Source of the DNA: an uncultured Candidatus Saccharibacteria bacterium
GTDB lineage: Bacteria > Patescibacteriota > Doudnabacteria > UBA920
Length of the DNA stretch: 64,000 nucleotides
Direction: 5' to 3'
NCBI GenBank assembly: GCA_964642585.1
Contig: CAZXPB010000001.1
Span: 3,733-67,732, forward strand
Each line of letters begins with the position of its first letter. Positions within the stretch are counted from its first letter, which is position 1. This document shows positions 1 through 64,000 of the stretch, piece by piece. Below the pieces are notes generated by a model that saw only the letters and a list, made by a program, of their open reading frames with translations, did no database searches and had not been told where the DNA came from. The translations under genes were made by a program, and so were the position numbers.

Positions 1-886
1 ATTGTTTTGACCGAAAGTGATATTTAAATTTGCAGTATAGAGCCCAATTGCAAAATGAGAAAGTTGATACTTCGCCGCAGGGAAAAAACCTGTTGGAACC
101 GGAGAAGATATATTTGCGTTTATGTCTTCTGTTCCTCCACCAGATGTAATCCATGCCATTTCAAATCTACGGATACTTCTTGGCAGTACACTTCCTTCGC
201 TACGGTTTGCAGAAAGCACTTTTGCCTTCATGCCAATAATATTTTTGATAATGATTTCACCGCTTGGTTTAACTCTGTCAGCACCAGTATTTTGAAAACG
301 GTAGTAGAGTTCCACGGGAAGTGAGGTAAAAAATCTTTTCTTTTCTTTTGAAGCAAATTCTAATATATCCACCCCTTCTTGAATGTCACCATTAACGCGC
401 ATAAGAATTAAAGTTCCGAGTCGTGCACCAATACTGACTTCACCGCCGGATGCAGGTGGAGGTGTGGTGCGCACAAAGATAGATGCAAAGTATCCACCTG
501 GTTCTGCATTGGCAGGAATCTTAACAGAGAAAGGAATGGTTTTTTTCTCACCACCAGCAGCAGTTACAGAAGAAGCAACCTGTACCCAGATAGCAAGCCC
601 CTCTTTGCTCTGCACAAACTGAGGACTTCCGGTTTCATCTTTTGCTTCAAAATTTTCCACCTGAGTGTAGTAGGTTTGTGAAGAGGCTGACTCGTTCATA
701 ACGCTAAACTCTCCACTTACTGTAGTACCAGGATCACCTTCAAGTTCAAGTCTAGGAGGAATTACGGTGATGGCAGAGGCTGGCTTAGCGAATCCGATTA
801 ATAGGCTAGAAGCGAAAAAGACACCGCTTAGAGCCAAAAGGGCTAGGCGGTATCTTTTTATTTTTAAATTTGAGAATGAGTTGTTA
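1..886 (-). CDS. secreted cell-surface protein, partial (C-terminus lies beyond window start); N-terminal signal peptide then beta-sandwich-like region (DUF916/CARDB-like, tentative)
   Basis: Minus-strand frame is open from the window edge up to ~886 and is absent from the ORF track (no ATG, runs off the edge). Translation reads ...KIKRYRLALLALSGVFFASSLLIGFAKPASA|ITVIPPRLELEGDPGTTVSGEF...KTIPFSVKIPANAEPGGYFASIFVRTT... Candidate GTG start at 886-884; exact start uncertain. Confidence 0.55.
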
Positions 887-952
887 ATTCTCACCAGAGT
901 ATAATCAGGAAATAATAATCTACCTCTTAAGTATAACAGATTTTAGAAAAGT

Positions 953-2017
953 CTAGTAGGTAGCAGTAGCTGTATAGGTCAAGGTTGTAGAGTAAGCACC
1001 AGCTTCAGTTTCTGCAGCGATGTTACCTACGTAAGTTGCACTATATGTTGTTGAAGCAGTTGCCCCAGTTGCAGAAGCAACATTATCTTGAGTTGAAACT
1101 GTAGCCCCCCATCCATATTGGGATGATGTTCCATACTGCGAATCAACTGTACCGGAACCACCAGAAGCAGAAAGGTTTAAACCAAACTGCTCAGAACCAA
1201 CTGTGGTAGCAGAAGGACCAGCTGGAGCGGTAATAGTATTACCACCACTTGTTAGAGTTGCGCCCATAACATACATGATGTAACCACTGGTAGCATTTGT
1301 ACCCGCAGCAAGAGTATGCGCAACAGTTGCAGAGGAGTTACCTAAGGTATCTCCTGTTGCGAATCTGTCATCACCTGCACTTAAGGAACCATATCCAATT
1401 GTATTATCTGAAATTGAGAAAGTAATGCTTGGATCTACAGTAGCAGTAATGACCACTTGGTCATCAGTAATGATGTCTACTGAAATTGTTCCAGTATCAC
1501 CTGTGCTTGTAGCTAAGGCTACTGTATCATCATCGTCAATTGCACCATTTGAAATTTGGTTGGTACCAGTTGTACCAACAGTTGCGTTTGTACCAATCTT
1601 AATGCGTACACAGTTTGTGGCAGTCACAGTACCTGTACCGGAAGTTAAAGTAACCACTTGTCCTGCTGAGCCAACTCCCCAAGTTGCCCCTGAAGGTGAT
1701 CCAGCAAGAGTGACATCACTGAAACTACCCCCACAAGTTGCAGCAGTAGCAAAGTCAACGTCACCAAAAGCAATAGAACTTACTCCTGTGAAATCGGCGG
1801 AGAAAGTTAAAGTAATAGTTCCACCAGCAGTAACACCAGTTGGTGTTACAAACTTAATTTCATGGTTTGAAGCTGTGCTTGCTTTCAAACGACTCATGTT
1901 GTCTGACATACTAGTCATAGAAGCAGCCATAACCGTATGGCTTTGCACTCCAATAGCTACCATGACAAGAGAAATAGCCATGAAATAGGATATTCCCTTT
2001 CTTAGCTTGTTTTTCAT
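953..2017 (-). CDS. Thr/Gly/Ala-rich secreted surface protein (signal peptide; low-complexity beta-rich; C-terminal TTLTYTATATY resembles a WxL-like tail)
   Basis: 354 aa ORF. N-term MKNKLRKGISYFMAISLVMVAIGVQSHTVMAAS signal peptide; >40% T/G/S/A content. Upstream TTACAA-17-TATAAT promoter on minus strand near 2100-2130. Confidence 0.7.
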   Translation of the reverse strand: MKNKLRKGISYFMAISLVMVAIGVQSHTVMAASMTSMSDNMSRLKASTASNHEIKFVTPTGVTAGGTITLTFSADFTGVSSIAFGDVDFATAATCGGSFSDVTLAGSPSGATWGVGSAGQVVTLTSGTGTVTATNCVRIKIGTNATVGTTGTNQISNGAIDDDDTVALATSTGDTGTISVDIITDDQVVITATVDPSITFSISDNTIGYGSLSAGDDRFATGDTLGNSSATVAHTLAAGTNATSGYIMYVMGATLTSGGNTITAPAGPSATTVGSEQFGLNLSASGGSGTVDSQYGTSSQYGWGATVSTQDNVASATGATASTTYSATYVGNIAAETEAGAYSTTLTYTATATY

Positions 2018-2149
2018 TTGTTTTTGTTTCCTGTGTACATATACTCTGGAAAGAAATGTACTTGTTATTAATTACTTTATTATTATAGCAGGTTTTTCCA
2101 ATTTTGTAAAGCTTATCCACAGCTTTTTCCTCCCTATAATAATAAAAAA

Positions 2150-2204
2150 ACAAAAAAAAGTATTTACTACGCAGAAAGTTTAGCCGTATCTGCGTGTAAA
2201 TACT
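2150..2204 (-). terminator. rho-independent terminator downstream of rpoC
   Basis: Inverted repeat agtatttactacgcag...ctgcgtgtaaatact (~15 bp stem) followed on the minus strand by a T8 tract. Confidence 0.7.
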
Positions 2205-2218
2205 TTAATTGTTTGCGA

Positions 2219-5200
2219 TTATGCTAGAGGAAGAGTCTGTTTGCGAAGGTTTTCTTCAGCAATATCAGCGTTAAAGCCAGTTCCAGCAGGAATTAGCTTA
2301 CCGATGATCACATTTTCCTTCAAACCTCTTAAATAGTCAGTCTTTCCAGTTACAGCCGCCTCAATTAGAACACGAGTTGTTTCTTGGAAAGATGCCGCCG
2401 CTAGAAAGCTTTCAGTAGATAGAGATATCTTAGTAATACCCATTAGAAGTTGTTCCGCTTCAATTAGATTTCGGCCTTCACCTTCAAGGAGTTCATTCAT
2501 TTCTTGCATCTTGGACTTATCTATCATATCACCTGGTGCAAAGTCTGAATCACCACCATTTACTACGCGCATCTTAGAGAACATTTGACGAGCAATAATT
2601 TCTACGTGCTTGTCGTGAATTTGTTGTCCTTGAGAAACGTAGATATCTTGAACTTCTTTTACCAAATATTTCTGAGCCGCTTCTACACCTTGTAGTTCTA
2701 ATACTTGATTTGGATTTAAGTTTCCTTCAGTAAGTGGTTGACCAGGGTAAACTAAATCACCATCTTTAACTGTTAGAGAGAAACCGCGAGGAATTACATA
2801 TTCTACTAATTCATCACCTTCATGGATAAGTTTAATTTGGTTTTCTTCAACTTTCGCAATGCCAGCCGCTTGTGCTTTTACTAAAGTACCAGCTTCATCT
2901 GTGTAAAGTGCATCCCCTACTGCAGTATGTGTACCATCTTTAATGATTGTCTGCGCGCCAGAAGGGAGACTCAGAATTTCAGAAGTAACATTTTCTCCTT
3001 CAATACGAACGATTTGTTCACGAGTTGGAGCAATAGTAATAGAAACTTTTCCTGCAATTTCAGATACAGCGGCCATACCTTTTGGTTCGCGTGCTTCAAA
3101 TAATTCTTCTACACGAGGAAGTCCTTGAGTAATATCACTTACAGAAGCAGATCCACCAGTGTGAAAAGTACGCATAGTAAGCTGTGTTCCCGGTTCACCA
3201 ATCGCTTGTGCCGCTACAATTCCTACAGCTGCACCAAGGTCAACCATTTTGTTGAAACCAAGGTCATAACCGTAACATAGACGACAGATACCACGAACTA
3301 GTTTACATTTTAGTACTGAACGGGATTTCACTTCTGTAATTCCACTTGCAGCAATTTGAGTAGCTGTTAATTCATCGATACCTTGATTACGCTTTACGAA
3401 AACTGTGCCATCTTCTGCTTTTACGTCTACTGCTGCTACACGGCCGAATAAACGGTTTTCAAAAGATTGATTCATCATTTCACTTTCTGCGAGTGTAATT
3501 GCATCATAATCTTTAGTACCACAATCTTCGGCGTTAATAACAACATCTTGGGCAACGTCAACAAGACGACGAGTTAAGTACCCAGCGTCAGCAGTACGAA
3601 GCGCAGTGTCTGACATACCTTTTCGAGAACCATGAGTTGAGATGAAATATTCTAACACACCGATTCCTTCTTTAAAGGAACCACGAACAGGAAGTTCAAT
3701 AGTACGACCGCCAGGGTTTACCACCAAACCTTTTAGACCAGACATTTGAGTAATCTGTGAGAAGGAACCACGAGCACCGCTAGACACGAAGTAGTTTACG
3801 CTTGAGTGAGGCAGTACAGTACCAACCACATCCTTAGCAATTTTTTCAGAAGCATCTGCCCAAATTTCTACAACACGGCCATAGCGTTCATCTTCGGTAA
3901 GCAAACCTTCAAGGAATTGTTCTTGAGTTGCTTGTACTTCTTTATCAGCAGCATCAAGCAAAGTGTATTTGGTATCTGGAACTGTTAAGTCATCCATACC
4001 CCAAGATAGTCCAGATTGCTTCATGTAGTAGAACCCGGTACGCTTAATTTCATCAATTAGTTCTGCAGTGCGTTCTGAACCAAACAAACGATACGCTTCA
4101 CGAAGAAGTTGCTGTAATTTCTTTTTATCAAAAGCATCGTTGCGGTATCCCATTTCTTTTGGAACAATCTTGTTGAAGATTAAACGACCAACGGATGTTT
4201 CTACTAGCTCAGTACTTTCGTTACCAATACGCACTTTAATTTGCGCTTGAATATGTACATGTTTGTTGTTGTAAGCCATGATCGCTTCTTGACTATCGGT
4301 AAACACTTTGCCTTCACCCTTCAAGCCTTCACGAATTTTTGTAATATAGTAACAACCTACCACAGCATCTTTGTCAGGAGTCATAACTGGTTGACCAGAA
4401 GCAGGCTTCAGCAAGTTGTGAGAAGATACCATGATTTCTTTAGCTTCTTTTTGCGCCGCTTCAGTCAGTGGGACGTGAACAGCCATCTGGTCACCATCAA
4501 AGTCAGCGTTAAACGCTGCACAAACCATTGGGTGAAGTTGAATTGCTTTACCTTCAATAAGCACCGGTTGAAAGGCCTGGAAACCAAGTCTGTGCAAGGT
4601 AGGAGCGCGATTTAGAAGCACATAGTGATCTTTAGTTACTTCTTCAAGAATATCCCACACTTCTGTTCGGCTTTGTTCAATAAGTCGACTAGCTGAGCGA
4701 ACATTGTGAGCATACTCACGAGAAATTAATTTAGAAATTACAAACGGCTTGAAAAGTTCCAAAGCCATTGCTTTTGGAAGTCCACATTGATGCAGCTTCA
4801 AATTTGGTCCCACCACAATTACAGAACGACCAGAATAGTCTACACGCTTACCAAGCAAGTTTTGACGGAAACGACCTTGCTTCCCCTTAAGCATGTCTGC
4901 TAAAGAACGAAGCTTGCGCTTTTGTCCTGTGCTAGCCGTAACTTCTTTGCCATGGCGAACAGAGTTGTCGATTAAAGCATCTACCGCTTCTTGCAGCATA
5001 CGCTTTTCATTACGAGTAATAACTTCTGGTGATTTAATTTCCAAAAGTTTCTTTAGACGATTGTTTCGGTTAATAACACGGCGGTACAAATCGTTCAAAT
5101 CAGATGCCGCAAAACGACCACCATCAAGTTGCACCATCGGACGAAGGTCTGGTGGAATAACTGGTAAGTGAGTAATTAACATCCATTCTGGACGAAGTCC

Positions 5201-6100
5201 AGATTTAATTAAGGATTTAATTAGCTTCAAACGGCGTTGCATCTTTTTCGCTGCCTGGCCTTCAGTGTTAGCAAGTTGTGCTTCTACATCTTGTGCGAGT
5301 TCTTCTAGGTTTAATTCTTCAAGCAAACCTTTTACAGCTTCAGCACCAATTCCAGCAGTAAACACTGGACCGTACTTTAGAGAAAGATCACGGTAAGCAA
5401 GTTCAGAGATGATCAAATACTTCTTAATAGACTTTAATTCACTACGTGCTTGATCCCGAATGCTTTCAAGATTATTAACTTCTGCTTGCCAAAGATCTTT
5501 AATCTTTGTGATTTCAGCATCAATTTTAGCAGCTAGCACATCTGCATCACCCTTACCTTCAGATTGCATGGTGGAACGAGTCTTGCCGATCAACGCTTCA
5601 TAGCGAGTTTCAATCTCTTTTTTCTTTGACTTAAATTCACCTTCGATTTGCTCTAAGGTTTGTGCACGGGCTTCTTCATCTACTGAAGTAATAATGTAAG
5701 CTGCGAAATACACGCATCGTTCTAATTCTTGAACACCAAGATCTAAAATTAAACCAAGGCGGCTAGGTACGCTGCGCAAGAACCAGATATGAGCAACGGG
5801 AACAGCTAAAGTAATATGGCCCATGCGTTCACGACGAACACTGGATTTTGTCACTTCAACACCACACTTATCACAAACAATATTTTTGTATCGAATGCGT
5901 TTGTATTTTCCACAGTAACATTCCCAGTCCTTAATTGGACCAAAGATTTTTTCATCGAACAACCCATCGCGTTCAGGGCGCTGAGTTCTGTAGTTAATGG
6001 TTTCAGGCTTAGTAACTTCTCCGTGTGACCATTCTAAAATAGTTTCTGGTGAAGCCAGCTTGATTTTTACACCTTTGAATTCTTCAGTTTGAGTTATCAT
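2219..6100 (-). CDS. rpoC: DNA-directed RNA polymerase subunit beta' (RpoC)
   Basis: 1293 aa. N-terminal zinc-binding CxC...CxxC, NADFDGD catalytic motif present. Lies directly downstream of rpoB. Confidence 0.97.
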   Translation of the reverse strand: MITQTEEFKGVKIKLASPETILEWSHGEVTKPETINYRTQRPERDGLFDEKIFGPIKDWECYCGKYKRIRYKNIVCDKCGVEVTKSSVRRERMGHITLAVPVAHIWFLRSVPSRLGLILDLGVQELERCVYFAAYIITSVDEEARAQTLEQIEGEFKSKKKEIETRYEALIGKTRSTMQSEGKGDADVLAAKIDAEITKIKDLWQAEVNNLESIRDQARSELKSIKKYLIISELAYRDLSLKYGPVFTAGIGAEAVKGLLEELNLEELAQDVEAQLANTEGQAAKKMQRRLKLIKSLIKSGLRPEWMLITHLPVIPPDLRPMVQLDGGRFAASDLNDLYRRVINRNNRLKKLLEIKSPEVITRNEKRMLQEAVDALIDNSVRHGKEVTASTGQKRKLRSLADMLKGKQGRFRQNLLGKRVDYSGRSVIVVGPNLKLHQCGLPKAMALELFKPFVISKLISREYAHNVRSASRLIEQSRTEVWDILEEVTKDHYVLLNRAPTLHRLGFQAFQPVLIEGKAIQLHPMVCAAFNADFDGDQMAVHVPLTEAAQKEAKEIMVSSHNLLKPASGQPVMTPDKDAVVGCYYITKIREGLKGEGKVFTDSQEAIMAYNNKHVHIQAQIKVRIGNESTELVETSVGRLIFNKIVPKEMGYRNDAFDKKKLQQLLREAYRLFGSERTAELIDEIKRTGFYYMKQSGLSWGMDDLTVPDTKYTLLDAADKEVQATQEQFLEGLLTEDERYGRVVEIWADASEKIAKDVVGTVLPHSSVNYFVSSGARGSFSQITQMSGLKGLVVNPGGRTIELPVRGSFKEGIGVLEYFISTHGSRKGMSDTALRTADAGYLTRRLVDVAQDVVINAEDCGTKDYDAITLAESEMMNQSFENRLFGRVAAVDVKAEDGTVFVKRNQGIDELTATQIAASGITEVKSRSVLKCKLVRGICRLCYGYDLGFNKMVDLGAAVGIVAAQAIGEPGTQLTMRTFHTGGSASVSDITQGLPRVEELFEAREPKGMAAVSEIAGKVSITIAPTREQIVRIEGENVTSEILSLPSGAQTIIKDGTHTAVGDALYTDEAGTLVKAQAAGIAKVEENQIKLIHEGDELVEYVIPRGFSLTVKDGDLVYPGQPLTEGNLNPNQVLELQGVEAAQKYLVKEVQDIYVSQGQQIHDKHVEIIARQMFSKMRVVNGGDSDFAPGDMIDKSKMQEMNELLEGEGRNLIEAEQLLMGITKISLSTESFLAAASFQETTRVLIEAAVTGKTDYLRGLKENVIIGKLIPAGTGFNADIAEENLRKQTLPLA

Positions 6101-6121
6101 AGTATTAAATAAATTTCCTGA

Positions 6122-9100
6122 TTAATTCTTTTCTTTCTTCTCTTTTTTCTTCTTGATCGGTTCATCAAAGAGAGAAGGCATATTTGCAGCTTCGACTACA
6201 GCTACAGGTTGTTCGTCTTGATCATCTACAGGGATTGCATCTTGCAAGCTCATTGAGCCGTTCACTCCGAGCAGGTCTACATCTAAGCCAAGGCTTTGTA
6301 ATTCTTTAATCAAGACACGGAAACTTTCAGGAACATTTGGCTTTTTAATCGGTTCACCTTTTACAATCGCTTCATAAGTTTTACTGCGTCCAACAACGTC
6401 ATCTGATTTAATAGTCAACATTTCTTGCAAAGTGTGCGCCGCACCGTAACCTTCAAGCGCCCATACTTCCATTTCACCGAAACGCTGTCCACCCATTTGG
6501 GCTTTACCACCAAGTGGTTGTTGAGTAATTAGAGAGTATGGCCCAGTTGAACGCGCGTGCATCTTATCGTCTACCAAATGGTGTAGTTTCAAAAAGTACT
6601 TCATACCAACCATTACTGGTTCATCAAAAGCTTCACCGGTCTTACCATCGTATAGAGCGACTTTACCGTTTTCTGGAATACCAGCTTTTTTAAGTTCAGC
6701 TTTAATTTGATCTTCAGTCATCCCATCTAGAACAGGAGTTGCAACATGGTAACCAAGCTTGTGTGCTGCAAATCCTAAGTGAGTTTCAAGCACCTGACCT
6801 AAGTTCATACGAGATACAATACCAAGTGGATTCAAAATTACATCTACAGGAGTACCATCTGCCATGAAAGGCATGTCTTCCACTGGAATGATACGAGAAA
6901 TAACACCTTTGTTTCCGTGACGCCCAGCCATCTTGTCACCAACTTGAATTTTGCGAAGTACCGCAACTGAAACTTGAATAGATCGGATAACGCCGCTTTG
7001 AAGTTTATCACCTGCTTCGCGGGAGAATTCACGGATGTTTACCACTTTACCGTACTCACCATGAGGAAGAGTTAGAGAGGTATCTTTTACATCACGAGAT
7101 TTTTCACCAAAAATAACCCGCAGCAGTTTTTCTTCAGCAGTTAAATCTGTTTCACCTTTTGGTGTAATTTTACCAACCAAAATGTCACCAGCTTTTACTT
7201 GCGCACCTATACGCACTACACCATTTTCATCTAAATTCTTTAGTTTTTCTTCACCGACATTTGGGATATCGCGGGTCACAACTTCAGGACCTAGTTTAGT
7301 ATCACGAATATCTAGTTTGAAATCTTCAATATGCACGGAAGTGTAGTAGTCATCTTGTACTAATCGGCTTGAAAGCAAAATCGCATCTTCATAGTTTCCA
7401 CCTTCCCATGACATGAAGGCCACAAGAACATTTTGACCAAGAGCAAGTTCACCGCGTTCTGTAGAAGTTCCGTCTGCAAGCACATCACCAGCTTTGACTT
7501 TTTGACCCTTAACTACACGGTTAATTTGGTTCATAGAGGTACCACTGTTGGTACGGATAAACTTTAACAATGGGTATTCTTTTACTTTTCCAGAATTACC
7601 CTTCACAGTAATTTTGTCACCCACAACAGATTGTACTTCACCATCTTCTTCAGAAATAATTACTTGACCAGAGTCACGAGCAGCTTTGCCTTCCATACCT
7701 GTTCCAACAATTGGAGCACGAGGAACAATACAAGATACAGCTTGACGTTGCATGTTTGATCCCATAAGAGCACGGTTAGCATCGTCATGTTCTAGGAAAG
7801 GAATTAGAGAAGTAGTGACAGAGATAATTTGTTTTGGAGAAACGTCTACACAGTCAATGATATTTGTGTCAGCAATTGTTGGCACACCATTAACACGAAC
7901 AGAAGCACGCGCGTCTTCAAAGTAACCATCATCTGAAATATTTAAGTTAGCGGGAGCGATAGTTAGTTTTTCTTCTTGATAGGCATCCATGTACTCAACT
8001 TTTTTAGTTACACGACCACGAATACGAATTTCTGTAAGGTCAGCGATTTTAGAAAGTTTTTTACAGTCTGCTTCTGTCATAACAGTACCAGCCGCTACTA
8101 CTACATCGCCTTTATCATCTTTTACATCTAACAAACAAGTTTCACCCACTGCATCTTTGCCATCATTTTTTGCGAATTTCTTTACATGACGGTAAGGAGT
8201 TTCAATAAATCCGAAGTCATTGATTTTTGCATAGGTTGCTAAGTGAGCAACAAGTCCAATGTTTGGACCTTCAGGAGTAGTAATAGGACAAAGACGACCG
8301 TAGTGAGAACGGTGAACGTCACGAACTTCGAACCCAGCGCGTTCGCGAGAAAGACCACCAGGGCCCATCGCGGACAAACGACGCTTGTGTTCTAGTTCAG
8401 CCAATGGGTTTGTCTGGTCCATGAACTGAGACAATTGAGAAGATGAGAAAAATTCCTGCATGGAAGCCACAATTGGACGAACGTGAATTAGTTGAGCTGG
8501 AGTTACTGTTTCAAGGTCAGCTAAACTCATACGGTCTTTTGCAATACGGCTCATACGAGCAAGACCCACGCGGTAACGAGCTTGGATAAGCTCACCCACA
8601 GCACGCACACGGCGGTTTGCCAAGTGATCAATATCGTCTTGTGCCCCTTGGACATTGCTCAAACGAATAATTTCTTTTACAACAGAAACTAAGTCTTCCA
8701 AAGTTAACATGTGACTGTCTACTTTTGGATCTATATAAGCATCAAGACGTTGATTGAATTTGTAACGGCCTACTTCTGAAAGATCATATCGTTCAAAGTT
8801 AAAGAACATCGCACTGATTAAAGAACGCGCGTTATCTACAGTTGCCAAGTCACCTGGACGAATACGTTTGTAAACTTCTTTAAAGCCTTCGTCTGCATTT
8901 GTACTAGCATCTTTTTCAAGAGTGGTTGCAATAAACTTTAGTTCTGGGTTTGTATCTACATCTTTAAATGTTTCTAGAATTGCTTCGTTAGAAGAAAGCC
9001 CAAATACACGAAGAAGTGCAGTAATCGGGATGCGGCGTTTGCGATCGATTTTTACACCAATTACACCAGCATTGTCTGTATCTAATTCAAGCCACGCGCC

Positions 9101-9619
9101 ACGGTTTGGCACAATCTTTGCACCGTACAAAAACTTACCACGAGAAAATTCACTAGTGAAGAAAACACCAGGAGATTTAATCAACTGAGAAACCACAACT
9201 CGTTCAACTCCGTTGATGACAAAAGTTCCGCGGGGGGTAAGAAGCGGAAAATCACCAAAATACACATCTTGTGTTTTGGTTTTGCCAGTAACTTTATTAA
9301 TAAGTTTTGCACTTACATATAGTGGAGCCTCATAAGTTGTATTTCGTTCGCGAGAAGTGTTCTCGTCGTACTTTGGTTTATCAAAGAAGTAATCACCGAA
9401 AGAAAGTTCTAGATTTTTCGCGGTGAAATCTTTGATTGGATTAATTTCTGCAAGTAATTCCTTGAGACCTGTTTCAAAGAACCATTTGTAGGAATTCAAC
9501 TGAACCTCAATAAGGTTTGGAACTGGAGTAGTTTCGTGTTGTTTAGTGAAATATTTGCGAGAAATACCCACTTCGCTAGGCAACGAAACGCTACCAATTG
9601 GCTTTGGCTTGTTTTGCAT
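6122..9619 (-). CDS. rpoB: DNA-directed RNA polymerase subunit beta (RpoB)
   Basis: 1165 aa; canonical RpoB conservation throughout; forms the rpoB-rpoC operon. Confidence 0.97.
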   Translation of the reverse strand: MQNKPKPIGSVSLPSEVGISRKYFTKQHETTPVPNLIEVQLNSYKWFFETGLKELLAEINPIKDFTAKNLELSFGDYFFDKPKYDENTSRERNTTYEAPLYVSAKLINKVTGKTKTQDVYFGDFPLLTPRGTFVINGVERVVVSQLIKSPGVFFTSEFSRGKFLYGAKIVPNRGAWLELDTDNAGVIGVKIDRKRRIPITALLRVFGLSSNEAILETFKDVDTNPELKFIATTLEKDASTNADEGFKEVYKRIRPGDLATVDNARSLISAMFFNFERYDLSEVGRYKFNQRLDAYIDPKVDSHMLTLEDLVSVVKEIIRLSNVQGAQDDIDHLANRRVRAVGELIQARYRVGLARMSRIAKDRMSLADLETVTPAQLIHVRPIVASMQEFFSSSQLSQFMDQTNPLAELEHKRRLSAMGPGGLSRERAGFEVRDVHRSHYGRLCPITTPEGPNIGLVAHLATYAKINDFGFIETPYRHVKKFAKNDGKDAVGETCLLDVKDDKGDVVVAAGTVMTEADCKKLSKIADLTEIRIRGRVTKKVEYMDAYQEEKLTIAPANLNISDDGYFEDARASVRVNGVPTIADTNIIDCVDVSPKQIISVTTSLIPFLEHDDANRALMGSNMQRQAVSCIVPRAPIVGTGMEGKAARDSGQVIISEEDGEVQSVVGDKITVKGNSGKVKEYPLLKFIRTNSGTSMNQINRVVKGQKVKAGDVLADGTSTERGELALGQNVLVAFMSWEGGNYEDAILLSSRLVQDDYYTSVHIEDFKLDIRDTKLGPEVVTRDIPNVGEEKLKNLDENGVVRIGAQVKAGDILVGKITPKGETDLTAEEKLLRVIFGEKSRDVKDTSLTLPHGEYGKVVNIREFSREAGDKLQSGVIRSIQVSVAVLRKIQVGDKMAGRHGNKGVISRIIPVEDMPFMADGTPVDVILNPLGIVSRMNLGQVLETHLGFAAHKLGYHVATPVLDGMTEDQIKAELKKAGIPENGKVALYDGKTGEAFDEPVMVGMKYFLKLHHLVDDKMHARSTGPYSLITQQPLGGKAQMGGQRFGEMEVWALEGYGAAHTLQEMLTIKSDDVVGRSKTYEAIVKGEPIKKPNVPESFRVLIKELQSLGLDVDLLGVNGSMSLQDAIPVDDQDEQPVAVVEAANMPSLFDEPIKKKKEKKEKN

Positions 9620-9962
9620 ATGTAATACACCCCCACACCAAGACTTGGTGTGCTTAATTAATAATATTTAATTTTGCGGATCACTCTTCGTGAAAATGAT
9701 CAATTTTTAGCTTATTTAAAACGGATTTTGTTTTCACACATGCGCTCATCTAGCGCGATATAAAGCATAAAAAAGTGTAAATCTGACAGAATTCGGGTGT
9801 TTCTAGTACAAAAAAGACCTCTTTCTTGCAAATGCAAAAAAGGGCATGTTGTTTCGCCTTATTTTCCTATATATTTGTGCACCTATTTATTATAGCGCGT
9901 AATGATTTGCTGTCAAGTATTTTTCCACTTTTCTAGAAATTCCTCTGGACTACAAAATAAAA

Positions 9963-10002
9963 GTAAACAAAAATCCACAGATTTTTGAAAATCTGTGGAT
10001 TT
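9963..10002 (-). terminator. rho-independent terminator after the large surface-protein gene
   Basis: aaatccacagattttcaaaaatctgtggattt hairpin plus T-tract on the minus strand. Confidence 0.7.
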
Positions 10003-10022
10003 ATTGATCATTTAAGCTTTAA

Positions 10023-12437
10023 TTACTGGCTTAAGTAGATGTATCCCGTGTCCCCTTCAGAGAAATACCCACTGCGGGTAGCACTTGAGAATTCTTGATC
10101 GCTTGCTGTGTAGAAGTGATCGCCTATTGTTGGATTATATAATCTACGCCATGGAGTAGTTGAGGCATCATCACTACTTGCAATAAAGCCCATAATTCCT
10201 TCAAAAGTATAACCTGCGCTCTTTGCTTCTGCTTCACTTGTTGTATAGAAGTGATCGCCAATTGCACGACTGTAAGATCGGTATAATGGTAGAGAGCCAT
10301 CTTTGCGAACACCATAGATATATCCAGAGATTCCTTCTGACACATACCCACGAGTTAGTAGTGAATCTCTTTCGGAGAAGTTTGTAGTATAGAAGTGATC
10401 GCCATCAGCACTACTCCAGAGTCTAAACACTGGTTGTAATTCAGTTGGTGATGAACCTCCACACAAATGAGCGATAATTCCTTCGTCTGCGTATCCAAGT
10501 TCAACTGTTGCATTCTTTTCTTGTTCACTGGTTGTAGCAACATAGTCAAAGGTTGGAGCGCCTTTGTACAATCTAAACCATGGAGATGAACCTGTTACAC
10601 TAGAAGTGTAAGCATATCCAATGATACCCTCAGGAGTAAACCCATACTGCGCAGCATCATTTATTGTTGAATAGTAGTGAGCACCTTGGCTAGAATTTGA
10701 ACTTCTGTAAATTGGTTCTGAGTTGGCTACTTGTTCATTAAACACATACCCTGAGATTCCTTCAAATCTATATCCACTAGGTTTTTCTGCTGCACTTGTA
10801 GTATAGAAGTGATCGCTAGCAGCTGGGCTCCACCATCTGTAGATTGCTGTCAATTTACTAATGTTATTTTTAGTCATACAAGTACTTGAAGAGCTTCCAC
10901 CTCCTCCACCAGAGCCGCCACCGCCAGTTGAACAAGTCATCTCAGCTCCAACTGGAAGAGCTGCATCTTCAACGGTTGCTTGTACGATCTTATTCCAATC
11001 GTAACCAAGACAAATAAACACTTCTGCAGTAGCAAAAGGACGAATTTTTCCATTTTCTATTAAATAAACGCCAGTTGGGTTGTTTTGACCAGGTAAATTG
11101 ATAATCAAAGTTCCATTTGGATGCACTCCACCAGTTTGAGTACCCAACGCAGTTACTTTCCAGGTAAAGCTTTTTGTGCCAGTGCGCTTGGCGCCATCCG
11201 CAGGACCACATGACACAGAAACATTAACCGTATATGTCCCAAGAGTTCTTGCTCGAGCTGTAAATGTTGCCATACTTTCGCCTGCATCAGCAAAATTATC
11301 AACTCTACTAAGAGCTGCTCCAGACACTGCTGGATTCACGCTTACCAAAGTCCAACTACATTCTGATGTATCAGCGTTTGTTGTTTGAATGTTTGTAGAA
11401 TAATCAGTATTAATTTTCCCATCAGGAAAACTTCCTGAAATATCTATGGAACCCTGAACTGGGGGTTGTTTTCCATCTTGGACTGTCCAGTTAAATGATT
11501 TTGTTACAACTTTTTTCTCTCCATTTTCTGGACCACAAGATGCAGAGACTTTCACTACATAAGTCCCAACAGTTGTTGGCCTAGCTTCAAAAGTAACAGT
11601 AGTTTCTACGGGAGCAACAACATTATCTATTTTTGTTAATTTCGCATCCTTTAGCTCAGGTTTGATCTCGTTCAAAGTTAGAACACATAGTTCACTTTTT
11701 GCATTGACTGTTGAAATATTTGTAGAGTAAGCAGTGTTAACTACACCGTTTGTGAAATTCGCGGACAAATCCAACTGTCCAGGAACCGGTGTTTGTCCAG
11801 CGGCCTTTACTGACCAACTAAATTCTTTTTGACCAGTTTGTCCATCCGCACAAGTGGCTTTGATGACAATTTTATAATCTCCAACATTTGCTGGGATTGT
11901 ACTATAAATAGCTTCATTGCCTTCTAATGTTCTAGGGGCAATTGTTGCTTTAGAAATTGTCGGTGTGCTTGAGATAATTCTCCAAGTACAAGGTTTTGCA
12001 ACCACACCAGAGGTGGAAACAATGGTTTCGTAATTTTGTCCTACTGTTCCTGCAGCAAAATCTCCAGTTAAAATAATTTTAGAGATCGTACTACCAGTAT
12101 CCCCGCCGCCTTTATCATCGGGAACTAGCACTCCACCACCACAAAGGCTTCCATCTTTAACTTCGGAGTCACAATTAGCTTTGTTATACAAAGGATTTAA
12201 CTGGAGCCCAAAAAGAGAAACTTTTTGACCAGTTACCATAACAAAACTAACACTGACTAAAATACCAGCCATTATAAGCATGGCTACTGACAAAAACTTA
12301 TGGGATTTAACCCATTCCACTAACATATTTGGCTTTTTAGGCAGTTTTGGGCTATTTTGGCCCATTCCACTACCTGAAACGCCAGTACTCTTCGAGGGTT
12401 GGTTCCCCGGAGGTACAACATACTCTACTTCATTCAT
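10023..12437 (-). CDS. large membrane-anchored surface protein: N-terminal signal-anchor, two tandem ~110-aa Ig-like repeats, Gly/Ser linker, five C-terminal ~40-aa DHFYT-motif repeats
   Basis: 804 aa. TM segment FLSVAMLIMAGILVSVSFVMV. Internal repeat pairs (…VSASCGPENGEKK… / …VSVSCGPADGAKR…). GGGGSGGGGGSSSS linker. Repeated WxxxxGDHFYTTSxxExxxxGYxxEGIxGYIY units (resemble DUF5648-type repeats; assignment from memory). Confidence 0.85.
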   Translation of the reverse strand: MNEVEYVVPPGNQPSKSTGVSGSGMGQNSPKLPKKPNMLVEWVKSHKFLSVAMLIMAGILVSVSFVMVTGQKVSLFGLQLNPLYNKANCDSEVKDGSLCGGGVLVPDDKGGGDTGSTISKIILTGDFAAGTVGQNYETIVSTSGVVAKPCTWRIISSTPTISKATIAPRTLEGNEAIYSTIPANVGDYKIVIKATCADGQTGQKEFSWSVKAAGQTPVPGQLDLSANFTNGVVNTAYSTNISTVNAKSELCVLTLNEIKPELKDAKLTKIDNVVAPVETTVTFEARPTTVGTYVVKVSASCGPENGEKKVVTKSFNWTVQDGKQPPVQGSIDISGSFPDGKINTDYSTNIQTTNADTSECSWTLVSVNPAVSGAALSRVDNFADAGESMATFTARARTLGTYTVNVSVSCGPADGAKRTGTKSFTWKVTALGTQTGGVHPNGTLIINLPGQNNPTGVYLIENGKIRPFATAEVFICLGYDWNKIVQATVEDAALPVGAEMTCSTGGGGSGGGGGSSSSTCMTKNNISKLTAIYRWWSPAASDHFYTTSAAEKPSGYRFEGISGYVFNEQVANSEPIYRSSNSSQGAHYYSTINDAAQYGFTPEGIIGYAYTSSVTGSSPWFRLYKGAPTFDYVATTSEQEKNATVELGYADEGIIAHLCGGSSPTELQPVFRLWSSADGDHFYTTNFSERDSLLTRGYVSEGISGYIYGVRKDGSLPLYRSYSRAIGDHFYTTSEAEAKSAGYTFEGIMGFIASSDDASTTPWRRLYNPTIGDHFYTASDQEFSSATRSGYFSEGDTGYIYLSQ

Positions 12438-12583
12438 GAGCGTTGCGATTTAATTGTTTTTTTGTTTTGGTTTCAAATTAACGAGTAATTTTTCTCGTAT
12501 TTTGTAACATCTAAATTCATTTTAGCACATTTTCATATAAAAATCAAGTAAGATGTGTGTTTATTAATGAAAGAGTAAAAGAA

Positions 12584-12615
12584 GAACCGATGTCAATTAA
12601 AATAACTATCGGTTC
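12584..12615 (-). terminator. terminator hairpin overlapping the stop of the 12606-13448 gene
   Basis: gaaccgat...atcggttc 8-bp stem followed by a T-rich run on the minus strand. Confidence 0.5.
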
Positions 12616-13448
12616 AAGTAAAAATCAAGTTCCACCAACTCGTAAAGCTTGGCCAAGCCTGCGACTAAAGCTAATTGATTGGTAATACTGTCGGGGTTGT
12701 GTCCATGAACCAGATAACCAGTCTCAGCATCAGTCTCATTATATTTTGAGCCTTCTGGAATTAAGGCAACTCGCGATCCGACACCCAAGACTAAATAGCA
12801 AGAGTGACTGACATATGCCTCGAATCGATTAACCCCCTCAGCCTCGAATATATCTGGATACATGACGCTCTCCGACTGCTTCATGGCGCAAGCAATTTCA
12901 TTGAGAACTTCATGATTTTGATGCTTTATTGCCCATTCAACGATAATTCGAGAGTAAAACGCCTGAATTGGTGCACCACACATATCTCGTTTGGCAACCC
13001 CAGTTTCAAAAACCAGCAATTGTGGCAAGGTCTCAGGTTCAGACACTGGCAGATATTTAGTCTTAATCATCCTTAAAGCTTGAGCAAGAATAGAAATTGA
13101 TGCAGCTGTAGCATACACCAACTCATCTTCTTCCTTTTCTTGAGATGGGATATCTATTTCGTATCTCATCCAATTTTCTTCATTGCTTTCAACTGTGCGA
13201 ATAGTTTCGTTATATCCCCAAGAATTTAAATCTGGTTGACGAAAACTCTTAAGGAGTAAGTCTTCCGAATAGTCCTGTGCGGAACCAAAATTACTTGGAA
13301 CTATTTCCTTGAACCACCCCAACACATTCTCATGAACCAAAAATACTATTGTTCCAGGAGAAACGAACTTCATGCGAAACCATGCGGGAAGTAAGTACCC
13401 TTTATATTCCATTAATAACCCAGCATTTCCTAACATAGATACCTCCAT
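12606..13448 (-). CDS. hypothetical cytoplasmic protein, no recognisable motif (orphan; GC-richer than surroundings)
   Basis: 280 aa ORF. Interior ATG (MLGNAG...) is an alternative start. No family recognised by eye. Confidence 0.55.
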   Translation of the reverse strand: MEVSMLGNAGLLMEYKGYLLPAWFRMKFVSPGTIVFLVHENVLGWFKEIVPSNFGSAQDYSEDLLLKSFRQPDLNSWGYNETIRTVESNEENWMRYEIDIPSQEKEEDELVYATAASISILAQALRMIKTKYLPVSEPETLPQLLVFETGVAKRDMCGAPIQAFYSRIIVEWAIKHQNHEVLNEIACAMKQSESVMYPDIFEAEGVNRFEAYVSHSCYLVLGVGSRVALIPEGSKYNETDAETGYLVHGHNPDSITNQLALVAGLAKLYELVELDFYLNR

Positions 13449-13493
13449 AGTATTATATTTCCCTAATATACTCTCAATGTGTAGTTCTGTCTA

Positions 13494-13502
13494 TGCTACA
13501 AT
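13494..13502 (+). promoter_or_regulatory. extended -10 promoter (TGcTACAAT) 7 nt upstream of ruvA ATG (leaderless)
   Basis: ctaTGcTACAATtaagtatATG; spacing matches the recurrent pattern in this window. Confidence 0.5.
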
Positions 13503-13509
13503 TAAGTAT

Positions 13510-14088
13510 ATGATAGCTTATTTACAGGGTAAAATTCATCAAAAAACCACTCAATATATAGTGCTTTTGGGCGGTTCTGGCAGTGGTAATAGCATCGGTT
13601 ACAAGGTTTTTGTGACTCCAGAAATATTAGATTTACCAATTGGCAGTGAAACTGAGCTCTATATATATCACAAAAGTGGAGATGATGGCCAAGTCCTTTT
13701 TGGGATGCCCTCCTTTGCAAACCTACAGTTCTTTGAGATGCTTATTTCTGTCACAGGAGTGGGCCCAAAAATGGCTTTAACTATTGTTTCTGCAGCTCAA
13801 ATGGACATTTTACAACAAGCCATCGCTAACTCTGATACTGAAATCTTTACTCGTATGGCTGGTGTTGGTAAAAAAACTGCTGAAAGGATTATTTTGGAAC
13901 TTCGCAGCAAAATTACTAGTGATGGCCTCCTTGAAAGTACAAATGCAATCGGAAGTGATATTTACGATGCTCTAATTAGTCTTGGCTACAACCCAAGAGA
14001 AATTCGTGACACAATCCCCCAACTAGACTCTACTGCCGATACCGCAACTCAATTAAAGCACGCATTGAAACTACTTGGTAAAAATTAA
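13510..14088 (+). CDS. ruvA: Holliday junction branch migration protein RuvA
   Basis: MIAYLQGKI... N-terminus; HhH region (GVGPKMALTIVS / GVGKKTAERII); C-terminal domain III. The ORF-track start at 13372 is an artefactual extension that overlaps the upstream convergent gene. Confidence 0.9.
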   Translation: MIAYLQGKIHQKTTQYIVLLGGSGSGNSIGYKVFVTPEILDLPIGSETELYIYHKSGDDGQVLFGMPSFANLQFFEMLISVTGVGPKMALTIVSAAQMDILQQAIANSDTEIFTRMAGVGKKTAERIILELRSKITSDGLLESTNAIGSDIYDALISLGYNPREIRDTIPQLDSTADTATQLKHALKLLGKN

Positions 14089-14117
14089 CTTAAACTTCTT
14101 AGGAGTTTTCAACTCAG

Positions 14118-15143
14118 ATGGAAATTAGACAAGTTGCTATTGAAAATATAGATAAGTATGAAAGTTTTTTAAAAGAACAGTCGTTTTGTTCTTTTTTACA
14201 ATGTTCAGATTGGGGCGCATGGCAAGAAGCTCAAGGTCAAAAAGTTTTACGATTTATATTTGTAGAAGGCAATGATATTTTAGGAAGCGCGCAAGTTATC
14301 CTAAAAAGTACTCCACTTGGAAAATATTTTTACTGTCCTTACGGACCAGTTTTTAAAAAAGATTTACGTGGTGAAGATATAAAAAATATTTTTGAAAAAC
14401 TAATTACAAATTTAAAGCAAGATAAAAATATTTTATTTGTGCGCGTAGAGCCAACAACAGTTTTAGATTTAAATAAATTTGGTGGAGTAAAAGCAGAACC
14501 GGTGCAACCACCCCAAACTTTACTAAAAGATATTTCAGGCAGTGTTGATGATTTACAAAAAAGTTTTCACCATAAAACTCGTTACAATATTAAACTTGCA
14601 CAGAAGCACGAAGTAGAAATAAAATCTTTTAAAACACTTAACGAGAACTCTAGGTTAGTGATAGATTTAATAATGCAAACTTCAAGACGGCAGGGTTATA
14701 GAAACCATTCAGAAAGTTACATCACAAAGTTGTGGGGTTATTTTTCTGAAAATAAAAACGACGAAATTTCAGTTACAGGTTACTTAGCAGAAAAAGGTGG
14801 GCTAGCAATTGCCAGTGGTTTAGTTGTGGATTTTGCGAACACTCGCATGTATTTGTTCGGTGGCTCAAACTACGCAGGCCGAAATTTTATGGGTCCATAT
14901 CTGATGCATTGGCAAGCTATGCTAGACGCTAAAGAGAAAGGATTAGCTCTCTACGACTTTGGAGCAGGAGAGGATGCCAGTGGTAAAAGTGGGGGTTACG
15001 CGCGTTTTAAAAAGGGCTTTAACCCAGAAATAGTAGAGTTTTCTGGCACTTTCGACTTTGTTGTGAATTCCCCTAAATACACTATATTCAGAGCGCTTCG
15101 CAAAGTTAATCGGTTACGTTTACACTTGCCATTCGTAAAATAA
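14118..15143 (+). CDS. FemAB-family peptidoglycan interpeptide-bridge aminoacyltransferase (FemX-like)
   Basis: 341 aa. N-terminal SFLQCSDWGAWQ motif typical of FemAB/FemX (cf. FLQSSEWG). Adjacent to a Mur ligase gene. Confidence 0.75.
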   Translation: MEIRQVAIENIDKYESFLKEQSFCSFLQCSDWGAWQEAQGQKVLRFIFVEGNDILGSAQVILKSTPLGKYFYCPYGPVFKKDLRGEDIKNIFEKLITNLKQDKNILFVRVEPTTVLDLNKFGGVKAEPVQPPQTLLKDISGSVDDLQKSFHHKTRYNIKLAQKHEVEIKSFKTLNENSRLVIDLIMQTSRRQGYRNHSESYITKLWGYFSENKNDEISVTGYLAEKGGLAIASGLVVDFANTRMYLFGGSNYAGRNFMGPYLMHWQAMLDAKEKGLALYDFGAGEDASGKSGGYARFKKGFNPEIVEFSGTFDFVVNSPKYTIFRALRKVNRLRLHLPFVK

Positions 15144-15147
15144 ATAT

Positions 15148-16464
15148 ATGCTTACTACTTTAAAATTACTTATTAAAATGGTTGTACCGAAATTTTTGTT
15201 TCGCTTAGCTCAACCTATTTACCACGGACTTGTGGCACAAATTGCGAGTATCTATTTTGGCGCGCCCAGCACAAAACTTTTTGTTATTGGTGTCACTGGA
15301 ACAGCAGGCAAATCTACTACCGTAATGATGCTTGCAAAAATTTTAAATACTGACGGGAAGAAAACTGGATACATTACCACAGCTGGATCCTCCAATGGTG
15401 AAGACAGTAGAGTAAATAAACACGGCCTGTCTATGCCTGGTGGATGGATGTTACAAAAGCAATTAAGCGAAATGGTTTTGAAAGGTTGTAAATTTGCTAT
15501 TGTTGAATGCACTTCTGAAGGCTTAGCGCAGAACAGGCATAAAGGAATTCAATTTCAAGGTGCGTTATTTACGAACCTATCCCCTGCTCACATTGACAGT
15601 CATGGTAGTTTTGAAAATTACAGAAACGCGAAAGGAAAACTTTTTTCTAGCCTTACCCAAACTCCAGAAAGTTTTATTGGTGTAAATTTAGATGACCCAA
15701 ACAAAAATTATTTTCTATCTTTTTTGGCAAACAAAAAGTTTGGAGTTAGTATGCGGGAAGATTTAACTAAGCCTGAGAGTTTAGAAACTTTCATTGCTGA
15801 AAATATTTCTGTTTCTGACAAAATAGATTTTGATGTTGCTACAAATAAAGAAACCACGCATATTAGTTTTCAGATGTTCGGCACTTTCAATGTTGCCAAC
15901 GCGCTCTTAGCAATCGGCGCTGCAAAAATAGTTGGCACAAATTTCGCAACATCGGCAAAAGCTTTCAATAGTTTAAATTCAATCCCAGGGCGGATGGAAA
16001 CCATACAAGCTAAAAATGGTGCAACGGTCATTGTAGATTACGCCCCGGAACCCGCAGCGATGGAAAGCTCCCTGCGTGCCGTACAGATGCTTAGTCATAA
16101 AAAAATAATTCATGTGTTTGGCTCCACTGGCGGACACCGCGATGTTTCAAAACGATTTACTTTTGGAGAAATCTCAGCAAAATTTGCCGATACTATTATC
16201 ATCACCAACGATGATGTTTATGACTCAAATCCTGAAGAAATAGCAAAAAATATTGAGGAAGGTATTGGGCTCCAAGAAAATGCAAAAGTGACCACAGTGC
16301 ATTTGATTCTAGATCGCAAAGAAGCGATTAAAAAAGCATTGGAAATTGCCGGATCAGAAGATATCGTGTTAATTACCGGCAAAGGATCTGAGCAATTCCT
16401 AATTTTACCAGGAAACAAGAGAATCCATTGGGACGATCGAAAAGTAGTAAAAGAATTATTATGA
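15148..16464 (+). CDS. Mur ligase family protein (MurE-like UDP-MurNAc-peptide ligase homologue)
   Basis: P-loop VIGVTGTAGKSTT; C-terminal ...GKGSEQFLILPGNKRIHWDDRKVVKELL like MurE. N-terminal domain short. Confidence 0.75.
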   Translation: MLTTLKLLIKMVVPKFLFRLAQPIYHGLVAQIASIYFGAPSTKLFVIGVTGTAGKSTTVMMLAKILNTDGKKTGYITTAGSSNGEDSRVNKHGLSMPGGWMLQKQLSEMVLKGCKFAIVECTSEGLAQNRHKGIQFQGALFTNLSPAHIDSHGSFENYRNAKGKLFSSLTQTPESFIGVNLDDPNKNYFLSFLANKKFGVSMREDLTKPESLETFIAENISVSDKIDFDVATNKETTHISFQMFGTFNVANALLAIGAAKIVGTNFATSAKAFNSLNSIPGRMETIQAKNGATVIVDYAPEPAAMESSLRAVQMLSHKKIIHVFGSTGGHRDVSKRFTFGEISAKFADTIIITNDDVYDSNPEEIAKNIEEGIGLQENAKVTTVHLILDRKEAIKKALEIAGSEDIVLITGKGSEQFLILPGNKRIHWDDRKVVKELL

Positions 16465-16847
16465 TCTTATTTATTAACACCAGTGGTTTTGGAAACTTAC
16501 AATTTGTTTTAACCAACGGCACTGTAGTCAAACAGTTTGCAAAAGAAATTGCGTTCAACGAAAATTTTAAGACTAACGCTTTCTTAGAAATTTTCTTAAA
16601 GCAATCAAAAGTAACTCCGAGGGATCTGCAAAAAATAATTGTTTGTAGCGGGCCTGGGTCTTTCACTGGCATTCGCGTTGGAGTCAGCTTAGCTCAAGCC
16701 TTAGGATTTGCTCTACAAATCCCAGTAGTGGCTGTGGCGAAATCTAAAGTCCCAGAAGATGTGCGAAAACTTACGAAGATTAGTGGGGGCAAATCTCTAA
16801 CTCTGAATTATGGCCAAAAGCCAAACATAACTAAATCTAAAAAATAG
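16461..16847 (+). CDS. tsaB: tRNA t6A biosynthesis protein TsaB (YeaZ-like), short form
   Basis: MILFINTSG...CSGPGSFTGIRVGVSLAQALGFAL motif. ATGA overlap with the Mur ligase stop; the ORF-track start at 16428 is an extension. Confidence 0.75.
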   Translation: MILFINTSGFGNLQFVLTNGTVVKQFAKEIAFNENFKTNAFLEIFLKQSKVTPRDLQKIIVCSGPGSFTGIRVGVSLAQALGFALQIPVVAVAKSKVPEDVRKLTKISGGKSLTLNYGQKPNITKSKK

Positions 16848-16860
16848 TTTTAATAAAGAT

Positions 16861-16890
16861 AAAAGCGGATCGTTAGATCCGCTTTATGTT
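16861..16890 (+). terminator. rho-independent terminator after tsaB
   Basis: aaagcggatcgttagatccgcttt hairpin followed by a U-rich tail. Confidence 0.75.
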
Positions 16891-17113
16891 AGTAACCCCT
16901 GTTGCTGGTCAACTAACCCCTGGCTACCCCCTTGTCCCCCCTTGAAAAACTTACGAAAAACCAACCTACTGTCGGCCGTTGTAGCCGAAGAATACTTCGG
17001 CCGGCGATTTTGGCACTGGATCCATAAGGAAATGGAATAGTGCCCTTATCGTTCTGAAAAAAGACATTGGGAACCTCCTCAATAATCCTCGATCATTTTT
17101 AAACAAACTTCTT

Positions 17114-17140
17114 AATTTGGTTTCCATTGAGACCAAATTT
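17114..17140 (-). terminator. putative terminator of the ABC operon
   Basis: aatttggt-ttccattgag-accaaatt 8-bp stem flanked by A/T runs. Confidence 0.4.
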
Positions 17141-17202
17141 GAATTAACAACACTATACAGAATAAATCACCTCTTGTCAAACCTACTATTCAGTAGCTAA
17201 GA

Positions 17203-17970
17203 CTATTCTTTTAATCTAAATTTCCAAAGAGTGAGGGCTAAAATTATAATCATCCACCCAGTGAGGATTATTAAATCTATCCACACTTGTCTAGTTATAT
17301 TCCCACTTAAAAATAGGATTCTAATGCCGTCTGCTAGATATGTAATAGGTAAAATTTTTCCAACAACTTTTAGAACTGCTGGGAGAGAATCAATTGGGAA
17401 AAAAATATTTCCCAGAAAAGTTAAAGGTAGTCCTACAGCAGTAGTGATCGGAGCCGCCGCTTCATAGGTATCTGCAAACATAGAGATTAGTAAACCAACG
17501 AGCAGAAAAATTGCTGCACCAATTGCAACGAAAACAAAGACAAACAACATTGTAATATTTAAGTTTACATGGAAAAATGCTACTCCAATAATTGTAAGGA
17601 ACATAGCTTGGATTAAAGCAATTATGACGCGACTAGCAAGAACGCTAATTACTAGCTCTCCCTGTTTCAATGGCGTGACTAGAAAACGTTTGATCACACC
17701 TCGTGACTTCAAATCAATCATCCAGTAAGCTAACCCATAAATTCCGCCTTGCATAACAGTCATAGCGATAATTCCCGGCAAAACGTATTTGGAATAATTT
17801 ACTCCCGACCCTGCCCCAAAAGCAGAACCAATTGGTAAAATAGAAAGGGCCACATAAATTATGGTTGGCATCACTAATGTAAAAAACATCCCAGTGCTAT
17901 TTCTATACACCAGACGCATATTCATCAAAAACAATTGGTTAAAGCTTGAGTTTTTCATTTTATTCTTCAA
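17203..17970 (-). CDS. ABC-2 type transporter permease
   Basis: 255 aa, 6 predicted TM helices; overlaps the upstream ATPase gene by 11 nt. Confidence 0.85.
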   Translation of the reverse strand: MKNKMKNSSFNQLFLMNMRLVYRNSTGMFFTLVMPTIIYVALSILPIGSAFGAGSGVNYSKYVLPGIIAMTVMQGGIYGLAYWMIDLKSRGVIKRFLVTPLKQGELVISVLASRVIIALIQAMFLTIIGVAFFHVNLNITMLFVFVFVAIGAAIFLLVGLLISMFADTYEAAAPITTAVGLPLTFLGNIFFPIDSLPAVLKVVGKILPITYLADGIRILFLSGNITRQVWIDLIILTGWMIIILALTLWKFRLKE

Positions 17971-18907
17971 AAGTTTTTCCTGTTAAATCTAAGTAAACAT
18001 CTTCTAAGGTAGCAGTCTTTACTGTAAATGAACTAAATTGAATATTTTTTTCTCGCAGTCTTTTTACGACATCTCCCACTACATCCAAATTCGAAATTTC
18101 AACTACTACTTTTGGAGTGGTGCTAAACATTTTTTCAACACCAGCGAGGCCTTCCCACAGACCTTGTGTGATTTCTGCATCTGTGAGAAAAGAAATTTGA
18201 GTGGTGTGTGAAAGGTCTTCAATTAATTTACGAGGGTCGTTAATAGCTAAGATTTCACCAGAATCCATAATTGCTACTCTGTTACATAAGTATTCCGCCT
18301 CTTCCATATAGTGTGTGGTTAAGACGATTGTGATGCCCCGCTCGTGAATGTGCTTTACTAGTTCCCATACATCACGGCGCGCTCGTGGATCAAGTCCTGT
18401 GGTTGGTTCGTCTAAAAATAAAATCTCTGGATCATTCACTAGAGCAGAAGCCAAAGTGAATCTTTGTTTTTGGCCTCCAGACAAATCTTTTACAAGTGCA
18501 TTTTTCTTATCTACTAAATTTACAAAGCCAAGCAGCTCATCTACATTGGCAGATTTCCCGTAAAGTGATGCGAAGACCTCTAGCAATTCTGAAAGTGACA
18601 TGAGGTTCATGTATTCACTGGACTGAAGTTGAACACCAATCCGTTTTTTTATTTGATCATTTTCAGTTTCGTTATTTAAACCCAAAACCAGAACTTCACC
18701 GGAAGTTTGCTTTTTCAATCCTTCAATAATTTCTAGTGTAGTAGTTTTGCCTGCACCATTTGGTCCTAGGATTCCAAAAATCTCACCCTTCTCTACTGAG
18801 AATGATGTTCCTTTTACAGCCTGGAAAGTAGTTCGCCCTTCTTTGCGTTCTTGTTTGGGCAGTTGATAAATTTTTTGTAAATTAGTGACTTCAATTACTT
18901 TTGGCAT
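17960..18907 (-). CDS. ABC transporter ATP-binding protein
   Basis: Walker A GPNGAGKTT, signature LSGGQKQR, Walker B ILFLDEPT. True start is MPKVIEV at 18907; the ORF-track start at 19051 is an extension over the promoter/terminator. Confidence 0.9.
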   Translation of the reverse strand: MPKVIEVTNLQKIYQLPKQERKEGRTTFQAVKGTSFSVEKGEIFGILGPNGAGKTTTLEIIEGLKKQTSGEVLVLGLNNETENDQIKKRIGVQLQSSEYMNLMSLSELLEVFASLYGKSANVDELLGFVNLVDKKNALVKDLSGGQKQRFTLASALVNDPEILFLDEPTTGLDPRARRDVWELVKHIHERGITIVLTTHYMEEAEYLCNRVAIMDSGEILAINDPRKLIEDLSHTTQISFLTDAEITQGLWEGLAGVEKMFSTTPKVVVEISNLDVVGDVVKRLREKNIQFSSFTVKTATLEDVYLDLTGKTFEE

Positions 18908-18922
18908 ATTTGGATTATACCA
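18908..18922 (-). promoter_or_regulatory. extended -10 promoter (TGgTATAAT) 6 nt from the ABC ATPase ATG (leaderless)
   Basis: Minus-strand reading ...tTGgTATAATccaaatATG. Confidence 0.55.
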
Positions 18923-18923
18923 T

Positions 18924-18961
18924 AAAAAAAGCGCCCTACTACCACAAGAATAGTAAGGCGC
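18924..18961 (-). terminator. terminator of the 18982-19470 membrane-protein gene
   Basis: gcgccttacta...tagtagggcgc hairpin followed by T7 on the minus strand. Confidence 0.6.
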
Positions 18962-18981
18962 GAAGACGACGATGGTCGGCA

Positions 18982-19470
18982 TTATTTCGAGTCGGATTCG
19001 AATTTCCAACCGTTCTTTGCAAAACCCGGGGCAAGTGCAAAAGTGACCCATAGTAACCCAAGAGCTGCTGCAATTGCGATCTGCGAATAGCCTTGATCTC
19101 CAAACCTATTGATCTTTTCGAAAGATCGTAGGGTTAGCAGATTCATCAGTGAGAAAAAGACGAGGTTGCAAAAAGGTACAACAATTTTAGCAGCGATATG
19201 CTGGGCGCGATGTTTCTCGTAAGCCCTAATTACACTGTCTCCTCTCTTGGCAGAGTACGAATAACCGACATGCACAAAAAAATGACAGAGAGTGGCACCG
19301 GCAAGCGTACCGATTTGGACGTAGAGCACGTACCAACTTACTGATTGATTCCAGTAAGACGCGGCCACGCTGAGCAGAGTAGCGACCAACCACCCTACGA
19401 ACATGATGATGTACATCAAACCATTAAACAAGAGAGTTTCGCCTCTCAATTTATCATCTAAAGCAATCAT
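18982..19470 (-). CDS. hypothetical integral membrane protein (GC-richer)
   Basis: 162 aa, 4 hydrophobic segments; followed by its own terminator. Confidence 0.6.
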   Translation of the reverse strand: MIALDDKLRGETLLFNGLMYIIMFVGWLVATLLSVAASYWNQSVSWYVLYVQIGTLAGATLCHFFVHVGYSYSAKRGDSVIRAYEKHRAQHIAAKIVVPFCNLVFFSLMNLLTLRSFEKINRFGDQGYSQIAIAAALGLLWVTFALAPGFAKNGWKFESDSK

Positions 19471-19566
19471 AATTCCTCCAAAAGTCTTTGTTTAGACAAC
19501 TGTTACTTCTGTGGTAAATCCAAAAGAATTGAAACAGGATACAGCATTGTACTACTTTTGGGTTGT

Positions 19567-19595
19567 TTGGTCAAGTCCAGGTTCTTCTATATAAT
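19567..19595 (+). promoter_or_regulatory. sigma70-type promoter of uvrB (TTGGTC-17-TATAAT), 8 nt before ATG
   Basis: Hexamers and 17-nt spacer read directly; near-leaderless. Confidence 0.55.
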
Positions 19596-19603
19596 AACTA
19601 CAT

Positions 19604-21676
19604 ATGAAGTTTGAACTAAAGACCAAATACCAACCATCTGGCGATCAACCTCAAGCAATTGAGGGTCTTTTTAAGTCGCTGCAAAAAGGCTACCGCCATC
19701 AAACCTTACTCGGTGTGACAGGATCTGGAAAAACATTTACGATGGCGAGTTTAATTAACAAAATTCAGAAGCCTACTTTGGTAATGTGTCATAACAAAAC
19801 TTTAGCCGCACAACTTGCTAGTGAGTTCCAAGAATTTTTCCCAGATAACGCCGTGCACTATTTTGTTTCTTACTATGATTACTACCAACCAGAAGCCTAC
19901 ATCCCCCGCTCAGATACTTTCATTGAAAAGGAAACTCAAATTAATGAAGAGATCGACAGGTTAAGAAATGCGGCAACGACTTCGTTAATGTCACGGAAAG
20001 ATGTTTTAATTGTTGCGTCTGTTTCTTGTATCTATGGTTTAGGTAATCCCGAAAACTATTTAGAGCTTTCTTTAGAGCTTAAGCGTGGAGAAAGTTTAAA
20101 ACGCGATAAACTTCTTCGCCGCCTTATTGATATGCAGTACAACCGAAATGATTTAGATCTGCGCCGAGGTACTTACCGAGTGCAAGGAGATGTAGTTGAA
20201 ATTGTTTTATCTTCTGAAGATACAATCGTGCGTCTACAATTTTTTGGTGATGAAACAGAAAGCATAGAAAGACTGCATATGATTTCTGGTGATACAATTG
20301 AAAAACTAGATTCAATTAAAATTTTTCCTGCCAAACATTTTGTGACCCCAGAAGCAAAAGTGCAAATTGCCGTAGAACGCATTCGCGAAGAACTTGCAGC
20401 GAGATTACTAGAGCTACGAGGCCAAGGGAAAATTTTAGAAGCCGCGCGACTTGAACAGCGAACTAACTTTGATTTAGAAATGCTCACTAACACTGGCTTC
20501 GTTGCTGGTATTGAAAATTATTCACGTGTCATGGAAGGCCGCGAAGCTGGTAGTCCGCCATCTACTTTAATTGATTATTTCCCAGATGACTATTTATTAT
20601 TTATAGATGAATCACACCAGACCATACCACAAGTTGGTGCGATGTTTGAAGGTGACAAATCCAGAAAAACAACTTTAATTGATTATGGATTCCGCCTTCC
20701 AAGCGCGCTAGATAATCGCCCTTTAAAATTTAATGAATTTGAACAGAAAATAAACCAAGTAGTATTTGTTTCTGCGACCCCTGGTCCATACGAGGTCAAA
20801 AAAAGTTTAGAAGAAAACTTTTTAATCACTGACAAAAAACAAACAATTATAGATACCAGCACACCTAAAAAATTTGATTTACTCCGCAGCGAAGTGGTTG
20901 TTGAACAGATAAACAGACCGACCGGACTGCTTGACCCTACTATTGAGATCAGACCTATAAAAAATCAGGTGGACCATCTCATGACTCAAATTACAGAGAG
21001 GGTAAAGAACAAAGAAAGAGTGATTGTTACCACTTTAACAAAGCGAATGGCCGAAGAGTTAAATGAATACATTAAAGAAGCAGGGATTAAAGCTCAATAT
21101 TTACATAGCGAAGTAGAGACTTTTGAACGCTTAGAAATTTTGCGTGACTTACGGCTAGGAATTTATGATGTAATTATTGGTATCAATTTACTCCGCGAAG
21201 GCCTAGACCTACCAGAAGTTTCTCTCGTAGCAATATTGGATGCAGACAAAGAAGGATTCCTAAGAAGTGAAACTGCATTTATGCAAATCATGGGAAGAGC
21301 GGCGCGTCACTTGAATGGTCATGTAATTATGTACGCCGATAGAGTTACTGGTTCAATGCAACGTGCGATTGACGAAACTACGCGCCGCCGTAAAGTCCAA
21401 GAAATGTATAACACGGCGCATGGCATTACTCCAGAAAGTATTCAAAAGAAGATTCAAGACTCTCGCCTTGCAGGTAGCCACGAAGTTTTAGCCGGCGCAG
21501 AAATAGAAGAAGTTGATGTAACAAAACTTAACCCCGAAGGGATGCGAAACTACATAGATGAACTCAATGACCAAATGGATTTAGCCTCACAAAATTTAGA
21601 ATTTGAATTAGCCGCAAAAATCCGTGATCGCTTAATCGAGATAAAACAAGTTCAGAAGTTAAAAAAGAAAAGATGA
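19604..21676 (+). CDS. uvrB: excinuclease ABC subunit B (UvrB)
   Basis: 690 aa. GVTGSGKTFT Walker A, helicase motifs, C-terminal UvrB/UvrC interaction helix. Confidence 0.95.
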   Translation: MKFELKTKYQPSGDQPQAIEGLFKSLQKGYRHQTLLGVTGSGKTFTMASLINKIQKPTLVMCHNKTLAAQLASEFQEFFPDNAVHYFVSYYDYYQPEAYIPRSDTFIEKETQINEEIDRLRNAATTSLMSRKDVLIVASVSCIYGLGNPENYLELSLELKRGESLKRDKLLRRLIDMQYNRNDLDLRRGTYRVQGDVVEIVLSSEDTIVRLQFFGDETESIERLHMISGDTIEKLDSIKIFPAKHFVTPEAKVQIAVERIREELAARLLELRGQGKILEAARLEQRTNFDLEMLTNTGFVAGIENYSRVMEGREAGSPPSTLIDYFPDDYLLFIDESHQTIPQVGAMFEGDKSRKTTLIDYGFRLPSALDNRPLKFNEFEQKINQVVFVSATPGPYEVKKSLEENFLITDKKQTIIDTSTPKKFDLLRSEVVVEQINRPTGLLDPTIEIRPIKNQVDHLMTQITERVKNKERVIVTTLTKRMAEELNEYIKEAGIKAQYLHSEVETFERLEILRDLRLGIYDVIIGINLLREGLDLPEVSLVAILDADKEGFLRSETAFMQIMGRAARHLNGHVIMYADRVTGSMQRAIDETTRRRKVQEMYNTAHGITPESIQKKIQDSRLAGSHEVLAGAEIEEVDVTKLNPEGMRNYIDELNDQMDLASQNLEFELAAKIRDRLIEIKQVQKLKKKR

Positions 21677-21684
21677 ATTTTTCA

Positions 21685-21711
21685 GTAAAACTTGAACAAA
21701 GTTTTACTGAA
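21685..21711 (+). terminator. putative terminator after uvrB
   Basis: cagtaaaac-ttgaacaaa-gttttactg hairpin. Confidence 0.4.
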
Positions 21712-21780
21712 ACTTTAGTGTCTCTCTGTTAAGATAACATCTTGCCTTCCTGGCAAAATACAAACTTAAGGAGATACGAA

Positions 21781-22470
21781 ATGTATAAAACGATTTTTCT
21801 AGGTGTTCACATTTTTGTGTTTGTGGCATTCTTTGGAACATTCTTTGGCGCGCTGGAAACAAAAGCACAAACAGTGCGCAGTGATGGTGGATATATTGTA
21901 ATAGATAGTAGGGCTTTATCGCCGACGAACATGCAAGTTGTGTTTATTGTGGCGAAAAACTTCTTTGGTGCCACTACTCTACAATTTCAAACTATCAGTA
22001 ATGAAGGATTTGTTCATACTCACCCATCATTAAACTTTCCAAATGGTTTAACTAAAGGGCAAGTTGTTAAACTCTGGGATGGGGAGTTTAGTGTGTTTCA
22101 ATCTACTCCATGGCTACGGTTTGATGTAGAACTGCGAAACTCAGGACTAACCTATTATACGATGCACATGACCCCAATTGGTCACGATGAATTCTACAAA
22201 GAACCAATGATCTATGATATCTCAGAAACGAAAATTGATTCCAATACTTTTGTGTTAAATCTGAATGGAAATTTCGATTCATATGAAAATACAAGAATTA
22301 TAATCAATAGCCATCTAATGGTTCTTGGGAAATCTGTCATCTTCCCTGCCCCTGGGCAGATGAGATTCACCCTCACAGATGCCGGAAGAGATGTGTTTCC
22401 AACGGGAAAATATCTGATTACTATTTGTCAGTCCTATCACTGCGATACAATGGTTGGTAGACATCGTTGA
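21781..22470 (+). CDS. hypothetical secreted protein
   Basis: AGGAG RBS 9 nt before ATG at 21781. Signal peptide MYKTIFLGVHIFVFVAFFGTFFGALETKAQ. 229 aa. Confidence 0.65.
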   Translation: MYKTIFLGVHIFVFVAFFGTFFGALETKAQTVRSDGGYIVIDSRALSPTNMQVVFIVAKNFFGATTLQFQTISNEGFVHTHPSLNFPNGLTKGQVVKLWDGEFSVFQSTPWLRFDVELRNSGLTYYTMHMTPIGHDEFYKEPMIYDISETKIDSNTFVLNLNGNFDSYENTRIIINSHLMVLGKSVIFPAPGQMRFTLTDAGRDVFPTGKYLITICQSYHCDTMVGRHR

Positions 22471-22509
22471 CAAAATCTATGATTTATAGCACAATGACTA
22501 TATTAATCA

Positions 22510-22685
22510 TGGGTGCTTGAAGAGCTAACTGGAATTGATGGGTCTCTTTTAGCTAGACCCACTCCGCCCATCATTCCGAAGGAGGAATAAAGCGAATAAC
22601 ACTTGCCATAAAAAGCGCTTATTCTGTGCCTGGCCCCACTGCTCTATCTTGAACCAAACCAAGAGCAGTGGGGTTTTTTATTAAT
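22510..22685 (+). ncRNA. candidate small RNA / structured 3' region ending in a strong intrinsic terminator
   Basis: No ORF. Hairpins gggtct-cttttagct-agaccc and gaataa...ttattc. Terminator ccccactgctct-(16 nt loop)-agagcagtgggg + UUUUUU at 22632-22685, 160 nt beyond the nearest stop codon. Confidence 0.25.
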
Positions 22686-22706
22686 ACCATACGAGGGGCT
22701 TAACTC

Positions 22707-22735
22707 TTGCATTTTTACCCAGTTTTCTATATAAT
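22707..22735 (+). promoter_or_regulatory. rpsT promoter TTGCAT-17-TATAAT
   Basis: Read directly; leaves ~90-nt leader to rpsT. Confidence 0.55.
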
Positions 22736-22827
22736 ACAGAGGCTTTATTAAATTCCCTATCTTCCGTGTCCACTTTAGATAAGGGGTTAAAAAGTATTGT
22801 TAATTAAAAATTTTAAACTAAATATAA

Positions 22828-23094
22828 ATGCCAAATACTAAATCAGCGATGAAGGCTATGCGTAATTCTCGCCGCCGAAATGCAATTAACATCCGCACTC
22901 GTTCAAAGTTCAAAAGTGCAGTAAAAGAAACTCGTGAGAATATTGCCAATGGTGACGCAAAAGCATCAGCCGAAAGCTTAAAGAAAGCAATGTCAATGTT
23001 AGACAAAGCAGTTAAGAAAGATGTTCTACATAAAAACACTGCATCTCGAAAGAAATCTCGTCTAGCAAAAGCTCTAGCAAAGATTTCAAAATAA
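22828..23094 (+). CDS. rpsT: 30S ribosomal protein S20
   Basis: MPNTKSAMKAMRNSRRRNAINIRTRSKFKSAVK...; 88 aa basic protein. Confidence 0.9.
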   Translation: MPNTKSAMKAMRNSRRRNAINIRTRSKFKSAVKETRENIANGDAKASAESLKKAMSMLDKAVKKDVLHKNTASRKKSRLAKALAKISK

Positions 23095-23103
23095 TAACCA
23101 AAT

Positions 23104-23140
23104 AAAAAAAGTACTATCGTTCACAGATAGTACTTTTTTA
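23104..23140. terminator. bidirectional terminator between rpsT and polA
   Basis: aaaaaaa-gtactatc-gttcaca-gatagtac-tttttt. Confidence 0.7.
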
Positions 23141-23145
23141 TTTGA

Positions 23146-25929
23146 TTAAAGTTTTTCCATCACTCCCCAATTGTTTCCTACTTTGGCTTCGGCAATAACA
23201 GGAACTTTTAACTTGTATGCACTCTCAAGAAGAGGTTTTAATATTGAAACCCAATGTTCTACTTTATCTTCACGAACCTCAAACACCAGTTCGTCATGAA
23301 CCTGCATAAGCATTTTAATTTCATCTTCTTTATCTACAAGTTTTTCAAAAATATTTATCATCGCAATTTTCAAGATATCTGCTTGAAGACTTTGAATTGG
23401 GAAATTGATAGCAGCTCGTTCTGCACCAGCCCTAACAAAAAATTGGCTTGAACGGATTTCGGGAAATTTGCGAACCCTGCCAACTTCATTTTTTATGAAG
23501 CCAGTTTCATTTACTTCACTCTTAATATTTTCAATAAAGTTTTGCACGCCTGAATATTCTTCAAAATATTTATCTATGAATTCTTTTGCATCAGTACGAG
23601 ACACTGCGCCGATTCGACTAGCTAACCCAAAACTAGAAAGTCCGTAGAGAATTCCAAAGTTAATTGTTTTTGCATCACGACGCTGGTCAGCTGTCACTTC
23701 ACCAGGAAGACAATCAAAAATAGCGCTTGCTGTGTTTGTGTGAATATCTTCATTGTTCTGGAATACTTGCATCATATTTTCATCTTCAGACAAATGTGCG
23801 ATAATGCGAAGTTCCATCTGAGAATAATCTATAGACAACAGCTTATATCCTTTTTCAGCAATAAAAGCTTTGCGAATTTCTGAACCAATCCCTGTCCCTC
23901 GAATTGGAATATTTTGTAAGTTTGGGTCGGTGCTGGAAAGTCTTCCTGTTGCTGCGACTGTTTGGTTGTAACTTGTGTGGATCCGGCCAGTTCGGGCGTT
24001 AACCAACATTGGCAACGCTTGTAAGTAAGTTGACTCTAGTTTAGATAATTCGCGGTAACTTAAAATTTTCTCAATAATTTGATGCTCGCCAACTAATTGT
24101 TCTAAAACACCAGCTGCAGTAGACAGGCCAGTTTTGTTTCGTTTACCTGCTGTAAGTTTAAGTTTTGAATACAGAATTTCCTGCAGTTGTTTTGGTGAGC
24201 CAATATTAAACTCCTCACCCGCAAGTTTATAAATATCTTTTTCCAAGAGACTAATCTCTGTTTGAGCTTGATCAGATAATTTCTCTAATAGTCCAACATC
24301 TACTTTTACCCCGAAGCGCTCCATGCTCGCAAGCACTTGGATTAAAGGCATCTCAATATTATTGAATACTTCTTCTAGGCCTTCCGCTTTTAACTGCGGA
24401 GCAAAAACTTCTTTAAGACGAATGGTGAAATCTGCATCCTCACAAGCATACCAACTAACAGTTTCAACAGGAACATCTCGCATTGAAATCTGATTTTTGC
24501 CTTTACCAATCAATTCTTCGATTGATTGCATTTGGTAACCAAACTCGTTAAAAGCCAGAGCATCAAGTCCATGTTGACGAGTGCCTGCATTAAGTAAATA
24601 GCTTGCGATCATTGTATCGAAAAAAAGAGGACTTAAATTAACTCCGGCATTCCCAAATGTTAAATAATCGTACTTTAAGTTATGCCCGACTTTATCAATA
24701 TTTTTATTTTCTAAAATTAACTTTAGCTCTGGGCTTGCATCTAGGATTTCGCGGGTTACATAGTAAGCTTCACCTGATTTAAAACACAGCGACAAACCAA
24801 TAATTTGCGCATCTATGGCATAGAGTTGATCAGTTTCAGTATCGACAATAAATTCTTTTTGTTTTGAAAGAATTTTTAAAAGTTCTTCCAATTTTTGCTT
24901 GGTGTCTATGAGGGTGTAAACTTGTTCGCCAATATCCACTTGAGTTTCAGATTTTTCAGACAAGTTGTCATGAGGATGGATAGTATCAATTTCTTCATCA
25001 GCTCCTACAGAAGGAACAGCAGCATAGCCTTTGGGTAACTTATCTATTAAACTTTTAAACTCTAATTCTTGGAAAACTTTTAAGGTTTTATTTAGTTCAG
25101 CTCTTTTAAATTCATATGGAGGAATATGAATATCCAACGGAACCTCCAAAACAATTTTTGAAAGCTCATAGCTTTGTATGGCATCGGCTTCGCCATCTTG
25201 AAGCAACTTTAAAACGCGAGGTTTAATTTTATCACCAGTCTTTCCTTCTTTAATTTGTTTATACAAATTTTCTATACTCCCAAAATCTAAAATTAACTGG
25301 CTCGCAGTTTTTTCTCCAATCCCTTTCACTCCTTTAATATTGTCAGATGGGTCACCACGAAGTGCTTTGTAATCAATCATTTGCAACGGTTCAAGTCCGT
25401 AGCGTTCCTTGATTGCTGCAATATCGTAAACAGCAGTGTCATTAATTCCTTTGCGCATAGTGTAAATTTTCACGCACTTATTAACCAATTGCAGAGAGTC
25501 TAAATCGCCAGTGACTATCATTACATCACAGGAATGTTCATGTTTCTCACAAATATGCTTAGATAAAGTACCTAACACATCATCTGCTTCAAAACCTTCA
25601 ATTTCAAAAATTGGTATGTTTAAAGCCCTAACAACTTCTTTCACCCTTGGAAATTGTGCATATAATTCATCATCTCCTTTTACTCTAGTGGCTTTGTAAT
25701 CAGCATACATTTCATCTCGAAAGGTTGGTCCAGCAAGGTCAAAGCTACAAGCGATATGAGTTGGCTTAAGTTCTTTAATTGCCCGAAGCAAGATCATGGT
25801 AAAACCATAAACAGCATTAGTATGTTCACCGGCTTTATTTGTTAAAGGCGGAACAGCATGATAACCCCTATGGATTAATGCGTTCCCGTCTACTAACATA
25901 TATCGATTTTCTGCTTGTTTTTTAGCCAT
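23146..25929 (-). CDS. polA: DNA polymerase I (5'-3' exonuclease, 3'-5' exonuclease-like and polymerase domains)
   Basis: 927 aa. N-terminal FEN-like domain; polymerase motifs (…RRDAKTINFGILYG…, …QVHDELVFE…). Confidence 0.95.
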   Translation of the reverse strand: MAKKQAENRYMLVDGNALIHRGYHAVPPLTNKAGEHTNAVYGFTMILLRAIKELKPTHIACSFDLAGPTFRDEMYADYKATRVKGDDELYAQFPRVKEVVRALNIPIFEIEGFEADDVLGTLSKHICEKHEHSCDVMIVTGDLDSLQLVNKCVKIYTMRKGINDTAVYDIAAIKERYGLEPLQMIDYKALRGDPSDNIKGVKGIGEKTASQLILDFGSIENLYKQIKEGKTGDKIKPRVLKLLQDGEADAIQSYELSKIVLEVPLDIHIPPYEFKRAELNKTLKVFQELEFKSLIDKLPKGYAAVPSVGADEEIDTIHPHDNLSEKSETQVDIGEQVYTLIDTKQKLEELLKILSKQKEFIVDTETDQLYAIDAQIIGLSLCFKSGEAYYVTREILDASPELKLILENKNIDKVGHNLKYDYLTFGNAGVNLSPLFFDTMIASYLLNAGTRQHGLDALAFNEFGYQMQSIEELIGKGKNQISMRDVPVETVSWYACEDADFTIRLKEVFAPQLKAEGLEEVFNNIEMPLIQVLASMERFGVKVDVGLLEKLSDQAQTEISLLEKDIYKLAGEEFNIGSPKQLQEILYSKLKLTAGKRNKTGLSTAAGVLEQLVGEHQIIEKILSYRELSKLESTYLQALPMLVNARTGRIHTSYNQTVAATGRLSSTDPNLQNIPIRGTGIGSEIRKAFIAEKGYKLLSIDYSQMELRIIAHLSEDENMMQVFQNNEDIHTNTASAIFDCLPGEVTADQRRDAKTINFGILYGLSSFGLASRIGAVSRTDAKEFIDKYFEEYSGVQNFIENIKSEVNETGFIKNEVGRVRKFPEIRSSQFFVRAGAERAAINFPIQSLQADILKIAMINIFEKLVDKEDEIKMLMQVHDELVFEVREDKVEHWVSILKPLLESAYKLKVPVIAEAKVGNNWGVMEKL

Positions 25930-26028
25930 ATTATCTATATTGTAGCTGTTTTAGTATATTTAAAAAAGAGCTGGAAAACACTTGTTCATGATATAATCTA
26001 ACTAAGATAAAACATTAAAGAAACAAAA

Positions 26029-27147
26029 ATGAAAAACATCTTGAAAGGGTTAATTCTGGCTCTGACAATGATAGGGCTAGTAGTTCCTTTTGTCAGTGTG
26101 CAGGCCCAAGTTGCTTTGCAAATTACTTCACCTCTGGTACTTCCATCTGGAAGTACCAACAGCCCTTACTCCTATAAATTCACCGCCAGCGGAGGAACTA
26201 AACCTTACAAATGGGAAGTTCTACCTCAACAACTTAATGTCTACCATTGTTGTTTAATTGGACTAAGTCAAAATGGGACTTTTGCTTCTGTTGGTCCAGA
26301 TAAAAATGAGCATATGCCGTACAGTGGAACTTTCCAAATTGGAGTGAAGGTAACAGATGCTCGCGGACAAAGTGTGCAACAAATTTCTACTTACACTATT
26401 AGTGGAAACAACCATGATGATACAGGTACTGAGAAATATAAAGCCGGTCAAATTGAAACTATTTCAGCAACTAAAGTTTCTGGCTGGGCATACGACAACG
26501 ATAGAGCAGTTGAGATTATTGCCGAGATTGAAAATATTGCCTCAGGGCGAAGAACATCTTATGGGTTTAACTCAGCACCTAACGTACTTAGACCAGAAAT
26601 AGCTTCATATCTTTCAACAAAATTTGCTATTGGAGGAATTATTGTGCCGCTTGGGTTTAGTTTTGACCCTTCTACAAAAATCACTGAATCTGGAAAATAT
26701 AAAATTAAATCAATTAATTACAATGGAAATAAATTTAGTTTCACTGTAGACAAAGACACGGTTTTCATTATTGGTTCAGGCGATCCTACAACAACAGATA
26801 CTTCGATCTATGGGAAAGAAAAAGTTGTCAAAGTAAAGGGAAGCAATAAACTTTACTACATTAACACTAGAGGACAATACCTCCCATTTCTAAACAAAGA
26901 AGTTTTCGCATCTTATGGAAACAAGACTGAAAATATTGAGTCCATTACAAAGAAGGTGTTAAAAAAGTACACTTTGGTAAAATATATTAAACTTTCTTCC
27001 AGCGACACTATTTACGAAATTAAAGGAAAAATAAAACGCCCTTTGAGCGCTGAAGCGAAAACAAGATTGATTACTGATTCTTCCAAAGTTTTAGAAGTTA
27101 ATCAAGTTGAGTTAGATTCTTACAAAACAGGGAAAACTATTGACTAG
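26029..27147 (+). CDS. hypothetical secreted protein with putative Ig-like N-terminal domain
   Basis: Signal peptide. TASGGTKPYKWEV resembles the 'putative Ig' motif. 372 aa. Confidence 0.65.
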   Translation: MKNILKGLILALTMIGLVVPFVSVQAQVALQITSPLVLPSGSTNSPYSYKFTASGGTKPYKWEVLPQQLNVYHCCLIGLSQNGTFASVGPDKNEHMPYSGTFQIGVKVTDARGQSVQQISTYTISGNNHDDTGTEKYKAGQIETISATKVSGWAYDNDRAVEIIAEIENIASGRRTSYGFNSAPNVLRPEIASYLSTKFAIGGIIVPLGFSFDPSTKITESGKYKIKSINYNGNKFSFTVDKDTVFIIGSGDPTTTDTSIYGKEKVVKVKGSNKLYYINTRGQYLPFLNKEVFASYGNKTENIESITKKVLKKYTLVKYIKLSSSDTIYEIKGKIKRPLSAEAKTRLITDSSKVLEVNQVELDSYKTGKTID

Positions 27148-27152
27148 TAACC

Positions 27153-28805
27153 CTAGCCAATTACTCTATAGACTTCATCTACATCAGTAATTTTATTCAA
27201 AGCCTTAAGCAGTCCATCTTGAAGCATGGTCATAGTACCATTCTCATGGGCTGCTTTTTTAACATCTAGTATAGAAGCGTCTTTCAAAATTAATTCACGC
27301 ATTTCATCGTTTACTTCTATTACTTCGTATACTCCAACTCGGCCTTTGTATCCAAGCCCACTACACGAAGCGCACCCTTTTGCATCGTAAAATTGAAGCT
27401 TCCCTTCTTGAGTTCTAGGGACTTCAACGCCACAATTTTTTGGTAGTTCACTCAATACTTTCTCTACTTTTTCTAAGATTACAGCCGAGAGCTCTACTGG
27501 TTTCACACAACTAGTACAGAGTCTACGCACTAATCTTTGAGCGATGATTGCATTTATTGCTGGAGCAATGGTAAATGGTTTCACTCCCATTGTAATAAGT
27601 CTTGGCACTGCGCCTGCAGCATCGTTAGTATGTAAAGTAGACAAAACTACATGTCCTGTCAGGGCTGCTTGCAGTGCAGTTTCCGCTGTCTCTGGGTCAC
27701 GGATTTCACCAACCATTAAAATATCAGGATCCTGACGAAGCACTGCTCTTAAACCTTTAGCAAAATTGAAATCTACCCTATGGTCAATAGGAGTCTGTTG
27801 GATTCCTTCAACTTTGTACTCAATTGGATCTTCAAGAGTAATTATTTTTACACTTGGGCTGTTGAGTTCTCTAAGAAATGCATAAAGTGTGGTGGTTTTA
27901 CCACTGCCTGTTGGACCAGTTGTGAGAATCATCCCATTTGGTTTATGAATTTGCTCTTCAACTATTTCAAAAGCTTTGCCAAGTAATCCTAAATCTTTCA
28001 CTCCCAAATTCACTGAACCAATTCCAAGTAAGCGCATCACTACCGCTTCGCCATAATTAGATGGCAAGACTGAAACACGAACATCAAGTGGTTCGTTATT
28101 GTTTAACACAGAGAATCTCCCGTCTTGCGAAACATTTTCAACATTTAATTTTAATTTCGCCATCAATTTAATTCTAGAGATAATGGCATGATGCGAGGCT
28201 TTCGGAATTTGCGCAGCGTCATGGAGAACCCCATCAATTCTAAATCTAATTTTCACAATTTTTTCTTCCGGTTCTAGATGAATATCTGAAGAATTCTGGG
28301 TAACTGCAGATGCGAAAATATTATTCAAAACATCACTGGCACTCACCCCTTCTTTGCTGAGTAAAGTTTGTAGTTCAGATAAAGTGGAACCTTTTTCAAA
28401 CTGAACCATGTCTTGGAATTTTGAACTCGGCCTAACAACTTTATTGTAAAACTTAATAGTTGAGTTAAAACTAGACTCCGAGATAAAATAGATAATCGGG
28501 TTCCAAGCTTCTTTTGACTTCTTTAATTGCTCTATAATTACTTTTAAATTTGGATTGTCTGGATTATTAGTTCCCAAACGAAGATCATGATGGTCTTTGA
28601 AAAACGGAATAACTTCCGATTCCTTAGCTTCTTTTTCTGTAATTACTCCAAGCGCTGTTAAGTCTAATGGGAAGTTTTGCAAGTTAACATACTCTAAATT
28701 CAGTGCTTTGGCGCGCCCTTGAGCTTCCCGCTCTTCAATAGATCGGTTTTCATCGGATAGCGCTCTAGCTAAATCATTTGGGTTAGACGAAAGAAAGTTA
28801 GACAT
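27153..28805 (-). CDS. pilB: type IV pilus assembly / type II secretion ATPase (PilB/GspE family)
   Basis: T2SSE N-domain, Walker A GPTGSGKTTT, Asp box, His box, C-terminal tetracysteine (CTSC...CASC). Confidence 0.9.
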   Translation of the reverse strand: MSNFLSSNPNDLARALSDENRSIEEREAQGRAKALNLEYVNLQNFPLDLTALGVITEKEAKESEVIPFFKDHHDLRLGTNNPDNPNLKVIIEQLKKSKEAWNPIIYFISESSFNSTIKFYNKVVRPSSKFQDMVQFEKGSTLSELQTLLSKEGVSASDVLNNIFASAVTQNSSDIHLEPEEKIVKIRFRIDGVLHDAAQIPKASHHAIISRIKLMAKLKLNVENVSQDGRFSVLNNNEPLDVRVSVLPSNYGEAVVMRLLGIGSVNLGVKDLGLLGKAFEIVEEQIHKPNGMILTTGPTGSGKTTTLYAFLRELNSPSVKIITLEDPIEYKVEGIQQTPIDHRVDFNFAKGLRAVLRQDPDILMVGEIRDPETAETALQAALTGHVVLSTLHTNDAAGAVPRLITMGVKPFTIAPAINAIIAQRLVRRLCTSCVKPVELSAVILEKVEKVLSELPKNCGVEVPRTQEGKLQFYDAKGCASCSGLGYKGRVGVYEVIEVNDEMRELILKDASILDVKKAAHENGTMTMLQDGLLKALNKITDVDEVYRVIG

Positions 28806-28863
28806 TTATAAATTATTTTTGTTTCAAAAAAATGAAGGCTTTAGGCCTTCATTATACCACATT

Positions 28864-30000
28864 TTAGCGGTCTTGAATTATCTCTACTAATTTTTGTTGA
28901 ATTTCAACCAATGGTTTTTTAAATTGCACCTGGATAAATTGGTACTGTCCTAACAGTGGTTTAGGTTTTTCTAGTAACTCTCTGTCAATTAACTTCTCAC
29001 CAAAAGAAACTATATTTTCATGAGGTAGTCCCGCAATTAAAACTTCAGCATTTTCAGCGATCAGAATGATTAATGAGTAACCCGTGACAACTTCAATTAG
29101 ATCTTTAAGAGTGCTTGTAATTAATTGTGCATTACTTTTAGTTTTTTCTAAATCGCTGCTAGTTAAAACAGCAGTGAGAACTTTCTTTTCAGGATATTCT
29201 GTTAATCGCGCCAAAGCTCTCCCCCAAAGTTGGAGTTGTTGAAGAGATTTAGTTTTAAATAAATATCGAATAATGTCTTGTTGTTTTGCACCGCTGGCAA
29301 CCAATTCAGAGGATTTCATTAAAACTTGTGGGGTAGTTTTTGGATCTCTAAAACTAGATGTTTGTGAAATAATTCCAGCAAGCAAACTTGTTGTAGCCTC
29401 CTCATCTTTTAAAACATCGGGAAATTCTTTTTTTACTAGATCGTAAACTACCTCTGATAAACAAGTTGCGACAGGGTTGATAAAGTTTAGTTTGCTAAAA
29501 TATTCGTTAGTTGGGCTAATATCTATATTTATGGAAGGAGTGTCAAAGAATAGTTTTGTGTTTTGAGAGTAGAGTTGCCCAACATCTTCCAAAGATGGAC
29601 AGTTGAGAATAACAAGCAAGTCATACTGACCGGCATTTGGCACAACACTCACATCTGTTTCTTTAAAATTTCCTTTGTCGGTAGATATAGATATGCTCAA
29701 GCCTCCATCTACTTTTTCATATTTTATTTCTTTTGGTTCAGCGTTCTGGTTTGAAACTTTAATTAACAGTTCTTTACCATCACTGAGAGAGGAGTGAATA
29801 ACAGGAGAGGATTTTAAGTACTGGGTTGTTGGAATATTTTCACTACTACTAAAAATAGTGGCTTTATTACCTAGGTTTTTGATTACTTTCTCTAAAACAA
29901 TGGCGCTAGAAAGAGCGTCTAAACTTAGTTGTTTTGGCAGGATAATTGCTGTCTGACCTGCTGTTTTTATTGATTTAACTATAGTTTCAATGTTTTCCAT
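28864..30000 (-). CDS. DHH/DHHA1-family phosphoesterase homologue (NrnA-like) with degenerate catalytic motifs
   Basis: 378 aa. Layout matches NrnA (…LLVILNCPSLEDVG…, …LLAGIISQTSSFR…) but the DHH/PDGD N-terminal motif is replaced (…ILPKQLSLDALSSAIVL…). Family assignment by eye only. Confidence 0.45.
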   Translation of the reverse strand: MENIETIVKSIKTAGQTAIILPKQLSLDALSSAIVLEKVIKNLGNKATIFSSSENIPTTQYLKSSPVIHSSLSDGKELLIKVSNQNAEPKEIKYEKVDGGLSISISTDKGNFKETDVSVVPNAGQYDLLVILNCPSLEDVGQLYSQNTKLFFDTPSINIDISPTNEYFSKLNFINPVATCLSEVVYDLVKKEFPDVLKDEEATTSLLAGIISQTSSFRDPKTTPQVLMKSSELVASGAKQQDIIRYLFKTKSLQQLQLWGRALARLTEYPEKKVLTAVLTSSDLEKTKSNAQLITSTLKDLIEVVTGYSLIILIAENAEVLIAGLPHENIVSFGEKLIDRELLEKPKPLLGQYQFIQVQFKKPLVEIQQKLVEIIQDR

Positions 30001-30056
30001 GGCTTATCAATATAGCTAATTTTACTAATAAGGTCAATACAACTATAATTAGGGTA

Positions 30057-30452
30057 ATGCGAAAGATTAAAATCAGGCTAAGTCAAGCAGAAAACTACGC
30101 AACTGAAATAGCTCAAACCCTAAAAGGCGGTGAAGTTTTGGCTTTAATTGGAGAGCTTGGAAGTGGTAAAACTACCTTCACAAAAGCTTTAGGAAAAGCT
30201 TTGGGAATCAAGAGAAATATTCCCAGTCCAACTTTTGTGATGATGCAAGAATTTAAGACCAAACGAGGCTTGATCTTATATCATCTTGATTTGTACCGCA
30301 CTAAAAATTTTACCGAAGTGAAAAGTTTGGGAATCACAGAATGGTGGGGTCATCCTAAAACAGTAACAGTTTTAGAGTGGGCGGATAAAATTCAAGATCA
30401 CTTACCGAAAAAGACAATTTTTATATATTTAACAAGGGATAATGATTTATAA
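30057..30452 (+). CDS. tsaE: tRNA t6A biosynthesis ATPase TsaE (YjeE)
   Basis: GELGSGKTTFTKAL P-loop and SPTFVMMQEF motif. Confidence 0.85.
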   Translation: MRKIKIRLSQAENYATEIAQTLKGGEVLALIGELGSGKTTFTKALGKALGIKRNIPSPTFVMMQEFKTKRGLILYHLDLYRTKNFTEVKSLGITEWWGHPKTVTVLEWADKIQDHLPKKTIFIYLTRDNDL

Positions 30453-31710
30453 GAGTAATATTAATTTTAAATCAGTTACTATTTTTACAGTCACATTTAT
30501 TTCAGTGGCTGTGTTTGCAATGACTATTAACGAAGTCAACGCAAGCCCTTTTGATCAACAACCTGTTCCAACTTACAGTCCAGTCACTTCTACTGAAACA
30601 GTAACTACTGTTACTGTTCCGGAAAACTTAATTAAAGAATGGCGTGGACTTTACACTAGACCATCAGGATCCTTGCTTACATATTTAACAAAACCAAATT
30701 TAAAAGATTATTTATTTTCTTGGGCGTTTAATAAGCCACAAAAATCACCAACCAAAATTTACAAATTTAATCCAGCTGCAGTTTACTCTTGGACAGATCA
30801 AATTTCAAAAAATGTTAATCAACCTGCAAGTGAACCATCTATGAAAATCAAGGACGGTCGAGTAACAGAGTTTACTCCCCCACAAACAGGAAAACTTTTA
30901 GACAGTTACCGTAGTACTAAAAAAATTATTGACTCACTAAGTAAGGGTGAATCTACAATAGACTTAGTCGTCTATACCACAAAACCTAAAAAACCACTTG
31001 AAGAATTAAATAATTTAGGAATTAAAGAGTTAATTGGTAGAGGAGAATCAAAATTTACAGGTAGCCCTGCGAACAGAAGACATAATATTAAAATTGGTGT
31101 TCAAAAAATGACTGGAGTCATTGTAAAACCAGGAGAAGAATTTAGTTTTAATAAATATCTTGGGCCGGTAGAAGCATCCACTGGTTTTAAGCCAGAATTA
31201 GTAATTAAAGCTGAAGGGACTATACCTGAGTTCGGTGGTGGTCTTTGTCAGGTTTCATCTACTACTTTTAGGGCTGCTATGCACGCTGGCTTACCTATTA
31301 CTCAACGTCGTAATCATTCTTACGCAGTACAATACTATGCTCCTCAGGGAACAGATGCCACAATTTACCCAGGGGTGATTGATTTAAAATTTACCAACGA
31401 CACCGGAAACAGTATTCTAATTTGGCCTTATTTTAAAGATGATAACTATTTGGTTTTTGATTTCTATGGCACCTACGACAACCGAAAAGTAGAACTAGGA
31501 ACGCCGTACGCCTATGACAAGAAAAGTGACGGCTCTATGAAAGCCACTTGGAAACGCACAGTAACTCGTGTTGGAGAAGAACCAAAAAATGATGTGTTTA
31601 ACTCTGTTTACCAATCCCCTGCAAAATTCCATAAACAAGAAGAATTTCCAAAACCAAGTTCAGAAAATATAGATTTCATTCCTGTCTTAGCTCCACCAAT
31701 TGAAGAATAA
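30442..31710 (+). CDS. VanW-family protein (membrane-anchored)
   Basis: [30 protein letters not shown]...[26 protein letters not shown] is the VanW core; N-terminal TM anchor. Confidence 0.85.
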
Positions 31711-31712
31711 TT

Positions 31713-32729
31713 ATGATTACATCTAGCGACTCAGAAATAATCTTGGAGGCAAGTACTCTCCCAGAAGAACAAGGATTAGAAAATACTCTTCGTCCTCAAA
31801 CTTTAAAAGATTTCATTGGCCAAGAAGCTTTGAAGTCTAACTTAGATATTGTTATTCAAGCTGCCGCACTCCGTAAAGAAAACCTTGAGCATCTCCTTTT
31901 ATACGGCCCACCGGGTTTAGGTAAAACTACTTTAGCGAACATTATCGCTCGCGAACTTGGCGCAGGAATTAAAACTACTTCAGGACCTGCCATTGAACGA
32001 GCTGGTGATGTTGCATCTCTGTTAACAAATTTAAAAGATGGTGATTTTCTATTCATAGATGAAATTCACCGACTCAATAAAGTTGCAGAGGAAGTCCTCT
32101 ACCCAGCTTTAGAAGATGGTGCATTAGATATTATGGTTGGTAAAGGTCCTGGGGCAAGAAGTGTCCGCATGGAACTTCCGAAATTCACACTCATTGGAGC
32201 GACTACTAGAATTGGAATGATTTCCGCTCCGCTACGCGATCGATTTGGAATGATCTATCATCTAGACTACTATGACCATAGTGATTTAGAAAAAATTGTT
32301 CTAAGGTCAGCAAAAATTTTAAAGGCTGATTTAGATAAAAACGCTGCTAGTATCGTTGCTAAGCGAAGTAGGTTTACTCCTAGAATCGCAAATAGACTAT
32401 TAAAAAGAGTGCGCGACTTCGCTCAGGTTTCTGGCCATGATACAATAAATACTGAAGATGCTAACGAGGCCTTAAAATTACTTGAAATAGATGAATTTGG
32501 CTTAGACAAGCATGATCGTAAAATTCTAAGTGTAATTATTGAGACTTTCAAAGGTGGTCCTGTGGGACTTAATACAATTGCGGCATCAACTGGTGAGGAA
32601 GAAGATACTATCGCCGATGTACACGAACCATTCTTAATCCGCTCAGGTTTTCTAACAAGAACCCCAAAAGGTAGACAAGTTACAGAGCAGGCCTACGAAC
32701 ATTTAGGGTACAAAATTCCACTAATATAA
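31713..32729 (+). CDS. ruvB: Holliday junction ATP-dependent DNA helicase RuvB
   Basis: [18 protein letters not shown], sensor motifs, C-terminal winged helix. Confidence 0.95.
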
Positions 32730-32733
32730 GCTT

Positions 32734-32940
32734 ATGGATATAGATATAATAAAAACAATCACCACAATAACTTTCTTTGTTATAATAGGTTTTTTTACAA
32801 TTATTTCAATTCTTGGTGCTTTTGTGTTTATCCGATATGGAAGAACAAAAAGTATTACTGTTTTAATGAGTCTGGGTTTTGGTGGATTATTTTTCTTAGG
32901 AGTACTATCTGCTTATTTAACTCTTCAGAGTATATTTTAA
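32734..32940 (+). CDS. small two-TM membrane protein
   Basis: 68 aa, two hydrophobic helices, tightly packed between ruvB and the next gene. Confidence 0.5.
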   Translation: MDIDIIKTITTITFFVIIGFFTIISILGAFVFIRYGRTKSITVLMSLGFGGLFFLGVLSAYLTLQSIF

Positions 32941-32941
32941 T

Positions 32942-33514
32942 ATGATCAATAATTCTAAAGACTACGAGACGGTTCCTTTTGAAAAACTGTTTCCTAGTCA
33001 GCAACCAAACGAAAAAATTGTTATTGCAGTTAGAGAACATTGGTTTCGACTTGCTATTAAAATTTTTGCAGTGATTATCCTTTCTTTTTTACCTTGGGTA
33101 TTTGAAACTCTAATTATTGGAGGCTCTGTTTTAGAACGAAGTATCACCGCAGAAGCAATCTTCGCTACATTAAAAAGTGTTTACTATTTAGGTTTATTAG
33201 TAGCTCTGTTTATTATTTATATTCTTTATTATCTAAATTTTCATGTTGTTAGTGTTGAAAGAATTGTTGACATAGATCAAACTGGTTTATTGTTTAGAGA
33301 AGTGTCTGAATTAAACATTGAAACTATTGAAGATGTAACTAGTCAGAAAAAAGGGTTATTAGGAAATTTGTTTAACTACGGGACTGTGTTTGTGCAAACT
33401 GCCGGCGCAACCGAACGATTTGAATTTCATAACATTGCTAATCCAGAAGAAATCACTTCTATTATTTTAAAGCTCTATGAACAACATGGTGACAGAGAAA
33501 GACCAAAACCATAG
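32942..33514 (+). CDS. membrane protein with bacterial PH-like (YdbT/DUF304-like) domain
   Basis: 190 aa. Two TM segments after an N-terminal region; overall architecture typical of bPH_2 proteins (tentative). Confidence 0.5.
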   Translation: MINNSKDYETVPFEKLFPSQQPNEKIVIAVREHWFRLAIKIFAVIILSFLPWVFETLIIGGSVLERSITAEAIFATLKSVYYLGLLVALFIIYILYYLNFHVVSVERIVDIDQTGLLFREVSELNIETIEDVTSQKKGLLGNLFNYGTVFVQTAGATERFEFHNIANPEEITSIILKLYEQHGDRERPKP

Positions 33515-33544
33515 TTTGTTTCATCACTTTATTTCTCAAATATT

Positions 33545-34630
33545 ATGAATATATTAATTTTTGCAGGCGGGTCTGGTACCCGTCTTTGGCCAGCTAGTCG
33601 AAAAGCAAAACCAAAACAACTCTTAAAATTAGTTGATAATAAAACCCTCTTAGAAAATACTTACGAGAGATGTTCAGGTTGGGCAAAAAAGAATCAAATT
33701 TATATTGCAACTTTAAGTGAGTATAAAAATTCAATCCAGAAACAAGTCCCAGAAATTCCTAATTCGCACTATTCTCTAGAACCAGCACTCCGAGACCGCG
33801 GTCCTGCAATTGGTCTCGCAGCTTTAATAATGCACCATCAAAATCCGAAGTCTACTTTCATGACCATGTGGAGTGATCATAATATTAAAGAAAAGCCTGG
33901 TTACTTCAAAAAGTTACTTGCACAAGCCGATAAATATCTAAATGAAAATCCTGAAAGCACGGTCACTATCGGGGTAAAACCAACTTTCCCCCACACCGGC
34001 TTTGGGTACATTAAGCGTGGTATAAATATTCCTAATCCATATAAACTTCCGCTTTCAAAAGTTTCAAAGTTTGTAGAAAAACCAAACCTAAAACTTGCTG
34101 AAAAGTTTTTAAAATCTGGCGACTATCTTTGGAATAGTGGTTACTTTATTTGGAAAACTGAAACCTTACTAAAACTCTATAAAAAACATCTTCCTGAAGT
34201 TTACGAAATTCTCATGAAGATAAAACCAAGTCTTGGAACTAAAAATCAACAGAAAGAAATTAATAAGTGGTATCCAAAGTGTCCAAAAGTAGAAGTTGAA
34301 CAAGGTTTATTAGAAAAAATTACTTCTGGAATCGTAACTATAGAAGCAAATTTTGATTGGATTGATGTTGGAAGTTGGAAAGTTATTAAAGATATCCAAA
34401 CTAAAAAAGACCAAAATGTTTCGCAAGGTCTCCATTTAGATGTTGAAAGTAAAAACACTTTAGTCTATAACTATTCTTCAAAACAATTAGTGACAACTTT
34501 AAACGCTAATAATTTAGTAATAGTAGTTACAGACGATGCCATCCTCGTCGCCGACAAAGAGAACAGTACTGAACTAAAAAAGATTACCGCCAAACTAAAA
34601 GAAAATAAAAAACTAAATAAGTATTTGTAA
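33545..34630 (+). CDS. mannose-1-phosphate guanylyltransferase-like sugar nucleotidyltransferase
   Basis: MNILIFAGGSGTRLWPASRKAKPKQLL nucleotidyltransferase signature. Confidence 0.8.
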   Translation: MNILIFAGGSGTRLWPASRKAKPKQLLKLVDNKTLLENTYERCSGWAKKNQIYIATLSEYKNSIQKQVPEIPNSHYSLEPALRDRGPAIGLAALIMHHQNPKSTFMTMWSDHNIKEKPGYFKKLLAQADKYLNENPESTVTIGVKPTFPHTGFGYIKRGINIPNPYKLPLSKVSKFVEKPNLKLAEKFLKSGDYLWNSGYFIWKTETLLKLYKKHLPEVYEILMKIKPSLGTKNQQKEINKWYPKCPKVEVEQGLLEKITSGIVTIEANFDWIDVGSWKVIKDIQTKKDQNVSQGLHLDVESKNTLVYNYSSKQLVTTLNANNLVIVVTDDAILVADKENSTELKKITAKLKENKKLNKYL

Positions 34631-34634
34631 ACAA

Positions 34635-34716
34635 TAAAAAATGTTATCTATTCACTGAAGCGTCGCCTTCAGCCGTTCAGGCTTCGACTCCGAAACGTTC
34701 ATAGATAACATTTTTT
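34635..34716. terminator. bidirectional terminator with nested palindrome between manC-like gene and recF
   Basis: 16-bp outer inverted repeat aaaaaatgttatctat/atagataacatttttt enclosing inner palindrome ctgaagcgtcgccttcag. Confidence 0.6.
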
Positions 34717-34731
34717 ATTTTTTAAATATTT

Positions 34732-35817
34732 TTAAGCTTCTTCTTGTTGAGCGCTTGGGCTTAATGTTACATGTTGCCCCACCATTTCTAATGGATGGGT
34801 TGTAGTAATAAAGGTTTGAAATTTACCTTGAAGGTATTTTAATAAGAAAGTTCTACGAGTATCATCTAGTTCTGAGAGGACATCATCAAGTAGTAGAATT
34901 GGTGTATTTCCCTCTTTTGTTAAGTATTCAAGTTCCAGAATTTTTAGAGCTAAGACCTGGCTTCTCTGCTCGCCTCTGGAGGAAAAAGAGACTAAGTACA
35001 ACCCTTCGCTCTGTAAGTCAAAATCATCGCGGTGTGGACCAATTAGAGATGTCCCAGCGCCAATCTCACGGCTACCTAGCTTCTCTAAAGCTGCTGCAAA
35101 CTCAGCTTTTATCTCTTCTAAGGTATCACCAGGGATAGTTTCATAAATTACTTCGATTGTCCTGTGGAATTGTGAAATTCCTGCATACACCTCAGATATA
35201 TTTTGGTTTAAATAATTAATGAAATGCTTTCTTTCAAAAATAATTTGAGAGCCAATTTCTACCAATTGTTCATTCCACGAAGGTAGTGCCTCTGAAGAAG
35301 ATTTGCCAGCGCGAACATCTGCCAGTAATCTATTTTTTTGAGTTAGTATTTTTTTATATTGGGCTAAATTATCTAGGTACTCAATACTTTTTTGCGAAAG
35401 TACCATATTTAAATATTTGCGACGGGCTTCTGGTTGATGTGTAAATAGATCTACATCTGTTGGTTCGAAAATTACAACTTTTAAATATCCTTGTGCCTCT
35501 TTACGTTTCTTCTTAACTCCATCAATCTTAAAGTTAGCATAAATCCGATCTCTTTTTTCCAGAAATACCTCTAGGGTGTGTTCGGATTCATTACTTTCTA
35601 AATCTACTTTAATTTCAGCATTAGTGGTTCCTTGTAAAAAAATAAATTCTGCATCATCACGGAAAGATTTAAATAATGAACTAAAATAAACTGATTCAAG
35701 TAAATTAGTTTTTCCTACAGCATTTGGTCCTGAAAGAACCACCATATCACTAGTAATAGCTAAATCCAGACTAGGATAATTGCGGATATTCTTAATTTGT
35801 AAGTTTGTAATTTTCAT
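34732..35817 (-). CDS. recF: DNA replication and repair protein RecF
   Basis: GPNAVGKTNLLES Walker A, SMC-like signature; lies downstream of dnaN. Confidence 0.93.
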   Translation of the reverse strand: MKITNLQIKNIRNYPSLDLAITSDMVVLSGPNAVGKTNLLESVYFSSLFKSFRDDAEFIFLQGTTNAEIKVDLESNESEHTLEVFLEKRDRIYANFKIDGVKKKRKEAQGYLKVVIFEPTDVDLFTHQPEARRKYLNMVLSQKSIEYLDNLAQYKKILTQKNRLLADVRAGKSSSEALPSWNEQLVEIGSQIIFERKHFINYLNQNISEVYAGISQFHRTIEVIYETIPGDTLEEIKAEFAAALEKLGSREIGAGTSLIGPHRDDFDLQSEGLYLVSFSSRGEQRSQVLALKILELEYLTKEGNTPILLLDDVLSELDDTRRTFLLKYLQGKFQTFITTTHPLEMVGQHVTLSPSAQQEEA

Positions 35818-35824
35818 AAATTGA

Positions 35825-36919
35825 TTATAGCCGAATTGGCATTATTAAGTATAGGTAATTTTTATTATCTTCTGGCCTGAATACAACTGGATTCGTATCA
35901 TCAATTACATGCATATTAATTTGCTCTGATTCGGTGTTTAATAAAAGATCTAAAATATATCTGTAATTCATTATAACTGATCCAGATATACCAGTAATTG
36001 TACAAGGAATATCAATAATACTTTCCCCCACCCCTTGAGATGAGGATTTAGTTTGGAGAATCTGTTTTTCAACATCAAAATTTAAATTGATACTCCCTAC
36101 ACCCTTAGAAAAAATTCCACTTGTCTTTAATGCTGAAAGTAAATCTTTATGTTGTAATGTAATTACAGTTCCTTTTTCAGTAGGAATAATTTGAGAATAC
36201 TCAGGATATTGTCCATCAATTAATCTAGTGACTAGGTATGTATCATTAACAGAAACCGCTATTTGAGTTTCACTAATATCTAATTGTGTTGATTCAGTAG
36301 AATTTAACAGTAATCGGGATAGTTCTAAAATACTGCGATGAGGAATAATTACAGACTTATTAAAATCAGAGTTAATATTTAAAATATACTCAGATAATCG
36401 ATATCTATCTGTCGCTGTAACTGTTAACTTTCCAGAATCAAATTTAAATAAAACCCCAGAAAGTTCAGGTTGGGTTTCACTAGTACTTGCTGAAAAAACT
36501 ACTGAATCGATTGTACTCTTTAAGATATTTGAAGGGATAGAGATACTTTGAGAATCTTCAATTACTGGGATAATCGGAAATTCCTCAACTGGTATGTGTT
36601 TGATTTTAGTTTGGTATCTTGTTGTAGAAACTTTAGTTTCAACTTCACCTACTTCAATTGTAATGTTTTCGTTTGGGAGATTATTAACTAAATCAAGAAG
36701 AACTTTTGCTGTTAGACAAACACCGCCTTCAACTTCAATCTTACAACGAATGACTGTACTAATTCCCATTTCTAAATTCGTTGCTGATATCTTTAACTGA
36801 CCATTCTCGGTGTTAAGTAAAACATTGTTTAAAACAGGAAGTGTTTGACTAGAACCGACTACTCTAGATACTTGAGCTAATCCATTCTTTAAATTTTCTT
36901 GTGTACAAATAATTTTCAT
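35825..36919 (-). CDS. dnaN: DNA polymerase III beta sliding clamp
   Basis: 364 aa, three-domain clamp architecture; dnaA-dnaN-recF order. Confidence 0.93.
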   Translation of the reverse strand: MKIICTQENLKNGLAQVSRVVGSSQTLPVLNNVLLNTENGQLKISATNLEMGISTVIRCKIEVEGGVCLTAKVLLDLVNNLPNENITIEVGEVETKVSTTRYQTKIKHIPVEEFPIIPVIEDSQSISIPSNILKSTIDSVVFSASTSETQPELSGVLFKFDSGKLTVTATDRYRLSEYILNINSDFNKSVIIPHRSILELSRLLLNSTESTQLDISETQIAVSVNDTYLVTRLIDGQYPEYSQIIPTEKGTVITLQHKDLLSALKTSGIFSKGVGSINLNFDVEKQILQTKSSSQGVGESIIDIPCTITGISGSVIMNYRYILDLLLNTESEQINMHVIDDTNPVVFRPEDNKNYLYLIMPIRL

Positions 36920-37199
36920 TAGTATTGGTATTTATTTATTTAAAATTTAGAAATACATAATAATAAAGGGGGTGGAAAAGCGGATAACTTATTTATTTAG
37001 GTGAAACTAGTAATATTTTAGTTAAATTGTATCAAATTACGGTGTGGACTAACGTACTAATTATGAGTGATAAAGATTGGATAAAGTTTTTATAAACTCT
37101 GGATAAACTATTTATAAATTATTTACCTGTGTAAAACTATCTACTTATCCAGAGTTAAATATTTTTATCCATACCGATATACACAACTTAACTACTTAC
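36920..37199. promoter_or_regulatory. oriC candidate (dnaA-dnaN intergenic): clustered DnaA boxes plus AT-rich unwinding region
   Basis: TTATCCAGA, TTATCCATA, ctTTATCCA(rc), gTTTATCCAg(rc), TTATCCGC(rc) within 280 bp; AT-only stretch at 36935-36975. Confidence 0.7.
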
Positions 37200-38585
37200 T
37201 TATCCATAGATTTTTTCAAGAATTAAATCTATTTCCTGTTTAATATTATCTCCGCTAGACACCGCTGTTTCTATTTTTTCAACACCATGCATTACTGTAG
37301 TATGGTCCCTTCCCCCAAAGAAGTCACCAATTGCCGGGAATGAGCTATTCAATTCTTTCCTAGCAATATACATAGCGGCTTGTCTAGGTTTAACATACTC
37401 TTTTCGACGGGATTGTTTTAATAAATCTTCTACTGTAATCCCATAGAAATTTGCTACACTCTCCGCAATCTTAGTAAATGTAACTGCTTTTTTCTTAGAT
37501 TTAACAATATTAGCTAGGATAACTTTCGCTTGATCCAAAGTTAATGGGTTATTTTCAATTTGTTGATAAATAATTAACTTATTTAAAGCGCCTTCTAATT
37601 CTCTAATATTATTTACAACATTTTCCGCAATAAACTCAGTAACCTCTTTTGAAAACTGAATATTTCGTTTTCCCATTTTAGTTTGTAAGATTGCAATTCT
37701 AGTTTCAAGAGTTGGGGCACTAATATCCACCACCATTCCCCACTCAAATCTAGATACTAATCGTTGCTCAATAGCTGGAATATCTTTAGGAAGTCTATCA
37801 GCAGTTAAAATTATTTGTTTTCCTTTATCTCTTAATTCATTAAAAGTGTGGAAAAATACTTCTTGAGTTTGTTCTTTACCAGCAATAAATTGTACATCGT
37901 CTACAAGTAGCATATCTACATTTCGGTAAAGATTTTTAAACCCTTCCATCCTCTTTTGTCCTAAGGCAGCCACATAGTCGTTAGTAAACTTCTCACTAGT
38001 GACATAAAGAACTTTAAGGTTTGGATTAGAAGATAAATAACGGTTACCAATTGCGTGCATTAAATGAGTTTTACCAAGACCAACACCACCGTAAATAAAC
38101 AAAGGGTTGTATTGAGTGCCTGGATTTTTTGAAACTGCGGTACTTGCTGCATAAGCCAGTTCGTTATTTTGACCGACTACAAAAGTATCAAAAGTATATT
38201 GATTATTTAAGTTACTGCTATTTGGCGAAGTTTTTTGATTATTATCCTTTACTTTTAGATTTTCTTCTTCTGGGATTGCGTTAATATCTGATTTTTTATC
38301 TGAATCCGCTTTTGTTTGGCTGGTTGAGTCCGCATTTTTGAAGTGCCCAACATAGTATTTAATAACTTTTACCTCAGGGGCGATGGATTTTAACGCTTTT
38401 AGGAGGTTTGTGTGGTATTTACTAGAAATCCAGTCTCTTGTGAAGTTACTTGGTACCCCAACTACAATATAATCGTCGTTTTTCTCAATAATTCCAGTGT
38501 TTTTAAACCAAGTACCAAAGGTCATTTTACTTAATGAAACCTCTAAATCACCTATAATTGCTTGCCATAGTTGTTGGTTTGTCAT
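37200..38585 (-). CDS. dnaA: chromosomal replication initiator DnaA
   Basis: GGVGLGKTHLMHAIGN Walker A, box VII, C-terminal DNA-binding domain; -10 TAGAAT 8 nt before ATG. Confidence 0.97.
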   Translation of the reverse strand: MTNQQLWQAIIGDLEVSLSKMTFGTWFKNTGIIEKNDDYIVVGVPSNFTRDWISSKYHTNLLKALKSIAPEVKVIKYYVGHFKNADSTSQTKADSDKKSDINAIPEEENLKVKDNNQKTSPNSSNLNNQYTFDTFVVGQNNELAYAASTAVSKNPGTQYNPLFIYGGVGLGKTHLMHAIGNRYLSSNPNLKVLYVTSEKFTNDYVAALGQKRMEGFKNLYRNVDMLLVDDVQFIAGKEQTQEVFFHTFNELRDKGKQIILTADRLPKDIPAIEQRLVSRFEWGMVVDISAPTLETRIAILQTKMGKRNIQFSKEVTEFIAENVVNNIRELEGALNKLIIYQQIENNPLTLDQAKVILANIVKSKKKAVTFTKIAESVANFYGITVEDLLKQSRRKEYVKPRQAAMYIARKELNSSFPAIGDFFGGRDHTTVMHGVEKIETAVSSGDNIKQEIDLILEKIYG

Positions 38586-38760
38586 AATAATTCATTCTAA
38601 CTTAGAAGTTATCAACATGTAAAATGGGTATTTTTCCCTCATAAATAAGCCAAATTTATTTAACTCTGTTCATAACTTGTTGATAACCTGTGCTTAATAG
38701 CTAAATCCTTATAATATACATCATCCTCTACTTTATAACCCTGTGGAAAAGCGGATAATC
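38586..38760. promoter_or_regulatory. second DnaA-box cluster upstream of dnaA
   Basis: Inverted pair of TTATCAACA boxes (38611 and rc at ~38678) and TTATCCGC (rc); tggaaaagcggataa motif shared with 36971-36988. Confidence 0.6.
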
Positions 38761-38761
38761 A

Positions 38762-38790
38762 TTGACTATTTTTTTTGAATTCTTTATAAT
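38762..38790 (+). promoter_or_regulatory. consensus sigma70 promoter TTGACT-17-TATAAT of rpmH, 6 nt before ATG (leaderless)
   Basis: Read directly. Confidence 0.6.
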
Positions 38791-38796
38791 TACCCA

Positions 38797-38931
38797 ATGA
38801 AAAGAACTTACCAACCGAAAGTAAAAAAGCGTAAGCGAGTCCACGGGTTTATGGCTAGAATGCAAACTCGAACTGGTAGAGCAGTATTAGCCCGTCGTAG
38901 ACTTAAAGGGCGAAAAAGCCTCACAGTATAG
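38797..38931 (+). CDS. rpmH: 50S ribosomal protein L34
   Basis: [44 protein letters not shown] (44 aa), below the ORF-track size cutoff; classic position next to rnpA. Confidence 0.93.
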
Positions 38932-38959
38932 TTTTTTAATATAAACCAACAGGAAATAT

Positions 38960-39295
38960 ATGCTTTCTCAAAAACACCGCCTCTCTAGGTCAGCTGACGT
39001 TAAACAAACAACAGCCCGAGGGCGGAGTTTTTTTAATCCATATTTTGTGATTAAATTTAGTGCCAATCCCGAAACTACTTTGATTACAGTAATCGTTTCA
39101 GTAAAGGTTTCAAAAAAAGCTGTGATTAGAAATAAAATTAAACGAATTGTTCGTGATGAACTGCGTAAGCAAATCACTTCCTTAAAAAATGGCAATTACG
39201 CTTTCATAATCAAACCTAGCGTTTTAAAGATTGATAGTAAACAACTAAGAGAACAAATTAACTTTAGTTTAAAGAATGCAAAAATTATTAATTAA
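38960..39295 (+). CDS. rnpA: ribonuclease P protein component
   Basis: 111 aa basic protein with RNR-like motif; rpmH-rnpA-yidD-yidC order. Confidence 0.9.
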   Translation: MLSQKHRLSRSADVKQTTARGRSFFNPYFVIKFSANPETTLITVIVSVKVSKKAVIRNKIKRIVRDELRKQITSLKNGNYAFIIKPSVLKIDSKQLREQINFSLKNAKIIN

Positions 39296-39515
39296 TATAA
39301 TTAAGCTATATCAAAAAACACTATCCCCGGATCATGGTTGGTTTAGAGCTAGATGGCCAAATGGTTATTGTAGATTTCACCCAACTTGTAGCCAATATGC
39401 TGTCGAAGCAATTCAAACGCACGGTAACATAAAAGGAATATTTCTTGGGGGTAAAAGAATAATAAAATGTAACCCTTTTTCTAAGCCTGGCGTAGATCCG
39501 GTTCCTAAACTATAA
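39276..39515 (+). CDS. yidD: membrane protein insertion efficiency factor YidD
   Basis: CRFHPTCSQYAVEAIQTHG signature. Confidence 0.9.
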   Translation: MQKLLINIIKLYQKTLSPDHGWFRARWPNGYCRFHPTCSQYAVEAIQTHGNIKGIFLGGKRIIKCNPFSKPGVDPVPKL

Positions 39516-39536
39516 TAAAAGAACTAAACAAAACAT

Positions 39537-40241
39537 ATGATTGAACTATATAACACTATTATTTACGAACCAATTTTAAACCTTTTGGTTTGGCTATACA
39601 ACACAGTCCCAGGACATGATATTGGAATTGTAATTATTCTGGTCACAATTGTGATTCGTTTAATTCTTGCTCCTTTTATGCATAAATCTTTGAAGAGCCA
39701 AAAATCAATGAGCGCTCTTCAACCAAAGATCAAAGAACTTAGAGAAACCCATAAAGAAGACCAACAAGAACAAGCTAAAGCTATGATGGCTCTGTATAAA
39801 GAACATAATGTTAGCCCATTCTCTTCTTGTCTACCGTTATTAATTCAACTCCCAATTCTAATTGCTTTATACCAAGTTTTTGCTAAGGCTTTAAAAGGAA
39901 ATTTAGATGGTTTGTATGCTTTCATTTCTAACCCTGGAATGTTAAATCCAAAGTTCCTTGGACTTATTGATTTAGCAAATCCAAATATTATTTTTGCAGT
40001 TATTGCTGGGTTGGTGCAGTTCTGGCAATCTTGGATGGTAACAAAATGGCAAGGCACTGGTGCTAACGATGCAACTGCAAAAGCTTTGAACATTCAAATG
40101 CTTTATATCTTGCCACTTGTATCAGTATTTATCGCTTGGAGACTTCCTGCCGGGCTACCTCTTTACTGGATTGTAACCACCTTATTTGCTGTTCTCCAAC
40201 AGTACTACATTAACCGTACTCACAAAGTAGAAATTAAATAA
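39537..40241 (+). CDS. yidC: membrane protein insertase YidC (short Gram-positive-type)
   Basis: 234 aa, 5 TM, conserved YidC/Oxa1 core. Confidence 0.9.
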   Translation: MIELYNTIIYEPILNLLVWLYNTVPGHDIGIVIILVTIVIRLILAPFMHKSLKSQKSMSALQPKIKELRETHKEDQQEQAKAMMALYKEHNVSPFSSCLPLLIQLPILIALYQVFAKALKGNLDGLYAFISNPGMLNPKFLGLIDLANPNIIFAVIAGLVQFWQSWMVTKWQGTGANDATAKALNIQMLYILPLVSVFIAWRLPAGLPLYWIVTTLFAVLQQYYINRTHKVEIK

Positions 40242-40255
40242 TTAAATTTAATCTC

Positions 40256-40735
40256 ATGGCAGACTATCAATCAATAGAATATATTCAAAAGACAATCCAA
40301 GCTCTTTTAGAGAGTATGGATATTTCCGCTCGGATTGAATATGAAGATAGTCTCGCTTCAGGTTTAGTATTTAATATCCGCAGTCGTGATGCAAAAATGT
40401 TAATAGGTAGACAAGGTGCAACACTCTACGCTTTAGAACATTTAGTACATTCAATTGTTTCCCGAAATTTGTCTCAAACTAAATCCGAAACTGATAATCG
40501 CATTTTCTTTTCAATCGATGTAGATGACTATAAACGCAATCGGCAGTATCAGATTAAACAGTTAGTGAAAGATAGTGTTCTAGAGATGAAACGCACGGGT
40601 CAACCTATAGACTTGCCAGATATGCCAAAGCCAGAGCGAAAATTTGTTCATATGTATATTCAAGAACAATTCCCACACATTACAACAGCTAGTGTTGGTG
40701 ATGAACCCCGCCGATATATCAAACTTACTTTGTAA
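40256..40735 (+). CDS. jag: Jag/KhpB-like RNA-binding protein (KH + R3H)
   Basis: C-terminal R3H-like region; canonical position after yidC. Confidence 0.8.
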   Translation: MADYQSIEYIQKTIQALLESMDISARIEYEDSLASGLVFNIRSRDAKMLIGRQGATLYALEHLVHSIVSRNLSQTKSETDNRIFFSIDVDDYKRNRQYQIKQLVKDSVLEMKRTGQPIDLPDMPKPERKFVHMYIQEQFPHITTASVGDEPRRYIKLTL

Positions 40736-40778
40736 AAATAAAAAAACACTAGTCAGATTAGACTAGTGTTTTTTGTAG
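40735..40778. terminator. bidirectional terminator between jag and PBP gene
   Basis: aaaaaacactagtc-agat-tagactagtgtttttt. Confidence 0.8.
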
Positions 40779-40781
40779 CTA

Positions 40782-43631
40782 TTAGGGAACAGTGATTGTT
40801 ACTTTATCACTCACTACCCCATTGTTAGATTTTGCGTAGATCGTATAGCTCCCTGAAGGAGGTGGGCTTCCCCAAATAAAAGTGTATTGGTATTTACCAT
40901 TTGAGTTACTCATTGAACCAGTGCCAATTTGAGTGTTATTTCCACTTTGTTGGTAGTAGAACACCACAGATTTGTATTGTGCCGCACTCTCAGCTGTTAG
41001 TTCTAAAGGAAAGTCATTCCCTCCTCCTGATACTGAGAGGTTCAAGCTTCCGTTCAAAGCGTAGATTACATTCACGCTGTCGGTGGCCGATGTCCCATCA
41101 CTGTAAATAATTTTTGCAGTAACTGTGTGTTCTCCGTCGGAATATTTTTTACTGATACTGACTTTGTAAGGAGTAGACTGAACACTCTCAACAAAACTTC
41201 CATCTATAGAAACATCTATACGCACAATATTTTCTCCTTGAGCACCTATACTCACTACTAGTGGAGTTTTGGTAATTATCGCACCGTCAGTTGGACTAAG
41301 AATATTTACTTTACCACTCTCTTGGGGATTTTCAATTCCACTTCCTGGTGGATATTTATAGCCATTGGCAAGTGCCCAGGCAATTACTGGGTTTTCCCAA
41401 GCAGGAACTTTTGGTCTCTCACTGTGAAGTACTTTATATACTTCAGTAATGATTTGATCCGGTGGAGTTAAATCAGTTGCTGGTTGCCCAGTTAGTGAAT
41501 CAATTTGTACAGGAATATGGATGTCATCATAAGTGGTTGGAACAGACCACTCTGCGAATACCTCAGAACGAGTTTCTTCGGTGTACTGAGTTGGTAATTT
41601 TCCAGATAGCGCATCTACTGTAACTGTTTTAATTCCTTCTGGTTTTTGGAACTCTTCAATCGGTGTTCCTGCCAGAGCTTCTTTCATAAATTGATTCCAA
41701 ATTGGCCCGGCCATAATAACCGCATCTTTTTTCATTGGGGCGTTGTTGTTATTTCCTACCCAAACCCCAGCTGTTAGACTTGGGGTGAAACCCATGGTCC
41801 AACCATCTTTAAAGTCTTGTGTGGTGCCAGTTTTCGCTGCTACAGGGCGGCTTCCAAGTTGAAGTGGAGAAGATCCCCCAAACACATAAGAGCGTGCATT
41901 GTTGTCAGACATGATATTAGTCAAAAGATATACAGCTTGTTCATCTAGAACTTGTTCGCTTTGTTCTTTATATTCTTCTAGTATTGTTCCGTCCTGGCTT
42001 TCCACTTTTAAAATTGCAGTTCGTTCATTTTTCTTGCCTTTGTTAGCGAGGGCAGCGTAGGCTGTAGTATGGTCAAGTAAAGTAATATCACAACCACCAA
42101 GCACGAGAGCTAAACCGCAATCATTAAACTTTGCATTGATGCCAAGTTTTCTTGCAGTCTCAACTACTTTTTCTGGACCAACAAGTGCAATTGTTTTTAC
42201 TGCTGGTACGTTCAGAGATCCAGCCAACGCTTTTCGCATTGAGACTGGTCCGTTTGAGGCAAGGTTAAAGTTGTTTGGTGAATAACCATTTCCAAAATCT
42301 GTTTTCACATCTACCAGCATACTTGCTGGAGCATATTTAAAATCTTTCCCAAAAGCTGTTACATAAGCATATGGTTTGAAACTACTACCAGGTTGTTGTA
42401 GTGTCGTTGCAATATTTACATTTGGGCTAAATAAACAAGTTTTTGGATTACAATCTTTTGGATAATTCTCTCCAAAGTAATCTTTGCTACCAACCATTGC
42501 TAAGACTTGGCCATTCTTTGGATCCATCGCGACAAGTGAAGCATTAAAACCGCCATTGGCTTCATTTTTCTTTGCACCATCTGCCACAGCTTTTTCTGCA
42601 ATTTCTTGAAGCTTAGGATCAAGAGTTGTATAAACTTTTAAACCACCTTCTTCTAAAGTTTTTTCACCATACTTTTCAGCTAAGTAATCCTGAACATATA
42701 GAACAAAATGAGCTGCTTTAATTGAGTTAGTAATTTTTTCAAAAGCCACCTCTTCATCCATAGCTTTTTGGTATTCTTCTTCAGAAATGTATTTCAACTC
42801 TTTCATTTGGCTTAAAATATATTGTTGTCTACCTACAAGCGCATCAAAATTTGGTCCGCTTGGGTTGTAGTAACTTGGCGCTTGGGGAAGAGATGCTAAG
42901 TAAGCACTTTCAGCAATTGTTAAGTCAGAAGCGTTTTTGTTGAAATAGGTTTCACTTGCCGCCTGCACTCCGTAGGCATTACGACCGTAAGGAATTTCAT
43001 TTAAGTACATCTTAAAAATTTCATCTTTACTAAATCGCGCTTCTAGTTCAATAGAAAGAATAATTTCTTTTACTTTTCTTAAGTATGATTTTTCATTAGT
43101 CAGCATCGCGTTCTTAACAAACTGTTGCGTGATGGTACTCCCTCCTTGTTTCTTTTTTCCAGCAAGGATGTCTACTACTATAGAACGAGCAAGTCCTGAA
43201 ATTGAAATTCCAGCGTGATTATAAAAATTTCTATCTTCAGCAACAAGCGTCGCATTTTTTAAGTTAGGATTGATCTGATCAAGATTTACCAGCGTTCGTT
43301 TAAACTCACCATGTACTTCGTAAAGTAGAGTATTGTCGCGGGCATAGATTTTTGTACTTTCTGGAACATCACGCCCTAGTAATCGATTCGGATCTGGTAG
43401 TGCTTGGCTGTAATAGATAAATAGAAAAGCCACGAACAACACCCCAGCTGCGCCAACTCGAAAACCCCAAGTGGCAATTAATGTCCAATTAAGTCCTTTC
43501 ACCCAAGCTTTCCAGTTCTTCAGGCTAAATTTTTCTGAAGACAGTTTTTGGTTCTTCAATCCTTTGATCCAGCTCTTTTTTGTATTATTTTCAGAACTGG
43601 TTTGCTTTGTTTGATAGTTGTAAATTTTCAT
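40782..43631 (-). CDS. class A penicillin-binding protein (transglycosylase + transpeptidase) with ~200-aa C-terminal Ig-like extension
   Basis: GT51 motif AEDRNFYNHAGIS; TP motifs SSFK, SLN, KTGT; signal-anchor TM. Confidence 0.93.
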   Translation of the reverse strand: MKIYNYQTKQTSSENNTKKSWIKGLKNQKLSSEKFSLKNWKAWVKGLNWTLIATWGFRVGAAGVLFVAFLFIYYSQALPDPNRLLGRDVPESTKIYARDNTLLYEVHGEFKRTLVNLDQINPNLKNATLVAEDRNFYNHAGISISGLARSIVVDILAGKKKQGGSTITQQFVKNAMLTNEKSYLRKVKEIILSIELEARFSKDEIFKMYLNEIPYGRNAYGVQAASETYFNKNASDLTIAESAYLASLPQAPSYYNPSGPNFDALVGRQQYILSQMKELKYISEEEYQKAMDEEVAFEKITNSIKAAHFVLYVQDYLAEKYGEKTLEEGGLKVYTTLDPKLQEIAEKAVADGAKKNEANGGFNASLVAMDPKNGQVLAMVGSKDYFGENYPKDCNPKTCLFSPNVNIATTLQQPGSSFKPYAYVTAFGKDFKYAPASMLVDVKTDFGNGYSPNNFNLASNGPVSMRKALAGSLNVPAVKTIALVGPEKVVETARKLGINAKFNDCGLALVLGGCDITLLDHTTAYAALANKGKKNERTAILKVESQDGTILEEYKEQSEQVLDEQAVYLLTNIMSDNNARSYVFGGSSPLQLGSRPVAAKTGTTQDFKDGWTMGFTPSLTAGVWVGNNNNAPMKKDAVIMAGPIWNQFMKEALAGTPIEEFQKPEGIKTVTVDALSGKLPTQYTEETRSEVFAEWSVPTTYDDIHIPVQIDSLTGQPATDLTPPDQIITEVYKVLHSERPKVPAWENPVIAWALANGYKYPPGSGIENPQESGKVNILSPTDGAIITKTPLVVSIGAQGENIVRIDVSIDGSFVESVQSTPYKVSISKKYSDGEHTVTAKIIYSDGTSATDSVNVIYALNGSLNLSVSGGGNDFPLELTAESAAQYKSVVFYYQQSGNNTQIGTGSMSNSNGKYQYTFIWGSPPPSGSYTIYAKSNNGVVSDKVTITVP

Positions 43632-43755
43632 AATTTGTTTGTTACGGTCTTTCTTTATTATACTGATTTCCGGCTAAATATGGAAATATGTTATACTCTT
43701 ACTATAATAATACGATAGATACTGGCATCAGTAACTTAAATTTAAAACTAAAATT

Positions 43756-44952
43756 ATGGCCAAACAAACTAAAGAAGAAAGAATCCAAAGTATTTTGCAT
43801 CGCGGGGTAGAAGAAATTATCCATGCTAAGCACTTAGAGAAACAGCTTCGCAGTCGTAAAAAACTACGCGTGAAGTTAGGGATTGACCCAACTAGCCCAA
43901 ATATCCACATTGGTAGAGCGGTGGTACTATGGAAGCTGAGAGCTTTCCAGGATCTTGGTCATAAAGCCGTATTCATTGTCGGCGATTTTACGGGTCAAAT
44001 TGGAGATACTTCAGATAAAGACGCCGAGCGCCCAATGTTAACAGAACGAGAGATTGAAAAAAATGTTACAAACTATCTTGAGCAAGCCTTTAAAATTTTA
44101 GATAAAGATAAAACAGAATTTCATTATAACTCAACATGGTTAAAAAAATTAGGTTTTGCAGAAATCGGGAAACTAGCGAATCTTTTTGGTATGCATGAAT
44201 TCTCAGCGCGTGATAACATTGCAAAAAGATTAAAAGCGGGTAAGCGTGTTTCTCTTCGCGAGCTTCTCTACCCTATCATGCAGGGGTACGACAGTGTAGC
44301 AGTTAAAGCAGATGTTGAACTTGGTGGAACTGATCAACGATTTAATTTACTTGCTGGTCGAACCATCCAAGAAAATTCTGGCTTTGAACCACAAGATGTT
44401 TTGATGACCACTTTGATTGAGGGAACAGATGGTAGAAAGATGTCTTCCTCTTGGGGTAACACAATCAATTTAACTGATGCGCCAGAAATTATGTTTGGGA
44501 AAGCAATGAGTATCCCCGACTCGTTAATGGATAAGTATTTTTTGTTAACCACCAATATTCCTGAAGCACAGATTGAAGTAATCAAAAAAAGTTATAGTAA
44601 TCCAAGAGATCGCAAATTAATTCTCGCGCATACTATTGTTGAACAATACTACGACTCGCACAAAGCAAGGACTGCCCAAGAAAGTTTCATCTCACAGTTT
44701 AGCAAAAAAGAATTACCTACTAACATTCCCGAAATTAAATTAAAGTCTGGTGAATATCTTGTGGTAGATATTCTCACTCAAACTAAATTAGTAGCAAGTA
44801 AAAGTGAGGCAAGGCGCTTGCTTGAACAAGGCGGGGTGAAGGTTAATCAAAAGGTGATTAGCTTACAAGAAGCCAATAAACCGCTAAAAATAGGTATAAA
44901 AAACAACTTGATAATACAAGTTGGGAAACGCCGCTTTATTAAAATAAAATAG
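43756..44952 (+). CDS. tyrS: tyrosyl-tRNA synthetase
   Basis: Class I HIGH-like PTSPNIHIGRAVV, KMSSS, C-terminal S4-like domain. Confidence 0.85.
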   Translation: MAKQTKEERIQSILHRGVEEIIHAKHLEKQLRSRKKLRVKLGIDPTSPNIHIGRAVVLWKLRAFQDLGHKAVFIVGDFTGQIGDTSDKDAERPMLTEREIEKNVTNYLEQAFKILDKDKTEFHYNSTWLKKLGFAEIGKLANLFGMHEFSARDNIAKRLKAGKRVSLRELLYPIMQGYDSVAVKADVELGGTDQRFNLLAGRTIQENSGFEPQDVLMTTLIEGTDGRKMSSSWGNTINLTDAPEIMFGKAMSIPDSLMDKYFLLTTNIPEAQIEVIKKSYSNPRDRKLILAHTIVEQYYDSHKARTAQESFISQFSKKELPTNIPEIKLKSGEYLVVDILTQTKLVASKSEARRLLEQGGVKVNQKVISLQEANKPLKIGIKNNLIIQVGKRRFIKIK

Positions 44953-44973
44953 TTTAGAAAAATTACCCAATTT

Positions 44974-44998
44974 AAAACCCTCAATCAATGAGGGTTTT
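44974..44998. terminator. bidirectional terminator
   Basis: aaaaccctcaatcaatgagggtttt. Confidence 0.75.
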
Positions 44999-45001
44999 AA
45001 A

Positions 45002-45133
45002 TTACATTTCAGCTTGAGCTTCGTCAGCTACAGGAGCTTCTTCTGTGTGAACTTCTTCAGCACCTTCAGTAGGAACTTCAGTTGTTTCAGCTTCAGAACC
45101 TTCAGCTGTTTCTTCTTCGTCGTTAAAGAACAT
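45002..45133 (-). CDS. small highly acidic protein (43 aa), hypothetical
   Basis: GAGGAG RBS 7 nt upstream of ATG; MFFNDEEETAEGSEAETTEVPTEGAEEVHTEEAPVADEAQAEM; below ORF-track cutoff. Confidence 0.4.
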   Translation of the reverse strand: MFFNDEEETAEGSEAETTEVPTEGAEEVHTEEAPVADEAQAEM

Positions 45134-45267
45134 AGTGTTCTCCTCATCTACACAAGTGTAGACATTAGTGAATAAAATACCAGTCCAAAATTTGCTGAAC
45201 TGTTATCAACACTATACCATTATGAAAAATATTTGTAAAGGGCAAATTTGGAGAAAATTTACACTGA

Positions 45268-45747
45268 CTATTTTTTCCAGACTGCAGCACATAGGGCAAT
45301 GGCTAGGGCGTCGGCGGCATCATCTGGTCTTGGTAAAGTTTTTAACTTGAATGTTTGCTGGACCATTTTCTGAACTTGTTTTTTGTCGGCTTTACCGTAC
45401 CCACACAAAGTATTTTTTACTTGTAAGGGTGTGAACTCTAGGACCGAAAGATTGGCCTGACTCCCTGCTAGTAGTGCCACTCCCCTAGCTTGAGAAACGG
45501 TCATTACAGTTGTTTGATTAGAAGTAAAAAATAATTTTTCAATTCCGAGGAAGTTTGGTTTATGTTTTTTAATAATTGCCGAGAGATCTTCAAAAATGAT
45601 TTGCAGTCTTTCCGCATCACTCTTAGTTTTAGGAGTTTCAATTACACCAAACTCTAGAATTTCATATTCCAGATTTTTAGTATTTGATTTTCTTATTATG
45701 CCAAAACCAGTTGTGGCTGTTCCTGGGTCAATTCCCAAATATATCAT
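45268..45747 (-). CDS. ruvC: crossover junction endodeoxyribonuclease RuvC
   Basis: MIYLGIDPGTATTGFGII... RNase H-like fold with catalytic D/E residues. Confidence 0.93.
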   Translation of the reverse strand: MIYLGIDPGTATTGFGIIRKSNTKNLEYEILEFGVIETPKTKSDAERLQIIFEDLSAIIKKHKPNFLGIEKLFFTSNQTTVMTVSQARGVALLAGSQANLSVLEFTPLQVKNTLCGYGKADKKQVQKMVQQTFKLKTLPRPDDAADALAIALCAAVWKK

Positions 45748-45781
45748 TTTGTTTTACTTGCAATTAAATAATAGTAAAAAA

Positions 45782-46324
45782 CTAATTAATGTTTGTATAG
45801 ACGGCTGTGACATCTTCATCGTCTTCTAGGGCTTCAAATAGTTTGTGAGCTTTTTCTAGGTCCTCATCGGTTAAATCTAGTGGGGTGTTACTCTCAAGTT
45901 CTCCTGCCTCGTTTTTCTTAAATTGCCATGCCACGCTGCCCTGTGATCCAAGGTTGCCATTGTTCTTCATAAAGATGGTTTTGACTTTTTGCACAGTACG
46001 GTTTTTATTGTCAGTAATAGCCTCAATCAGAAAAGCAGCTCCTCCTGGGCCATATCCTTCGTAAATCACTTCTTCAAGGGCAGCAGAGCCATCTTTCCCT
46101 AATCCCTTCTTAATAGCGCGTTCTATGTTGTCGTTCGGCATAGATAGCGCGCGAGCCTTATCAATTTCCACACGAAGCCTAAAGTTTAGAGTGGGGTCGC
46201 CATTGTTACCCTCTTTGGCAGCTACAGAGATTTTTTTAGAAAGTTTACCAAAAATAGCTCCTTTTTTGGCATCGGCAGCACCTTTGGCTCGTTTAATTGT
46301 TGACCATTTAGAATGTCCTGACAT
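45782..46324 (-). CDS. yebC: YebC/PmpR-family transcriptional regulator (short)
   Basis: [39 protein letters not shown]... family signature. Confidence 0.9.
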
Positions 46325-46337
46325 TTTGTTCTATAAA

Positions 46338-47003
46338 TTACTTGAATGATAGGAGAAAAGTGATCTCCCCTTTTAGGGCAGAGCGTGGTTTCAAATTAGC
46401 AAGGATTTCGCTAGGAGTACCCCGTAAATATTCCTCATGCATTTTAGTAAGCTCTCGAGCTACGACACAATTTACTTCCGGAAAGCTCTTGCCTATATAT
46501 TCTAATGTCTTTGTAATTCTTTGGGGAGACTCGTAAGCTATCAAAGTACTTTGGGTTGTCTCCGCCATTTTTACTAGTTCGCAGACCTTATGCTCTGTCT
46601 TTGGAAAAAATCCTACAAAAATATATCTGTCAGTGGGAAGTCCTGATGCAGAAAGAGCGGTAGTCGCAGCGTTAGCTCCAGGAAGTGCAACAACTTCTAA
46701 ATTAACTTCGCGAGCTGCGCGTACCAAACGAAATCCTGGATCGGAAATTGCTGGAGTGCCTGCATCGCTCACTAGACATGCAGTTTCATTTTGCAAACGA
46801 TCTAAATATTTTTTCAAAACAAGACGTTCGTTGTGATCTGCAAATTGTACCACCGGCTTTTTTGGTAATTTCAAAAGTTGTAGAAGTTTGTGAGTTGTCG
46901 CTGGATTTTCGGCAATGATAAAATCGCAGTTCTCCAGAGCAAGTTTACTTCGCTCGGTAATGTCTCCAAGGTTACCAAGTGGTGTTGGAACAATATATAA
47001 CAT
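46338..47003 (-). CDS. rsmI: 16S rRNA (cytidine1402-2'-O)-methyltransferase RsmI
   Basis: MLYIVPTPLGNLGDIT... tetrapyrrole-methylase-fold signature. Confidence 0.88.
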   Translation of the reverse strand: MLYIVPTPLGNLGDITERSKLALENCDFIIAENPATTHKLLQLLKLPKKPVVQFADHNERLVLKKYLDRLQNETACLVSDAGTPAISDPGFRLVRAAREVNLEVVALPGANAATTALSASGLPTDRYIFVGFFPKTEHKVCELVKMAETTQSTLIAYESPQRITKTLEYIGKSFPEVNCVVARELTKMHEEYLRGTPSEILANLKPRSALKGEITFLLSFK

Positions 47004-47024
47004 AAAATATATTTAAATTTTGCT

Positions 47025-47297
47025 TTAGCGATCTTTTAGTTCTAATCCAAAAAGCTCTTCAATGATATCGTAATCAAGTTTTAATCTTTCGCGGTACTCT
47101 TGCAGTTCTTCTCGTCTGTCGCCTTCAGCATCAAACCATTCGTCATAACTTTCTTTTAGTTCATCATCAATCTGTTGGCATCTAGCAAAAGCTTCACTCT
47201 CTGTTGCCGGAGCAGTTTCAGCCCATTCCTCATAGCTTAAGCCCAGTTTGCGCTCGAACTTGTCTTCAAATAATTCTTGTCTATTTTCTTGGTCCAT
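47025..47297 (-). CDS. small acidic hypothetical protein (90 aa)
   Basis: Start re-set to MDQENRQ...; the ORF-track N-terminal extension to 47369 overlaps tRNA-Ile. Confidence 0.45.
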   Translation of the reverse strand: MDQENRQELFEDKFERKLGLSYEEWAETAPATESEAFARCQQIDDELKESYDEWFDAEGDRREELQEYRERLKLDYDIIEELFGLELKDR

Positions 47298-47335
47298 ATG
47301 AATTTTGTTTAAATTTAAAGCCCAAATGGGCTTGC

Positions 47336-47412
47336 TGGTGCGCGTGCATGGATTCGAACCATGGACCACAAAGGTATAAGCTTTGCGCTCTAACCAACTG
47401 AGCTACACGCGC
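47336..47412 (-). tRNA. tRNA-Ile with UAU anticodon (reads AUA), CCA encoded
   Basis: GCGCGTG/CACGCGC acceptor stem, D-arm GCTC-AGTTGGTTA-GAGC, anticodon stem CAAAG/CTTTG with loop CTTATAC (U33, anticodon TAT, A37), T-arm CATGG-TTCGAAT-CCATG, discriminator A, CCA. Confidence 0.85.
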
Positions 47413-47521
47413 ATATTGAAAGATTACTTAGGTATTATAGATAACAATCGTTTTTGGGGCAATAAAAAAGAACCGTCTTTGTAAAGACGGTCCTGTAGGT
47501 TAAACTCTGAGATTAGTTCAA

Positions 47522-47983
47522 CTAGTCTTTCGGTTTCGTTAAGAAAATCCCCATTTTCTCATTTTTCCAAACTATAGTGCAAGGTAAGCCAGTCTTTTTT
47601 AGACTTCTTTTTACACTTCCCTTTATGGTATGGACGATGAGATAATTGTTCGTGGGGTTATTAACACCGATTAAGGAATTAGGTATTGATATCCATCGCT
47701 CTCCGAACAATTGGCTTTCTTGGAAATTCGTAAGGAATATTTTTTGATTTTCGCTCCAGCAATCTAGAGACAAAATTCTGTTCCAAAATTCCTGCGGAAT
47801 CACCTCATAAATAATGTCGCAGTCGCGTCGGTTCGTTGGATTAATTTTCCGTACGACCAACCTTACTTCGAGCTTTTCGTCATCTTTAATCCTAGCTCTT
47901 AATCGCATCTTGGTCAGCAGTTCTTGAACTTGCTCATCACGATTGAGCTCAATTTGCAGCTTCTCCATTGTTACTTTACGCAC
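47522..47983 (-). CDS. hypothetical protein
   Basis: GGAGG 8 nt upstream of GTG at 47983 (alternative ATG at 47968); the ORF-track start at 48046 is likely an extension. No recognised motif. Confidence 0.5.
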   Translation of the reverse strand: MRKVTMEKLQIELNRDEQVQELLTKMRLRARIKDDEKLEVRLVVRKINPTNRRDCDIIYEVIPQEFWNRILSLDCWSENQKIFLTNFQESQLFGERWISIPNSLIGVNNPTNNYLIVHTIKGSVKRSLKKTGLPCTIVWKNEKMGIFLTKPKD

Positions 47984-48117
47984 CTTTGTTTCCTCCCCTT
48001 TTGCATTAGAACACATCACTATACTACAAAAAGCAATAACTGTCAAGGGAAGTTTTAAGTTAAAAAAGCTGTGTTGATGGAATCAACACAGCTTTAATTA
48101 TTTTTTATATATGGAGC

Positions 48118-50589
48118 TTACACCACAGTTGCGCTGGCAACGGTGTCGTCTCCAGTTAGGCTCATCACTTTCACACCTTGAGTGGCGCGGCCTAGTGTAG
48201 AGATTGTTTTAATCGGAGTTTTAATTGTTTGCCCTTGCTTTGAAATGATTAATAAGTCTTTTGTGTCGGCATCTTCTGGAGTAAGGATACTCATGGAAAC
48301 AATTTTTCCAGTCTTCGGTGTAATCTTCACGGTTTTAATTCCGCTTCCACCACGCTTTTGAACCTTGTAATCTTTTACCGGAGTTTTTTTACCAAGACCA
48401 TGTTCGGTAACAACTAGTACTTCACGACCTTGTCCTTCCATGTCTTTTGTTATGATGTCCATAGAAATAACATGATCATCTTTCTTTAAACGGATACCAC
48501 CCACGCCTGCGGCTGCTCGACCCATCGCACGAACATCTGATTCTTTAAAGCGAATTGCTTGACCATCTTCTGTGGAGAGCATCATTTCGTCACTACCTGA
48601 GCTCGCGTTAACCCAACGAAGTTCATCATCACCTTTTAGGCCGATGGCAATCATGCCGGACTTACGAACTTTGGCAAATTCGTCTATGGAAACTTTTTTA
48701 ATAAGTCCATTGCGAGTAGCCATGACAAGGAATTTTGCGCCACTCTTTTTTGATATAGCAAGAACGGCTGTGGCAAATTCGTTGCTACCGAGTTGGAGGA
48801 AGTTTACAAGGGCTTGTCCTTTGCTGGTGCGTGAGCTTTCTGGGATTTCGTAAACTTTAGTTACGAACACACGGCCTTTGTTTGTAAAGAACATGATGTC
48901 GTCGTGAGTTGTTGCAGACAACACGGAGTCAATAATGTCCTCATCTTTTAGGCTTTGACCAATAACTCCTTTACCACCACGAGCTTGTGAACGGTAAGTG
49001 TCTGGAGATTGGCGCTTAATGTAGCCAGATTTAGTGATGGAGATGATTACATTGTTTTCAGGAATTAAATCTTCAGCGTTAAATTGGCCAATGCCTTGTG
49101 GCACAATTTGGGTACGGCGTTCATCTCCAAACTTTTCACGAAGTTCAATTACCTCTGTTTTGATAATTCCTAAAATCTTCTTTACAGAACTTAAGATTCC
49201 TTCTAGTTCAGCAATAAGTTTTAGTTTTTCTGCTAGTTCATCTTCAATTTTCTTTCGTTCAAGTCCAGCCAAAGTTTGAAGACGCATGTCTAAAATTGCG
49301 TTGGTCTGAATTTCAGAAAGTTTAAACTTAGCAATCAATTTCTTTTGCGCTTCATAGCGGTCGGCACTTGCGCGGATAATTTTGATTACTTCATCAATAT
49401 GATCAAGCGCAGTTTTCAAACCTTCTAAAATGTGCGCACGGTCTTTTGCTTTTTGAAGTTCAAAAGCTGTACGGCGTCGAACAACAATTTGACGATGCTT
49501 TAAATAATTTTCAAGAATAGTTTTAAGGTTCATCACTTGTGGCTGGATTCCTTCTTCCAAAGCCAAAGTGTTCATATGAAAAGTTTCTTGAAGTTGTGTG
49601 TAAGAAAAGAGTTGGTTCAAGATTTTGTTTGCAAGCGCTTCTTTCTTTAAATCGATAACTACGCGCAAACCATCTTTGTCGCTTTCATCGCGGACATCTT
49701 TTATTCCCTCTAGTTTTTTGTCGCGGACTAAATCAGCAATGCGTTGCAGCATTGTTGCTTTGTTAACTCGGTAAGGAATTTCTGTAATTAAAATTCTTTG
49801 CGCACCTGTTTTAGTTTCTTCAATTTCAGTACGGCCACGCATAACAATTCCGCCCTTACCGGTTGTGTAAGCAGTTTTAATTGCCGCGCGATCATAAATA
49901 ATTCCACCGGTAGGAAAGTCTGGACCAGTGATAATATCTGAAAGTTCATCCATAGAAATTTCTGGATTTTCAATCATAGCAACAATGGCGTTGGAAACTT
50001 CTGTGAGGTTGTGAGGAGGGATATCTGTTGCCATTCCTACTGCAATTCCCAGTGTCCCGTTTAAAAGGAGGTTAGGAAGTTTGCCAGGAAGCACGCTAGG
50101 TTCTTTTTCAGTAGCGTCGTAGTTATCGCGGAAATCTACGGTATCTTTATCTATATCTTCAAGTAGAGCTTCTGCTAAAGCGGACATTTTTGCTTCAGTG
50201 TAACGCATGGCAGCTGCGCCATCACCATCCATTGAACCAAAGTTCCCCTGCCCAATAATTAGTGGGTAGCGAAGGGCGAAGTCTTGCGCCATGTGCACCA
50301 TGGAGTCGTACACAGCAGTGTCGCCATGAGGATGATACTTACCTAGAACTTCACCGACAACCGTTGCAGACTTACGAGTCTTGCCATTGTGGCGTAGCCC
50401 TAGAGTATTCATCGCATGGAGGATTCTACGGTGAACTGGTTTTAGTCCATCGCGTACATCAGGAAGAGCGCGGCCGACAATTACTGTCATCGCGTAATCC
50501 AAATACGATTCCTGCATTTCTGTTTCTAGGAATCGTTGGTTGATTACTCCAATATTTTGACTGAGTTCTTCTTTTGCGTCTTTCGGCAT
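48118..50589 (-). CDS. gyrA: DNA gyrase subunit A
   Basis: 823 aa. Active-site region AAMRYTEA, QRDR, GyrA-box containing C-terminal beta-pinwheel. Confidence 0.95.
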   Translation of the reverse strand: MPKDAKEELSQNIGVINQRFLETEMQESYLDYAMTVIVGRALPDVRDGLKPVHRRILHAMNTLGLRHNGKTRKSATVVGEVLGKYHPHGDTAVYDSMVHMAQDFALRYPLIIGQGNFGSMDGDGAAAMRYTEAKMSALAEALLEDIDKDTVDFRDNYDATEKEPSVLPGKLPNLLLNGTLGIAVGMATDIPPHNLTEVSNAIVAMIENPEISMDELSDIITGPDFPTGGIIYDRAAIKTAYTTGKGGIVMRGRTEIEETKTGAQRILITEIPYRVNKATMLQRIADLVRDKKLEGIKDVRDESDKDGLRVVIDLKKEALANKILNQLFSYTQLQETFHMNTLALEEGIQPQVMNLKTILENYLKHRQIVVRRRTAFELQKAKDRAHILEGLKTALDHIDEVIKIIRASADRYEAQKKLIAKFKLSEIQTNAILDMRLQTLAGLERKKIEDELAEKLKLIAELEGILSSVKKILGIIKTEVIELREKFGDERRTQIVPQGIGQFNAEDLIPENNVIISITKSGYIKRQSPDTYRSQARGGKGVIGQSLKDEDIIDSVLSATTHDDIMFFTNKGRVFVTKVYEIPESSRTSKGQALVNFLQLGSNEFATAVLAISKKSGAKFLVMATRNGLIKKVSIDEFAKVRKSGMIAIGLKGDDELRWVNASSGSDEMMLSTEDGQAIRFKESDVRAMGRAAAGVGGIRLKKDDHVISMDIITKDMEGQGREVLVVTEHGLGKKTPVKDYKVQKRGGSGIKTVKITPKTGKIVSMSILTPEDADTKDLLIISKQGQTIKTPIKTISTLGRATQGVKVMSLTGDDTVASATVV

Positions 50590-50602
50590 AGTTTTCTAGA
50601 GA

Positions 50603-50830
50603 TTAATTTGAAGATTGATTGGCTGGATCAGCAGGAACAATATTTTTCCCGCTCTGAACTTCTTGTTGAAAGTTTTGAAAAAAGTTTTCATCGGGAGTTG
50701 TCTTACGCCCGTTACCGACAATCATCCAAATAATTAGGAGGAGTGCAACTGCAACACCGGCGCTAATCCAGACAATTCTATTTTGATGGTGCACTGGACG
50801 AGAACGAATATTTTCAATAACTTTTTTCAT
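50603..50830 (-). CDS. small membrane protein, hypothetical
   Basis: 75 aa, single TM; 14 nt upstream of gyrA. Confidence 0.45.
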   Translation of the reverse strand: MKKVIENIRSRPVHHQNRIVWISAGVAVALLLIIWMIVGNGRKTTPDENFFQNFQQEVQSGKNIVPADPANQSSN

Positions 50831-50846
50831 GACTTTGTTTTTTATT

Positions 50847-51491
50847 TTAACGAAGTGGTTCTAGAGTAATGATTTGCATTTTCTCTGGATCCAAATCTTT
50901 TTTCTTGATAATTAATTTTTCCATTGATTCAGACTTGCCACCCATTTCTTTAATGAAGCCATCTGCTTTTTCGTAAGGAAGCTTGAGGCCGTCAATAGCG
51001 TAGTGGGATGGTATCACAATTTTAGCTTCAATCTCATGTGCAACTTTGCTTGCGTCCTTTGCAGTCATTACACTGTTGCCACCAACTGGCAAGATTAGAA
51101 TATCAATTTCACCAAGGTCGTCTAGATCGTCTTCTTTCATGTTGAACTCACGAATGTGGGTGAGGTCTAAAATACGGATATCTTCTGCTTCAATTAAGAT
51201 TGCTGAGACATAGCGGCCTTTGCCATCTTTGCCATCGTCTTGTTTCAAAGGGATTCCGGTAACAGTTACGCCTTTCAGGTCGTAGTCGCCTGGATCGCTC
51301 ATTAAGAATGGCTCCCCTGAGAAGCCAGAAGTGGCGGTGTAAAGCTTGTTGTTTTTCTCGGAAAGAATGATGATATCTGCTGCTCCGCGAGGCGGAGTGA
51401 GGCCGGATTCTTTGTCAAAAGGGTCAGTAATTACAGTAGCGTCTTTAGTGACAATCTTGAAGCTAGATAGGCCGAAATAGTGGATTTGCAT
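50847..51491 (-). CDS. metallo-beta-lactamase-fold metal-dependent hydrolase (UPF0173-like)
   Basis: MQIHYFGLSSFKIVTKDATVITDPFD N-terminus typical of this family. Confidence 0.7.
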   Translation of the reverse strand: MQIHYFGLSSFKIVTKDATVITDPFDKESGLTPPRGAADIIILSEKNNKLYTATSGFSGEPFLMSDPGDYDLKGVTVTGIPLKQDDGKDGKGRYVSAILIEAEDIRILDLTHIREFNMKEDDLDDLGEIDILILPVGGNSVMTAKDASKVAHEIEAKIVIPSHYAIDGLKLPYEKADGFIKEMGGKSESMEKLIIKKKDLDPEKMQIITLEPLR

Positions 51492-51578
51492 AGGTAAATT
51501 ATAGCAGTTTTAGGGGTGGTAAACAACTGAATTTTAGACTATAATTTTATTGGTTATGATAGATTTTATGGGGGAATT

Positions 51579-51872
51579 ATGCAAGAAAATATTAATTTAG
51601 ACTACAGTCACAAGCTTGTAAAGCTTATAGTTGAGATGTTATTAGAATCTTCTCCTTGTGTCGTTTGTGGCAATTTGGTGGGGTGCTTTTCGCTTTATTG
51701 CAGCCATTGTGGGACCAAAAACTCTAACTTTGACCATTCCCAAATAGGAGAAAACAGTGCTAATTTGGAAATTGATTGCAATGACAATCATGTAGAAACA
51801 ATAGAAATAGGTTTAGTAGACCAAAATACTCCCTATTGCTCAGTTTGTGGTTTAAAGATAATTCAGGGTTAA
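51579..51872 (+). CDS. Cys-rich double zinc-ribbon protein, hypothetical
   Basis: CVVCG...CSHCG...C...CSVCG spacing. Confidence 0.5.
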   Translation: MQENINLDYSHKLVKLIVEMLLESSPCVVCGNLVGCFSLYCSHCGTKNSNFDHSQIGENSANLEIDCNDNHVETIEIGLVDQNTPYCSVCGLKIIQG

Positions 51873-51891
51873 GGTAGAGGACTTTGGGTGA

Positions 51892-51920
51892 TTGACAAAT
51901 CGCCCTATTTTTTTTATAAT
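51892..51920 (+). promoter_or_regulatory. perfect consensus promoter TTGACA-17-TATAAT driving a ~170-nt structured leader of rpsA
   Basis: Read directly; leader contains ggcgcacgcgcc and ggagtctcgtcgctcc hairpins. Confidence 0.6.
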
Positions 51921-52099
51921 TCCCTTACTTACTGGCGCACGCGCCCCTCGGAGTCTCGTCGCTCCAAAGACTAAATTTTAACCCCCAGTAGGTCCAAGTA
52001 ACGGGCGTGTTTAATAATTAATATATAAATACTGTTTTTAGATTTTTATACAATGTCTAGGCATTGTTTTTGTTTTATATATTAGGAAAGATTAATTAA

Positions 52100-53347
52100 A
52101 TGGCAGAAGAAAATGTAGTAGCTGATGCTACAGAAGAGCAAGAAGTTGTTAGTCAAAAAGTGACTGGCGATTCAAATGCCCAAAGCATGACTGATTTGCT
52201 TGAAAGCGGCGCAGAGATTCGCGTGCTTAAAACTGGTGACATGGTTGAAGGAACTATCATTTCTGTAACAAAGAATGAAGTTTACATTGACCTTGCTGGT
52301 TATGGTGTTGGTGTAGTTCGCGGTCGCGAGCTGTACGATGACCAAGCTACTCTAAACTCGCTTAAAGCTGGTGACACAATCACCGCTTCAGTTGTTGAAA
52401 GTGAAAACCGTGAAGGTAATGTTGAACTTTCCCTTCGTGTTGCAGGTCAAGAACGTGTATGGAGCAAACTCCGCGAATACATGGAAAGCAAAGATATTGT
52501 TTCAACCAAAATTTTGGCTGCAAACAAAGGTGGTCTTATGATCGAGTTGAACAATGTGACTGGTTTCCTTCCAGTATCTCAACTTTCACTTGAACACTAC
52601 CCTCGTGTTGAAGATGGAGATAAGAACAAAATTCTTTCTATCTTGAACAGCTACGTTGGTACAAACTTCAATGTTCAAGTTATCACTGCAGATATGAACG
52701 AAGAAAAACTTATCGTTTCTGAAAAAGCTGTACATGAAGAAGAAATGGTAAGCAAAATGTCTGAACTTAAGATCGGCGATGTTATTACTGGTAACATTAC
52801 TGGTGTAGTAGACTTTGGTGTATTCGTGAAGTTTGGTGAACTAGAAGGTTTGGTTCACATCTCTGAACTTGCATGGCAACGCATTGAAAATCCAAAAGAC
52901 CTATTCAAAGTTGGTGATACCGTAAAAGCAAAAATCATCGCTATTGAAAAAGGCCGTGTTTCTTTGTCTATCAAGCAATTACAAAATGATCCTTGGGTAG
53001 AAGCAGTAAAGAAATTCCAAATTGGTCAAATTGTAAAAGGTACAGTTTCAAAAATTATGCCCTTCGGTGTATTTGTTGAACTAGATAAAGATATTCAAGG
53101 ACTAGCTCATTTGGTTGAACTTTCTCACGAAACTGTGAAGCAAGCCGAAGATGTAGTAAAAATTGGTAGCGAATATGAGTTCAAAGTGATCTCAATTGAG
53201 CCAGCTGAACATCGTCTAGGTTTGTCTATCAAGCAAATGACTGAAGCTCCTAAGAAAGCTGAAGCTTCCCTTGCAGCTGAAAAAGTTGATGCTCCTGCTG
53301 AAGAAGCAAAGACTGAAGAAGCTCCTTCTACAGAAGAACAAGCTTAA
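52100..53347 (+). CDS. rpsA: 30S ribosomal protein S1 (four S1 domains)
   Basis: 415 aa, repeated S1 OB-fold motifs. Confidence 0.92.
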   Translation: MAEENVVADATEEQEVVSQKVTGDSNAQSMTDLLESGAEIRVLKTGDMVEGTIISVTKNEVYIDLAGYGVGVVRGRELYDDQATLNSLKAGDTITASVVESENREGNVELSLRVAGQERVWSKLREYMESKDIVSTKILAANKGGLMIELNNVTGFLPVSQLSLEHYPRVEDGDKNKILSILNSYVGTNFNVQVITADMNEEKLIVSEKAVHEEEMVSKMSELKIGDVITGNITGVVDFGVFVKFGELEGLVHISELAWQRIENPKDLFKVGDTVKAKIIAIEKGRVSLSIKQLQNDPWVEAVKKFQIGQIVKGTVSKIMPFGVFVELDKDIQGLAHLVELSHETVKQAEDVVKIGSEYEFKVISIEPAEHRLGLSIKQMTEAPKKAEASLAAEKVDAPAEEAKTEEAPSTEEQA

Positions 53348-53368
53348 TAGTTTTTCAGCGCACTTATT

Positions 53369-53396
53369 AAAAAACACCTCGCGGGAGGTGTTTTTT
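53369..53396 (+). terminator. rho-independent terminator after rpsA
   Basis: aaaaacacctc-gcgg-gaggtgtttttt. Confidence 0.8.
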
Positions 53397-53456
53397 ATAT
53401 TAATTGCGGCTGAACCACCTATTCATAGGAAATTCCGGAAATATCCACATTCTTGC

Positions 53457-53485
53457 TTGACAGCTTCACTTTAGTTTGCTAAAGT
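53457..53485 (+). promoter_or_regulatory. promoter TTGACA-17-TAAAGT; predicted TSS coincides with ATG at 53492 (leaderless)
   Basis: Read directly. Confidence 0.5.
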
Positions 53486-53491
53486 ATGTGT

Positions 53492-53806
53492 ATGAATTGG
53501 AATGAATCTAAAAAAACTAAATTAATATCAGCTTTTCTTGCTCTAGAGAACCCAAAAGAGTGTCAGGCTTTTTTACGTGATTTAATGACTGAAAAAGAAA
53601 TTGAAGAATTTTCAAACAGGTTAAAGGCTGCTGAAATGCTTGCTGAAAAAGTTTCATATGTTGAAATAGTGAAAGCTACAGGCTTGAGCTCAACAACAGT
53701 TGCGCGTGTTGCCAAATGGCTAAACGGAAAAGAACAAGGGTATAAATCAGTGCTTTCTAAATTACATCACACTAACTCTATTCAAAAACGGAAAGGGTTG
53801 TCTTGA
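53492..53806 (+). CDS. TrpR-like YerC/YecD-family DNA-binding protein
   Basis: …VSYVEIVKATGLSSTTVARVAKWLNG… HTH region. The ORF track starts 2 codons earlier (53486). Confidence 0.7.
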   Translation: MNWNESKKTKLISAFLALENPKECQAFLRDLMTEKEIEEFSNRLKAAEMLAEKVSYVEIVKATGLSSTTVARVAKWLNGKEQGYKSVLSKLHHTNSIQKRKGLS

Positions 53807-53833
53807 TGTAGTTAAATTTACATAAGGCCAGTC

Positions 53834-53858
53834 CTCCCCGTTTTTGACGGGGTTTTTT
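53834..53858 (+). terminator. rho-independent terminator
   Basis: ccccg-tttttga-cgggg-tttttt. Confidence 0.8.
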
Positions 53859-53882
53859 AGTTTTGAATTTTACGGAGGTCAA

Positions 53883-54488
53883 ATGACAAAAACAATCACC
53901 AATCAACAACCCAATCCTGACGATTTAATTAAAATCGCCATTGTTTATAAAAAGTCTTTCGGTGGGGAGCCTTGGAACGAAGGTTTTAAGTGTCCTCGGT
54001 GTGAAGAAGTTTACCCTCTTAATTTTGAAGATAAGTTTTGCAGCTCTTGCAGACTTAATTCAAAAAAAGTTTTATTGGTTGAGTTTTGGCCAATTGAAAC
54101 AATCATCTCTGACTTTAAATCTCAGATGGAAAAATCGGGGGCGGTTTACGTTACTACTGGCGATGCTGATAATATATATGGTTTCGCTTGGGGTTATGAT
54201 ATTTCTTCTAATCCAGAAATTGATTCGTATCTTGACGCCCCTGGGTTGAGTAGTCTAGTAGATGGTCTTTACTTTTATCTTGATGAATGTGCGGTTTCGC
54301 CTGATCGTCAGGGCGAAGGGTTAGGCAAAGAGTTGGTTAAACAAATTTTTGCCAAACAACTTCGTGATCAAGTATTGCTGCGTACGAAAGATAACTCTCG
54401 AATGTGCAATTTAATTAAAAGCATGGGAGGAGAAACAATCCTTAGTATTTCTGATGATCGTGTGATTATGAAGCTAAAAGTTCGTTAG
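53883..54488 (+). CDS. GNAT-like acetyltransferase with N-terminal Cys4 zinc-ribbon insertion (tentative)
   Basis: GGAGG RBS 5 nt before ATG at 53883; CPRCEEV...CSSC; ...SPDRQGEGLGKELV resembles GNAT motif A. Confidence 0.5.
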   Translation: MTKTITNQQPNPDDLIKIAIVYKKSFGGEPWNEGFKCPRCEEVYPLNFEDKFCSSCRLNSKKVLLVEFWPIETIISDFKSQMEKSGAVYVTTGDADNIYGFAWGYDISSNPEIDSYLDAPGLSSLVDGLYFYLDECAVSPDRQGEGLGKELVKQIFAKQLRDQVLLRTKDNSRMCNLIKSMGGETILSISDDRVIMKLKVR

Positions 54489-54504
54489 AACGATTTAGCA
54501 TAAC

Positions 54505-54540
54505 AAATGACCCGTGTAATTGATACACGGGTCATCTTTT
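54505..54540. terminator. bidirectional terminator
   Basis: tgacccgtgt-aattgat-acacgggtca + T-run. Confidence 0.75.
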
Positions 54541-55354
54541 ATATTGCAACTCCAAGTAGAAAAGCTTCCTCACCAATCTTATCCCTGTTTCTTGCAAATA
54601 AAATTATACTATCTTTTTGAGCAATAATTTGCTCTCCACCGTCTACCCCTATAAGCATACCTTTTGAGATTATTTCAAAGTCTCCAAATTGTTTGCTTAG
54701 TTTGAAATTATCCGTTTTAGTTTTGTATAATTCATACATCTGGAACTTATCTTGTTCTATTCCAACTATGTTATTAGGAATATTACCAGCTGCTTTCAGA
54801 AAACTCATAATTGTATTTTCTGCAAAACTAGAATATTGTTTATCATCAAGGAATCCACACTCAACACATATCCCAATTTTGCCTACACTATTCATATAAT
54901 AATCGGTACCACCAGGTTCCACTTCATCAAATCCATAGACAACCTTCTTAACAGGTAGGAACTTGGTGATGCCGTCTGAGTTTGGCTCGCAAATTGCAAA
55001 AGGTACGCTTTGTGGGGTAAAGCTGTTGTGAAGATCTAAAAGTATATCCGCTCTATCTAATAATGATTTTAAGATTCCTGCTCGGTTAAATTCATAACTA
55101 GTTTTCTCTTTGCTAGTCAATTCTTGGACAGGTCTAAATAAACGGTTTAGGTTTGAGTCAATAAATCGTTTGTTTGTTTTAATAGCTGCGGGGTTTCCAT
55201 AAACAAAGATTACCTTTCCGCTATTCACCGTAAGGATTGGGATAATTTTAGCAAATGCATTAATTCCACTTCTTTCGTTTCCATGAACTCCAGTTAAGAT
55301 AATGCTTGTCGGACCGCTATTTTTACCAACTATTTCAAATATATTTTCATACAT
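54539..55354 (-). CDS. succinylglutamate desuccinylase/aspartoacylase-family zinc hydrolase
   Basis: …LTGVHGNERSG… zinc-binding motif. Confidence 0.7.
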   Translation of the reverse strand: MYENIFEIVGKNSGPTSIILTGVHGNERSGINAFAKIIPILTVNSGKVIFVYGNPAAIKTNKRFIDSNLNRLFRPVQELTSKEKTSYEFNRAGILKSLLDRADILLDLHNSFTPQSVPFAICEPNSDGITKFLPVKKVVYGFDEVEPGGTDYYMNSVGKIGICVECGFLDDKQYSSFAENTIMSFLKAAGNIPNNIVGIEQDKFQMYELYKTKTDNFKLSKQFGDFEIISKGMLIGVDGGEQIIAQKDSIILFARNRDKIGEEAFLLGVAI

Positions 55355-55392
55355 ATTATCACTTTAGCAAACTAAAGTGATAATGTCAAGCA

Positions 55393-56619
55393 TTAGAATT
55401 TGGTTTCTTCCAAAGTTGCAGTGACAGTTTTTTCTACTCCCTTGCTCAAAAGTTTAAGACTAATGCTATCCCCGACTTTTTTCCCAGCAACTACACTCTG
55501 TAGAGATGTTTTGTCATCAAGTTTTTTACCATCAATTTCTAAAATAATATCATTTGCTTGCAAGCCTGCTTTGTCTGCCGGTGAGCCAGGAATTACGGCA
55601 AGGTCTGCATCAGTTTCTCCGTTCACAACAAGCACTCCATAATCAACAGACAGATTATTTTTTTGCTTCACATCGGCAGTGATTGGGATATAGCGAACAC
55701 CTAAATATGGACGAACAATTTTCCCAGTTTTCTTTACTGAGTCAACAACATTTTTTACGCTGTTTGAGCTGAGCGCGAATCCAATACTATTAGCATCGGC
55801 TACTGCAACATTTACACCAATTACTTCACCAGACAAATTCAGTAGTGGACCACCTGAGTTTCCAGGATTAATTCCCGCATCTGTTTGTATGAGTTGATCT
55901 AAATTTTCTCTGCCACCCATGCTGTCTGAGGCAGTAATTGAGCGCGCAAGTCCAGACACTACTCCAACAGAAACGGTGTTGCGAAATTCTGCAAGCGCGT
56001 TCCCAATTGCAATGGCGGTCTGGCCTACTTCAACTTTGTCGGAGTCTCCAAATTTTAGGCTTGGAAAACCTGAGCCATCAATTTTAATTACGGCTAAGTC
56101 TAAAGATGGATCGCGCGCCACCACTGTCGCGTCATACTTTTTACCATCGTTTGTAAATACTGCGTACTGCGCAGTTGTATCTGCTACTACATGTTTGTTC
56201 GTAACAATGTAACCATCCTCAGATACTAAAAATCCTGATCCCCCGCCAACCTCTTTTAGCTCAGTGCCGTTTTGTCTTAGTTGGGGAATTTGAAATCCTC
56301 CAAAAAATCCAGGGACGTTTTGGATGTATCTTTCATATGTTGGGACGTTTTTAGAAATTGTAATTGCAACGACAGCAGGATTAGCTCCTTTCACTGCATC
56401 TACAACAGCATTTTCAGACTGGCTTAAATTACGCAGTTCATTATTTTGCTTTGAACTATTCCCTAGTTGATCTTTGTAGACATTGGTAAAAATCGCCAGA
56501 CTGGCAACCGTGGTTATTACCGCTGTCACAATACTAGTGATAATTATTTGTTTTGTTTCCTTACTAAAATTGATAATTTTTTCAGGGTTATTTTGAGTGC
56601 TGTTTATATTATTTTCCAT
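55393..56619 (-). CDS. htrA: HtrA/DegP-family serine protease with PDZ domain
   Basis: TNKHVV (His), D, GNSGGPL (Ser) triad; C-terminal PDZ; N-terminal TM. Confidence 0.92.
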   Translation of the reverse strand: MENNINSTQNNPEKIINFSKETKQIIITSIVTAVITTVASLAIFTNVYKDQLGNSSKQNNELRNLSQSENAVVDAVKGANPAVVAITISKNVPTYERYIQNVPGFFGGFQIPQLRQNGTELKEVGGGSGFLVSEDGYIVTNKHVVADTTAQYAVFTNDGKKYDATVVARDPSLDLAVIKIDGSGFPSLKFGDSDKVEVGQTAIAIGNALAEFRNTVSVGVVSGLARSITASDSMGGRENLDQLIQTDAGINPGNSGGPLLNLSGEVIGVNVAVADANSIGFALSSNSVKNVVDSVKKTGKIVRPYLGVRYIPITADVKQKNNLSVDYGVLVVNGETDADLAVIPGSPADKAGLQANDIILEIDGKKLDDKTSLQSVVAGKKVGDSISLKLLSKGVEKTVTATLEETKF

Positions 56620-56715
56620 ATATTTTCAATTAATTCCTAGTAATAGTGTACTAATATTGCAGAAATTTTTTCAAGTGGAAAAATCTTTTTTGTTTATATA
56701 TAAGCAGGACAAATT

Positions 56716-56744
56716 AAAAACACAGTTATATAACTGTGTTTTTA
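56716..56744 (-). terminator. terminator after tRNA-Leu
   Basis: aaaaacacagttata|taactgtgttttt perfect palindrome. Confidence 0.75.
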
Positions 56745-56745
56745 A

Positions 56746-56832
56746 TGGTGCCTAGGGAGGGACTTGAACCCTCAATCCCTTGCGGGCCCAGGATTTTAAG
56801 TCCTGTGCGTATACCAATTCCGCCACCCAGGC
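56746..56832 (-). tRNA. tRNA-Leu (UAA), type II with long variable arm, CCA encoded
   Basis: GCCTGGGTGGCGGAATTGGTA...CAGGA-CTTAAAA-TCCTG...GGGTTCAAGTCCCTCCCTAGGCACCA. Confidence 0.9.
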
Positions 56833-56843
56833 AAAGCACTCGT

Positions 56844-56918
56844 TGGAGGTGCAGATGGGAATCGAACCCATGCATAGTGGTTTTGCAGACCACGGCGTTT
56901 CCACTTCGCCACTGCACC
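56844..56918 (-). tRNA. tRNA-Cys (GCA), CCA encoded
   Basis: GGTGCAG acceptor, 3-bp D-stem, anticodon loop CTGCAAA, discriminator U. Confidence 0.9.
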
Positions 56919-56988
56919 ATGTTTGAGCCACCGCGGTGTGAAATACTCACTCATTTTAGCTGAAATACTTAGTTTGTTCAAGGTACAC

Positions 56989-57016
56989 AAAACCCCTACC
57001 TTCCGGCAGGGGTTTT
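56989..57016. terminator. bidirectional terminator
   Basis: aaaacccctacc-ttcc-ggcaggggtttt. Confidence 0.7.
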
Positions 57017-57030
57017 GATTGAGTTTAGAG

Positions 57031-57720
57031 TTATTTGACTAAGGTAAGTTCAGCTGTTGCTGTTACTACATTAGGGATTTGAACTGGGTGGCTTAAGAAA
57101 GCTACTCGTTCATTTTTGGCTTGTTCAGTAATCGCAAGTAAATCATTACTTACGCTGTTACAACCATTTACCCATCGTGCACTACCAGGTACAACATAAA
57201 CACCTTTCATCGCGTTACAGTTTGTAAAGCGTTCTTTGTAGATAGGTTTTTCTAGAATACGGTTCATATCTACGAACCAATCTAGTTTAGTAGCGTAGCG
57301 TCTCCATGAAGGATGGCTAGGGGCTACACCAATACCACTACAGTTGTTATCGGCACAACGCTTACCAAAGTTACTTTCTACGTAACTAATAGCAAGGGCG
57401 CGTTGCCATTGAGGTTGTTTTACAATTTCTTCCGCATATTCTGCAAGCGGAGATCCTTTCGATTCAAGATAGGCTTTAACTTTTGGAGCAAGAAAAACAT
57501 TGATGTTTGTCGTTGCTTCAAAACGGACTACTTCATCGTAGGTCAGTAACTTTTGTGTTGATTTTGAGTCGATCTCAAAAACTAGAGCTTTGTTCCTGTG
57601 ATTCTGAGCAACATAAGCTGCTGCCACGGATTCAGGATAAATCATGAATACGAGGGGTAAGAAAGCAAGTACTACTACCGCTTTCTCAATGACAGAATTT
57701 AGGACTAAAGGAGCTTTCAT
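57031..57720 (-). CDS. hypothetical secreted protein (Cys-containing; ISYVESNFGKR motif hints at glycoside-hydrolase/transglycosylase-like fold, tentative)
   Basis: Signal peptide MKAPLVLNSVIEKAVVVLAFLPLVFMIYPESVAAA; 229 aa. Confidence 0.6.
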   Translation of the reverse strand: MKAPLVLNSVIEKAVVVLAFLPLVFMIYPESVAAAYVAQNHRNKALVFEIDSKSTQKLLTYDEVVRFEATTNINVFLAPKVKAYLESKGSPLAEYAEEIVKQPQWQRALAISYVESNFGKRCADNNCSGIGVAPSHPSWRRYATKLDWFVDMNRILEKPIYKERFTNCNAMKGVYVVPGSARWVNGCNSVSNDLLAITEQAKNERVAFLSHPVQIPNVVTATAELTLVK

Positions 57721-58081
57721 TTTTTAAATATCAACTCCTTATATCTATGGTAATAATCGCGAGGGGTTCAATCTTGGGTGCTATTCCCTGACTTTTACGA
57801 CCTAGATTTAATATTCTTAAGCTTTGACCTTGTTGGGGTTACTGCGATTAACAGCTTTTTTAGTCTAGTTTTGCCTATATTTGGGCTAAAAGCTCGCATA
57901 TAGGCTATAAAAAAGACTGCTCAAAGCAGTACCTTACAAATACATTATAGCAGTTTTGGGGGGTAAATACAAGCCATTTTAGGTCGTTTTAGGCTTAAAT
58001 AAGCCAAATAACGTTTTTTTAGGCTTGGGAATGGGCTGAATTGGCATACAACTCCGCTTATTTAAAAGGGGTTTGGTTTTT

Positions 58082-58112
58082 GATGGTGTTCCAAAGTACA
58101 GGATGTTAGGAT
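58082..58112 (-). repeat. 31-nt conserved element (copy A) immediately 3' of the Nudix-1 stop codon
   Basis: Minus-strand reading TCCTAACATCCTGTACTTTGGAACACCATCA followed by AAAAAC; matches copy B at 58551-58584. Confidence 0.6.
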
Positions 58113-58507
58113 TTATCATTTGCAAAGTTTTTAACCCATTCGCCACGTAATTTTAAATTATTAAGTTTTTCAACAGGAAACCACTTGGCATCAAGAAGGT
58201 CATCTCCAGGAATTAAATTCCCTGAAGTGATCTTGGCTTTAAAAATAGTTAAGGTTACTTGCTTGTTGTGGAATTCACTCAAGCATTTTAATTCCTTGCC
58301 TGTCATTGTTAGAGTATATTTTTTACCCAGACTTACGATGTAGCCAGTTTCTTCTTTTGTTTCTCTACTAGCTCCTTCTGCTAATGTTTCATTCTTTTCT
58401 AATGAGCCTATTGGTAATGACCATAACCCGTTCGCGGCAGTGTGCGATTCCTGAACTAATAATACCTGACTATTTTTGTTAACTAATGTTCCTGCAAATT
58501 GCATCAT
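58106..58507 (-). CDS. Nudix hydrolase
   Basis: Nudix box GSLEKNETLAEGASRETKEETGY; leaderless start with extended -10. Confidence 0.85.
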   Translation of the reverse strand: MMQFAGTLVNKNSQVLLVQESHTAANGLWSLPIGSLEKNETLAEGASRETKEETGYIVSLGKKYTLTMTGKELKCLSEFHNKQVTLTIFKAKITSGNLIPGDDLLDAKWFPVEKLNNLKLRGEWVKNFANDKS

Positions 58508-58549
58508 AAACCTAGTATAACAAAAAACTCCCCTTTAGGGAGAGCTTTT
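58508..58549 (-). promoter_or_regulatory. terminator hairpin (ctccc-taaa-gggag + T6) immediately followed by extended -10 promoter TGtTATACT, 6 nt from the Nudix-1 ATG
   Basis: Minus-strand reading ...aaaaagctctccctaaaggggagttttttgttatactaggtttATG. Confidence 0.6.
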
Positions 58550-58550
58550 T

Positions 58551-58584
58551 GATGGAGCTCCATAGTACAGGACGTTAGAACGTC
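58551..58584 (-). repeat. 31-nt conserved element (copy B) immediately 3' of the small Zn-ribbon protein stop codon
   Basis: Minus-strand reading (GACG)TCTAACGTCCTGTACTATGGAGCTCCATCA + AAAAAG; ~80% identical to copy A. Confidence 0.6.
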
Positions 58585-58886
58585 TATTTCACAATATCAG
58601 CAGATACAATTTTCTTAGTAATAGCTCCTACGAATACTCTGTAAGCTGGTCTACTTTCTTTCTTATAGATAATCTTACTACCTAGCACTTCTTTGCACTT
58701 AGTGCAGATTAAGTCATTACTCTTAGGCGCAGTTGGGTAAATACGGTCTAAATATAAACGTTTGATTATTCCTGGGCCATCTTTCTGATAATAGAATAAA
58801 TGATGTCCCGCTCTTTCACATTTAATATCCAACAACCTAGATGTTCCACCTCTATTCTTTCTGTATTTGTCCTGTTTAAGTTTCAT
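58584..58886 (-). CDS. small basic zinc-ribbon protein (C-x3-HH...C-x2-C), hypothetical
   Basis: 100 aa, 11-nt overlap with upstream Nudix-2 gene; K/R rich. Confidence 0.55.
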   Translation of the reverse strand: MKLKQDKYRKNRGGTSRLLDIKCERAGHHLFYYQKDGPGIIKRLYLDRIYPTAPKSNDLICTKCKEVLGSKIIYKKESRPAYRVFVGAITKKIVSADIVK

Positions 58887-59418
58887 TAACCAATTTAGTT
58901 AATAGTTCTTTGATCTCTTTAAATCCTGTTGGTCTGCTTGACCATTGATCGGGCTTTTCTTCTATGGAGTTTAAGACATCATCCAAAGACATCCATTTTA
59001 CTCCTTGCACTTCTCCGTCATTAAAGATTAAGTCATTCGTGTCGCCTGTAAAGTTGTAGAAGTATACATTAGTAAATTCTCTATTTGGTAACTTATCTCT
59101 TTTGTGAATAGGTCCCACGGTGACTTGTTCGGTAGAGATATCAAGACCTGTTTCTTCTTTCAGTTCATTTTTCAGGGCTTCTTCAAGGGTTTCTCCAGCC
59201 TTTACATGACCACCAAACCTAGTATCCCACTTATCAGGATTTAAGTCCTTGGTTTTGGAACGATGATGTACTAACAATTCAATAACTTCGTTATTAAGTC
59301 GGTAGAAGTAAATATGTACAGTTCGATGCCATAATCCTTGGGTATGAGCTTCAGAACGTAGTCTTTTCTCACCGGTTAAATTGCCCGATTCATCTAGTAT
59401 GTCAAAATATTCTTCCAT
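58876..59418 (-). CDS. Nudix hydrolase (second copy)
   Basis: Nudix box GGHVKAGETLEEALKNELKEETGL; extended -10 TGtTATACT 6 nt before ATG. Confidence 0.85.
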   Translation of the reverse strand: MEEYFDILDESGNLTGEKRLRSEAHTQGLWHRTVHIYFYRLNNEVIELLVHHRSKTKDLNPDKWDTRFGGHVKAGETLEEALKNELKEETGLDISTEQVTVGPIHKRDKLPNREFTNVYFYNFTGDTNDLIFNDGEVQGVKWMSLDDVLNSIEEKPDQWSSRPTGFKEIKELLTKLVNET

Positions 59419-59475
59419 AAAACTAGTATAACAAAAAAACTTTCTTTAAGGTTTAATCAGCTTTCCCATTAATGA

Positions 59476-61779
59476 TTAAGAAGAAGTAGTTGAGGTGCAA
59501 ATTGTCTCAAGCCGTGAATAATGATCTTCATCAGCCAACTCAATAAATTTTAGTACATTTAGCGCAATGGGTTTTGCTTCGAGCATTGATGCAGATATAC
59601 CGCGAGAGAAATCTTGACCGTGAGAATATTCGTGCAAAAACTTCACAATAAAATCTCCAGTTCCTTTCATTCTATCATCGTTACTCGTTACGAATCTACT
59701 CATTACAATACTATTAAATTCTTCAGTTGTTGCACATGACCACTTAAACCCAGCAAAATATTCTAAGATCTTTCGAGCTATATTCGCAACAAGTGGTTCG
59801 TCGAGCTGTCGTGTACCCTTAGCGAATTGATAAAGTCTACAGAATAAATACTGATACTCACTTTTATATTCTTTTAGTAAGTTAGGCAGATTTTCTATTT
59901 TGACTTCTTGGACTTCGCTTTCTTTATCGTGAGTAATCAGAAACATATTAGACTCATCTTTGTATTGTCTACTCATAAGCCAATCCCGAATAAGATTAAA
60001 GAAATCGAAGTTGTGAGTAAGTACTATTAATTGACCCACATCCTTTAAATGTCTTTTTATTAAACCCGCTGTGCGGAACAAGAATATACTGTCTTGACTG
60101 TCGACTGGATCATCTAAAACAACAAGGCAATTAGCTTTATCGCTATCATTTTCTTCCAGTTTAATTAAGAAATAAACTAAAGCTAAAACACTTTCCTCTC
60201 CCTCGCTAAGATGTTTGGCATCTTTTCCTCTTCTTTTCAGAATGTAAGATATTTCTCCGTCATCTGACTCATTTACCTCCAGATAGATAAGTGATTCCCC
60301 GAAAAATTCTTTTAATAGTGAATTAATTTTATCCACCGCATCAGATGCGTTTGTCAAAGACGCTTTTAAGACTTTAATATCTAGGAGTGTTTTGTTTCGT
60401 TCTTCTTTAGCTTTTTCTATTTCTGCCGTTAGTCTAATTACCTCACTTTTATTTTTAAAGTAGTTTTTGTTCTCTAGAATAGAAGCAATTGTATGAAGTT
60501 CAATACTTTCTGCAGCCGCTTTCACCTCTTCTGATATAGATTGCACTCTAATATTGTGCTCACTAACTATCTTTTCTATTGTTTTAAGAGATTCATTCGC
60601 TTTTTCTATATCTTCTCTGGGATATTCAATTGGTTCGTGCTTCTTCTCGTGATTGTGTAAATCAACCTGCTTATCTTTCAACTGCGTTATGATTAGGTTG
60701 ATTTGGTTTTGTATATTTTGAACGTGTTGTGATAATTCTTTCTTAGCAGCAGCACATTCTTTGCTTGGCTCGGGAAACAAAAGAGATGGTTCTAGTTCTG
60801 GAAGTTTCTCATTATTATCATTTCCAGCTAACAAATTAATAGTTTCTTGTATTTGTAATTTCGCTTTTTGTAGTTCGTCGGTAAAGAAACCACCTAACTG
60901 TACTAATAGATCATCTGGTAAAACGCCTTTGCAAAATTGGCATTCTTTTAACCCTCTTTGCTTATGTATTTTGTAACCAGCTTCTATCCAATCCTTTAAC
61001 TCACCATCTTCCTTTAATCCTTCAATGTTTTGAAAAGTAATTGAAGTGTTTAATAAACCATTGGCACTATCGAACAATTCTTCAAAATCCTCAATAGTGT
61101 TAAATTTAATATTTATCTCGGTCTTCTCATTTTTTATTACTTCTTTTTTAGAATCAACTTCGCTAGGTTCAGCAATAATAAGTGAGTTTAAGTTAGCTTC
61201 TGTGATAACCCCAGTTTCTAAACGTTTGTCTACCTTTAATTTATTATAACTTCGTCCGTAATATGTATCATCCCCTAATGGTGTATTGGTAAATTGTTTA
61301 GGAACTTCTCGGCCAGCTTGAGTTAATACATCGTCGGGATTAGGTATTTGTTTAAGTTGTTCTTCGAGTGTTTGTATTGTATTTTGATTAGTCTGGTAGT
61401 TTGATTCGTGTTGTTCAATTTGTTGTTGGGCTGTTACATTCTCTTTACCTAATATTACAATCTTTTTTGCTTGGGAATCCTCAAAGGATAAATTTTCTGT
61501 AATAAAGTCTTCGTTAAATACCTTAACGTTAAGTCCATTAGAAGTTATGTCTGTTTGCTTAATTGGAGATGCGTCTGTTTCTATGGAAAATTCAACTGAT
61601 TTCAAATCATCGATGTGAACATCCTTTCTTTCAAGAAAATTAAAGATTCTGGATATAGTAGTTTTTCCAGATCCGTTCCACCCATAAATTAGACCGTACT
61701 TCTTAAAGTCGTCCCCTATCCATTTAAACGCATCGAATGCGTCAATGTGTGTTATCTGTTTTATCTTCTTTATTAGCAT
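59476..61779 (-). CDS. RloC/PrrC-like ABC-type ATPase with coiled-coil CxxC (zinc-hook-like) insertion and C-terminal putative anticodon-nuclease domain
   Basis: Walker A GWNGSGKTT; ~350-aa coiled-coil insert containing CQFCKG; Walker B/D-loop LVVLDDPVDS; H-loop LTHN. C-terminal ARKILEYF...(≈40 aa)...H fits the R-x3-E...H anticodon-nuclease triad pattern (recalled from memory). Start taken at first ATG (MLIKKIK); GTG at 61809 is an alternative. Confidence 0.65.
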   Translation of the reverse strand: MLIKKIKQITHIDAFDAFKWIGDDFKKYGLIYGWNGSGKTTISRIFNFLERKDVHIDDLKSVEFSIETDASPIKQTDITSNGLNVKVFNEDFITENLSFEDSQAKKIVILGKENVTAQQQIEQHESNYQTNQNTIQTLEEQLKQIPNPDDVLTQAGREVPKQFTNTPLGDDTYYGRSYNKLKVDKRLETGVITEANLNSLIIAEPSEVDSKKEVIKNEKTEINIKFNTIEDFEELFDSANGLLNTSITFQNIEGLKEDGELKDWIEAGYKIHKQRGLKECQFCKGVLPDDLLVQLGGFFTDELQKAKLQIQETINLLAGNDNNEKLPELEPSLLFPEPSKECAAAKKELSQHVQNIQNQINLIITQLKDKQVDLHNHEKKHEPIEYPREDIEKANESLKTIEKIVSEHNIRVQSISEEVKAAAESIELHTIASILENKNYFKNKSEVIRLTAEIEKAKEERNKTLLDIKVLKASLTNASDAVDKINSLLKEFFGESLIYLEVNESDDGEISYILKRRGKDAKHLSEGEESVLALVYFLIKLEENDSDKANCLVVLDDPVDSQDSIFLFRTAGLIKRHLKDVGQLIVLTHNFDFFNLIRDWLMSRQYKDESNMFLITHDKESEVQEVKIENLPNLLKEYKSEYQYLFCRLYQFAKGTRQLDEPLVANIARKILEYFAGFKWSCATTEEFNSIVMSRFVTSNDDRMKGTGDFIVKFLHEYSHGQDFSRGISASMLEAKPIALNVLKFIELADEDHYSRLETICTSTTSS

Positions 61780-61818
61780 AATTGAGCTTATCTTAGCAGT
61801 TTTGTTCACTTATTAGAA

Positions 61819-61828
61819 GTGGTATAAT
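61819..61828 (+). promoter_or_regulatory. extended -10 promoter TGgTATAAT; predicted TSS ~61835
   Basis: Read directly; divergent from the RloC-like gene. Confidence 0.5.
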
Positions 61829-61835
61829 ATACGTA

Positions 61836-62024
61836 CAATTAAATGTCCTAACCCCACCTAAGACGTGGGTATGGAAACTAAAACCAATGAAGAATACTGA
61901 ACCCTGCGTTCAGCTATCTTCATTGGTCATGTCTGGAAACGGGCATGGGATCTCACGATCCGGCTGGCGTGGGGCTTTGTGTTAAAGAACCCATGTCGGC
62001 TCTAACTAATTAAGATTGTCGATC
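61836..62024 (+). promoter_or_regulatory. GC-rich highly structured 5' leader (~190 nt): candidate riboswitch or cis-regulatory RNA, class unassigned
   Basis: Long irregular helix ccaatgaagaata[ctgaac-cctgc-gttcag]ctatcttcattgg; ggatc-tcac-gatcc; catggg...cccatg closing helix. GC content far above the flanking DNA. Confidence 0.4.
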
Positions 62025-62453
62025 ATGGAAAAAGAAAACAAGATAGTATATTGGTTACGTTGGTTCGCTGTATTCCCTGGAGCTCTAATCGGTGGTTTTA
62101 TATCTAGTATGATTGCTAGTTTCCCGATACATTGGATCCTAGTCCTGAAAGCGTCATCTAATCCTGATGGAGCAACTGCTAGCAATTTTGAAACAATTGA
62201 GTTAGCTATTACATCATTTGTATTTACTGCTCTGTATATACATTTAGGAACTAAAATAGCACCTACAGGTAAAAAGTATATAACCGCCTTAGCACTTATT
62301 GTTGCTTTAATAATATTGGTAATCATACTAGCTACATCTTTCCATTTGGGAATGAGTAGTATTTCAAGAATGATTGCTGCGATATTAGGCCTGATGTATG
62401 CTACTTGGCAAGCTAAGATTGAAGAAAGAAAAATTACTAAGGATAATTCATAG
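62025..62453 (+). CDS. small 4-TM membrane protein, hypothetical (strand ambiguous with antisense ORF 62006-62467)
   Basis: ATG at 62025 (ORF track used TTG at 62016). Chosen over the antisense ORF because of the promoter/leader context and 6-nt coupling to the next + gene. Confidence 0.5.
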   Translation: MEKENKIVYWLRWFAVFPGALIGGFISSMIASFPIHWILVLKASSNPDGATASNFETIELAITSFVFTALYIHLGTKIAPTGKKYITALALIVALIILVIILATSFHLGMSSISRMIAAILGLMYATWQAKIEERKITKDNS

Positions 62454-62459
62454 CTAACA

Positions 62460-62879
62460 ATGAACATCTATCTAGATATTGACGGTGTAATTATTACTAA
62501 AGACAAAAAGATAGCTAATGGCTTAGTAGAGTTTTTAGAATACGCTACACATAATCACACATGTTTCTGGCTCACAACTCACTGTAAAAATGATGCAAAT
62601 CGTGTCGAAGAACATATTAAACCCATACTACCAGAACATGTTTTTAAGCTAGTTCAACGGGTGAAACCAAACTCATGGACGGACTACAAAACTGACGGCA
62701 TTAATTTTGACGAAGATTTTATGTGGTTAGACGACAACCTATTTCTCAAAGAAAAGGATGTTTTACTTAAGAACAACGCTTTGTCCAAGCTAGAACTGAT
62801 CGACTTAAGAGCGAATCCAAATCAGTTGTTAGATATACTAAAAAAGCTGAAATCAAAAACTCGGATAACGTCATATTAG
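62460..62879 (+). CDS. mini HAD-superfamily phosphatase (NT5C/PNKP-phosphatase-like)
   Basis: Motif I LDIDGVI, motif IV WLDDN; 139 aa. Confidence 0.6.
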   Translation: MNIYLDIDGVIITKDKKIANGLVEFLEYATHNHTCFWLTTHCKNDANRVEEHIKPILPEHVFKLVQRVKPNSWTDYKTDGINFDEDFMWLDDNLFLKEKDVLLKNNALSKLELIDLRANPNQLLDILKKLKSKTRITSY

Positions 62880-63030
62880 TGCATATTTGTTGAGCAGGTT
62901 TGGGGTCATAAAAGGTCATATTTTTAATATTGCTGGAAATAGTGATCTCTGAATTAATGTAATCGCTGTGTATTTCGCGCAAAACTCGCTCAAATTTAAG
63001 CGTTTCCGTCGGATCCTTACAAATACCTAT

Positions 63031-63059
63031 TGACTAGCAAAATTCGCTAAAGTACAATG
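63031..63059 (+). promoter_or_regulatory. promoter TTGACT-17-TACAAT with ~140-nt hairpin-rich leader ending in aacaca-ctcga-tgtgtt-UUUAUU just before the wHTH gene
   Basis: Read directly. Confidence 0.45.
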
Positions 63060-63206
63060 CTTTTAATGGAATAAGTAAATCCGAGAAGCCACCTCAGATT
63101 TCGGCATCAAATGCCCCAGGTAAAAAACTCGTGCTAACCAAGGCACCACAATTAAGTTTTTTATCGGGGTGTTATTTATTAACAACACACTCGATGTGTT
63201 TTTATT

Positions 63207-63554
63207 ATGCCTAAAATTAAGCACAAATTTATAAGAGTACACTGGGTAAGTTTAAAAACTTTTAATCTTACACCTACCGAAGTACTGCTATTAAACCTTG
63301 TACAAGGTTTATCTAATAACAAACATAAAGCTTGCTACGCCTCTAAGAAAGCATTGGGAATAGAATTAAATGTGGCTACAAGTACGATTTATAACACTAT
63401 TGATAGTTTGCAAAGGAAAGGACTTTTAAGATCTAAAAGAATTTCTATGAAAGAGGCTCATTTGCAGACCACAAGTAAATGGCAAAGTCATTTAAATCAG
63501 GTTCGATCAGATAATGAACCATTACCAGATGAATGGTCAGACATTGATAACTAA
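63207..63554 (+). CDS. winged-HTH DNA-binding protein resembling phage/plasmid replication-initiator or DnaD-like N-terminal domains
   Basis: …TPTEVLLLNLVQGLSNNKHKACYASKKALGIELNVATSTIYNTIDSLQRKGLLRSKR… typical wHTH pattern. Confidence 0.5.
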   Translation: MPKIKHKFIRVHWVSLKTFNLTPTEVLLLNLVQGLSNNKHKACYASKKALGIELNVATSTIYNTIDSLQRKGLLRSKRISMKEAHLQTTSKWQSHLNQVRSDNEPLPDEWSDIDN

Positions 63555-63570
63555 TTTTCTAATATCCAAA

Positions 63571-63621
63571 TTCTAGAATTAACAGTCTTAATTCTAGAAA
63601 ATTACTCTCCATAATCTAGAA
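63571..63621. repeat. three phased palindromic TTCTAGAA-type repeats (iteron/operator-like)
   Basis: aaaTTCTAGAAtt (63571), aaTTCTAGAAaa (63592), aaTCTAGAAta (63615); spacing 21-22 bp. Confidence 0.55.
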
Positions 63622-63726
63622 TATTAGCATCCAGATTTTAGAGACAATATATATAACAATACAAATAATTAATATTTATAAGTAATAGCTTTACGAAATC
63701 AATTCGTAAAGAACTCAAACTAATAA

Positions 63727-63888
63727 TATGCAATTAACAGATAAACAAATACAAGAATATATAGATCTACATAAAAAAAAGTTTGGAGAAACTATAAGTC
63801 GTGAAGAAGCTATTGTCCAAGCTACTAAATTATTGGATTTAGTTAAACTTGTTTATAAACCAATTAAGAAAGATTCTGATAAAAGATA
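63727..63888 (+). CDS. small hypothetical protein (53 aa)
   Basis: MQLTDKQIQEYIDLHKKKFGETISREEAIVQATKLLDLVKLVYKPIKKDSDKR; below ORF-track cutoff; weakly supported. Confidence 0.3.
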
Positions 63889-64000
63889 GTTTGTCCCCCG
63901 TGCCAAGAGGAATCGTATCGGTGATAATTTAAATAACAACTATCCCGTGCCTAAGTAACAATTTGAGTTGATAATTCCTTTATTGGAATAGTCTTTATCT

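Follow-up and report, generated by a model that had tools for sequence, protein, structure and literature searches.

Frequent leaderless transcription characterises the bacteria of GeneMarkS-2 group C, for example Mycobacterium tuberculosis, Streptomyces and Deinococcus (Lomsadze et al. 2018, PMC6028130). By definition, about 25-50% of operons have a Pribnow box 6-8 nt ahead of the start codon of their first gene, the other genes carry a ribosome-binding site, and start prediction depends on recognising this mixture (PMC6028130). Leaderless transcriptomes were mapped by dRNA-seq and proteomics in M. tuberculosis (Cortes et al. 2013) and Deinococcus deserti (de Groot et al. 2014), as cited in PMC6028130 and PMC12641261; as these works are cited there, the transcription start site lies at the A or G of the start codon, with the -10 about 7 nt upstream and no Shine-Dalgarno (SD) sequence, and we infer the same mechanism here, from sequence alone in place of dRNA-seq and proteomics. 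In the non-SD group B of GeneMarkS-2, the upstream motif precedes all genes, internal ones too, and is not a promoter.

We analysed a 64-kb stretch of DNA (64,000 nt; the window), part of a contig of about 69 kb, from an uncultured, ultra-small CPR/Patescibacteria bacterium of about 38% G+C, whose nearest named relatives are Candidatus Doudnabacteria. A sequence scan of the window identified 12 genes and two to three weaker cases, among 55, with a housekeeping sigma-70-type promoter ending 6-8 nt 5′ of the ATG, so that roughly one quarter of the window genes have a promoter-adjoining ATG. Gene identities were confirmed with Pfam. The candidates are listed below, with the promoter, the gap between -10 and ATG, and the start.

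13494..13512, plus strand: ruvA (13510..14088 rather than 13372..14088), TGcTACAAT at 13494-13502, 7-nt gap, ATG 13510
18905..18922, minus strand: ABC-transporter ATPase (17960..18907), TGgTATAAT at 18922-18914, 6-nt gap, ATG 18907
19567..19606, plus strand: uvrB, TTGGTC-17-TATAAT at 19567-19595, 8-nt gap, ATG 19604
30000..30059, both strands: back-to-back overlapping promoters of a hypothetical gene and tsaE in a 56-nt intergenic region
28864..30000, minus strand: this hypothetical gene, TTGACC-17-TATATT at 30037-30009, 8-nt gap, ATG 30000
30021-30049, plus strand: tsaE, TTTACT-17-TATAAT, 7-nt gap, ATG 30057
38583..38623, minus strand: dnaA, TTTACA-18-TAGAAT at 38623-38594, 8-nt gap, ATG 38585
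38762..38799, plus strand: rpmH (38797..38931), TTGACT-17-TATAAT at 38762-38790, 6-nt gap, ATG 38797
51489..51506, minus strand: metallo-beta-lactamase (MBL)-fold gene (50847..51491), TGcTATAAT, 6-nt gap, ATG 51491
53454..53494, plus strand: YerC/TrpR-like gene, TTGACA-17-TGcTAAAGT at 53457-53485, ATGs 53486 and 53492
55352..55392, minus strand: AstE/AspA-like gene (54539..55354), TTGACA-17-TGcTAAAGT at 55389-55361, 6-nt gap, ATG 55354
58505..58522, minus strand: Nudix-1 (58106..58507), TGtTATACT, 6-nt gap, ATG 58507
59416..59433, minus strand: Nudix-2 (58876..59418), TGtTATACT, 6-nt gap, ATG 59418
23146..25944, minus strand: polA, a weaker candidate, TACAAT at gap 9, score 5
32942, plus strand: bPH-domain gene, a similarly weak candidate, TATATT at gap 5

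The leaderless candidates carry one of two promoter forms, TTGACx-17-TAnnnT or the extended TGnTAnnnT, and thus show at the sequence level what is expected of sigma-70 promoters: a TTGACA-like -35, a 16-18-nt spacer and a TATAAT-like -10, or a TGn. Six candidate sites scored 10-11 of 12 in the promoter scan and six others have TGnTAnnnT; the YerC-like and AstE/AspA-like genes share identical promoter elements. The commonest gap between -10 and ATG is 6 nt, which is the canonical spacing of -10 and +1, the start codon is ATG in all 12 strong cases, and a 4-nt SD core was found in 0/15 leaderless candidates, which have 5-9 nt between -10 and ATG. Several candidate promoters lie directly 3′ of hairpin and T-run terminators, as that of Nudix-1 does (hairpin 58542-58528), and some occupy divergent intergenic regions of 56-87 nt with no space for another promoter. 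The polA -10 element is retained in 0/5 orthologues, and the leaderless status of this gene is uncertain.

RNA polymerase normally starts about 7 nt 3′ of the -10, so transcripts from these promoters would begin at or near the ATG, with their 5′ end at its A or 1-3 nt before it. Such an mRNA would have no space for an SD sequence, and ribosomes would bind the 5′-terminal AUG directly, that is, by leaderless initiation, while of the remaining genes a minority would initiate via a classical SD and the others via an A/T-rich leader that lacks one. Genes with gaps of 8-9 nt (uvrB, dnaA, hyp378, polA) may have leaders of 1-3 nt rather than being strictly leaderless. As the best reading of the sequence, to which we assign a probability of about 0.8, 12-15 of some 34 transcription units (about 35-45%; the total is our own estimate, for the window only) would produce transcripts that are leaderless or have a 0-3 nt leader. 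The eight promoter and ATG pairs cited in the original prediction were all found base by base as described, and four further candidates were identified (tsaE, the divergent hypothetical gene, the MBL-fold gene and the AstE-like gene). The widespread leaderless translation that it proposed is well supported in silico by promoter architecture, statistical excess, ATG specificity, lack of SD and conserved spacing; where transcription of the candidate genes begins, and how their mRNAs are translated, is what we infer.

Other bacteria are already well known to organise genes in this way, formalised as group C, and the pattern involves no new mechanism. The window resembles group C in the Pribnow box 6-8 nt from the ATG in about 35-45% of estimated units, as known from these 64 kb only. 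However, the known members of group C are chiefly Actinobacteria and Deinococcus-Thermus of high G+C content, whereas the window host is a CPR bacterium of 38% G+C whose TATAAT, TTGACA and extended -10 elements are close to consensus, and its non-leaderless genes mostly lack an SD. In mycobacteria, leaderless genes can also start with GTG, whereas in the window lineage the signal is confined to ATG. We found no published description of leaderless-type promoters in this lineage.

The leaderless-type promoter pattern is real here, as reflected by its architecture, excess, ATG specificity and conservation among orthologues, where the spacing between -10 and ATG is retained while the spacer sequence drifts (ruvA, ABC ATPase, tsaE and rpmH). 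A -10 at gap 5-9 was found in 12/19 ruvA and 12/17 tsaE orthologues, and TGnTATAAT at gap 6-9 in 9/13 orthologues of the ABC ATPase, whose N-terminus reads MPKVIEVTNLQK. For uvrB, a gap of 5-9 occurs in 16/76 orthologues and others are leadered; a 95%-identical relative (L111) retains gap 8 with a changed spacer. The closest orthologues of the hypothetical gene 28864..30000 have gap 10.

Throughout the clade, the dnaA promoter TTTACATGTTGATAACT..CTGTTAGAAT is retained. Among the loci that carry it, 10 (L006, L008, L019, L020, L025, L036, L039, L040, L050 and L009, the last with TAAAAA) have it 6-9 nt from the ATG, and in about 20 others it is 25-40 nt upstream, often then followed by GGAG. Similarly, rpmH orthologues, distant CPR included, have gap 6-9 in 22/55 cases, and in others the same TATAAT lies about 30 nt upstream. 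Both are therefore conserved as promoters, whether beside the ATG or 25-40 nt away ahead of a GGAG-containing leader, so that the hexamer would serve as a -10 rather than as a ribosome site in the RNA.

This bears on an alternative that we consider unlikely, namely that the TATAAT-like element is an A/U-rich non-SD ribosome-binding or enhancer motif, read at the RNA level in a longer 5′ UTR from an upstream promoter, as in group B. Like group B, many window genes lack an SD and have A-rich sequence 5′ of the ATG; A/T-rich leaders without SD dominate the other window genes, so SD-independent initiation clearly exists, and a few internal genes have a weak TAAAAT or TAAATT at gap 6-7. However, the hexamers of the candidates are accompanied by a -35 at 17 nt or a TGn, which are DNA-level promoter features, and the window TAnnnT occurs at unit heads only. 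The spaced -10 is missing from operon-internal genes in orthologue sets (femAB 0/10, recF 0/55, rnpA 1/30), and so, unlike the motif of group B, it does not precede all genes. Moreover, at the sites behind terminators or in short divergent regions no other promoter fits.

Real starts at downstream ATGs, with the promoter-proximal ATG lying in a short leader or an upstream mini-ORF, are very improbable. A gene need not start at the first ATG after a -10, since the ATGs that follow the strong promoter-like sites at 63066, 12510 and 51568 at gap 7-8 open only ORFs of 2-10 codons. In the YerC-like gene, the first ATG (53486) directly adjoins the -10 and so cannot serve as the start, which is likely the second ATG (53492), at gap 6. 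Against this explanation, the proposed proteins align to their Pfam families from residues 1-10 onwards (residue to model position: RuvA_N 1 to 1, RecF 3 to 2, MBL 2 to 1, TsaE 10 to 6, DnaN 1 to 1), with RuvA_N matching model positions 1-61 over residues 1-65. DnaA homologues share length and N-terminus with the window DnaA, and the orthologue N-termini of RuvA, MI(A/S), and DnaA, MTNQQ, are conserved at the DNA level. Independent public gene calls for the same contig concur, giving a 192-aa RuvA, a 315-aa ABC ATPase and a 104-aa YerC. The claim that the promoters would correct start codons is true with respect to the longest-ORF track, but the public calls already carry these starts. Some RuvA and ABC ATPase calls in relatives are 11-25 residues longer than the leaderless form.

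The excess was measured in several ways. A strong sigma-70-type -10 at gap 5-9, by a scoring rule drawn up after the examples were known, precedes 13/53 gene-start ATGs vs 15/1755 other ATGs (odds ratio 38, P=7e-14). Downstream of 112 strong promoter-like sites, 7 ATGs fall at a 6-nt gap and 5 each at 7 and 8 nt, where the background at other gaps is 1.7 per position. The ruvA, ABC ATPase and yerC starts were curated with the motif in view, and are independently backed by homology and public gene calls. A start-agnostic test, which is independent of the curated starts, flagged 12/52 ORFs of at least 100 aa (23%) vs 1.0 (about 2%) expected; the control shifted to gap 15-19 gave 8% of window ORFs, relatives gave 11-17%, and the E. 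coli dnaA control region gave 0/42. In relatives the signal is specific for ATG (39/230 ORFs) over GTG (0/165) and TTG (5/202). The totals of promoter-like sites, 42 and 30, match those expected from shuffled sequence (41.6 and 31.5), and thus the non-randomness is confined to position relative to ATGs. That TAnnnT hexamers, frequent in A/T-rich DNA, fall near ATGs by accident is barely credible and, for the 12 strong cases, effectively refuted. These shuffled-level totals, the small excess given by a loose TAnnnT motif with first-ATG starts, and the accidental look of recF and of weak hits at Mur ligase, jag, yidD and hyp100 speak for it; the odds ratio, the sharp peak at gap 6, the ATG-specific enrichment, and orthologue spacing conserved with differing spacer sequences speak against it. 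The strong-looking recF candidate (35815..35829, minus strand) has TATAAT at gap 6, with a -10 at gap 5-9 in 0/55 orthologues; its hexamer includes the dnaN stop codon and is probably a chance match.

Among the closest relatives, whose dnaA is at least 74% identical, the start-agnostic signal is weaker (12%), the promoter-first test gave no significant peak, and dnaA is leadered in L001-L004; the leaderless state is thus evolutionarily labile. Tentatively, leaderless initiation might be a conserved, lineage-wide mode in this CPR class (the Doudnabacteria-like clade and its neighbours), used by 10-25% of genes including rpmH and the core replication and repair genes dnaA, ruvA and uvrB, with genes switching repeatedly between leaderless and leadered forms by short indels between the conserved promoter and the ATG; we regard this as possible rather than probable. 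If true, it would make a third major leaderless-rich bacterial lineage, of low G+C, reduced genomes and reduced ribosomes, and would matter for the question of whether leaderless initiation is an ancestral trait or arose through genome streamlining. The finding suggests that start codons abutting a promoter are in wide use among ultra-small bacteria with reduced genomes, which fits their 56-90-nt divergent intergenic regions. When gene starts are predicted in CPR metagenome bins, leaderless genes should be allowed for, and the sites offer concrete promoters from which genetic tools could be built in a group with almost nothing known of transcription and translation signals.

The 5′-end folding energy did not separate leaderless from other classes. 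The original prediction that operon-internal genes carry GGAGG was overstated: among the other, non-leaderless genes, a 4-nt SD core was found in 13/40, a 5-nt core in 6/40 and no core in 27/40. The 4-nt core still exceeds its control (13/40 vs 11%, P=3e-4; the 16S anti-SD sequence lies outside the window). Most operon-internal genes have no SD (ruvB, Mur ligase, the tsaB-like gene, yidD, yidC, jag, ruvC and yebC). Examples of SD-led starts are as follows:

19468..19484, minus strand: hypothetical gene 18982..19470, GGAGG 5 nt before the ATG
21781: AAGGAG
47983: GGAGG, GTG start
53883: GGAGG
57720: AAGGAG
14118: AGGAG

The clearest SDs (19470, 21781, 47983, 53883 and 57720) belong to leadered genes, each apparently the first of its own transcript. 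Because most internal genes are without SD and the clearest SDs sit on leadered genes, genes with A/T-rich leaders and no SD form a third class, to which most genes other than the leaderless candidates belong.

The eight promoters that the original prediction had placed close upstream of an ATG (at ruvA, an ABC ATPase gene, uvrB, dnaA, rpmH, a YerC-like gene and two Nudix genes) were all found at base resolution, with hexamers and gaps as described, and Pfam supported the gene names. We call a gene leaderless-type when a strong -10 lies at a gap of 5-9 nt, counted between the last base of the hexamer and the ATG. Four more strong cases were identified, namely tsaE (30057), a divergent hypothetical gene at 30000 (hyp378), an MBL-fold gene (51491) and an AstE-like gene (55354). 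Weaker cases, among them polA and a bPH-domain gene, which are weak as leaderless-type genes, bring the 12 strong cases to 15 candidates.

Sigma-70-like matches were as frequent in the window as in shuffled sequence (42 vs 41.6 and 30 vs 31.5), so promoter-like strings as such mean nothing; the departure from chance is in where they lie. The 112 stringent promoter-like sites in the window were followed by an ATG 7 times at a gap of 6 nt and 5 times each at 7 and 8 nt, against a background of 1.7 per position. Correspondingly, a strong -10 at a gap of 5-9 nt preceded 13 of 53 start ATGs vs 15 of 1755 other ATGs (odds ratio 38, P = 7e-14). Half of the 28 window ATGs with such a promoter open annotated genes: 13 are gene starts and one is the second Met codon of Nudix-1. 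Eleven others open ORFs of at most 23 codons. The last three begin longer ORFs, none of which is a gene of its own: two are in-frame internal Met codons, of femAB (14673) and uvrB (21404), and one begins an ORF antisense to the hypothetical gene hyp354 (1449).

We then used a start-agnostic test, in which start codons were not assumed and any 5′-proximal in-frame ATG was considered in ORFs of at least 100 aa. In the window, 12 of 52 ORFs were flagged vs 1.0 expected, and 4 when the distance window was moved to 15-19 nt; the E. coli dnaA region gave 0/42. Among relatives, 11-17% of ORFs were flagged in Doudnabacteria-like groups and 4-8% in more distant loci, with the peak always at a gap of 6 nt. 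The enrichment was specific to ATG (39/230 ORFs, vs 0/165 for GTG and 5/202 for TTG). A Deinococcus radiodurans MP1 plasmid, taken as positive control, gave 0/35 at the threshold used; consensus A/T-rich promoters are what the test is tuned to, so it is no general leaderless detector. A loose TAnnnT motif combined with first-ATG starts gave a weak excess in the window (32% vs 21% expected), because A/T-rich DNA contains TAnnnT too frequently and the first ATG is often not the true start. When TGnTAnnnT was searched alone, ignoring gene context, a peak appeared in the window and in Doudnabacteria loci, and none in the closest relatives. The leaderless candidates could not be told apart from other genes by 5′-end folding energy (first 25-50 nt; P = 0.19-0.99).

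Conservation was assessed in the neighbourhoods of dnaA (80, from representative genomes) and uvrB (80, from metagenomes). A -10 at a gap of 5-9 nt was kept, with differing intervening bases, in 12/19 orthologues of ruvA, 9/13 of the ABC ATPase gene, 12/17 of tsaE and 22/55 of rpmH, in the last case even in distant CPR genomes with DnaA identity of only 37-42%. For uvrB it was found in 16/76 orthologues, the 95% and 81% relatives among them. Neighbouring genes did not keep this arrangement (femAB 0/10, recF 0/55, rnpA 1/30 and polA 0/5 orthologues). The dnaA promoter, TTTACATGTTGATAACT...CTGTTAGAAT, was recognisable throughout the clade. The window and 10 loci (among them L009, with TAAAAA as its hexamer) have it 6-9 nt before the ATG; about 20 others have it 25-40 nt upstream, often followed by a GGAG-containing leader. 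The rpmH promoter showed the same two arrangements. Since both promoters are conserved either near the ATG or further upstream, the hexamer is a promoter element and not a ribosome site acting at the RNA level, and genes of this lineage thus appear to toggle between leaderless and leadered forms.

Sigma-70 promoters start transcription about 7 nt downstream of the last -10 base. A gap of 6 nt would place +1 on the A of the ATG, and gaps of 7-9 nt would give leaders of 1-3 nt. A Shine-Dalgarno (SD) sequence was present in 0/15 candidates; transcripts without room for one would be translated from a 5′-terminal AUG by the leaderless pathway, which is known from Actinobacteria, Deinococcus and archaea. 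Transcription start sites and translation mode are what we infer here from the DNA, and the leaderless reading has good support from the statistics of the sequence and from comparison with relatives. Our reading of operon structure would make 12-15 of about 34 transcription units leaderless-type. A -35 (TTGACx at 17 nt) is present in one half of the promoters; the other half use an extended TGn -10. Several promoters directly follow a terminator hairpin or lie in shared divergent intergenic regions of 56-87 nt, and in the hyp378/tsaE pair the two promoters overlap, which is consistent with genome compaction.

The further claim that operon-internal genes instead carry GGAGG did not hold, as 27 of the 40 other genes lacked an SD core and femAB was the only good internal example. 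Four-base SD cores were nevertheless enriched before these genes (13/40 vs 11% of control ATGs, P = 3e-4). The clearest SDs belong to leadered genes at 19470, 21781, 47983 (GTG), 53883 and 57720, which appear to head their own transcripts. Many SD-less leadered genes carry an A-rich run like GAAACAAA(A) just 5′ of the ATG (hyp372, pilB, yidC, PBP1 and hyp354; window 26000-26028, 28806-28830, 39516-39536, 43632-43665 and 2018-2040), as also seen upstream of dnaA in loci L001-L004 from related genomes. This run may be an SD-independent initiation signal, and with so many genes of this kind three initiation classes would coexist.

Start codons had also been suspected to be misplaced. Longest-ORF starts were indeed wrong for at least nine genes, but the public calls for this contig already give the short RuvA, ABC ATPase and YerC; standard gene finders therefore handle these starts. 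For ruvA and the ABC ATPase gene the longest ORF runs upstream past the promoter, whereas starting at the promoter-proximal ATG yields the N-terminus typical of each family: in RuvA, residue 1 falls on position 1 of the RuvA_N model, and in the ATPase the N-terminus is MPKVIEVTNLQK. In the YerC-like gene the -10 abuts the first ATG, and the second, 6 nt further on, is the plausible start. Public calls of some close relatives carry N-terminal extensions (RuvA 203 aa vs 192, ABC ATPase 340 aa vs 315; L083-L162 and public protein clusters), which may be over-extended starts at leaderless genes.

Two further genes were rejected as leaderless. At recF, the TATAAT at a gap of 6 nt is not conserved, its hexamer overlaps the dnaN stop codon, and it is probably a chance match. 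At hyp242 (21742 TTG), TGtTAAGAT is the promoter, but the start is ATG 21781 behind AAGGAG. In hyp280 (12606-13448, - strand), divergent from ruvA, TATAAT lies only 3 nt before the first ATG (13448); codons 1-3 form GGAGG, 5 nt before a second ATG (13436) that it could serve.

The following individual promoter and leader features were observed.
53454-53486 (+) and 55392-55360 (-): promoter of about 32 nt, TGCTTGACAnnnTCACTTTAGTTTGCTAAAGT, common to the YerC/TrpR-like and AstE/AspA-like genes
58505-58545 and 59416-59440 (-): near-identical Nudix promoter-start cassettes, TTTTTTGTTATACTAGkTTTATG
28806-28862 (-): 5′ of pilB, TGgTATAAT, then a 9-bp hairpin with T-run (28853-28831), 25 A-rich nt and ATG
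51892-51920 (+): promoter matching the consensus at 12/12 positions, TTGACA-17-TATAAT, with rpsA (52100) about 180 nt downstream
51886-51905: terminator-like hairpin overlapping the consensus promoter
38594-38623 (-): TGTTGATAA over the -35 region of the conserved dnaA promoter, one mismatch from the DnaA box TGTGGATAA

The YerC/TrpR-like and AstE/AspA-like genes are convergent, one on either side of a GNAT gene. Within TGCTTGACAnnnTCACTTTAGTTTGCTAAAGT, the palindrome CACTTTAG-tttg-CTAAAGTG overlaps the -10 (2 matches vs 0.03 expected) and may be an operator through which the TrpR-like repressor controls its own expression. The likeness of the Nudix cassettes suggests either that promoter and gene were duplicated together or that regulation is common to both. 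The pilB hairpin is either the terminator of the upstream gene, set after the promoter, or an attenuator-like leader. The distance of the consensus promoter from rpsA predicts a long leader, as is expected for S1 autoregulation. TGTTGATAA also lies upstream of dnaA in loci L005-L009, L019, L020, L025, L036, L039, L040, L044 and L050, suggesting that DnaA autoregulation is conserved in the clade.

GeneMarkS-2 group C is defined by a Pribnow box placed 6-8 nt before the start codon of an operon's first gene and an RBS elsewhere, with 25-50% leaderless operons. Of 4769 bacterial genomes, about 1000 fell into this group, most of them from Actinobacteria or Deinococcus-Thermus (PMC6028130). The architecture of the window matches this definition, and the pattern is an instance of a known organisation, not a new mechanism. 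Unlike typical group C, the window comes from a CPR lineage, has low G+C (about 38%) and near-consensus promoters, and its other genes use SDs weakly. A limited full-text search for leaderless genes in Patescibacteria, the candidate phyla radiation or Saccharibacteria found no paper discussing them, which is no proof of novelty, and TSS and promoters go unmentioned in a TM7x preprint. CPR genome annotation can profit from the pattern, which also supplies native promoters and is of mild interest for how translation initiation evolved.

Among species-representative genomes, the nearest DnaA relatives are MAGs labelled Patescibacteria group, 'uncultured Candidatus Saccharibacteria' (74-80% identity), followed by Candidatus Doudnabacteria (55-63%), which places the organism within the Candidate Phyla Radiation. 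DnaA also matches, at 100% identity, a protein encoded on a 69-kb public contig, while a contig look-up by exact DnaA sequence gave no hit. Housekeeping genes are densely packed in the 64-kb window: rpoB/rpoC, ruvA, ruvB, ruvC, uvrB, polA, dnaA-dnaN-recF, rpmH-rnpA-yidD-yidC-jag, gyrA, tyrS, rpsA, rpsT, pilB, a PBP1, FemAB and Mur-ligase genes, and the two Nudix genes. Two RNA features were also found.
47336-47412 (-): tRNA-Ile with a UAU anticodon, an uncommon solution to AUA decoding that needs no lysidine-modified CAU tRNA; the gene adjoins a TP-methylase/yebC/ruvC operon
61845-61961 (+): Rfam LOOT RNA match (71 bits vs a gathering score of 46.4), directly upstream of, and on the opposite strand to, an AAA_13 ATPase gene (59476..61779, -)

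Follow-up and report, generated by a model that had tools for sequence, protein, structure and literature searches.

How does a bacterium read the isoleucine codon AUA when the tRNA gene that would serve it carries the anticodon UAU in its DNA, and what has become of TilS in such a genome? These questions are raised by a tRNA gene located in the 64-kb stretch of DNA analysed here, referred to as the window. To our knowledge, TilS and lysidine are regarded as near-universal and essential in bacteria. Published counts of bacterial tRNA-Ile(UAU) stand at 9, 19 and 17 species or genomes (PMC3575796, PMC4013482 and PMC8450103), the last figure being the 17 bacterial genomes in which tRNAscan-SE 2.0 finds this tRNA (PMC8450103), and a TilS paper from 2025 names Mycoplasma mobile as the only exception (PMC11947777). 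In addition, Taniguchi et al. (2013) drew attention to 371 unique TAT tDNAs that come from metagenomes and have no known source (PMC3575796).

The genomic setting

The window carries rpoB/rpoC, uvrB, polA, PBP1a, tyrS, ruvC, yebC, rsmI, gyrA, rpsA and htrA, besides ruvA, murein genes, ruvB, tsaE, recF-dnaN-dnaA and rnpA-yidC-jag, a gene set which is that of a bacterial chromosome around the replication origin. Its GC content is about 38%, and Rfam recognised a further RNA in it:

61845-61961: LOOT RNA (RF03000)

A comparison of GyrA with GTDB species genomes gave, as the 80 best relatives, nothing but MAGs of Patescibacteria (CPR), the closest with 89% identity, four with 70-74% and the others with 54-61%; judged by its genes, the window is a Patescibacteria (CPR) chromosome. 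Exact matches to window proteins were found on contigs of the ENA metagenome assemblies ERZ15185093 and ERZ28614697, and the sequence could be extended past the window by about 7 kb on the rpoC side, into genes without assigned function. The protein at the right end of the window matched contigs below 1.4 kb in length only, and one window protein had no recorded match.

A tRNA-Ile gene with an encoded UAU anticodon

The gene in question and its anticodon lie on the minus strand:

47336-47412, minus strand: tRNA-Ile(UAU) gene, 77 nt, CCA encoded (ARAGORN, Rfam RF00005, sequence, covariation)
47376-47378, minus strand: anticodon TAT (U34 A35 U36) within the loop C-U-UAU-A-C, seen as ATA on the plus strand (sequence)

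ARAGORN detected three tRNA genes in the 64-kb window, one of them a tRNA-Ile with anticodon tat at exactly 47336-47412, and the Rfam tRNA model RF00005 matched the gene over the full model (1-71) with 73.8 bits (gathering score 29) and E = 2.9e-14. In the RNA sense the sequence is GCGCGUG-UA-GCUC-AGUUGGUUA-GAGC-G-CAAAG-CUUAUAC-CUUUG-UGGUC-CAUGG-UUCGAAU-CCAUG-CACGCGC-A-CCA, and as DNA the reverse complement reads GCGCGTG TA GCTC AGTTGGTTA GAGC G CAAAG CTTATAC CTTTG TGGTC CATGG TTCGAAT CCATG CACGCGC A CCA. Read from this sequence, the fold has perfect helices of 7, 4, 5 and 5 bp, the anticodon loop C32-U33-U34-A35-U36-A37-C38 and the discriminator A73; owing to an additional base in the D loop, the anticodon has position 35 in the numbering of ARAGORN.

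An earlier, sequence-only reading of this DNA had proposed a tRNA-Ile with a genomically encoded UAU anticodon at these positions, with a clean cloverleaf, a 7-bp acceptor, the loop C-U-UAU-A-C and an encoded CCA. All of these features were confirmed, the tools adding the strand, which had been left unsaid, and the anticodon register, for which an ARAGORN check had been proposed, was called as tat, with 79 distinct homologues fitting the same cloverleaf. The window tRNA is confirmed as a genuine tRNA gene with a UAU anticodon encoded by the DNA itself. Its position 34 is T and not the C34 of tRNA-Ile2(CAU) genes, so that TilS would be left without a substrate.

By the rules established for E. 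coli, isoleucine identity outside the anticodon resides in A73, C4-G69, U12-A23, A37, A38 and C29-G41. The window tRNA has A73, C4-G69, U12-A23 and A37, but its position 38 is C and its pair 29-41 is A-U, rules that are those of a type-1 IleRS and may not apply here. The isoleucine isotype was called from the anticodon alone.

Elements flanking the tRNA gene

Three elements border the gene:

47434-47462, minus strand: sigma-70-type promoter, TTGCCC-17 nt-TATAAT (promoter scan, 10/12 matches; a consensus match only)
47318-47333, minus strand: hairpin AAGCCC-AUUU-GGGCUU just 3' of the CCA (sequence; also present in a near-identical strain)
47469-48046, minus strand: strain-variable gene cassette of about 580 bp between gyrA and the tRNA promoter, made up of a promoter (48046-48018), an ORF ending at 47522 and a terminator (47494-47469) (comparison with the near-identical strain, promoter/terminator scan)

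The tRNA promoter precedes the 5' end of the tRNA by 21 nt and comes immediately after the terminator of the preceding gene. A second assembly (L001), from a near-identical strain whose tRNA is identical to the window copy, has TTGCAG-17-TATAAT at an equal distance, with the same -10 region, despite differing upstream DNA; the tRNA is probably expressed from its own promoter. The hairpin following the CCA might conceivably serve as a 3' processing or termination signal, and the terminator scan made no call at 47318-47333.

In the second assembly the cassette is missing and the tRNA comes straight after gyrA; the cassette had no match in Pfam, NCBIfam or PADLOC. The cassette is not part of the tRNA function; it sets the upstream boundary of the tRNA.

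Conservation of the UAU anticodon among CPR bacteria

The same tRNA is a constant feature of the clade to which the window belongs. All five of its GTDB relatives with GyrA identities from 89 down to 70% (L002-L006) have a tat tRNA adjoining gyrA, in either orientation, as have two metagenomic members of the clade (L117 and L136), and in a neighbour-joining tree of GyrA the window falls in a clade of eight in which 8/8 carry TAT. Tat tRNAs were also found in five more distant CPR genomes (L019, L043, L050, L058 and L078), the loop CTTATAC being common to 11 CPR homologues that were located independently. Among the 10 distinct tat tRNAs from GTDB, 8 have C at position 38, as does the window tRNA (9/11); 4/4 CAT tRNAs and E. 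coli ileY have A there. On this pattern we hypothesise that C38 may act as a tuning element.

Metagenomes were searched with the pattern TAGCTCAGYTGGTTAGAGC-N5-GCTYATACC-N5-GGTCC, in which position 34 may be C or T. At least 120 metagenome contigs matched, and among 80 loci that were fetched (77 distinct sequences) position 34 was T in 79 and C in one, a ratio that is biased to T34 and overstates exclusivity, since the pattern was derived from TAT tRNAs with C38 fixed. Many of these metagenomic tRNAs have a C1-G72 acceptor and were assigned to no lineage.

The encoded UAU anticodon had been described as rare in the sequence-only reading. This stands for the literature, with its 9-19 species (PMC3575796, PMC4013482, PMC8450103), and fails for the present lineage, in which the anticodon is clade-wide, as well as abundant in metagenomes.

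Use and meaning of the AUA codon

AUA codon usage, which had been suggested as a check on the locus, bears out a need for an AUA decoder. AUA accounts for 210 of the 18,279 codons in 49 window ORFs (11.5 per 1000, or 15% of the isoleucine codons), being scarce in rpoB/rpoC and frequent in one probably acquired gene. When 236 AUA codons from GyrA of 14 UAU-bearing lineages were aligned, the fractions facing I, V, L and M were 0.58, 0.18, 0.12 and 0.03; in the same alignments AUU and AUC faced isoleucine in 57-61% of cases, indistinguishable from AUA, and AUG faced methionine at 0.57. Since AUA aligns like AUU and AUC, it means isoleucine, and the idea that AUA is reassigned to methionine or another amino acid was rejected, only 3% of AUA codons being aligned to methionine. 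A codon in real use and aligned with isoleucine needs a decoder. Median AUA usage was 22 per 1000 codons in UAU lineages vs 14 in tilS lineages, with ranges that overlap so widely that no conclusion is drawn from the difference.

tilS, ftsH and the proposed switch of anticodon

No tilS was detected in the 64-kb window, either by comparing ORFs of at least 100 aa with NCBIfam or Pfam or by tblastn with E. coli and CPR TilS, or in the approximately 7 kb beyond it, and the same DNA contains no tRNA(CAU). In other CPR bacteria tilS has a conserved place, directly upstream of ftsH, in which tblastn with the E. coli and CPR proteins found it at 14 loci, TIGR02432 confirming its identity. Considering the 21 CPR loci with ftsH, a TAT tRNA is present in 0/14 with tilS and in 5/7 without tilS (Fisher p about 0.001, a value that ignores shared ancestry).

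The order of the genes is informative. The 'Saccharibacteria' chromosome OZ246411.1 (L045) has rpsA-tilS-ftsH-tRNA(CAT) on a single strand. Three of the loci without tilS (L019, L043 and L078) have rpsA-ftsH-tRNA(TAT), with at most about 100 bp from rpsA to ftsH, and two others (L050 and L058) have ftsH-tRNA(TAT). Because both tRNAs occupy the same slot 3' of ftsH, the UAU tRNA corresponds in position to tRNA-Ile2(CAU), and in five GTDB loci with TAT tilS is cleanly gone from its conserved place upstream of ftsH. The CAT tRNAs of three loci (L017, L026 and L031) share with E. coli ileY 35 consecutive identical bases that take in the anticodon arm and variable loop and reach into the beginning of the T-arm, and are therefore canonical tRNA-Ile2. 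The GyrA tree groups the tilS loci into a clade of their own and has TAT in three or more separate lineages.

Metagenomic loci give a similar picture. ftsH adjoins the tRNA in 48 of the 80 loci fetched, TilS had no match in their 480 kb, and in the 21 loci with a complete ftsH and at least 1.2 kb upstream of it the neighbour is usually smpB and never tilS; smpB was found in none of the named GTDB loci fetched.

In the window's own clade the tRNA stands beside gyrA rather than ftsH, and ftsH lies outside the DNA fetched for this clade, so that the argument from precise deletion rests on the other CPR lineages. The connection with tilS loss drawn in the sequence-only reading is thus borne out in relatives, where any tRNA beside tilS-ftsH is CAU and tilS has gone from its slot where the tRNA 3' of ftsH is UAU. 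Taken as a comparison of gene orders, these data suggest that whole branches of Patescibacteria may have swapped TilS and lysidine for tRNA-Ile(UAU).

Proposed function, charging and fidelity

We propose, with a probability of roughly 0.7, that the window tRNA is a functional, chromosomally fixed AUA decoder of a CPR bacterium, derived from tRNA-Ile2(CAU) by a C34-to-U change and the loss of TilS. Three accessory genes of the window may take part in its maturation:

30057-30452, plus strand: tsaE, t6A37 pathway (Pfam TsaE, 2.9e-33; presumed role)
16428-16847, plus strand: tsaB-like ORF of 139 aa, t6A37 pathway (Pfam TsaD-family match, 3e-14; presumed role)
38960-39295, plus strand: rnpA, RNase P protein (Pfam Ribonuclease_P, 2.3e-18)

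The tRNA would be transcribed from its own sigma-70-type promoter, a consensus match, and matured by RNase P, the rnpA product presumably trimming a leader of about 10-20 nt from the tRNA 5' end; the CCA is already encoded. Because A37 adjoins U36, it is the expected site of t6A, which would probably be introduced by the TsaB/D/E pathway. In M. mobile, t6A37 is present in tRNA-Ile(UAU) and required for its isoleucylation (PMC3575796). Charging with isoleucine would then fall to a U34-tolerant IleRS, probably of type 2 as in another CPR locus, and U34 would pair with the A of AUA. As to ancestry, the gene may have started as an ordinary tRNA-Ile2(CAU) in which the change of C34 to U was coupled to the loss of TilS, and in the window's clade it would have been relocated next to gyrA.

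An IleRS that accepts U34 would be expected to have Arg at the position of E. coli W905 in IleRS1, or to be of type 2. Domain scans and tblastn with E. coli IleS detected no ileS, either in the window or at the UAU-bearing loci. The tblastn matches to IleS in two UAU loci (L050 and L058) were rejected as ValRS. In contrast to E. coli IleRS, the sole CPR IleRS in the fetched DNA, at a locus with ftsH and no tilS (L012), is of type 2, its C-terminus being DUF5915 and a Zn finger being absent; no UAU tRNA was found at this locus.

A rival reading concerns the fidelity of such a decoder. On E. coli ribosomes a bare U34 accepts G as well as A (PMC3575796), and U34 of the CPR tRNA could be modified so as to pair with A only, by pseudouridine, a 5-substituted U or a new modification, an idea that we entertain tentatively. 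There are precedents in other domains, since eukaryotes modify U34 of tRNA-Ile(UAU) to pseudouridine (PMC11947777) and haloarchaeal mutants carry a 5-substituted U (PMC3895270), and the invariant CUUAUA with its nearly invariant C38 would fit the recognition site of an enzyme. Yet neither the window nor the related loci have a candidate enzyme associated with the tRNA, reduction is strong in CPR genomes, and M. mobile, the sole bacterial case analysed, has an unmodified U34 (PMC3575796).

A more far-reaching version of our proposal appears to us possible but doubtful, namely that whole CPR branches, including this genome, are without any TilS, through several losses from an ancestral tilS-ftsH-tRNA-Ile2 cluster, and that these bacteria solve the AUA/AUG problem in a way so far undescribed for bacteria, with either the invariant CUUAUA-C38 loop or a new modification of U34 discriminating against AUG.

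Redundancy, mobility and decay as alternatives

We consider it unlikely that the UAU tRNA is a redundant second AUA decoder accompanying tilS and tRNA-Ile2(CAU) elsewhere in the genome, in the manner of the intermediate that Lactobacillus plantarum and L. casei have been proposed to represent. Such coexistence of tilS and a TAT tRNA does occur in some Firmicutes (PMC3575796), other CPR lineages keep tilS, and the part of the genome examined here amounts to about 70 kb. Against this, tilS and a tat tRNA were found together in no fetched locus (0/14 tilS loci, and no TilS match in the 80 metagenomic loci), and in five lineages tilS has gone from its place exactly where the tRNA is UAU. Moreover, UAU is fixed over the GyrA clade down to 70% identity, and an unstable intermediate is not expected to last so long.

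A mobile or phage-derived tRNA, brought in with the adjoining cassette and foreign to the core genome, is very improbable and was effectively refuted: for all the strain-variable cassette immediately upstream and the frequent carriage of rare-codon tRNAs by phages, the tRNA is identical with and without the cassette, its neighbours gyrA, rsmI, yebC and ruvC are core genes, it keeps its synteny through the clade, the best full-length phage matches are generic tRNAs of about 77% identity, and a single viral contig fits the scan pattern vs at least 120 metagenome contigs.

Covariation bears on the remaining alternative, a pseudo-tRNA or a mistaken register or identity. The window tRNA was aligned with 78 other distinct tat tRNAs (68 metagenomic and 10 GTDB homologues among the 79 compared). 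A standard cloverleaf over the 79 sequences has 99.8% of its cells paired, and compensatory changes occur in 16 of the 21 pairs, including every acceptor and anticodon-stem pair; none of 500 shuffles reached the observed values, and slid controls had at most 50% paired. The loop CUUAUA is invariant in all 79, an observation that is independent only for the window and the 10 GTDB homologues, the scan pattern having fixed the rest. Covarying stems around a constant loop point to purifying selection, hence to a functional gene family and not a decaying copy. That the gene is a CAU tRNA in decay, or accepts an amino acid other than isoleucine, is accordingly most improbable, the absence of A38 and C29-G41 of the E. 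coli IleRS set and an isotype read from the anticodon being outweighed by the high Rfam score, the perfect helices, the covariation with its invariant loop, the presence of A73, C4-G69 and U12-A23, the alignment of AUA to isoleucine and not methionine, and the tRNA's own promoter; decay and a wrong register were rejected on covariation and Rfam score.

Comparison with known AUA decoders

With the window tRNA read as a functional AUA decoder derived from tRNA-Ile2(CAU), its closest parallel is tRNA-Ile2(UAU) of M. mobile, likewise a DNA-encoded bacterial AUA decoder of a reduced genome with A37 placed for t6A (PMC3575796). Its presumed origin is also the same, a tRNA-Ile2(CAU) in which C changed to T before tilS was lost, as in the model of Fig. 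4 of that paper (PMC3575796), and the CPR synteny series, as read from gene order, is an illustration of this model. The two differ in that M. mobile belongs to the Mollicutes and has a type-1 IleRS with a Trp-to-Arg change, whereas the CPR bacteria are Patescibacteria and the one CPR IleRS seen is of type 2; only the CPR tRNAs have the C38 loop signature and the linkage to ftsH. An unmodified U34 and ribosomal discrimination against AUG were shown in M. mobile (PMC3575796).

Inferred cases of tRNA-Ile(UAU) further include Bifidobacterium, Neorickettsia, some haemoplasmas and, in the archaea, N. equitans and K. cryptofilum (PMC3575796; PMC8450103). Bifidobacterium and Neorickettsia combine tRNA-Ile(TAT) with a type-2 IleRS and no tilS (PMC3575796), which compares with the type-2 IleRS of the CPR locus where tilS is not beside ftsH; these lineages are unrelated, and the link between IleRS2 and UAU in CPR would be an indirect one, the two being found together at no locus examined. 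The tRNA-Ile3(UAU) of Nanoarchaeum equitans and Korarchaeum cryptofilum and the eukaryotic tRNA-Ile(UAU) resemble the CPR tRNA in their encoded UAU, in having no C34 conjugate and in belonging to small or derived genomes (PMC8450103). They come from other domains, the eukaryotic tRNA being intron-containing and pseudouridylated, and the archaea have lost TiaS, not TilS. L. plantarum and L. casei also carry an encoded UAU tRNA-Ile on a bacterial chromosome but have kept tilS (PMC3575796), a combination seen in no CPR locus examined.

With the canonical tRNA-Ile2(CAU)/TilS system the CPR tRNAs share the reading of AUA as isoleucine, the slot 3' of ftsH, as in the 'Saccharibacteria' chromosome, and the acceptor pair C4-G69, which is kept in 60 of the 79 UAU tRNAs. 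They depart from it in T34, in the absence of tilS wherever UAU was seen, and in position 38, which is mostly C, not A.

Implications

In the open-access literature searched we found no relevant report on CPR, Patescibacteria or Saccharibacteria in connection with tilS, lysidine or AUA, which may still have been published. What is new here is the lineage, the scale and the synteny series; the principle is already known. A tRNA specialist would find that principle unsurprising, and the repeated apparent loss of lysidine in a major radiation of interest.

If our reading is true, it would have practical consequences, since scoring of MAG completeness that expects tRNA-Ile2(CAU) would mis-score these genomes, and antibacterials targeted at TilS would be without effect on these bacteria. 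It would also raise the question of how the ribosomes of ultra-small bacteria keep isoleucine out of AUG, and the series from tilS-ftsH-tRNA(CAU) to ftsH-tRNA(UAU) would offer several natural replicates of the transition model of 2013. Should large CPR clades indeed do without TilS, lysidine-free bacteria would be no longer a few species but a substantial share of a major radiation, and if the reading of TilS-free CPR branches holds, CPR would be by far the largest bacterial group without lysidine.

Variation among tRNA-Ile(UAU) genes

In the window and loci L001-L081, which include GTDB CPR loci, nine of the 11 distinct UAU tRNAs (that of the window and 10 found independently) carry C38, whereas all CAU (Ile2-type) tRNAs carry A38, and the change from A38 to C38 therefore tracks that from C34 to U34. 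In the alignment of 79 distinct UAU tRNAs (A1), the first pair is C1-G72 (acceptor CCGCCC.../...GGGCGG) instead of G1-C72 in 46 sequences, every one of which is metagenomic. The encoded CCA is mostly missing from these 46 genes, around which the usual gene order is smpB - ftsH - tRNA. The tRNA-Ile(UAU) architecture was also present on a single contig classified as viral (L209, IMGVR_UViG_3300028177_000001, 288 kb), which could be either part of a CPR genome wrongly classed as viral or an exceptionally large phage carrying the tRNA.

Five metagenomic contigs with a UAU tRNA-Ile additionally encode a type-II tRNA, with a long variable arm, whose loop UUACUAA gives the anticodon ACU (Ser, A34):

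L087:4725-4814, strand not given, type-II tRNA(ACU), loop UUACUAA
L093:5601-5688, strand not given, type-II tRNA(ACU), loop UUACUAA
L106:10258-10345, strand not given, type-II tRNA(ACU), loop UUACUAA
L148:2667-2755, strand not given, type-II tRNA(ACU), loop UUACUAA
L150:5948-6035, strand not given, type-II tRNA(ACU), loop UUACUAA

On all five, a normal tRNA-Ser(GCU) lies back-to-back with tRNA(ACU). Bacterial anticodons starting with A are very rare except for Arg-ACG (PMC4013482).

TilS forms and the tilS position in CPR

Two forms of CPR TilS were found, a short one and one with an added C-terminal domain, and at locus L020 the exact tilS slot of relatives, between rpsA and ftsH, is occupied by an ORF of 232 aa:

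L017:5861-6847, strand not given, short TilS, 328 aa, N-terminal lysidine-synthetase domain only
L045:4658-6016, strand not given, long TilS, 452 aa, also with the TilS C-terminal domain (TIGR02433)
L020:4378-5076, minus strand, ORF of 232 aa between rpsA and ftsH

The L020 ORF has no Pfam match and no tRNA was detected near it; this ORF may be what is left of tilS or a gene that took its place.

Genomic context and strain-level differences

Further features of the window were compared with L001, a near-identical strain:

34732-40735, both strands, replication-origin neighbourhood, recF-dnaN-dnaA (minus) and rnpA-yidC-jag (plus)
45782-46324, minus strand, yebC, shorter than its family model
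46338-47003, minus strand, rsmI, shorter than its family model
47469-48046, minus strand, self-contained gene cassette between gyrA and tRNA-Ile(UAU)
59476-61809, minus strand, AAA_13 ATPase, 777 aa, match to PDC-S06 (E=7e-135), a candidate defence system in PADLOC
61845-61961, plus strand, LOOT RNA (Rfam RF03000, 71 bits)

In many bacteria jag is followed by mnmE and mnmG; neither is present in the origin neighbourhood of the window. The dnaA-rnpA gap of about 370 bp probably contains rpmH, which is called in L001.

The YebC product has 180 aa against a 245-position profile, scoring under the curated cut-off, and that of rsmI 221 aa against 275 in the family model. Both genes have the same lengths in L001, so their shortness probably reflects true streamlining in CPR, as opposed to a frameshift.

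The LOOT RNA directly adjoins the ATPase gene, in which AUA is unusually frequent (30 of 68 Ile codons). Since L001 has clustered tRNA genes (Gly, Phe, Val, Leu) and a LAGLIDADG ORF here instead, this stretch looks like a variable island.

The cassette carries a promoter of its own (TTGACA-17-TATAGT) and a strong terminator, together with an ORF of ~150-174 aa that matches no family. It is missing from the otherwise near-identical L001 and is therefore a strain-level indel, directly beside the tRNA-Ile(UAU) promoter.

Follow-up and report, generated by a model that had tools for sequence, protein, structure and literature searches.

A predicted RloC-type anticodon nuclease beside a Nudix hydrolase array in a Patescibacteria (CPR) genome

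Genes and features of the locus

Four open reading frames follow one another on the minus strand of the 64-kb window (the whole stretch of DNA that was analysed), namely a large ABC-ATPase gene and, directly downstream of it, Nudix-2, a gene for a 100-aa Cys/His protein and Nudix-1 (Table 1). All four are real and were found where an earlier note on this DNA had placed them. The large frame codes for 777 aa if read from a GTG at 61809 and for 767 aa from an ATG at 61779, and the latter is probably the true start as the homologues align from M11. Pfam AAA_13 matched the protein over residues 32-741 (3e-114) and the profile PDLC04894 of the PADLOC entry PDC-S06 over residues 11-770, which correspond to profile positions 1-737 of 740 (7e-135). 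The homologues carry the annotation 'wobble nucleotide-excising tRNase' and the family, with 3,698 representatives, is collinear and ~740-790 aa long almost throughout. The GC content of the gene is 0.338 against 0.377 +/- 0.03, with no clear foreign mark in base composition.

Table 1. Features of the locus; positions are counted from the first letter of the window.
Feature	Position	Strand	Basis or remark
RloC-type ABC-ATPase/anticodon-nuclease gene (predicted)	59476-61809	minus	ORF, AAA_13, PDC-S06
Walker A/P-loop GWNGSGKTT, residues 43-51	61657-61683	minus	38-homologue alignment
Helical (coiled-coil-type) insert dividing the ABC head, residues 122-503	60301-61446	minus	AF2 model
CxxC putative zinc-hook motif C290-Q-F-C293	60931-60942	minus	conservation, profile match, model
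ABC signature L534-S-E-G-E538	60196-60210	minus	conservation and Rad50 alignment
Walker B and D-loop LVVLDDPVDSQD, residues 562-573	60091-60126	minus	conservation and Rad50 alignment
H-switch VLTHN, residues 596-600	60010-60024	minus	conservation
All-alpha C-terminal domain, residues 643-777, predicted ACNase (HEPN-type)	59479-59883	minus	AF2 secondary structure
R679-K-I-L-E683, Arg-x3-Glu of the ACNase triad	59761-59775	minus	conservation
S729-H730, predicted catalytic His with Ser before it	59620-59625	minus	conservation
Promoter-like block before Nudix-2, with TGTTATACT at 59425-59433	59416-59451	minus	36-nt direct repeat
Nudix-2, 180 aa	58876-59418	minus	PF00293, 2.2e-17
100-aa putative beta-tent zinc protein gene	58584-58886	minus	ORF; 11-nt overlap with the end of Nudix-2
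Terminator-like hairpin with T-run after the 100-aa gene	58528-58542	minus	
Second copy of the promoter-like block, before Nudix-1	58505-58540	minus	36-nt direct repeat
Nudix-1, 133 aa	58106-58507	minus	PF00293, 4.9e-17
Terminator-like hairpin ~175 nt past Nudix-1	57916-57930		
LOOT RNA (RF03000), divergent from the RloC-type gene, 36 nt from its GTG	61845-61961	plus	71 bits; gathering score 46.4
'Mini-HAD'	62460-62879	plus	DxDGV motif by eye

The 36-nt block is common to both Nudix genes, its two copies being 81% identical and TGTTATACT lying 7 nt ahead of the ATG. This sequence occurs 4 times in the window as against 0.87 expected; generic sigma-70 sites, with 10 found for 14.9 expected, show no excess over chance. 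It had been claimed that each transcription unit has its own promoter and terminator, which holds in part: the shared block at both Nudix genes and the hairpins after the 100-aa gene and after Nudix-1 bear it out, but no terminator was detected in the 57-nt gap between the ATPase gene and Nudix-2. As this gap lies between genes of the same strand, read-through co-transcription of the two is possible. The 'mini-HAD' frame gave no Pfam, NCBIfam or PADLOC match, and the suggested link to the ATPase is not conserved (one of the 89 genomic and metagenomic homologue loci, 3 kb away and at 38% identity).

Motifs and fold of the RloC-type protein

Conservation was read from an alignment with 38 homologues that reaches down to 19% identity. 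The ATPase motifs quoted in the earlier note are present and invariant or nearly so, and those that go with an RloC (GWNGSGKTT, LSEGE, LVVLDDPVDSQD and THN) were scored as invariant in the 38 homologues. By residue, this applies to G43, N45, G48, K49, T50 and T51 of Walker A, to S535, G537 and E538 of the signature, to D566, D567, P568 and S571 of Walker B and the D-loop, and to H599 of the H-switch, with T598 and N600 conserved in at least 90%. The signature and Walker B were aligned to those of Rad50, to which the C-lobe of the ATPase also aligns. In the AF2 model (mean pLDDT 83) the ABC head is split by an insert, helical almost entirely, and is followed by an all-alpha C-domain; a Foldseek search of the PDB with this model gave Rad50 and SMC heads with their coiled coils as the best matches. 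Both C290 and C293 are invariant, and in the model the CxxC lies where the chain turns from helix 269-285 into helix 301-308. Moreover, the alignment profile matched the Rad50 zinc-hook structures 6zff (8e-4) and 1l8d (5e-3) at profile positions 274-336. Profiles, conservation and model therefore confirm the layout described earlier, of an ABC head divided by a coiled coil with a hook-like CxxC motif. It corresponds to the coiled-coil insert with central CX2C zinc-hook loop of RloC, zinc binding being putative.

The nuclease domain of RloC and PrrC has been placed in the HEPN superfamily (PMC3710099), and RloC is defined by a C-proximal Arg-X3-Glu-X36-52-His, often with Ser ahead of the His (PMC2610378). 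In the window protein N676 and R679 are invariant, L682 and E683 conserved in at least 90% of the 38 homologues, S729 and H730 (46 residues after E683) again invariant, and H763 invariant or nearly so. The arrangement R679-x3-E683-x46-S729-H730 agrees with the published definition, its spacing lying within x36-52, so that the R-x3-E...H motif reported earlier is verified by conservation. In GkaRloC, the RloC of Geobacillus kaustophilus (Davidov & Kaufmann 2008, PMC2610378; Klaiman et al. 2012, PMC3458546), the wobble-nucleotide-excising tRNase activity is abolished by mutation of this triad (R, E, H) (PMC2610378). It may be noted that the function of the ATPase is read here from motifs, that PDC-S06 is an unvalidated PADLOC candidate and that H730 opens a loop (730-739) which the AF2 model predicts with low confidence, all of which would suit an AAA_13 protein that has the RloC layout but another role, such as that of an ATPase which senses or tethers DNA for a restriction-modification (R-M) system, with a non-catalytic C-domain. 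Yet the R, E and H that are essential in GkaRloC are all kept, with the Ser before the His, here and in the 38 homologues. Such conservation down to 19% identity points to a nuclease site under purifying selection, and we consider such another role very improbable. The layout, the conserved motifs and the fold of head and insert are observations; a tRNase activity for the protein, its trigger and its target we infer.

Genomic company of the homologues and of the Nudix genes

We surveyed 162 homologue loci (89 genomic or metagenomic and 73 viral), in which the closest homologues examined are 57-64% identical to the window protein. The genes of four of the five closest relatives come right after hsdM/S/R, on their strand, and close type I R-M operons at the 3' end; others adjoin type II R-M genes, two methylases, resolvases or an integrase, and a Pfam tally of the immediate neighbours gave mostly Methylase_S, ResIII and HSDR_N. 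Relatives borne by phages are represented by the viral loci and by a match to phrog_2801 (1e-52). Queries taken from the relatives' loci recovered no hsdM/S/R, methylase or restriction homologue in the 64-kb window (~5 kb of the source contig lie outside it), nor was an integrase or recombinase detected in it. As the window holds none of these, we can only infer the mobile origin, and likewise any R-M partnership. On the upstream side of the RloC-type gene there are a rep-like HTH_36 gene, whose protein resembles the N-termini of phage replication initiators, and the LOOT RNA, an sRNA entry of Rfam that turned up here in CPR-type sequences alone and has a sole copy in the window. LOOT copies were found 0.1-4 kb from RloC homologues at L027, L084, L085 (two copies) and L086, and none in 52 kb from five CPR loci that lack RloC. 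Since LOOT and the HTH_36 homologue recur beside close RloC homologues in modules that bear recombinases, a mobile element probably brought the gene here. That LOOT works together with RloC-type tRNases on the mobile elements of CPR bacteria (for instance as a decoy, an antitoxin-like or a regulatory RNA) and is not a mere co-passenger is a conjecture to which we give hardly any weight.

The earlier note had combined the ATPase, the paired Nudix enzymes and the zinc protein into one candidate defence module, and had named conservation of the neighbourhood as its test. Searches with phmmer, with a Nudix HMM and for Nudix-box patterns brought up no convincing Nudix gene within ~6-7 kb of the homologue at any of the 89 + 73 loci, and recovered both window Nudix genes as positive controls. 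The nine close relatives (47-64% identity) all lack such a gene nearby. The only hit, 4.8 kb from one homologue (L060), was a single marginal HMM match lacking a Nudix box. ATPase-Nudix synteny is therefore not conserved among the 162 loci and the module claim fails the test set for it. A multi-gene system, in which the Nudix enzymes would for instance hydrolyse a nucleotide effector or signal, or act on RNA ends made by the tRNase, could appeal to the common strand, to the 57 nt from the ATPase stop to the Nudix-2 start with no terminator predicted between, and to the matches of both Nudix proteins to the PADLOC candidate PDC-S07. Against this, besides the empty homologue loci, the Nudix genes have their own promoter-like block, the small protein and Nudix-2 are found elsewhere without RloC, and we found no literature tying RloC or PDC-S06 to Nudix enzymes. 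Also, the PDC-S07 matches (7e-13 and 9e-8, with no curated threshold) are weaker than those to generic Pfam NUDIX (~1e-17) and so may reflect no more than the Nudix fold. We therefore regard a single system as extremely improbable.

The Nudix box of Nudix-2 reads G70-x5-E76-x7-N84-E85-L-x-E88-E89-x-G91, with N replacing the usual R, and its nearest NCBIfam models (IPP isomerase/YfcD-like) are below cut-off. Nudix-1 has a canonical box (G34...R48-E49-T-x-E52-E53-x-G55) and MutT-like matches, all likewise below cut-off. Orthologues of Nudix-2 at six loci (L090-L094 among them) have neither RloC nor the 100-aa gene nearby. The 100-aa protein, which matched no Pfam family at threshold, had been called a zinc ribbon but more probably belongs with the beta-tent (Yippee/MsrB-like) zinc domains. 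The named domains of this kind (Yippee/Mis18, MsrB/SelR, the RIG-I/LGP2 C-terminal domain, cereblon CULT) have two Cys pairs that bind zinc; the first pair of the window copy no longer has its second Cys. The family differs from them in its own invariant YQKDGPG...KR.Y.D motif, its length of ~100 aa and its occurrence, as seen here, only in CPR lineages, where it is 50-93% identical across distant members (Microgenomates, Woesebacteria, Yanofskybacteria, Veblenbacteria). Three other CPR loci have it without RloC, coupled there to HAD, pyrophosphatase, HIT or Nudix genes. The three genes might instead form an independent, PDC-S07-like defence or counter-defence cassette, mechanistically separate from the RloC with which it shares a defence island; the PDC-S07 matches, the tendency of defence genes to cluster and the occurrence of Nudix and MazG-like genes in islands would fit, as at L098, where the beta-tent gene is near a resolvase and several Nudix/MazG/HIT genes. 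However, the identity within the 100-aa family is far above typical defence-gene conservation, the copy at L096 has core genes around it (ribosomal protein S2, EF-Ts, TruB), and the partners of the beta-tent gene (HAD, pyrophosphatase, HIT, His_Phos_1) are generic house-cleaning enzymes, which makes a cassette very unlikely. The best reading is that Nudix-2, the beta-tent gene and Nudix-1 are unrelated housekeeping neighbours of RloC, forming an array of nucleotide hydrolases.

Preferred reading and comparison with known systems

By its sequence, the Patescibacteria (CPR) gene at 59476-61809 codes for a true but unremarkable RloC, in an established family of tRNA-cutting enzymes that defend against phages. 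We read the locus, with a probability of roughly 0.8, as a stand-alone ('orphan') RloC-type anticodon nuclease, probably the cargo of a mobile element, beside an unrelated house-cleaning hydrolase array. By analogy with GkaRloC, the Rad50-like head with its coiled-coil/zinc-hook insert would keep the C-terminal HEPN-type RNase silent until DNA ends, or the loss of a partner restriction system, together with ATP hydrolysis activate it. The active protein would then cleave tRNA anticodon loops with excision of the wobble nucleotide, and translation in the infected cell would halt, amounting to abortive infection. Having probably arrived on a mobile element, the gene would only abut the Nudix-2/beta-tent/Nudix-1 array, whose genes have promoter-like elements and distributions of their own.

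Among known systems, PDC-S06 (an AAA_13 ATPase) is matched over its full length by the window ATPase, but PDC-S06 and the Nudix entry PDC-S07 are single-gene, computationally proposed candidates and not a two-gene system. Rad50, SbcC and SMC share the split ABC head, long helical insert and CxxC hook; they lack a C-terminal nuclease domain and act with Mre11/SbcD in DNA repair, and the window insert (~380 residues) is far shorter than theirs and shows more interruptions in the model than a canonical antiparallel coiled coil. With PrrC of E. coli the protein has in common an N-terminal ABC-ATPase domain, a C-terminal ACNase domain with Arg-Glu-His triad, the Pfam family AAA_13 and, through its relatives, a link to type I R-M systems. 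However, PrrC is 341-416 aa long, has no coiled-coil/zinc-hook insert and is always found within a type Ic R-M locus (hsdMSR), so that the double size and the insert of the window protein, with no such locus in the window, set it apart from PrrC proper. The description as RloC/PrrC-like is thus upheld and narrowed to RloC-type, on which profile searches, homologue conservation and structure model agree.

RloC proteins are 658-897 aa long, about twice PrrC (PMC2610378), a range that includes both possible lengths of the window protein. The size class, the ABC motifs, the coiled-coil insert with CX2C hook and the R-x3-E-x36-52-(S)H triad are all those of RloC, and, as with most RloCs, R-M genes are not directly adjacent. 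The locus differs in that most of this clade's nearest relatives are inside type I R-M operons while RloC overall is 'rarely' R-M-linked, and in its CPR/Patescibacteria host, a group not known to figure in the 2008 survey. The ACNase of GkaRloC is activated through a DNA-dependent ATPase, and mutation of the zinc hook deregulates it (PMC3458546), a switch and control that may extend to the window protein, in which the residues are conserved. The Walker A Lys K44 of GkaRloC (PMC3458546) corresponds to our K49, and, when compared by published positions, the residues validated there by mutation (K44, C291, D572, R692, E696 and H737; PMC2610378, PMC3458546) are collinear with K49, C290/C293, D566-567, R679, E683 and H730 of the window protein.

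Identity of the ATPase gene

The earlier note had placed four minus-strand ORFs in this cluster, and ORF calls bore out their positions (see the table below). Since the homologues of the ATPase all begin at the position of M11 in the homologue alignment, translation probably begins at ATG 61779 and gives a true product of 767 aa. In profile searches the protein matches Pfam AAA_13 over its full length (3e-114, residues 32-741 against profile positions 12-699/713), as it does the PADLOC candidate system PDC-S06 (7e-135). Its best named relatives come from Candidatus Pacebacteria/Paceibacteria and Campbellbacteria, and several homologues carry the JGI annotation 'wobble nucleotide-excising tRNase' (COG4694/RloC label). 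Conservation was read from an alignment of 38 homologues with identity down to 19%, in which the invariant columns coincide exactly with the functional ones and E683 is kept at 90% or more. The nuclease motif reads R679-x3-E683-x46-S729-H730. The AlphaFold2 model (mean pLDDT 83) is made of an N-terminal ABC lobe, a helical insert (122-503) in which the CxxC sits in a turn between helices 269-285 and 301-308, a C-terminal ABC lobe, and an all-alpha C-domain (643-776) where H730 begins a flexible loop. Among solved structures the best matches are Rad50 (7zr1, 3e-7) and SMC heads with coiled coils, and around the CxxC the alignment profile also matched two crystal structures of the Rad50 zinc hook, 6zff and 1l8d. 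Sequence and profile searches of the PDB gave no structure of PrrC or RloC. The RloC assignment of the earlier note thus stands on the full-length AAA_13 and PDC-S06 matches, the conserved motifs and the predicted architecture, and these support the reading of the gene as an orphan RloC in a CPR (Patescibacteria) genome. RloC-type anticodon nucleases exist, apparently intact, in small-genome Patescibacteria. The family itself is large and ordinary, with 3,698 cluster representatives at E <= 1e-3 (1,085 at E <= 1e-30), nearly all collinear and about 740-790 aa long, and with phage-borne relatives (phrog_2801, 1e-52; 73 viral-contig loci).

Features of the cluster and of compared loci (window coordinates unless another locus, L###, is named; residue numbers follow the 777-aa form of the ATPase)
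Feature	Position	Strand	Remark
tRNA-Leu(UAA)	56746-56832	-	about 1.2 kb downstream of cluster
tRNA-Cys(GCA)	56844-56918	-	about 1.2 kb downstream of cluster
Nudix-1	58106-58507	-	ORF, 133 aa
100-aa Cys/His protein	58584-58886	-	ORF; overlaps Nudix-2 stop by 11 nt
Nudix-2	58876-59418	-	ORF, 180 aa
36-nt promoter-like block	58505-58540 and 59416-59451	-	81% identical; precedes Nudix-1 and Nudix-2
ATPase (RloC-type)	59476-61809	-	ORF, 777 aa from GTG
Walker A, ATPase	G43, N45, G48, K49, T50, T51		invariant, 38 homologues
Zinc hook, ATPase	C290, C293		invariant, 38 homologues
Signature, ATPase	S535, G537, E538		invariant, 38 homologues
Walker B/D-loop, ATPase	D566, D567, P568, S571		invariant, 38 homologues
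Switch His, ATPase	H599		invariant, 38 homologues
C-terminal domain, ATPase	N676, R679, S729, H730, H763		invariant, 38 homologues
LOOT RNA (RF03000)	61845-61961	+	71 bits
LOOT, L084 and L086	11973-12096 and 10390-10513	- (both)	
LOOT, L085	4500-4621 and 12457-12578	- and +	
LOOT, L027 and L099	5170-5301 and 9856-9948	+ (both)	
100-aa family copies	L096 6001-6303; L097 5001-5309; L098 5001-5297		

Nudix genes and the 100-aa protein

Of 89 loci with RloC homologues and flanks of up to 7 kb, 80 came from species-representative genomes and 9 from closest-relative look-ups, and a further 73 loci came from viral contigs. The 9,956 ORFs of at least 60 aa in these 162 loci were searched by phmmer with both window Nudix proteins, by strict and loose Nudix-box patterns and by an ad hoc small Nudix HMM, the loose pattern being needed because the box of Nudix-2 has N instead of R. 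No Nudix gene was found in the 162 loci except for one marginal HMM match (L060, E = 0.0016), which is without a Nudix box and 4.8 kb from the ATPase. As a positive control, the same tools strongly recovered both Nudix genes of the window. The earlier note had proposed a defence module of RloC, paired Nudix enzymes and a zinc-ribbon protein, and had named a lack of neighbourhood conservation beforehand as its refutation; since this lack is what we found, the module is not supported. RloC and the Nudix genes stand side by side by chance, and therefore their combination should be kept out of catalogues of candidate systems and has small weight for defence-system discovery. It may be added that a literature search gave no connection of RloC or PDC-S06 with Nudix enzymes, and that the matches of the Nudix proteins to the PADLOC candidate system PDC-S07 are weaker than their generic Pfam NUDIX matches and therefore add nothing specific. 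No conserved downstream partner is shared by the close RloC homologues. In several of them a gene starts 4 nt past the stop, which we rejected as a common partner, as the products are unrelated to each other and to the window's neighbours. The case illustrates how little the adjacency of genes on one strand says for a functional unit in compact CPR genomes.

The 100-aa protein has 190 family matches at 50-93% identity across distant CPR lineages (Veblenbacteria, Yanofskybacteria, Microgenomates and Woesebacteria), a level of conservation typical of housekeeping and not of defence genes. The family has an invariant YQKDGPG..KR.Y.D motif and no Pfam coverage at threshold, and a beta-tent zinc fold (Yippee/MsrB/RIG-I-CTD-like) is predicted for it. 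The 'zinc-ribbon' description gives way to this predicted beta-tent. The gene overlaps an upstream hydrolase gene in three other genomes (a HAD hydrolase in L096 and an inorganic pyrophosphatase in L098), HIT, NUDIX, His_Phos_1, MazG-like and CYTH genes come after or near it in L097 and L098, and the genes on either side of the L096 copy are those of ribosomal protein S2, EF-Ts and TruB. No RloC-like gene is near it in L096, L097 or L098. Because the overlapped phosphohydrolase differs by genome (Nudix, HAD or inorganic pyrophosphatase), it is suggested that this small conserved protein is a partner of nucleotide-hydrolysing enzymes or regulates them. Orthologues of Nudix-2 (38-57% identity) were seen at six metagenomic loci, in each case with no adjacent gene for RloC or for the small protein. 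The Nudix box of Nudix-2 (residues 70-92, 59143-59211 on the minus strand) reads G-x5-E-x7-N-E-L-x-E-E-x-G, with Asn replacing the canonical Arg of the REUxEE core, and its nearest NCBIfam models (IPP isomerase/YfcD-like) are below cut-off; for these reasons its substrate may be atypical. In the 36-nt block before both Nudix genes a T-run is followed by TGTTATACT and, 7 nt further on, by the ATG, an order that indicates putative near-leaderless transcripts and one promoter type common to both genes. The window holds 4 copies of TGTTATACT against 0.87 expected, with the further ones at 930 and 43689, and a terminator-like hairpin lies 3′ of the 100-aa gene. Our conclusion is that the beta-tent protein and the two Nudix proteins make up an array, typical of CPR, of small enzymes for nucleotide 'house-cleaning', which RloC adjoins by happenstance.

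LOOT RNA and the upstream side of RloC

Upstream of RloC lie a LOOT RNA, a small membrane protein, a HAD-like 139-aa protein and an HTH_36 protein. The LOOT is the sole copy in the 64-kb window and is 36 nt from the RloC start. In other CPR loci LOOT lies 0.1-4 kb from RloC homologues, and in these and one viral contig it recurs beside integrase, resolvase or serine-recombinase genes, every copy being followed by an ORF on the same strand. Near close RloC homologues (L084 and L086) it heads an ORF-DUF488-integrase operon; in L085 two inverted copies bracket a block of about 8 kb with an RloC homologue, a resolvase and an HTH_36 homologue; and in L027 it is 133 nt downstream of a distant RloC homologue whose other neighbour is a resolvase. 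The one match in IMG/VR (L099) has a serine recombinase and a methylase adjacent and is without RloC, which argues for a mobile-element rather than an RloC-specific association, and LOOT probably marks or leads a CPR mobile-element module. Across 2.19 Mb of searched DNA the LOOT-like pattern is confined to these LOOT-bearing CPR loci. Its recurrence near RloC homologues and recombinases, together with its absence from five CPR loci without RloC, suggests that RloC is cargo of a LOOT-marked, recombinase-borne CPR element.

The HTH_36 protein (115 aa, 63207-63554, plus strand) is like the N-terminal wHTH of phage/plasmid replication initiators (phrog_2880, phrog_428), and its homologue in L085 (10641-11054, minus strand) lies 2.3 kb from the RloC homologue, with resolvase genes next to it; both points hint at mobile-element DNA on the upstream side of RloC. 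The window has no R-M, integrase or resolvase/recombinase genes, with only a weak similarity to helicases at 19598-21673. Around the cluster there are no direct repeats or att-like sites that convince, and by base composition the ATPase gene is not clearly set off as foreign. A perfect 17+17-nt palindrome, ATTAAAAACACAGTTAT/ATAACTGTGTTTTTAAT (56713-56746), at the 3′ end of tRNA-Leu is probably a terminator, and no duplicated 3′ end of the tRNA-Leu/tRNA-Cys pair, as a sign of an integration site, was found. The HAD-like protein (62460-62879, plus strand) has a DxDGV motif and no database family. Its one homologue in the 89 loci (L002 12236-12646, plus strand, Paceibacteria, 38% identity) is 3 kb downstream of an RloC homologue, flanked by the genes of a DUF559/Vsr-like endonuclease and a TrpR-like protein, with an integrase near. 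As the remaining 88 loci lack it, we rejected it as an RloC partner.

Context of the relatives and comparison with RloC and PrrC

Close homologues of 58-64% identity (P0004, P0007, P0011 and P0017) lie on the same strand directly downstream of type I hsdM/hsdS/hsdR, P0022 comes after a HaeIII-type R-M with Vsr, P0034 and its L002 relative adjoin two DNA methylases, and P0014 and P0035 are surrounded by resolvases or integrase. Methylase_S, ResIII, HSDR_N, N6_Mtase and Phage_integrase top the Pfam tally of immediate neighbours over the 89 loci. The closest RloC relatives are in the classical 'restriction-linked ORF' context, and in this clade RloC mostly closes type I R-M operons at their 3′ end or is carried on recombinase-bearing elements. 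In L081, L083, L084 and L086 the type I R-M operons open with an HTH_17 gene and end with RloC, and in L086 a FokI-cleavage-domain protein is encoded between hsdR and rloC.

The mechanism we propose is based on Geobacillus kaustophilus RloC (GkaRloC), as described in PMC2610378, PMC3458546 and PMC3874168, with the C-domain regarded as HEPN-type (PMC3710099). A Rad50-like ATPase with a zinc hook would silence this C-domain, DNA ends and ATP hydrolysis would release it, and the released RloC would excise the wobble nucleotide of target tRNAs so that translation is blocked. The window RloC would most likely function as such an abortive-infection tRNase; we infer its activity, trigger and substrate, while the architecture and the conserved residues are seen in the alignment and the model.

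In the founding paper (PMC2610378), RloC is defined by a length of 658-897 aa, ABC motifs like those of PrrC, an insert with a coiled coil and a zinc hook (CX2C) and, near the C-terminus, Arg-X3-Glu-X36-52-His with Ser often before the His, and the window ATPase fits this definition at every point. Its functional residues are also collinear with those validated by mutagenesis in GkaRloC (K44, C291, D572, R692, E696 and H737). The founding paper describes RloC as 'rarely linked' to R-M in early genomes, whereas in this CPR clade the linkage is tighter than in that picture, and the 'second line behind restriction' logic of PrrC fits the R-M context of the clade better than the 'rarely linked' one.

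Follow-up and report, generated by a model that had tools for sequence, protein, structure and literature searches.

A short sequence that recurs behind the stop codons of two unrelated genes raises the question of what it is and how it came to stand there. We analysed a 64-kb stretch (64,000 nt, hereafter the window) from an uncultured Candidatus Saccharibacteria bacterium, in which a preliminary description had pointed to two minus-strand sequences of about 80% identity. Both were found, at 58578-58546 (copy A) and 58109-58077 (copy B), and they are identical without gaps at 29 of 33 positions (88%; repeat family D2). A degenerate 27-mer of their shared core, searched with up to three mismatches, occurs at only these two sites in the window and had no match across 100 dinucleotide-preserving shuffles. 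The start within or at a stop codon, described for both, holds for copy B, which overlaps the TAA of the Nudix-1 gene (58108-58106, within ..CCTAAC..), whereas copy A lies near a stop codon and not within it, beginning 2-5 nt past the TAG (58586-58584) of a 100-aa zinc-ribbon-like ORF. The C-termini of the proteins encoded upstream of the two copies are unrelated, as had been stated. Nudix-1 and the nearby Nudix-2 have only the Nudix box in common (12 of 26 identities), which argues against a simple coding duplication. Together, the identity of the copies, the window and shuffle scan and the unrelated upstream proteins establish that the repeat is real, non-coding and not a product of chance. 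Exact-protein look-ups of the Nudix-1 and zinc-ribbon proteins of the window returned no record.

The origin of copy A was revealed by contigs of the same species (L008, L009 and L010), found by synteny to the neighbouring 229-aa protein. From 51031 to exactly 58558 (in the short contig L010 the match begins at 56785) their identity to the window is 99.7-99.9%, with 99.9% across 7.5 kb, and beyond that base they are unrelated to the window. Left of the breakpoint, these strains carry an intact tRNA-Gly(GCC) gene ending ..TTGGCCGCTCCA; the 95%-identical L011 also has a tRNA-Gly(GCC) gene there, and the ending in all four is ..GGTTCGATTCCCCTTGGCCGCTCCA. ARAGORN placed the tRNA-Gly of L008 at 5095-5168, with its last 6 nt aligning to window positions 58558-58553, and identified a tRNA-Gly ending in GCTCCA in L008, L009, L011, L016 and L027; no tRNA-Gly was found anywhere in the 64-kb window. 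GCTCCA comprises the end of the tRNA-Gly(GCC) acceptor stem, the discriminator T and CCA. The right part of copy A together with the DNA downstream of it reads GCTCCA TCAAAAAGCTCTCCCTAAAGGGGAGTTTTTT, that is, the tRNA-Gly end followed by the native trailer and an intrinsic terminator; this trailer and terminator also stand behind the intact tRNA-Gly gene of L008, L011 and L016. Since the sister strains have an intact tRNA-Gly gene where homology stops, copy A is a hybrid site, and since its 23-nt left arm is absent from them, the arm belongs to inserted DNA. The species is thus polymorphic for presence and absence of an insertion with a base-precise breakpoint, an empty attB site in some strains versus an occupied site in the window. 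The coordinates of all features are collected in Table 1.

Table 1. Features of the two junctions and of the island in the window (all positions refer to the 64-kb window).
Feature	Position	Strand	Remark
Island-derived P arm of copy A, GTTCTAACGTCCTGTACTATGGA, 23 nt	58559..58581	-	Homology to L008/L009/L010 ends at 58558
Common core GCTCCA, crossover region	58553..58558	-	Equals last 6 nt of L008 tRNA-Gly
Native tRNA-Gly trailer TCAAAAAG + terminator + T-run, B' side of attR	58522..58552	-	Terminator scan
Intrinsic terminator hairpin in tRNA-Gly trailer	58542-58528	-	Terminator scan
22-nt module T-run + TGTTATACTAGGTTT + ATG before Nudix-1	58505..58526	-	Extended -10-like box
Nudix-1 gene, 133 aa	58106..58507	-	Pfam NUDIX, E 4.9e-17
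P-arm-like sequence of copy B, ATCCTAACATCCTGTACTTTGGA	58090..58112	-	Overlaps Nudix-1 stop codon
Degenerate core of copy B, ACACCA + TCAAAAA, pseudo tRNA 3' end	58077..58089	-	Abuts leader of 229-aa gene
Second T-run/promoter module, before Nudix-2	59416..59451	-	D1 repeat, inside island
Integrated island body, at least 5.4 kb in window	58559..64000	.	Absent from 99.9%-identical strains
Zinc-ribbon-like ORF, 100 aa	58584-58886	-	Island cargo
Nudix-2	58876-59418	-	Island cargo
AAA_13 / PADLOC PDC-S06 protein	59476-61809	-	Island cargo, candidate defence gene
LOOT RNA	61845-61961	+	Inside island
Two ORFs	62016-62453 and 62460-62879	+	Inside island
HTH_36 protein	63207-63554	+	Inside island
53-aa ORF	63728-63889	+	Inside island

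We therefore consider it very likely that copy A represents the attR junction of a genomic island of small size, put into the 3' end of tRNA-Gly(GCC) by a large serine recombinase (LSR); copy B would be the decayed junction of an earlier insertion. The direct support comes from the presence/absence polymorphism, its breakpoint, the identity of the core with the tRNA end, the conservation of the arm, and the LSR gene and attL seen in a homologous island described below. In copy A the left 23 nt would be contributed by the island as its arm for recognition by the recombinase (P), GCTCCA, the 6 nt that come next, would be the crossover core common to island and tRNA, and everything to the right of it the native trailer and terminator of the tRNA gene. 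The other junction, attL, consisting of the intact tRNA-Gly, GCTCCA, an island P' arm and the LSR gene, would be located just past the end of the window. The element follows a stop codon because the cargo genes are packed up to the end of the island. The protein-binding site considered in the preliminary description stands insofar as the junctions are those of a site-specific recombinase, which presumably binds the arm.

Exact-pattern scans covered 185,579 species-representative genomes, JGI metagenome contigs and IMG/VR viral contigs. Among the species-representative genomes, five of the six pattern matches were due to chance and one was a true relative (L006, a metagenome-assembled genome labelled Candidatus Saccharibacteria); the JGI metagenome scan gave a single chance match on an unrelated Bacteroidetes-like contig and no true copy, and the element was not found in the IMG/VR viral contigs. 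A dispersed REP/MITE-like repeat was rejected, as there are two copies in 64 kb, both at one locus, and one related genome in the scans; in the genomes carrying it, the element is found at one locus only. In L006, 72 nt comprising element and terminator are 96% identical to the copy A region of the window, and the neighbouring 229-aa protein of L006 and L013 has only 65% amino acid identity to that of the window. The element of L006 sits 25 nt after a 256-aa methyltransferase gene, so that the placement relative to stop codons emphasized in the preliminary description is not kept in this relative. Nor does chance similarity apply, which the same description had linked to an element without further copies or conservation in relatives: the arm is conserved in two other genomes, and that of copy A is identical in L013/L006.

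The contigs L013 and L027, which extend that of L006, show both ends of an island of 11.9 kb. In L027 a DHH phosphoesterase gene is followed by tRNA-Leu, tRNA-Val, tRNA-Phe and tRNA-Gly genes, the last ending in GCTCCA, after which come CATGGAATAAACACTCTCTAAAGGAGTG.. and a 557-aa ORF on the opposite strand. At the far end, beyond this ORF and the cargo genes, the arm, GCTCCA and the native trailer are found. Pfam assigns Resolvase, Recombinase and Zn_ribbon_recom domains to the 557-aa protein, which is distantly homologous to the serine integrases of SPbeta, A118 and TP901-1, with less than 28% identity to characterised integrases; in IMG/VR, relatives of the LSR are limited to two distant matches (34-35% identity). 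Its two nearest homologues with usable contigs, L029 (61% identity) and L030 (55%), likewise abut the 3' end of a tRNA-Gly(GCC) gene in antisense, and the P' arm of both contains a terminator-like hairpin. The L030 island is 7.25 kb long, its attR is formed by GTCCTGACGTCTCGCACTATCCC, GCTCCA and a trailer-terminator, and its arm aligns with that of the window (consensus GTyCTrACGTCyyGyACTAT), with a shared core of 9 bp vs 6 bp in the window-type island. GCTCCA is the sole sequence common to attB, attL and attR, and it is present in the attL of L027, the attR of L013 and both ends of the L030 island.

The att sites of LSRs have been described as imperfectly dyad-symmetric around a non-palindromic central dinucleotide, with a distal ZD motif whose distance from the centre is 5 bp shorter in attB than in attP, as reported for the LI integrase (PMC3783163). 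A shift of +5 was the best match in only one of four half-site comparisons here, namely for the window/L013 pair on the left (10/19); on the right this pair peaked at +3 (16/19), and L030 had no peak. The best dyad symmetry of the reconstructed attP and attB sites was 9-12 of 24 positions, with no consistent axis. With symmetry this weak and the ZD shift in one comparison of four, the crossover is placed only within the 6-bp core. We also rejected the idea that the arm is a pseudo-T-arm copied from the tRNA, for which matches by eye were too weak (just 7/12 for window/L013 and 4/12 for L030).

The island of the window can be followed to the last base analysed. Positions 63637-64000 are 80% identical to positions 13093-13465 of L027, the end of which lies 49 nt before the LSR start codon, and positions 62952-63221 match 13888-14158; both segments are collinear with L027 at its recombinase-proximal island end (80-82% identity), and the HTH_36 and 53-aa genes are common to the two islands. 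From this collinearity, the island of the window is judged to be the same type of element as that of L027. As the last ~360 nt of the window correspond to LSR-adjacent DNA, the window is probably cut about 50 nt before an LSR gene of its own, and the total length of the island would be about 7.2 kb. The AAA_13 cargo protein matches the PADLOC candidate defence family PDC-S06 with an E-value of 7e-135, and the Nudix proteins weakly match PDC-S07. No paper on the LOOT motif was found in the literature searched.

Copy B has a different history. The island-free strains L008, L009 and L010 carry an identical copy B without copy A, and hence copy B predates copy A; Nudix-1, too, is present in the island-free strains, and the non-coding leader of the 229-aa gene next to copy B is conserved in all relatives. 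At the position of copy B, L011 has a variant with an intact core, TCCCGTACCATGAA GCTCCA TCAAAAAAACC, and carries a 139-aa gene and a Peptidase_S51 gene instead of Nudix-1. Copy B is most simply interpreted as an attR relic from a previous insertion into this tRNA-Gly, and Nudix-1 as the surviving cargo of that older element, whereas the zinc-ribbon ORF, Nudix-2 and the AAA_13 candidate defence gene would be cargo of the newer island, and the locus would represent a tandem array of insertions at one tRNA. Repeated integration at one att site is known to give rise to such arrays of integrative elements (PMC7192596). The L013 island has a comparable layout, being composed of an 8.4-kb LSR-bearing unit, an internal copy of the arm, a 3.5-kb unit without LSR and a terminal copy of the arm; the internal copy precedes GCACTA, not GCTCCA, and in this it departs from the tandem-array reading. 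Normally, LSRs do not reuse attL or attR, and a second integration thus requires a site that still works as attB. Moreover, L016 and L013, both without copy B, share the native-looking trailer and terminator found upstream of Nudix-1, which leaves the order of events uncertain.

A second pair of repeats, absent from the preliminary description (D1, at 58540-58505 and 59451-59416), 81% identical over 36 nt and at 22 of 23 positions in its core, lies directly upstream of the start codons of Nudix-1 and Nudix-2. An extended -10-like box stands 6 nt from the Nudix-1 start codon, a spacing which suggests that the Nudix-1 mRNA is leaderless. The same module precedes the different, 139-aa gene in L011. 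We discarded the notion that D1 is a generic promoter consensus, since across the window the 22-mer occurs nowhere except at this pair, even though other genes also have extended -10 boxes near their ATG.

Modules before genes and arms behind them are reminiscent of integron-like cassettes, each an independently mobile unit of promoter module, one or more genes and the 33-nt site, so that Nudix-1 itself could be excised or inserted between copies A and B. As in integrons, short gene units form an array with a conserved recombination site directly after the stop codon, and the 5' module (T-run + TGTTATACTAG.TTTATG) and the 3' arm bracket three cargos, namely Nudix-1, Nudix-2 with the zinc-ribbon ORF, and the 139-aa and S51 genes of L011; between L008 and L011 the cargo differs and both boundaries are kept. 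We nevertheless regard this explanation as unlikely. In contrast to a cassette site, the site here joins an island arm to a tRNA end and is present in two copies only, and the core of copy B is mutated to ACACCA. Upstream (left) of Nudix-2 no relic of arm or core was found, the local alignment there being matched by 2418 of 5000 shuffles. An attC-type imperfect palindrome was not seen either, with no hairpin shared by copies A and B and no stable fold in copy B or L030. No IntI-type tyrosine recombinase was detected by Pfam among the larger ORFs of the visible part of the island, or by precomputed Pfam in the L013/L027 and L030 islands, and the only recombinase linked to the arm is the LSR, which moves whole islands of 7-12 kb. 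The preliminary description had proposed a comparison of relatives for the presence of the Nudix-1 unit: it is replaced in L011, but none of the strains showed a precise loss of the unit from between A and B. The recombination site suggested there is thus retained in the form of junctions of a site-specific recombinase, and A and B as the two ends of a Nudix-1 cassette are not.

An RNA element selected downstream of coding regions as a signal for processing, stability or termination would fit the position of both copies, on the coding strand right behind stop codons, and the small palindrome ATGGAGCTCCAT of copy A, which is followed by a terminator. This palindrome is, however, created by the join of island arm and tRNA end and is missing from copy B, and the terminator belongs to the tRNA-Gly gene in the island-free strains. 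No Rfam match was obtained over 58000-58600 at E-values up to 10, the three sequences folded into different structures, at z-scores of -1.7 for copy A, +0.2 for copy B and +0.6 for L030, and the element occupies a single locus in the genomes having it; we consider such an RNA function, also brought up in the preliminary description, highly improbable. No more weight can be given to a purely local origin, a tandem duplication arising through slippage during replication or through unequal crossing-over, in which coding parts diverged or were replaced later and site-specific recombination played no role. The pairs D1 and D2, direct repeats in the same order, do resemble a duplicated unit, but the Nudix proteins are not recent paralogues and copy A shares its arm at 100% identity with a distant genome in which the neighbouring protein reaches only 65%. 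The larger simple duplication that had been named as a possible source of the repeats is also contradicted by the sister strains, which have copy B without copy A, and by a breakpoint that falls, to the nucleotide, on a tRNA gene's 3' end.

Integrative genomic islands that form att junctions at tRNA genes are a classical arrangement. What is less usual here is an LSR as the integrase, a core that consists only of the terminal GCTCCA, a recombinase ORF that spans the site, and a host from the candidate phyla radiation (CPR). Islands of the Islander/TIGER type (Williams 2002 as cited in PMC12884075; PMC7192596) also target the 3' end of a tRNA gene and leave the tRNA intact, carry the integrase gene at the tRNA-proximal end, have hybrid attL and attR sites with a shared core, are polymorphic among strains with candidate defence cargo, and in tandem arrays leave internal or relic att sites. 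Unlike in those islands, the enzyme here is a large serine recombinase and not a tyrosine integrase, and the shared core measures only 6 bp (9 bp in L030). Tyrosine-integrase sites in tRNA genes usually share tens of bases. Serine integrases are hardly documented at tRNA genes: in a published survey, t(m)RNA genes were the predicted target of 14 of 297 serine integrases vs 44.5% of tyrosine integrases, and their use by serine integrases was called previously unreported (PMC7192596). With the large serine integrases of SPbeta (SprA/YokA), Listeria A118/LI, TP901-1, phiC31 and Bxb1, the recombinase shares the Resolvase, Recombinase and zinc-ribbon architecture, the short and dissimilar attP and attB with a minimal common core, and the location of the integrase gene next to attP; in contrast to them, the target is a tRNA gene and not a protein-coding gene, and the recombinase ORF runs across the crossover site. 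Small serine recombinases of the phiRSM type, named as a site-specific 'S-Core' clade of IGE integrases (PMC7192596), likewise represent serine-family recombinases acting as site-specific integrases of an integrative element. They are, however, small and resolvase-like, without Recombinase and zinc-ribbon domains, whereas the LSRs here comprise 530-560 aa. For its own integration, phiRSM uses a serine tRNA gene, at the 3' end.

The overlap of recombinase ORF and target extends well beyond the islands compared here. When 12 LSRs are aligned, W-S-G at the C-terminus is the same in all of them, and it is the translation of TGGAGCGG, the antisense of ..CCGCTCCA. Among the 120 best LSR homologues of ~3,500, 105 have xSG at the C-terminus, either as the last residues or with an antisense T-arm peptide behind it, which means that these ORFs run into the 3' end of a tRNA. 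Three of the same 120 end in WSS-LVMDVRT-like tails, the translated P arm, and tails of this kind hint at excised or tandem forms. In more than 100 LSR homologues the crossover site is traversed by the recombinase ORF. Judged from these endings, the data indirectly indicate that a whole clade of Patescibacteria LSRs is located at tRNA 3' ends with its ORF extending through the crossover site. One step further, and with low probability in our estimate, a large clade of Patescibacteria (CPR) LSRs could be dedicated to the CCA end of tRNA-Gly, with integration swapping the C-terminal tail of the enzyme, from ..WSS-IVQDVRT.. in the excised form to ..WSG-stop in the integrated one. If true, the tail swap would be a possible built-in switch on integrase activity or directionality. 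In addition, the P' arm mimics the native trailer and terminator, and an occupied site could hence stay usable; if so, small defence and Nudix cargo units might be accreted stepwise, in an integron-like manner, at a single tRNA gene.

With the attR assignment of copy A, what was described as a conserved element after stop codons becomes a defined boundary of a mobile element. It delimits a strain-variable island with a candidate phage-defence gene (PADLOC PDC-S06) in a CPR bacterium with a reduced genome, and the four independent loci together with the C-terminal signature in 105 of 120 homologues point to a clade that uses the 3' end of tRNA-Gly. Patescibacteria are hard to manipulate genetically. 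Given their 6-bp core, within a target that is universally conserved, and their compact, recognisable arm, such LSRs could be turned into integration tools for these organisms, and tRNA-Gly LSR sites would improve the prediction of island boundaries in metagenome-assembled genomes.

The large serine recombinase (LSR), the 557-aa integrase of the L027 island, has no stop codon ahead of the crossover site (L027; homologues P0241-P0360). Integrated copies end in ..WSG, with or without an antisense tRNA peptide, whereas three homologues read on into WSS-LVMDVRT.., which is the P arm (the island-borne arm of the repeated element) in translation. This difference in how the ORF ends indicates that the C-terminal tail of the LSR is altered by integration. 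A further P-arm copy lies within the 11.9-kb island of L013, a diverged relative, where TTCTAACGTCCTGTACTATGGAGC has 24 nt identical to the P arm and is followed 3' by ACTATTTTGAACCC in place of the tRNA-Gly core and trailer; it may be the junction of two accreted elements.

Features of the island locus and its surroundings in the window and in related genomes.
Feature	Location	Strand	Remarks
tRNA-Ile, anticodon TAT (UAU)	window 47336-47412	-	kept in relatives: L013 17835-17911; L017 16736-16812
Leader, ~330 nt, non-coding	window 58070-57721	-	upstream of 229-aa ORF (57720-57031)
Nudix-1	window 58106-58507	-	weak PDC-S07 match
22-nt module	window 58505-58526	-	in front of Nudix-1
Nudix-2	window 58876-59418	-	weak PDC-S07 match
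22-nt module, near-identical	window 59416-59437	-	in front of Nudix-2, inside island
22-nt module, near-identical	L011 about 1320-1354		in front of 139-aa gene unrelated to Nudix genes
AAA_13 protein, 777 aa	window 59476-61809	-	PADLOC candidate defence family PDC-S06, E 7e-135
LOOT RNA (RF03000)	window 61845-61961	+	Rfam, 71 bits (gathering threshold 46.4 bits)
Internal P-arm copy, TTCTAACGTCCTGTACTATGGAGC	L013 4954-4979 = L006 5740-5769 (minus)		within 11.9-kb island
LSR ORF	L027 11371-13044	-	

The tRNA-Ile with the UAU anticodon represents an uncommon bacterial means of AUA decoding. The tRNA cluster upstream of tRNA-Gly differs in arrangement between close strains (L008 4094-4984; L011 75-1306): the island-free L008 carries a LAGLIDADG-like gene (4166-4834, minus strand) between an inverted tRNA-Leu(GAG) and tRNA-Val; L011 has a 231-aa gene placed between tRNA-Val and tRNA-Gly, and tRNA-Phe was not called in its cluster.

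The leader of the 229-aa ORF, the conserved neighbour of the island locus, is kept across relatives in which the encoded protein is only 65-80% identical. Within this leader lie two AAGCC..GGCTT hairpins (58026-57971), a promoter-like site TTG..TATAAT and a near-invariant terminator hairpin GTAAGGTACTGCTTTGAGCAGTCTTTTTTAT (57930-57916), 3' of which conserved blocks reach ATAGATATAAGGAGTTG..ATG. No Rfam match to the leader rose above noise; the region is a candidate for an sRNA or for a regulatory leader of the attenuator type.

Both Nudix genes are preceded by a module of a T-run, TGTTATACTAG(G/T)TTT and ATG, whose exact form occurs in the window only at these two sites. Because its -10-like box lies 6 nt from the ATG and a Shine-Dalgarno sequence is absent, the arrangement suggests that the genes behind it are expressed from leaderless mRNAs.

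The LOOT RNA, for which our literature search found no paper, lies inside the integrated island and adjoins the start of the AAA_13 gene on its upstream side. Together with the PDC-S06 match of the AAA_13 protein, the weak PDC-S07 matches of the two Nudix proteins (E values 7e-13 and 9e-8) make the island look like a small defence island.
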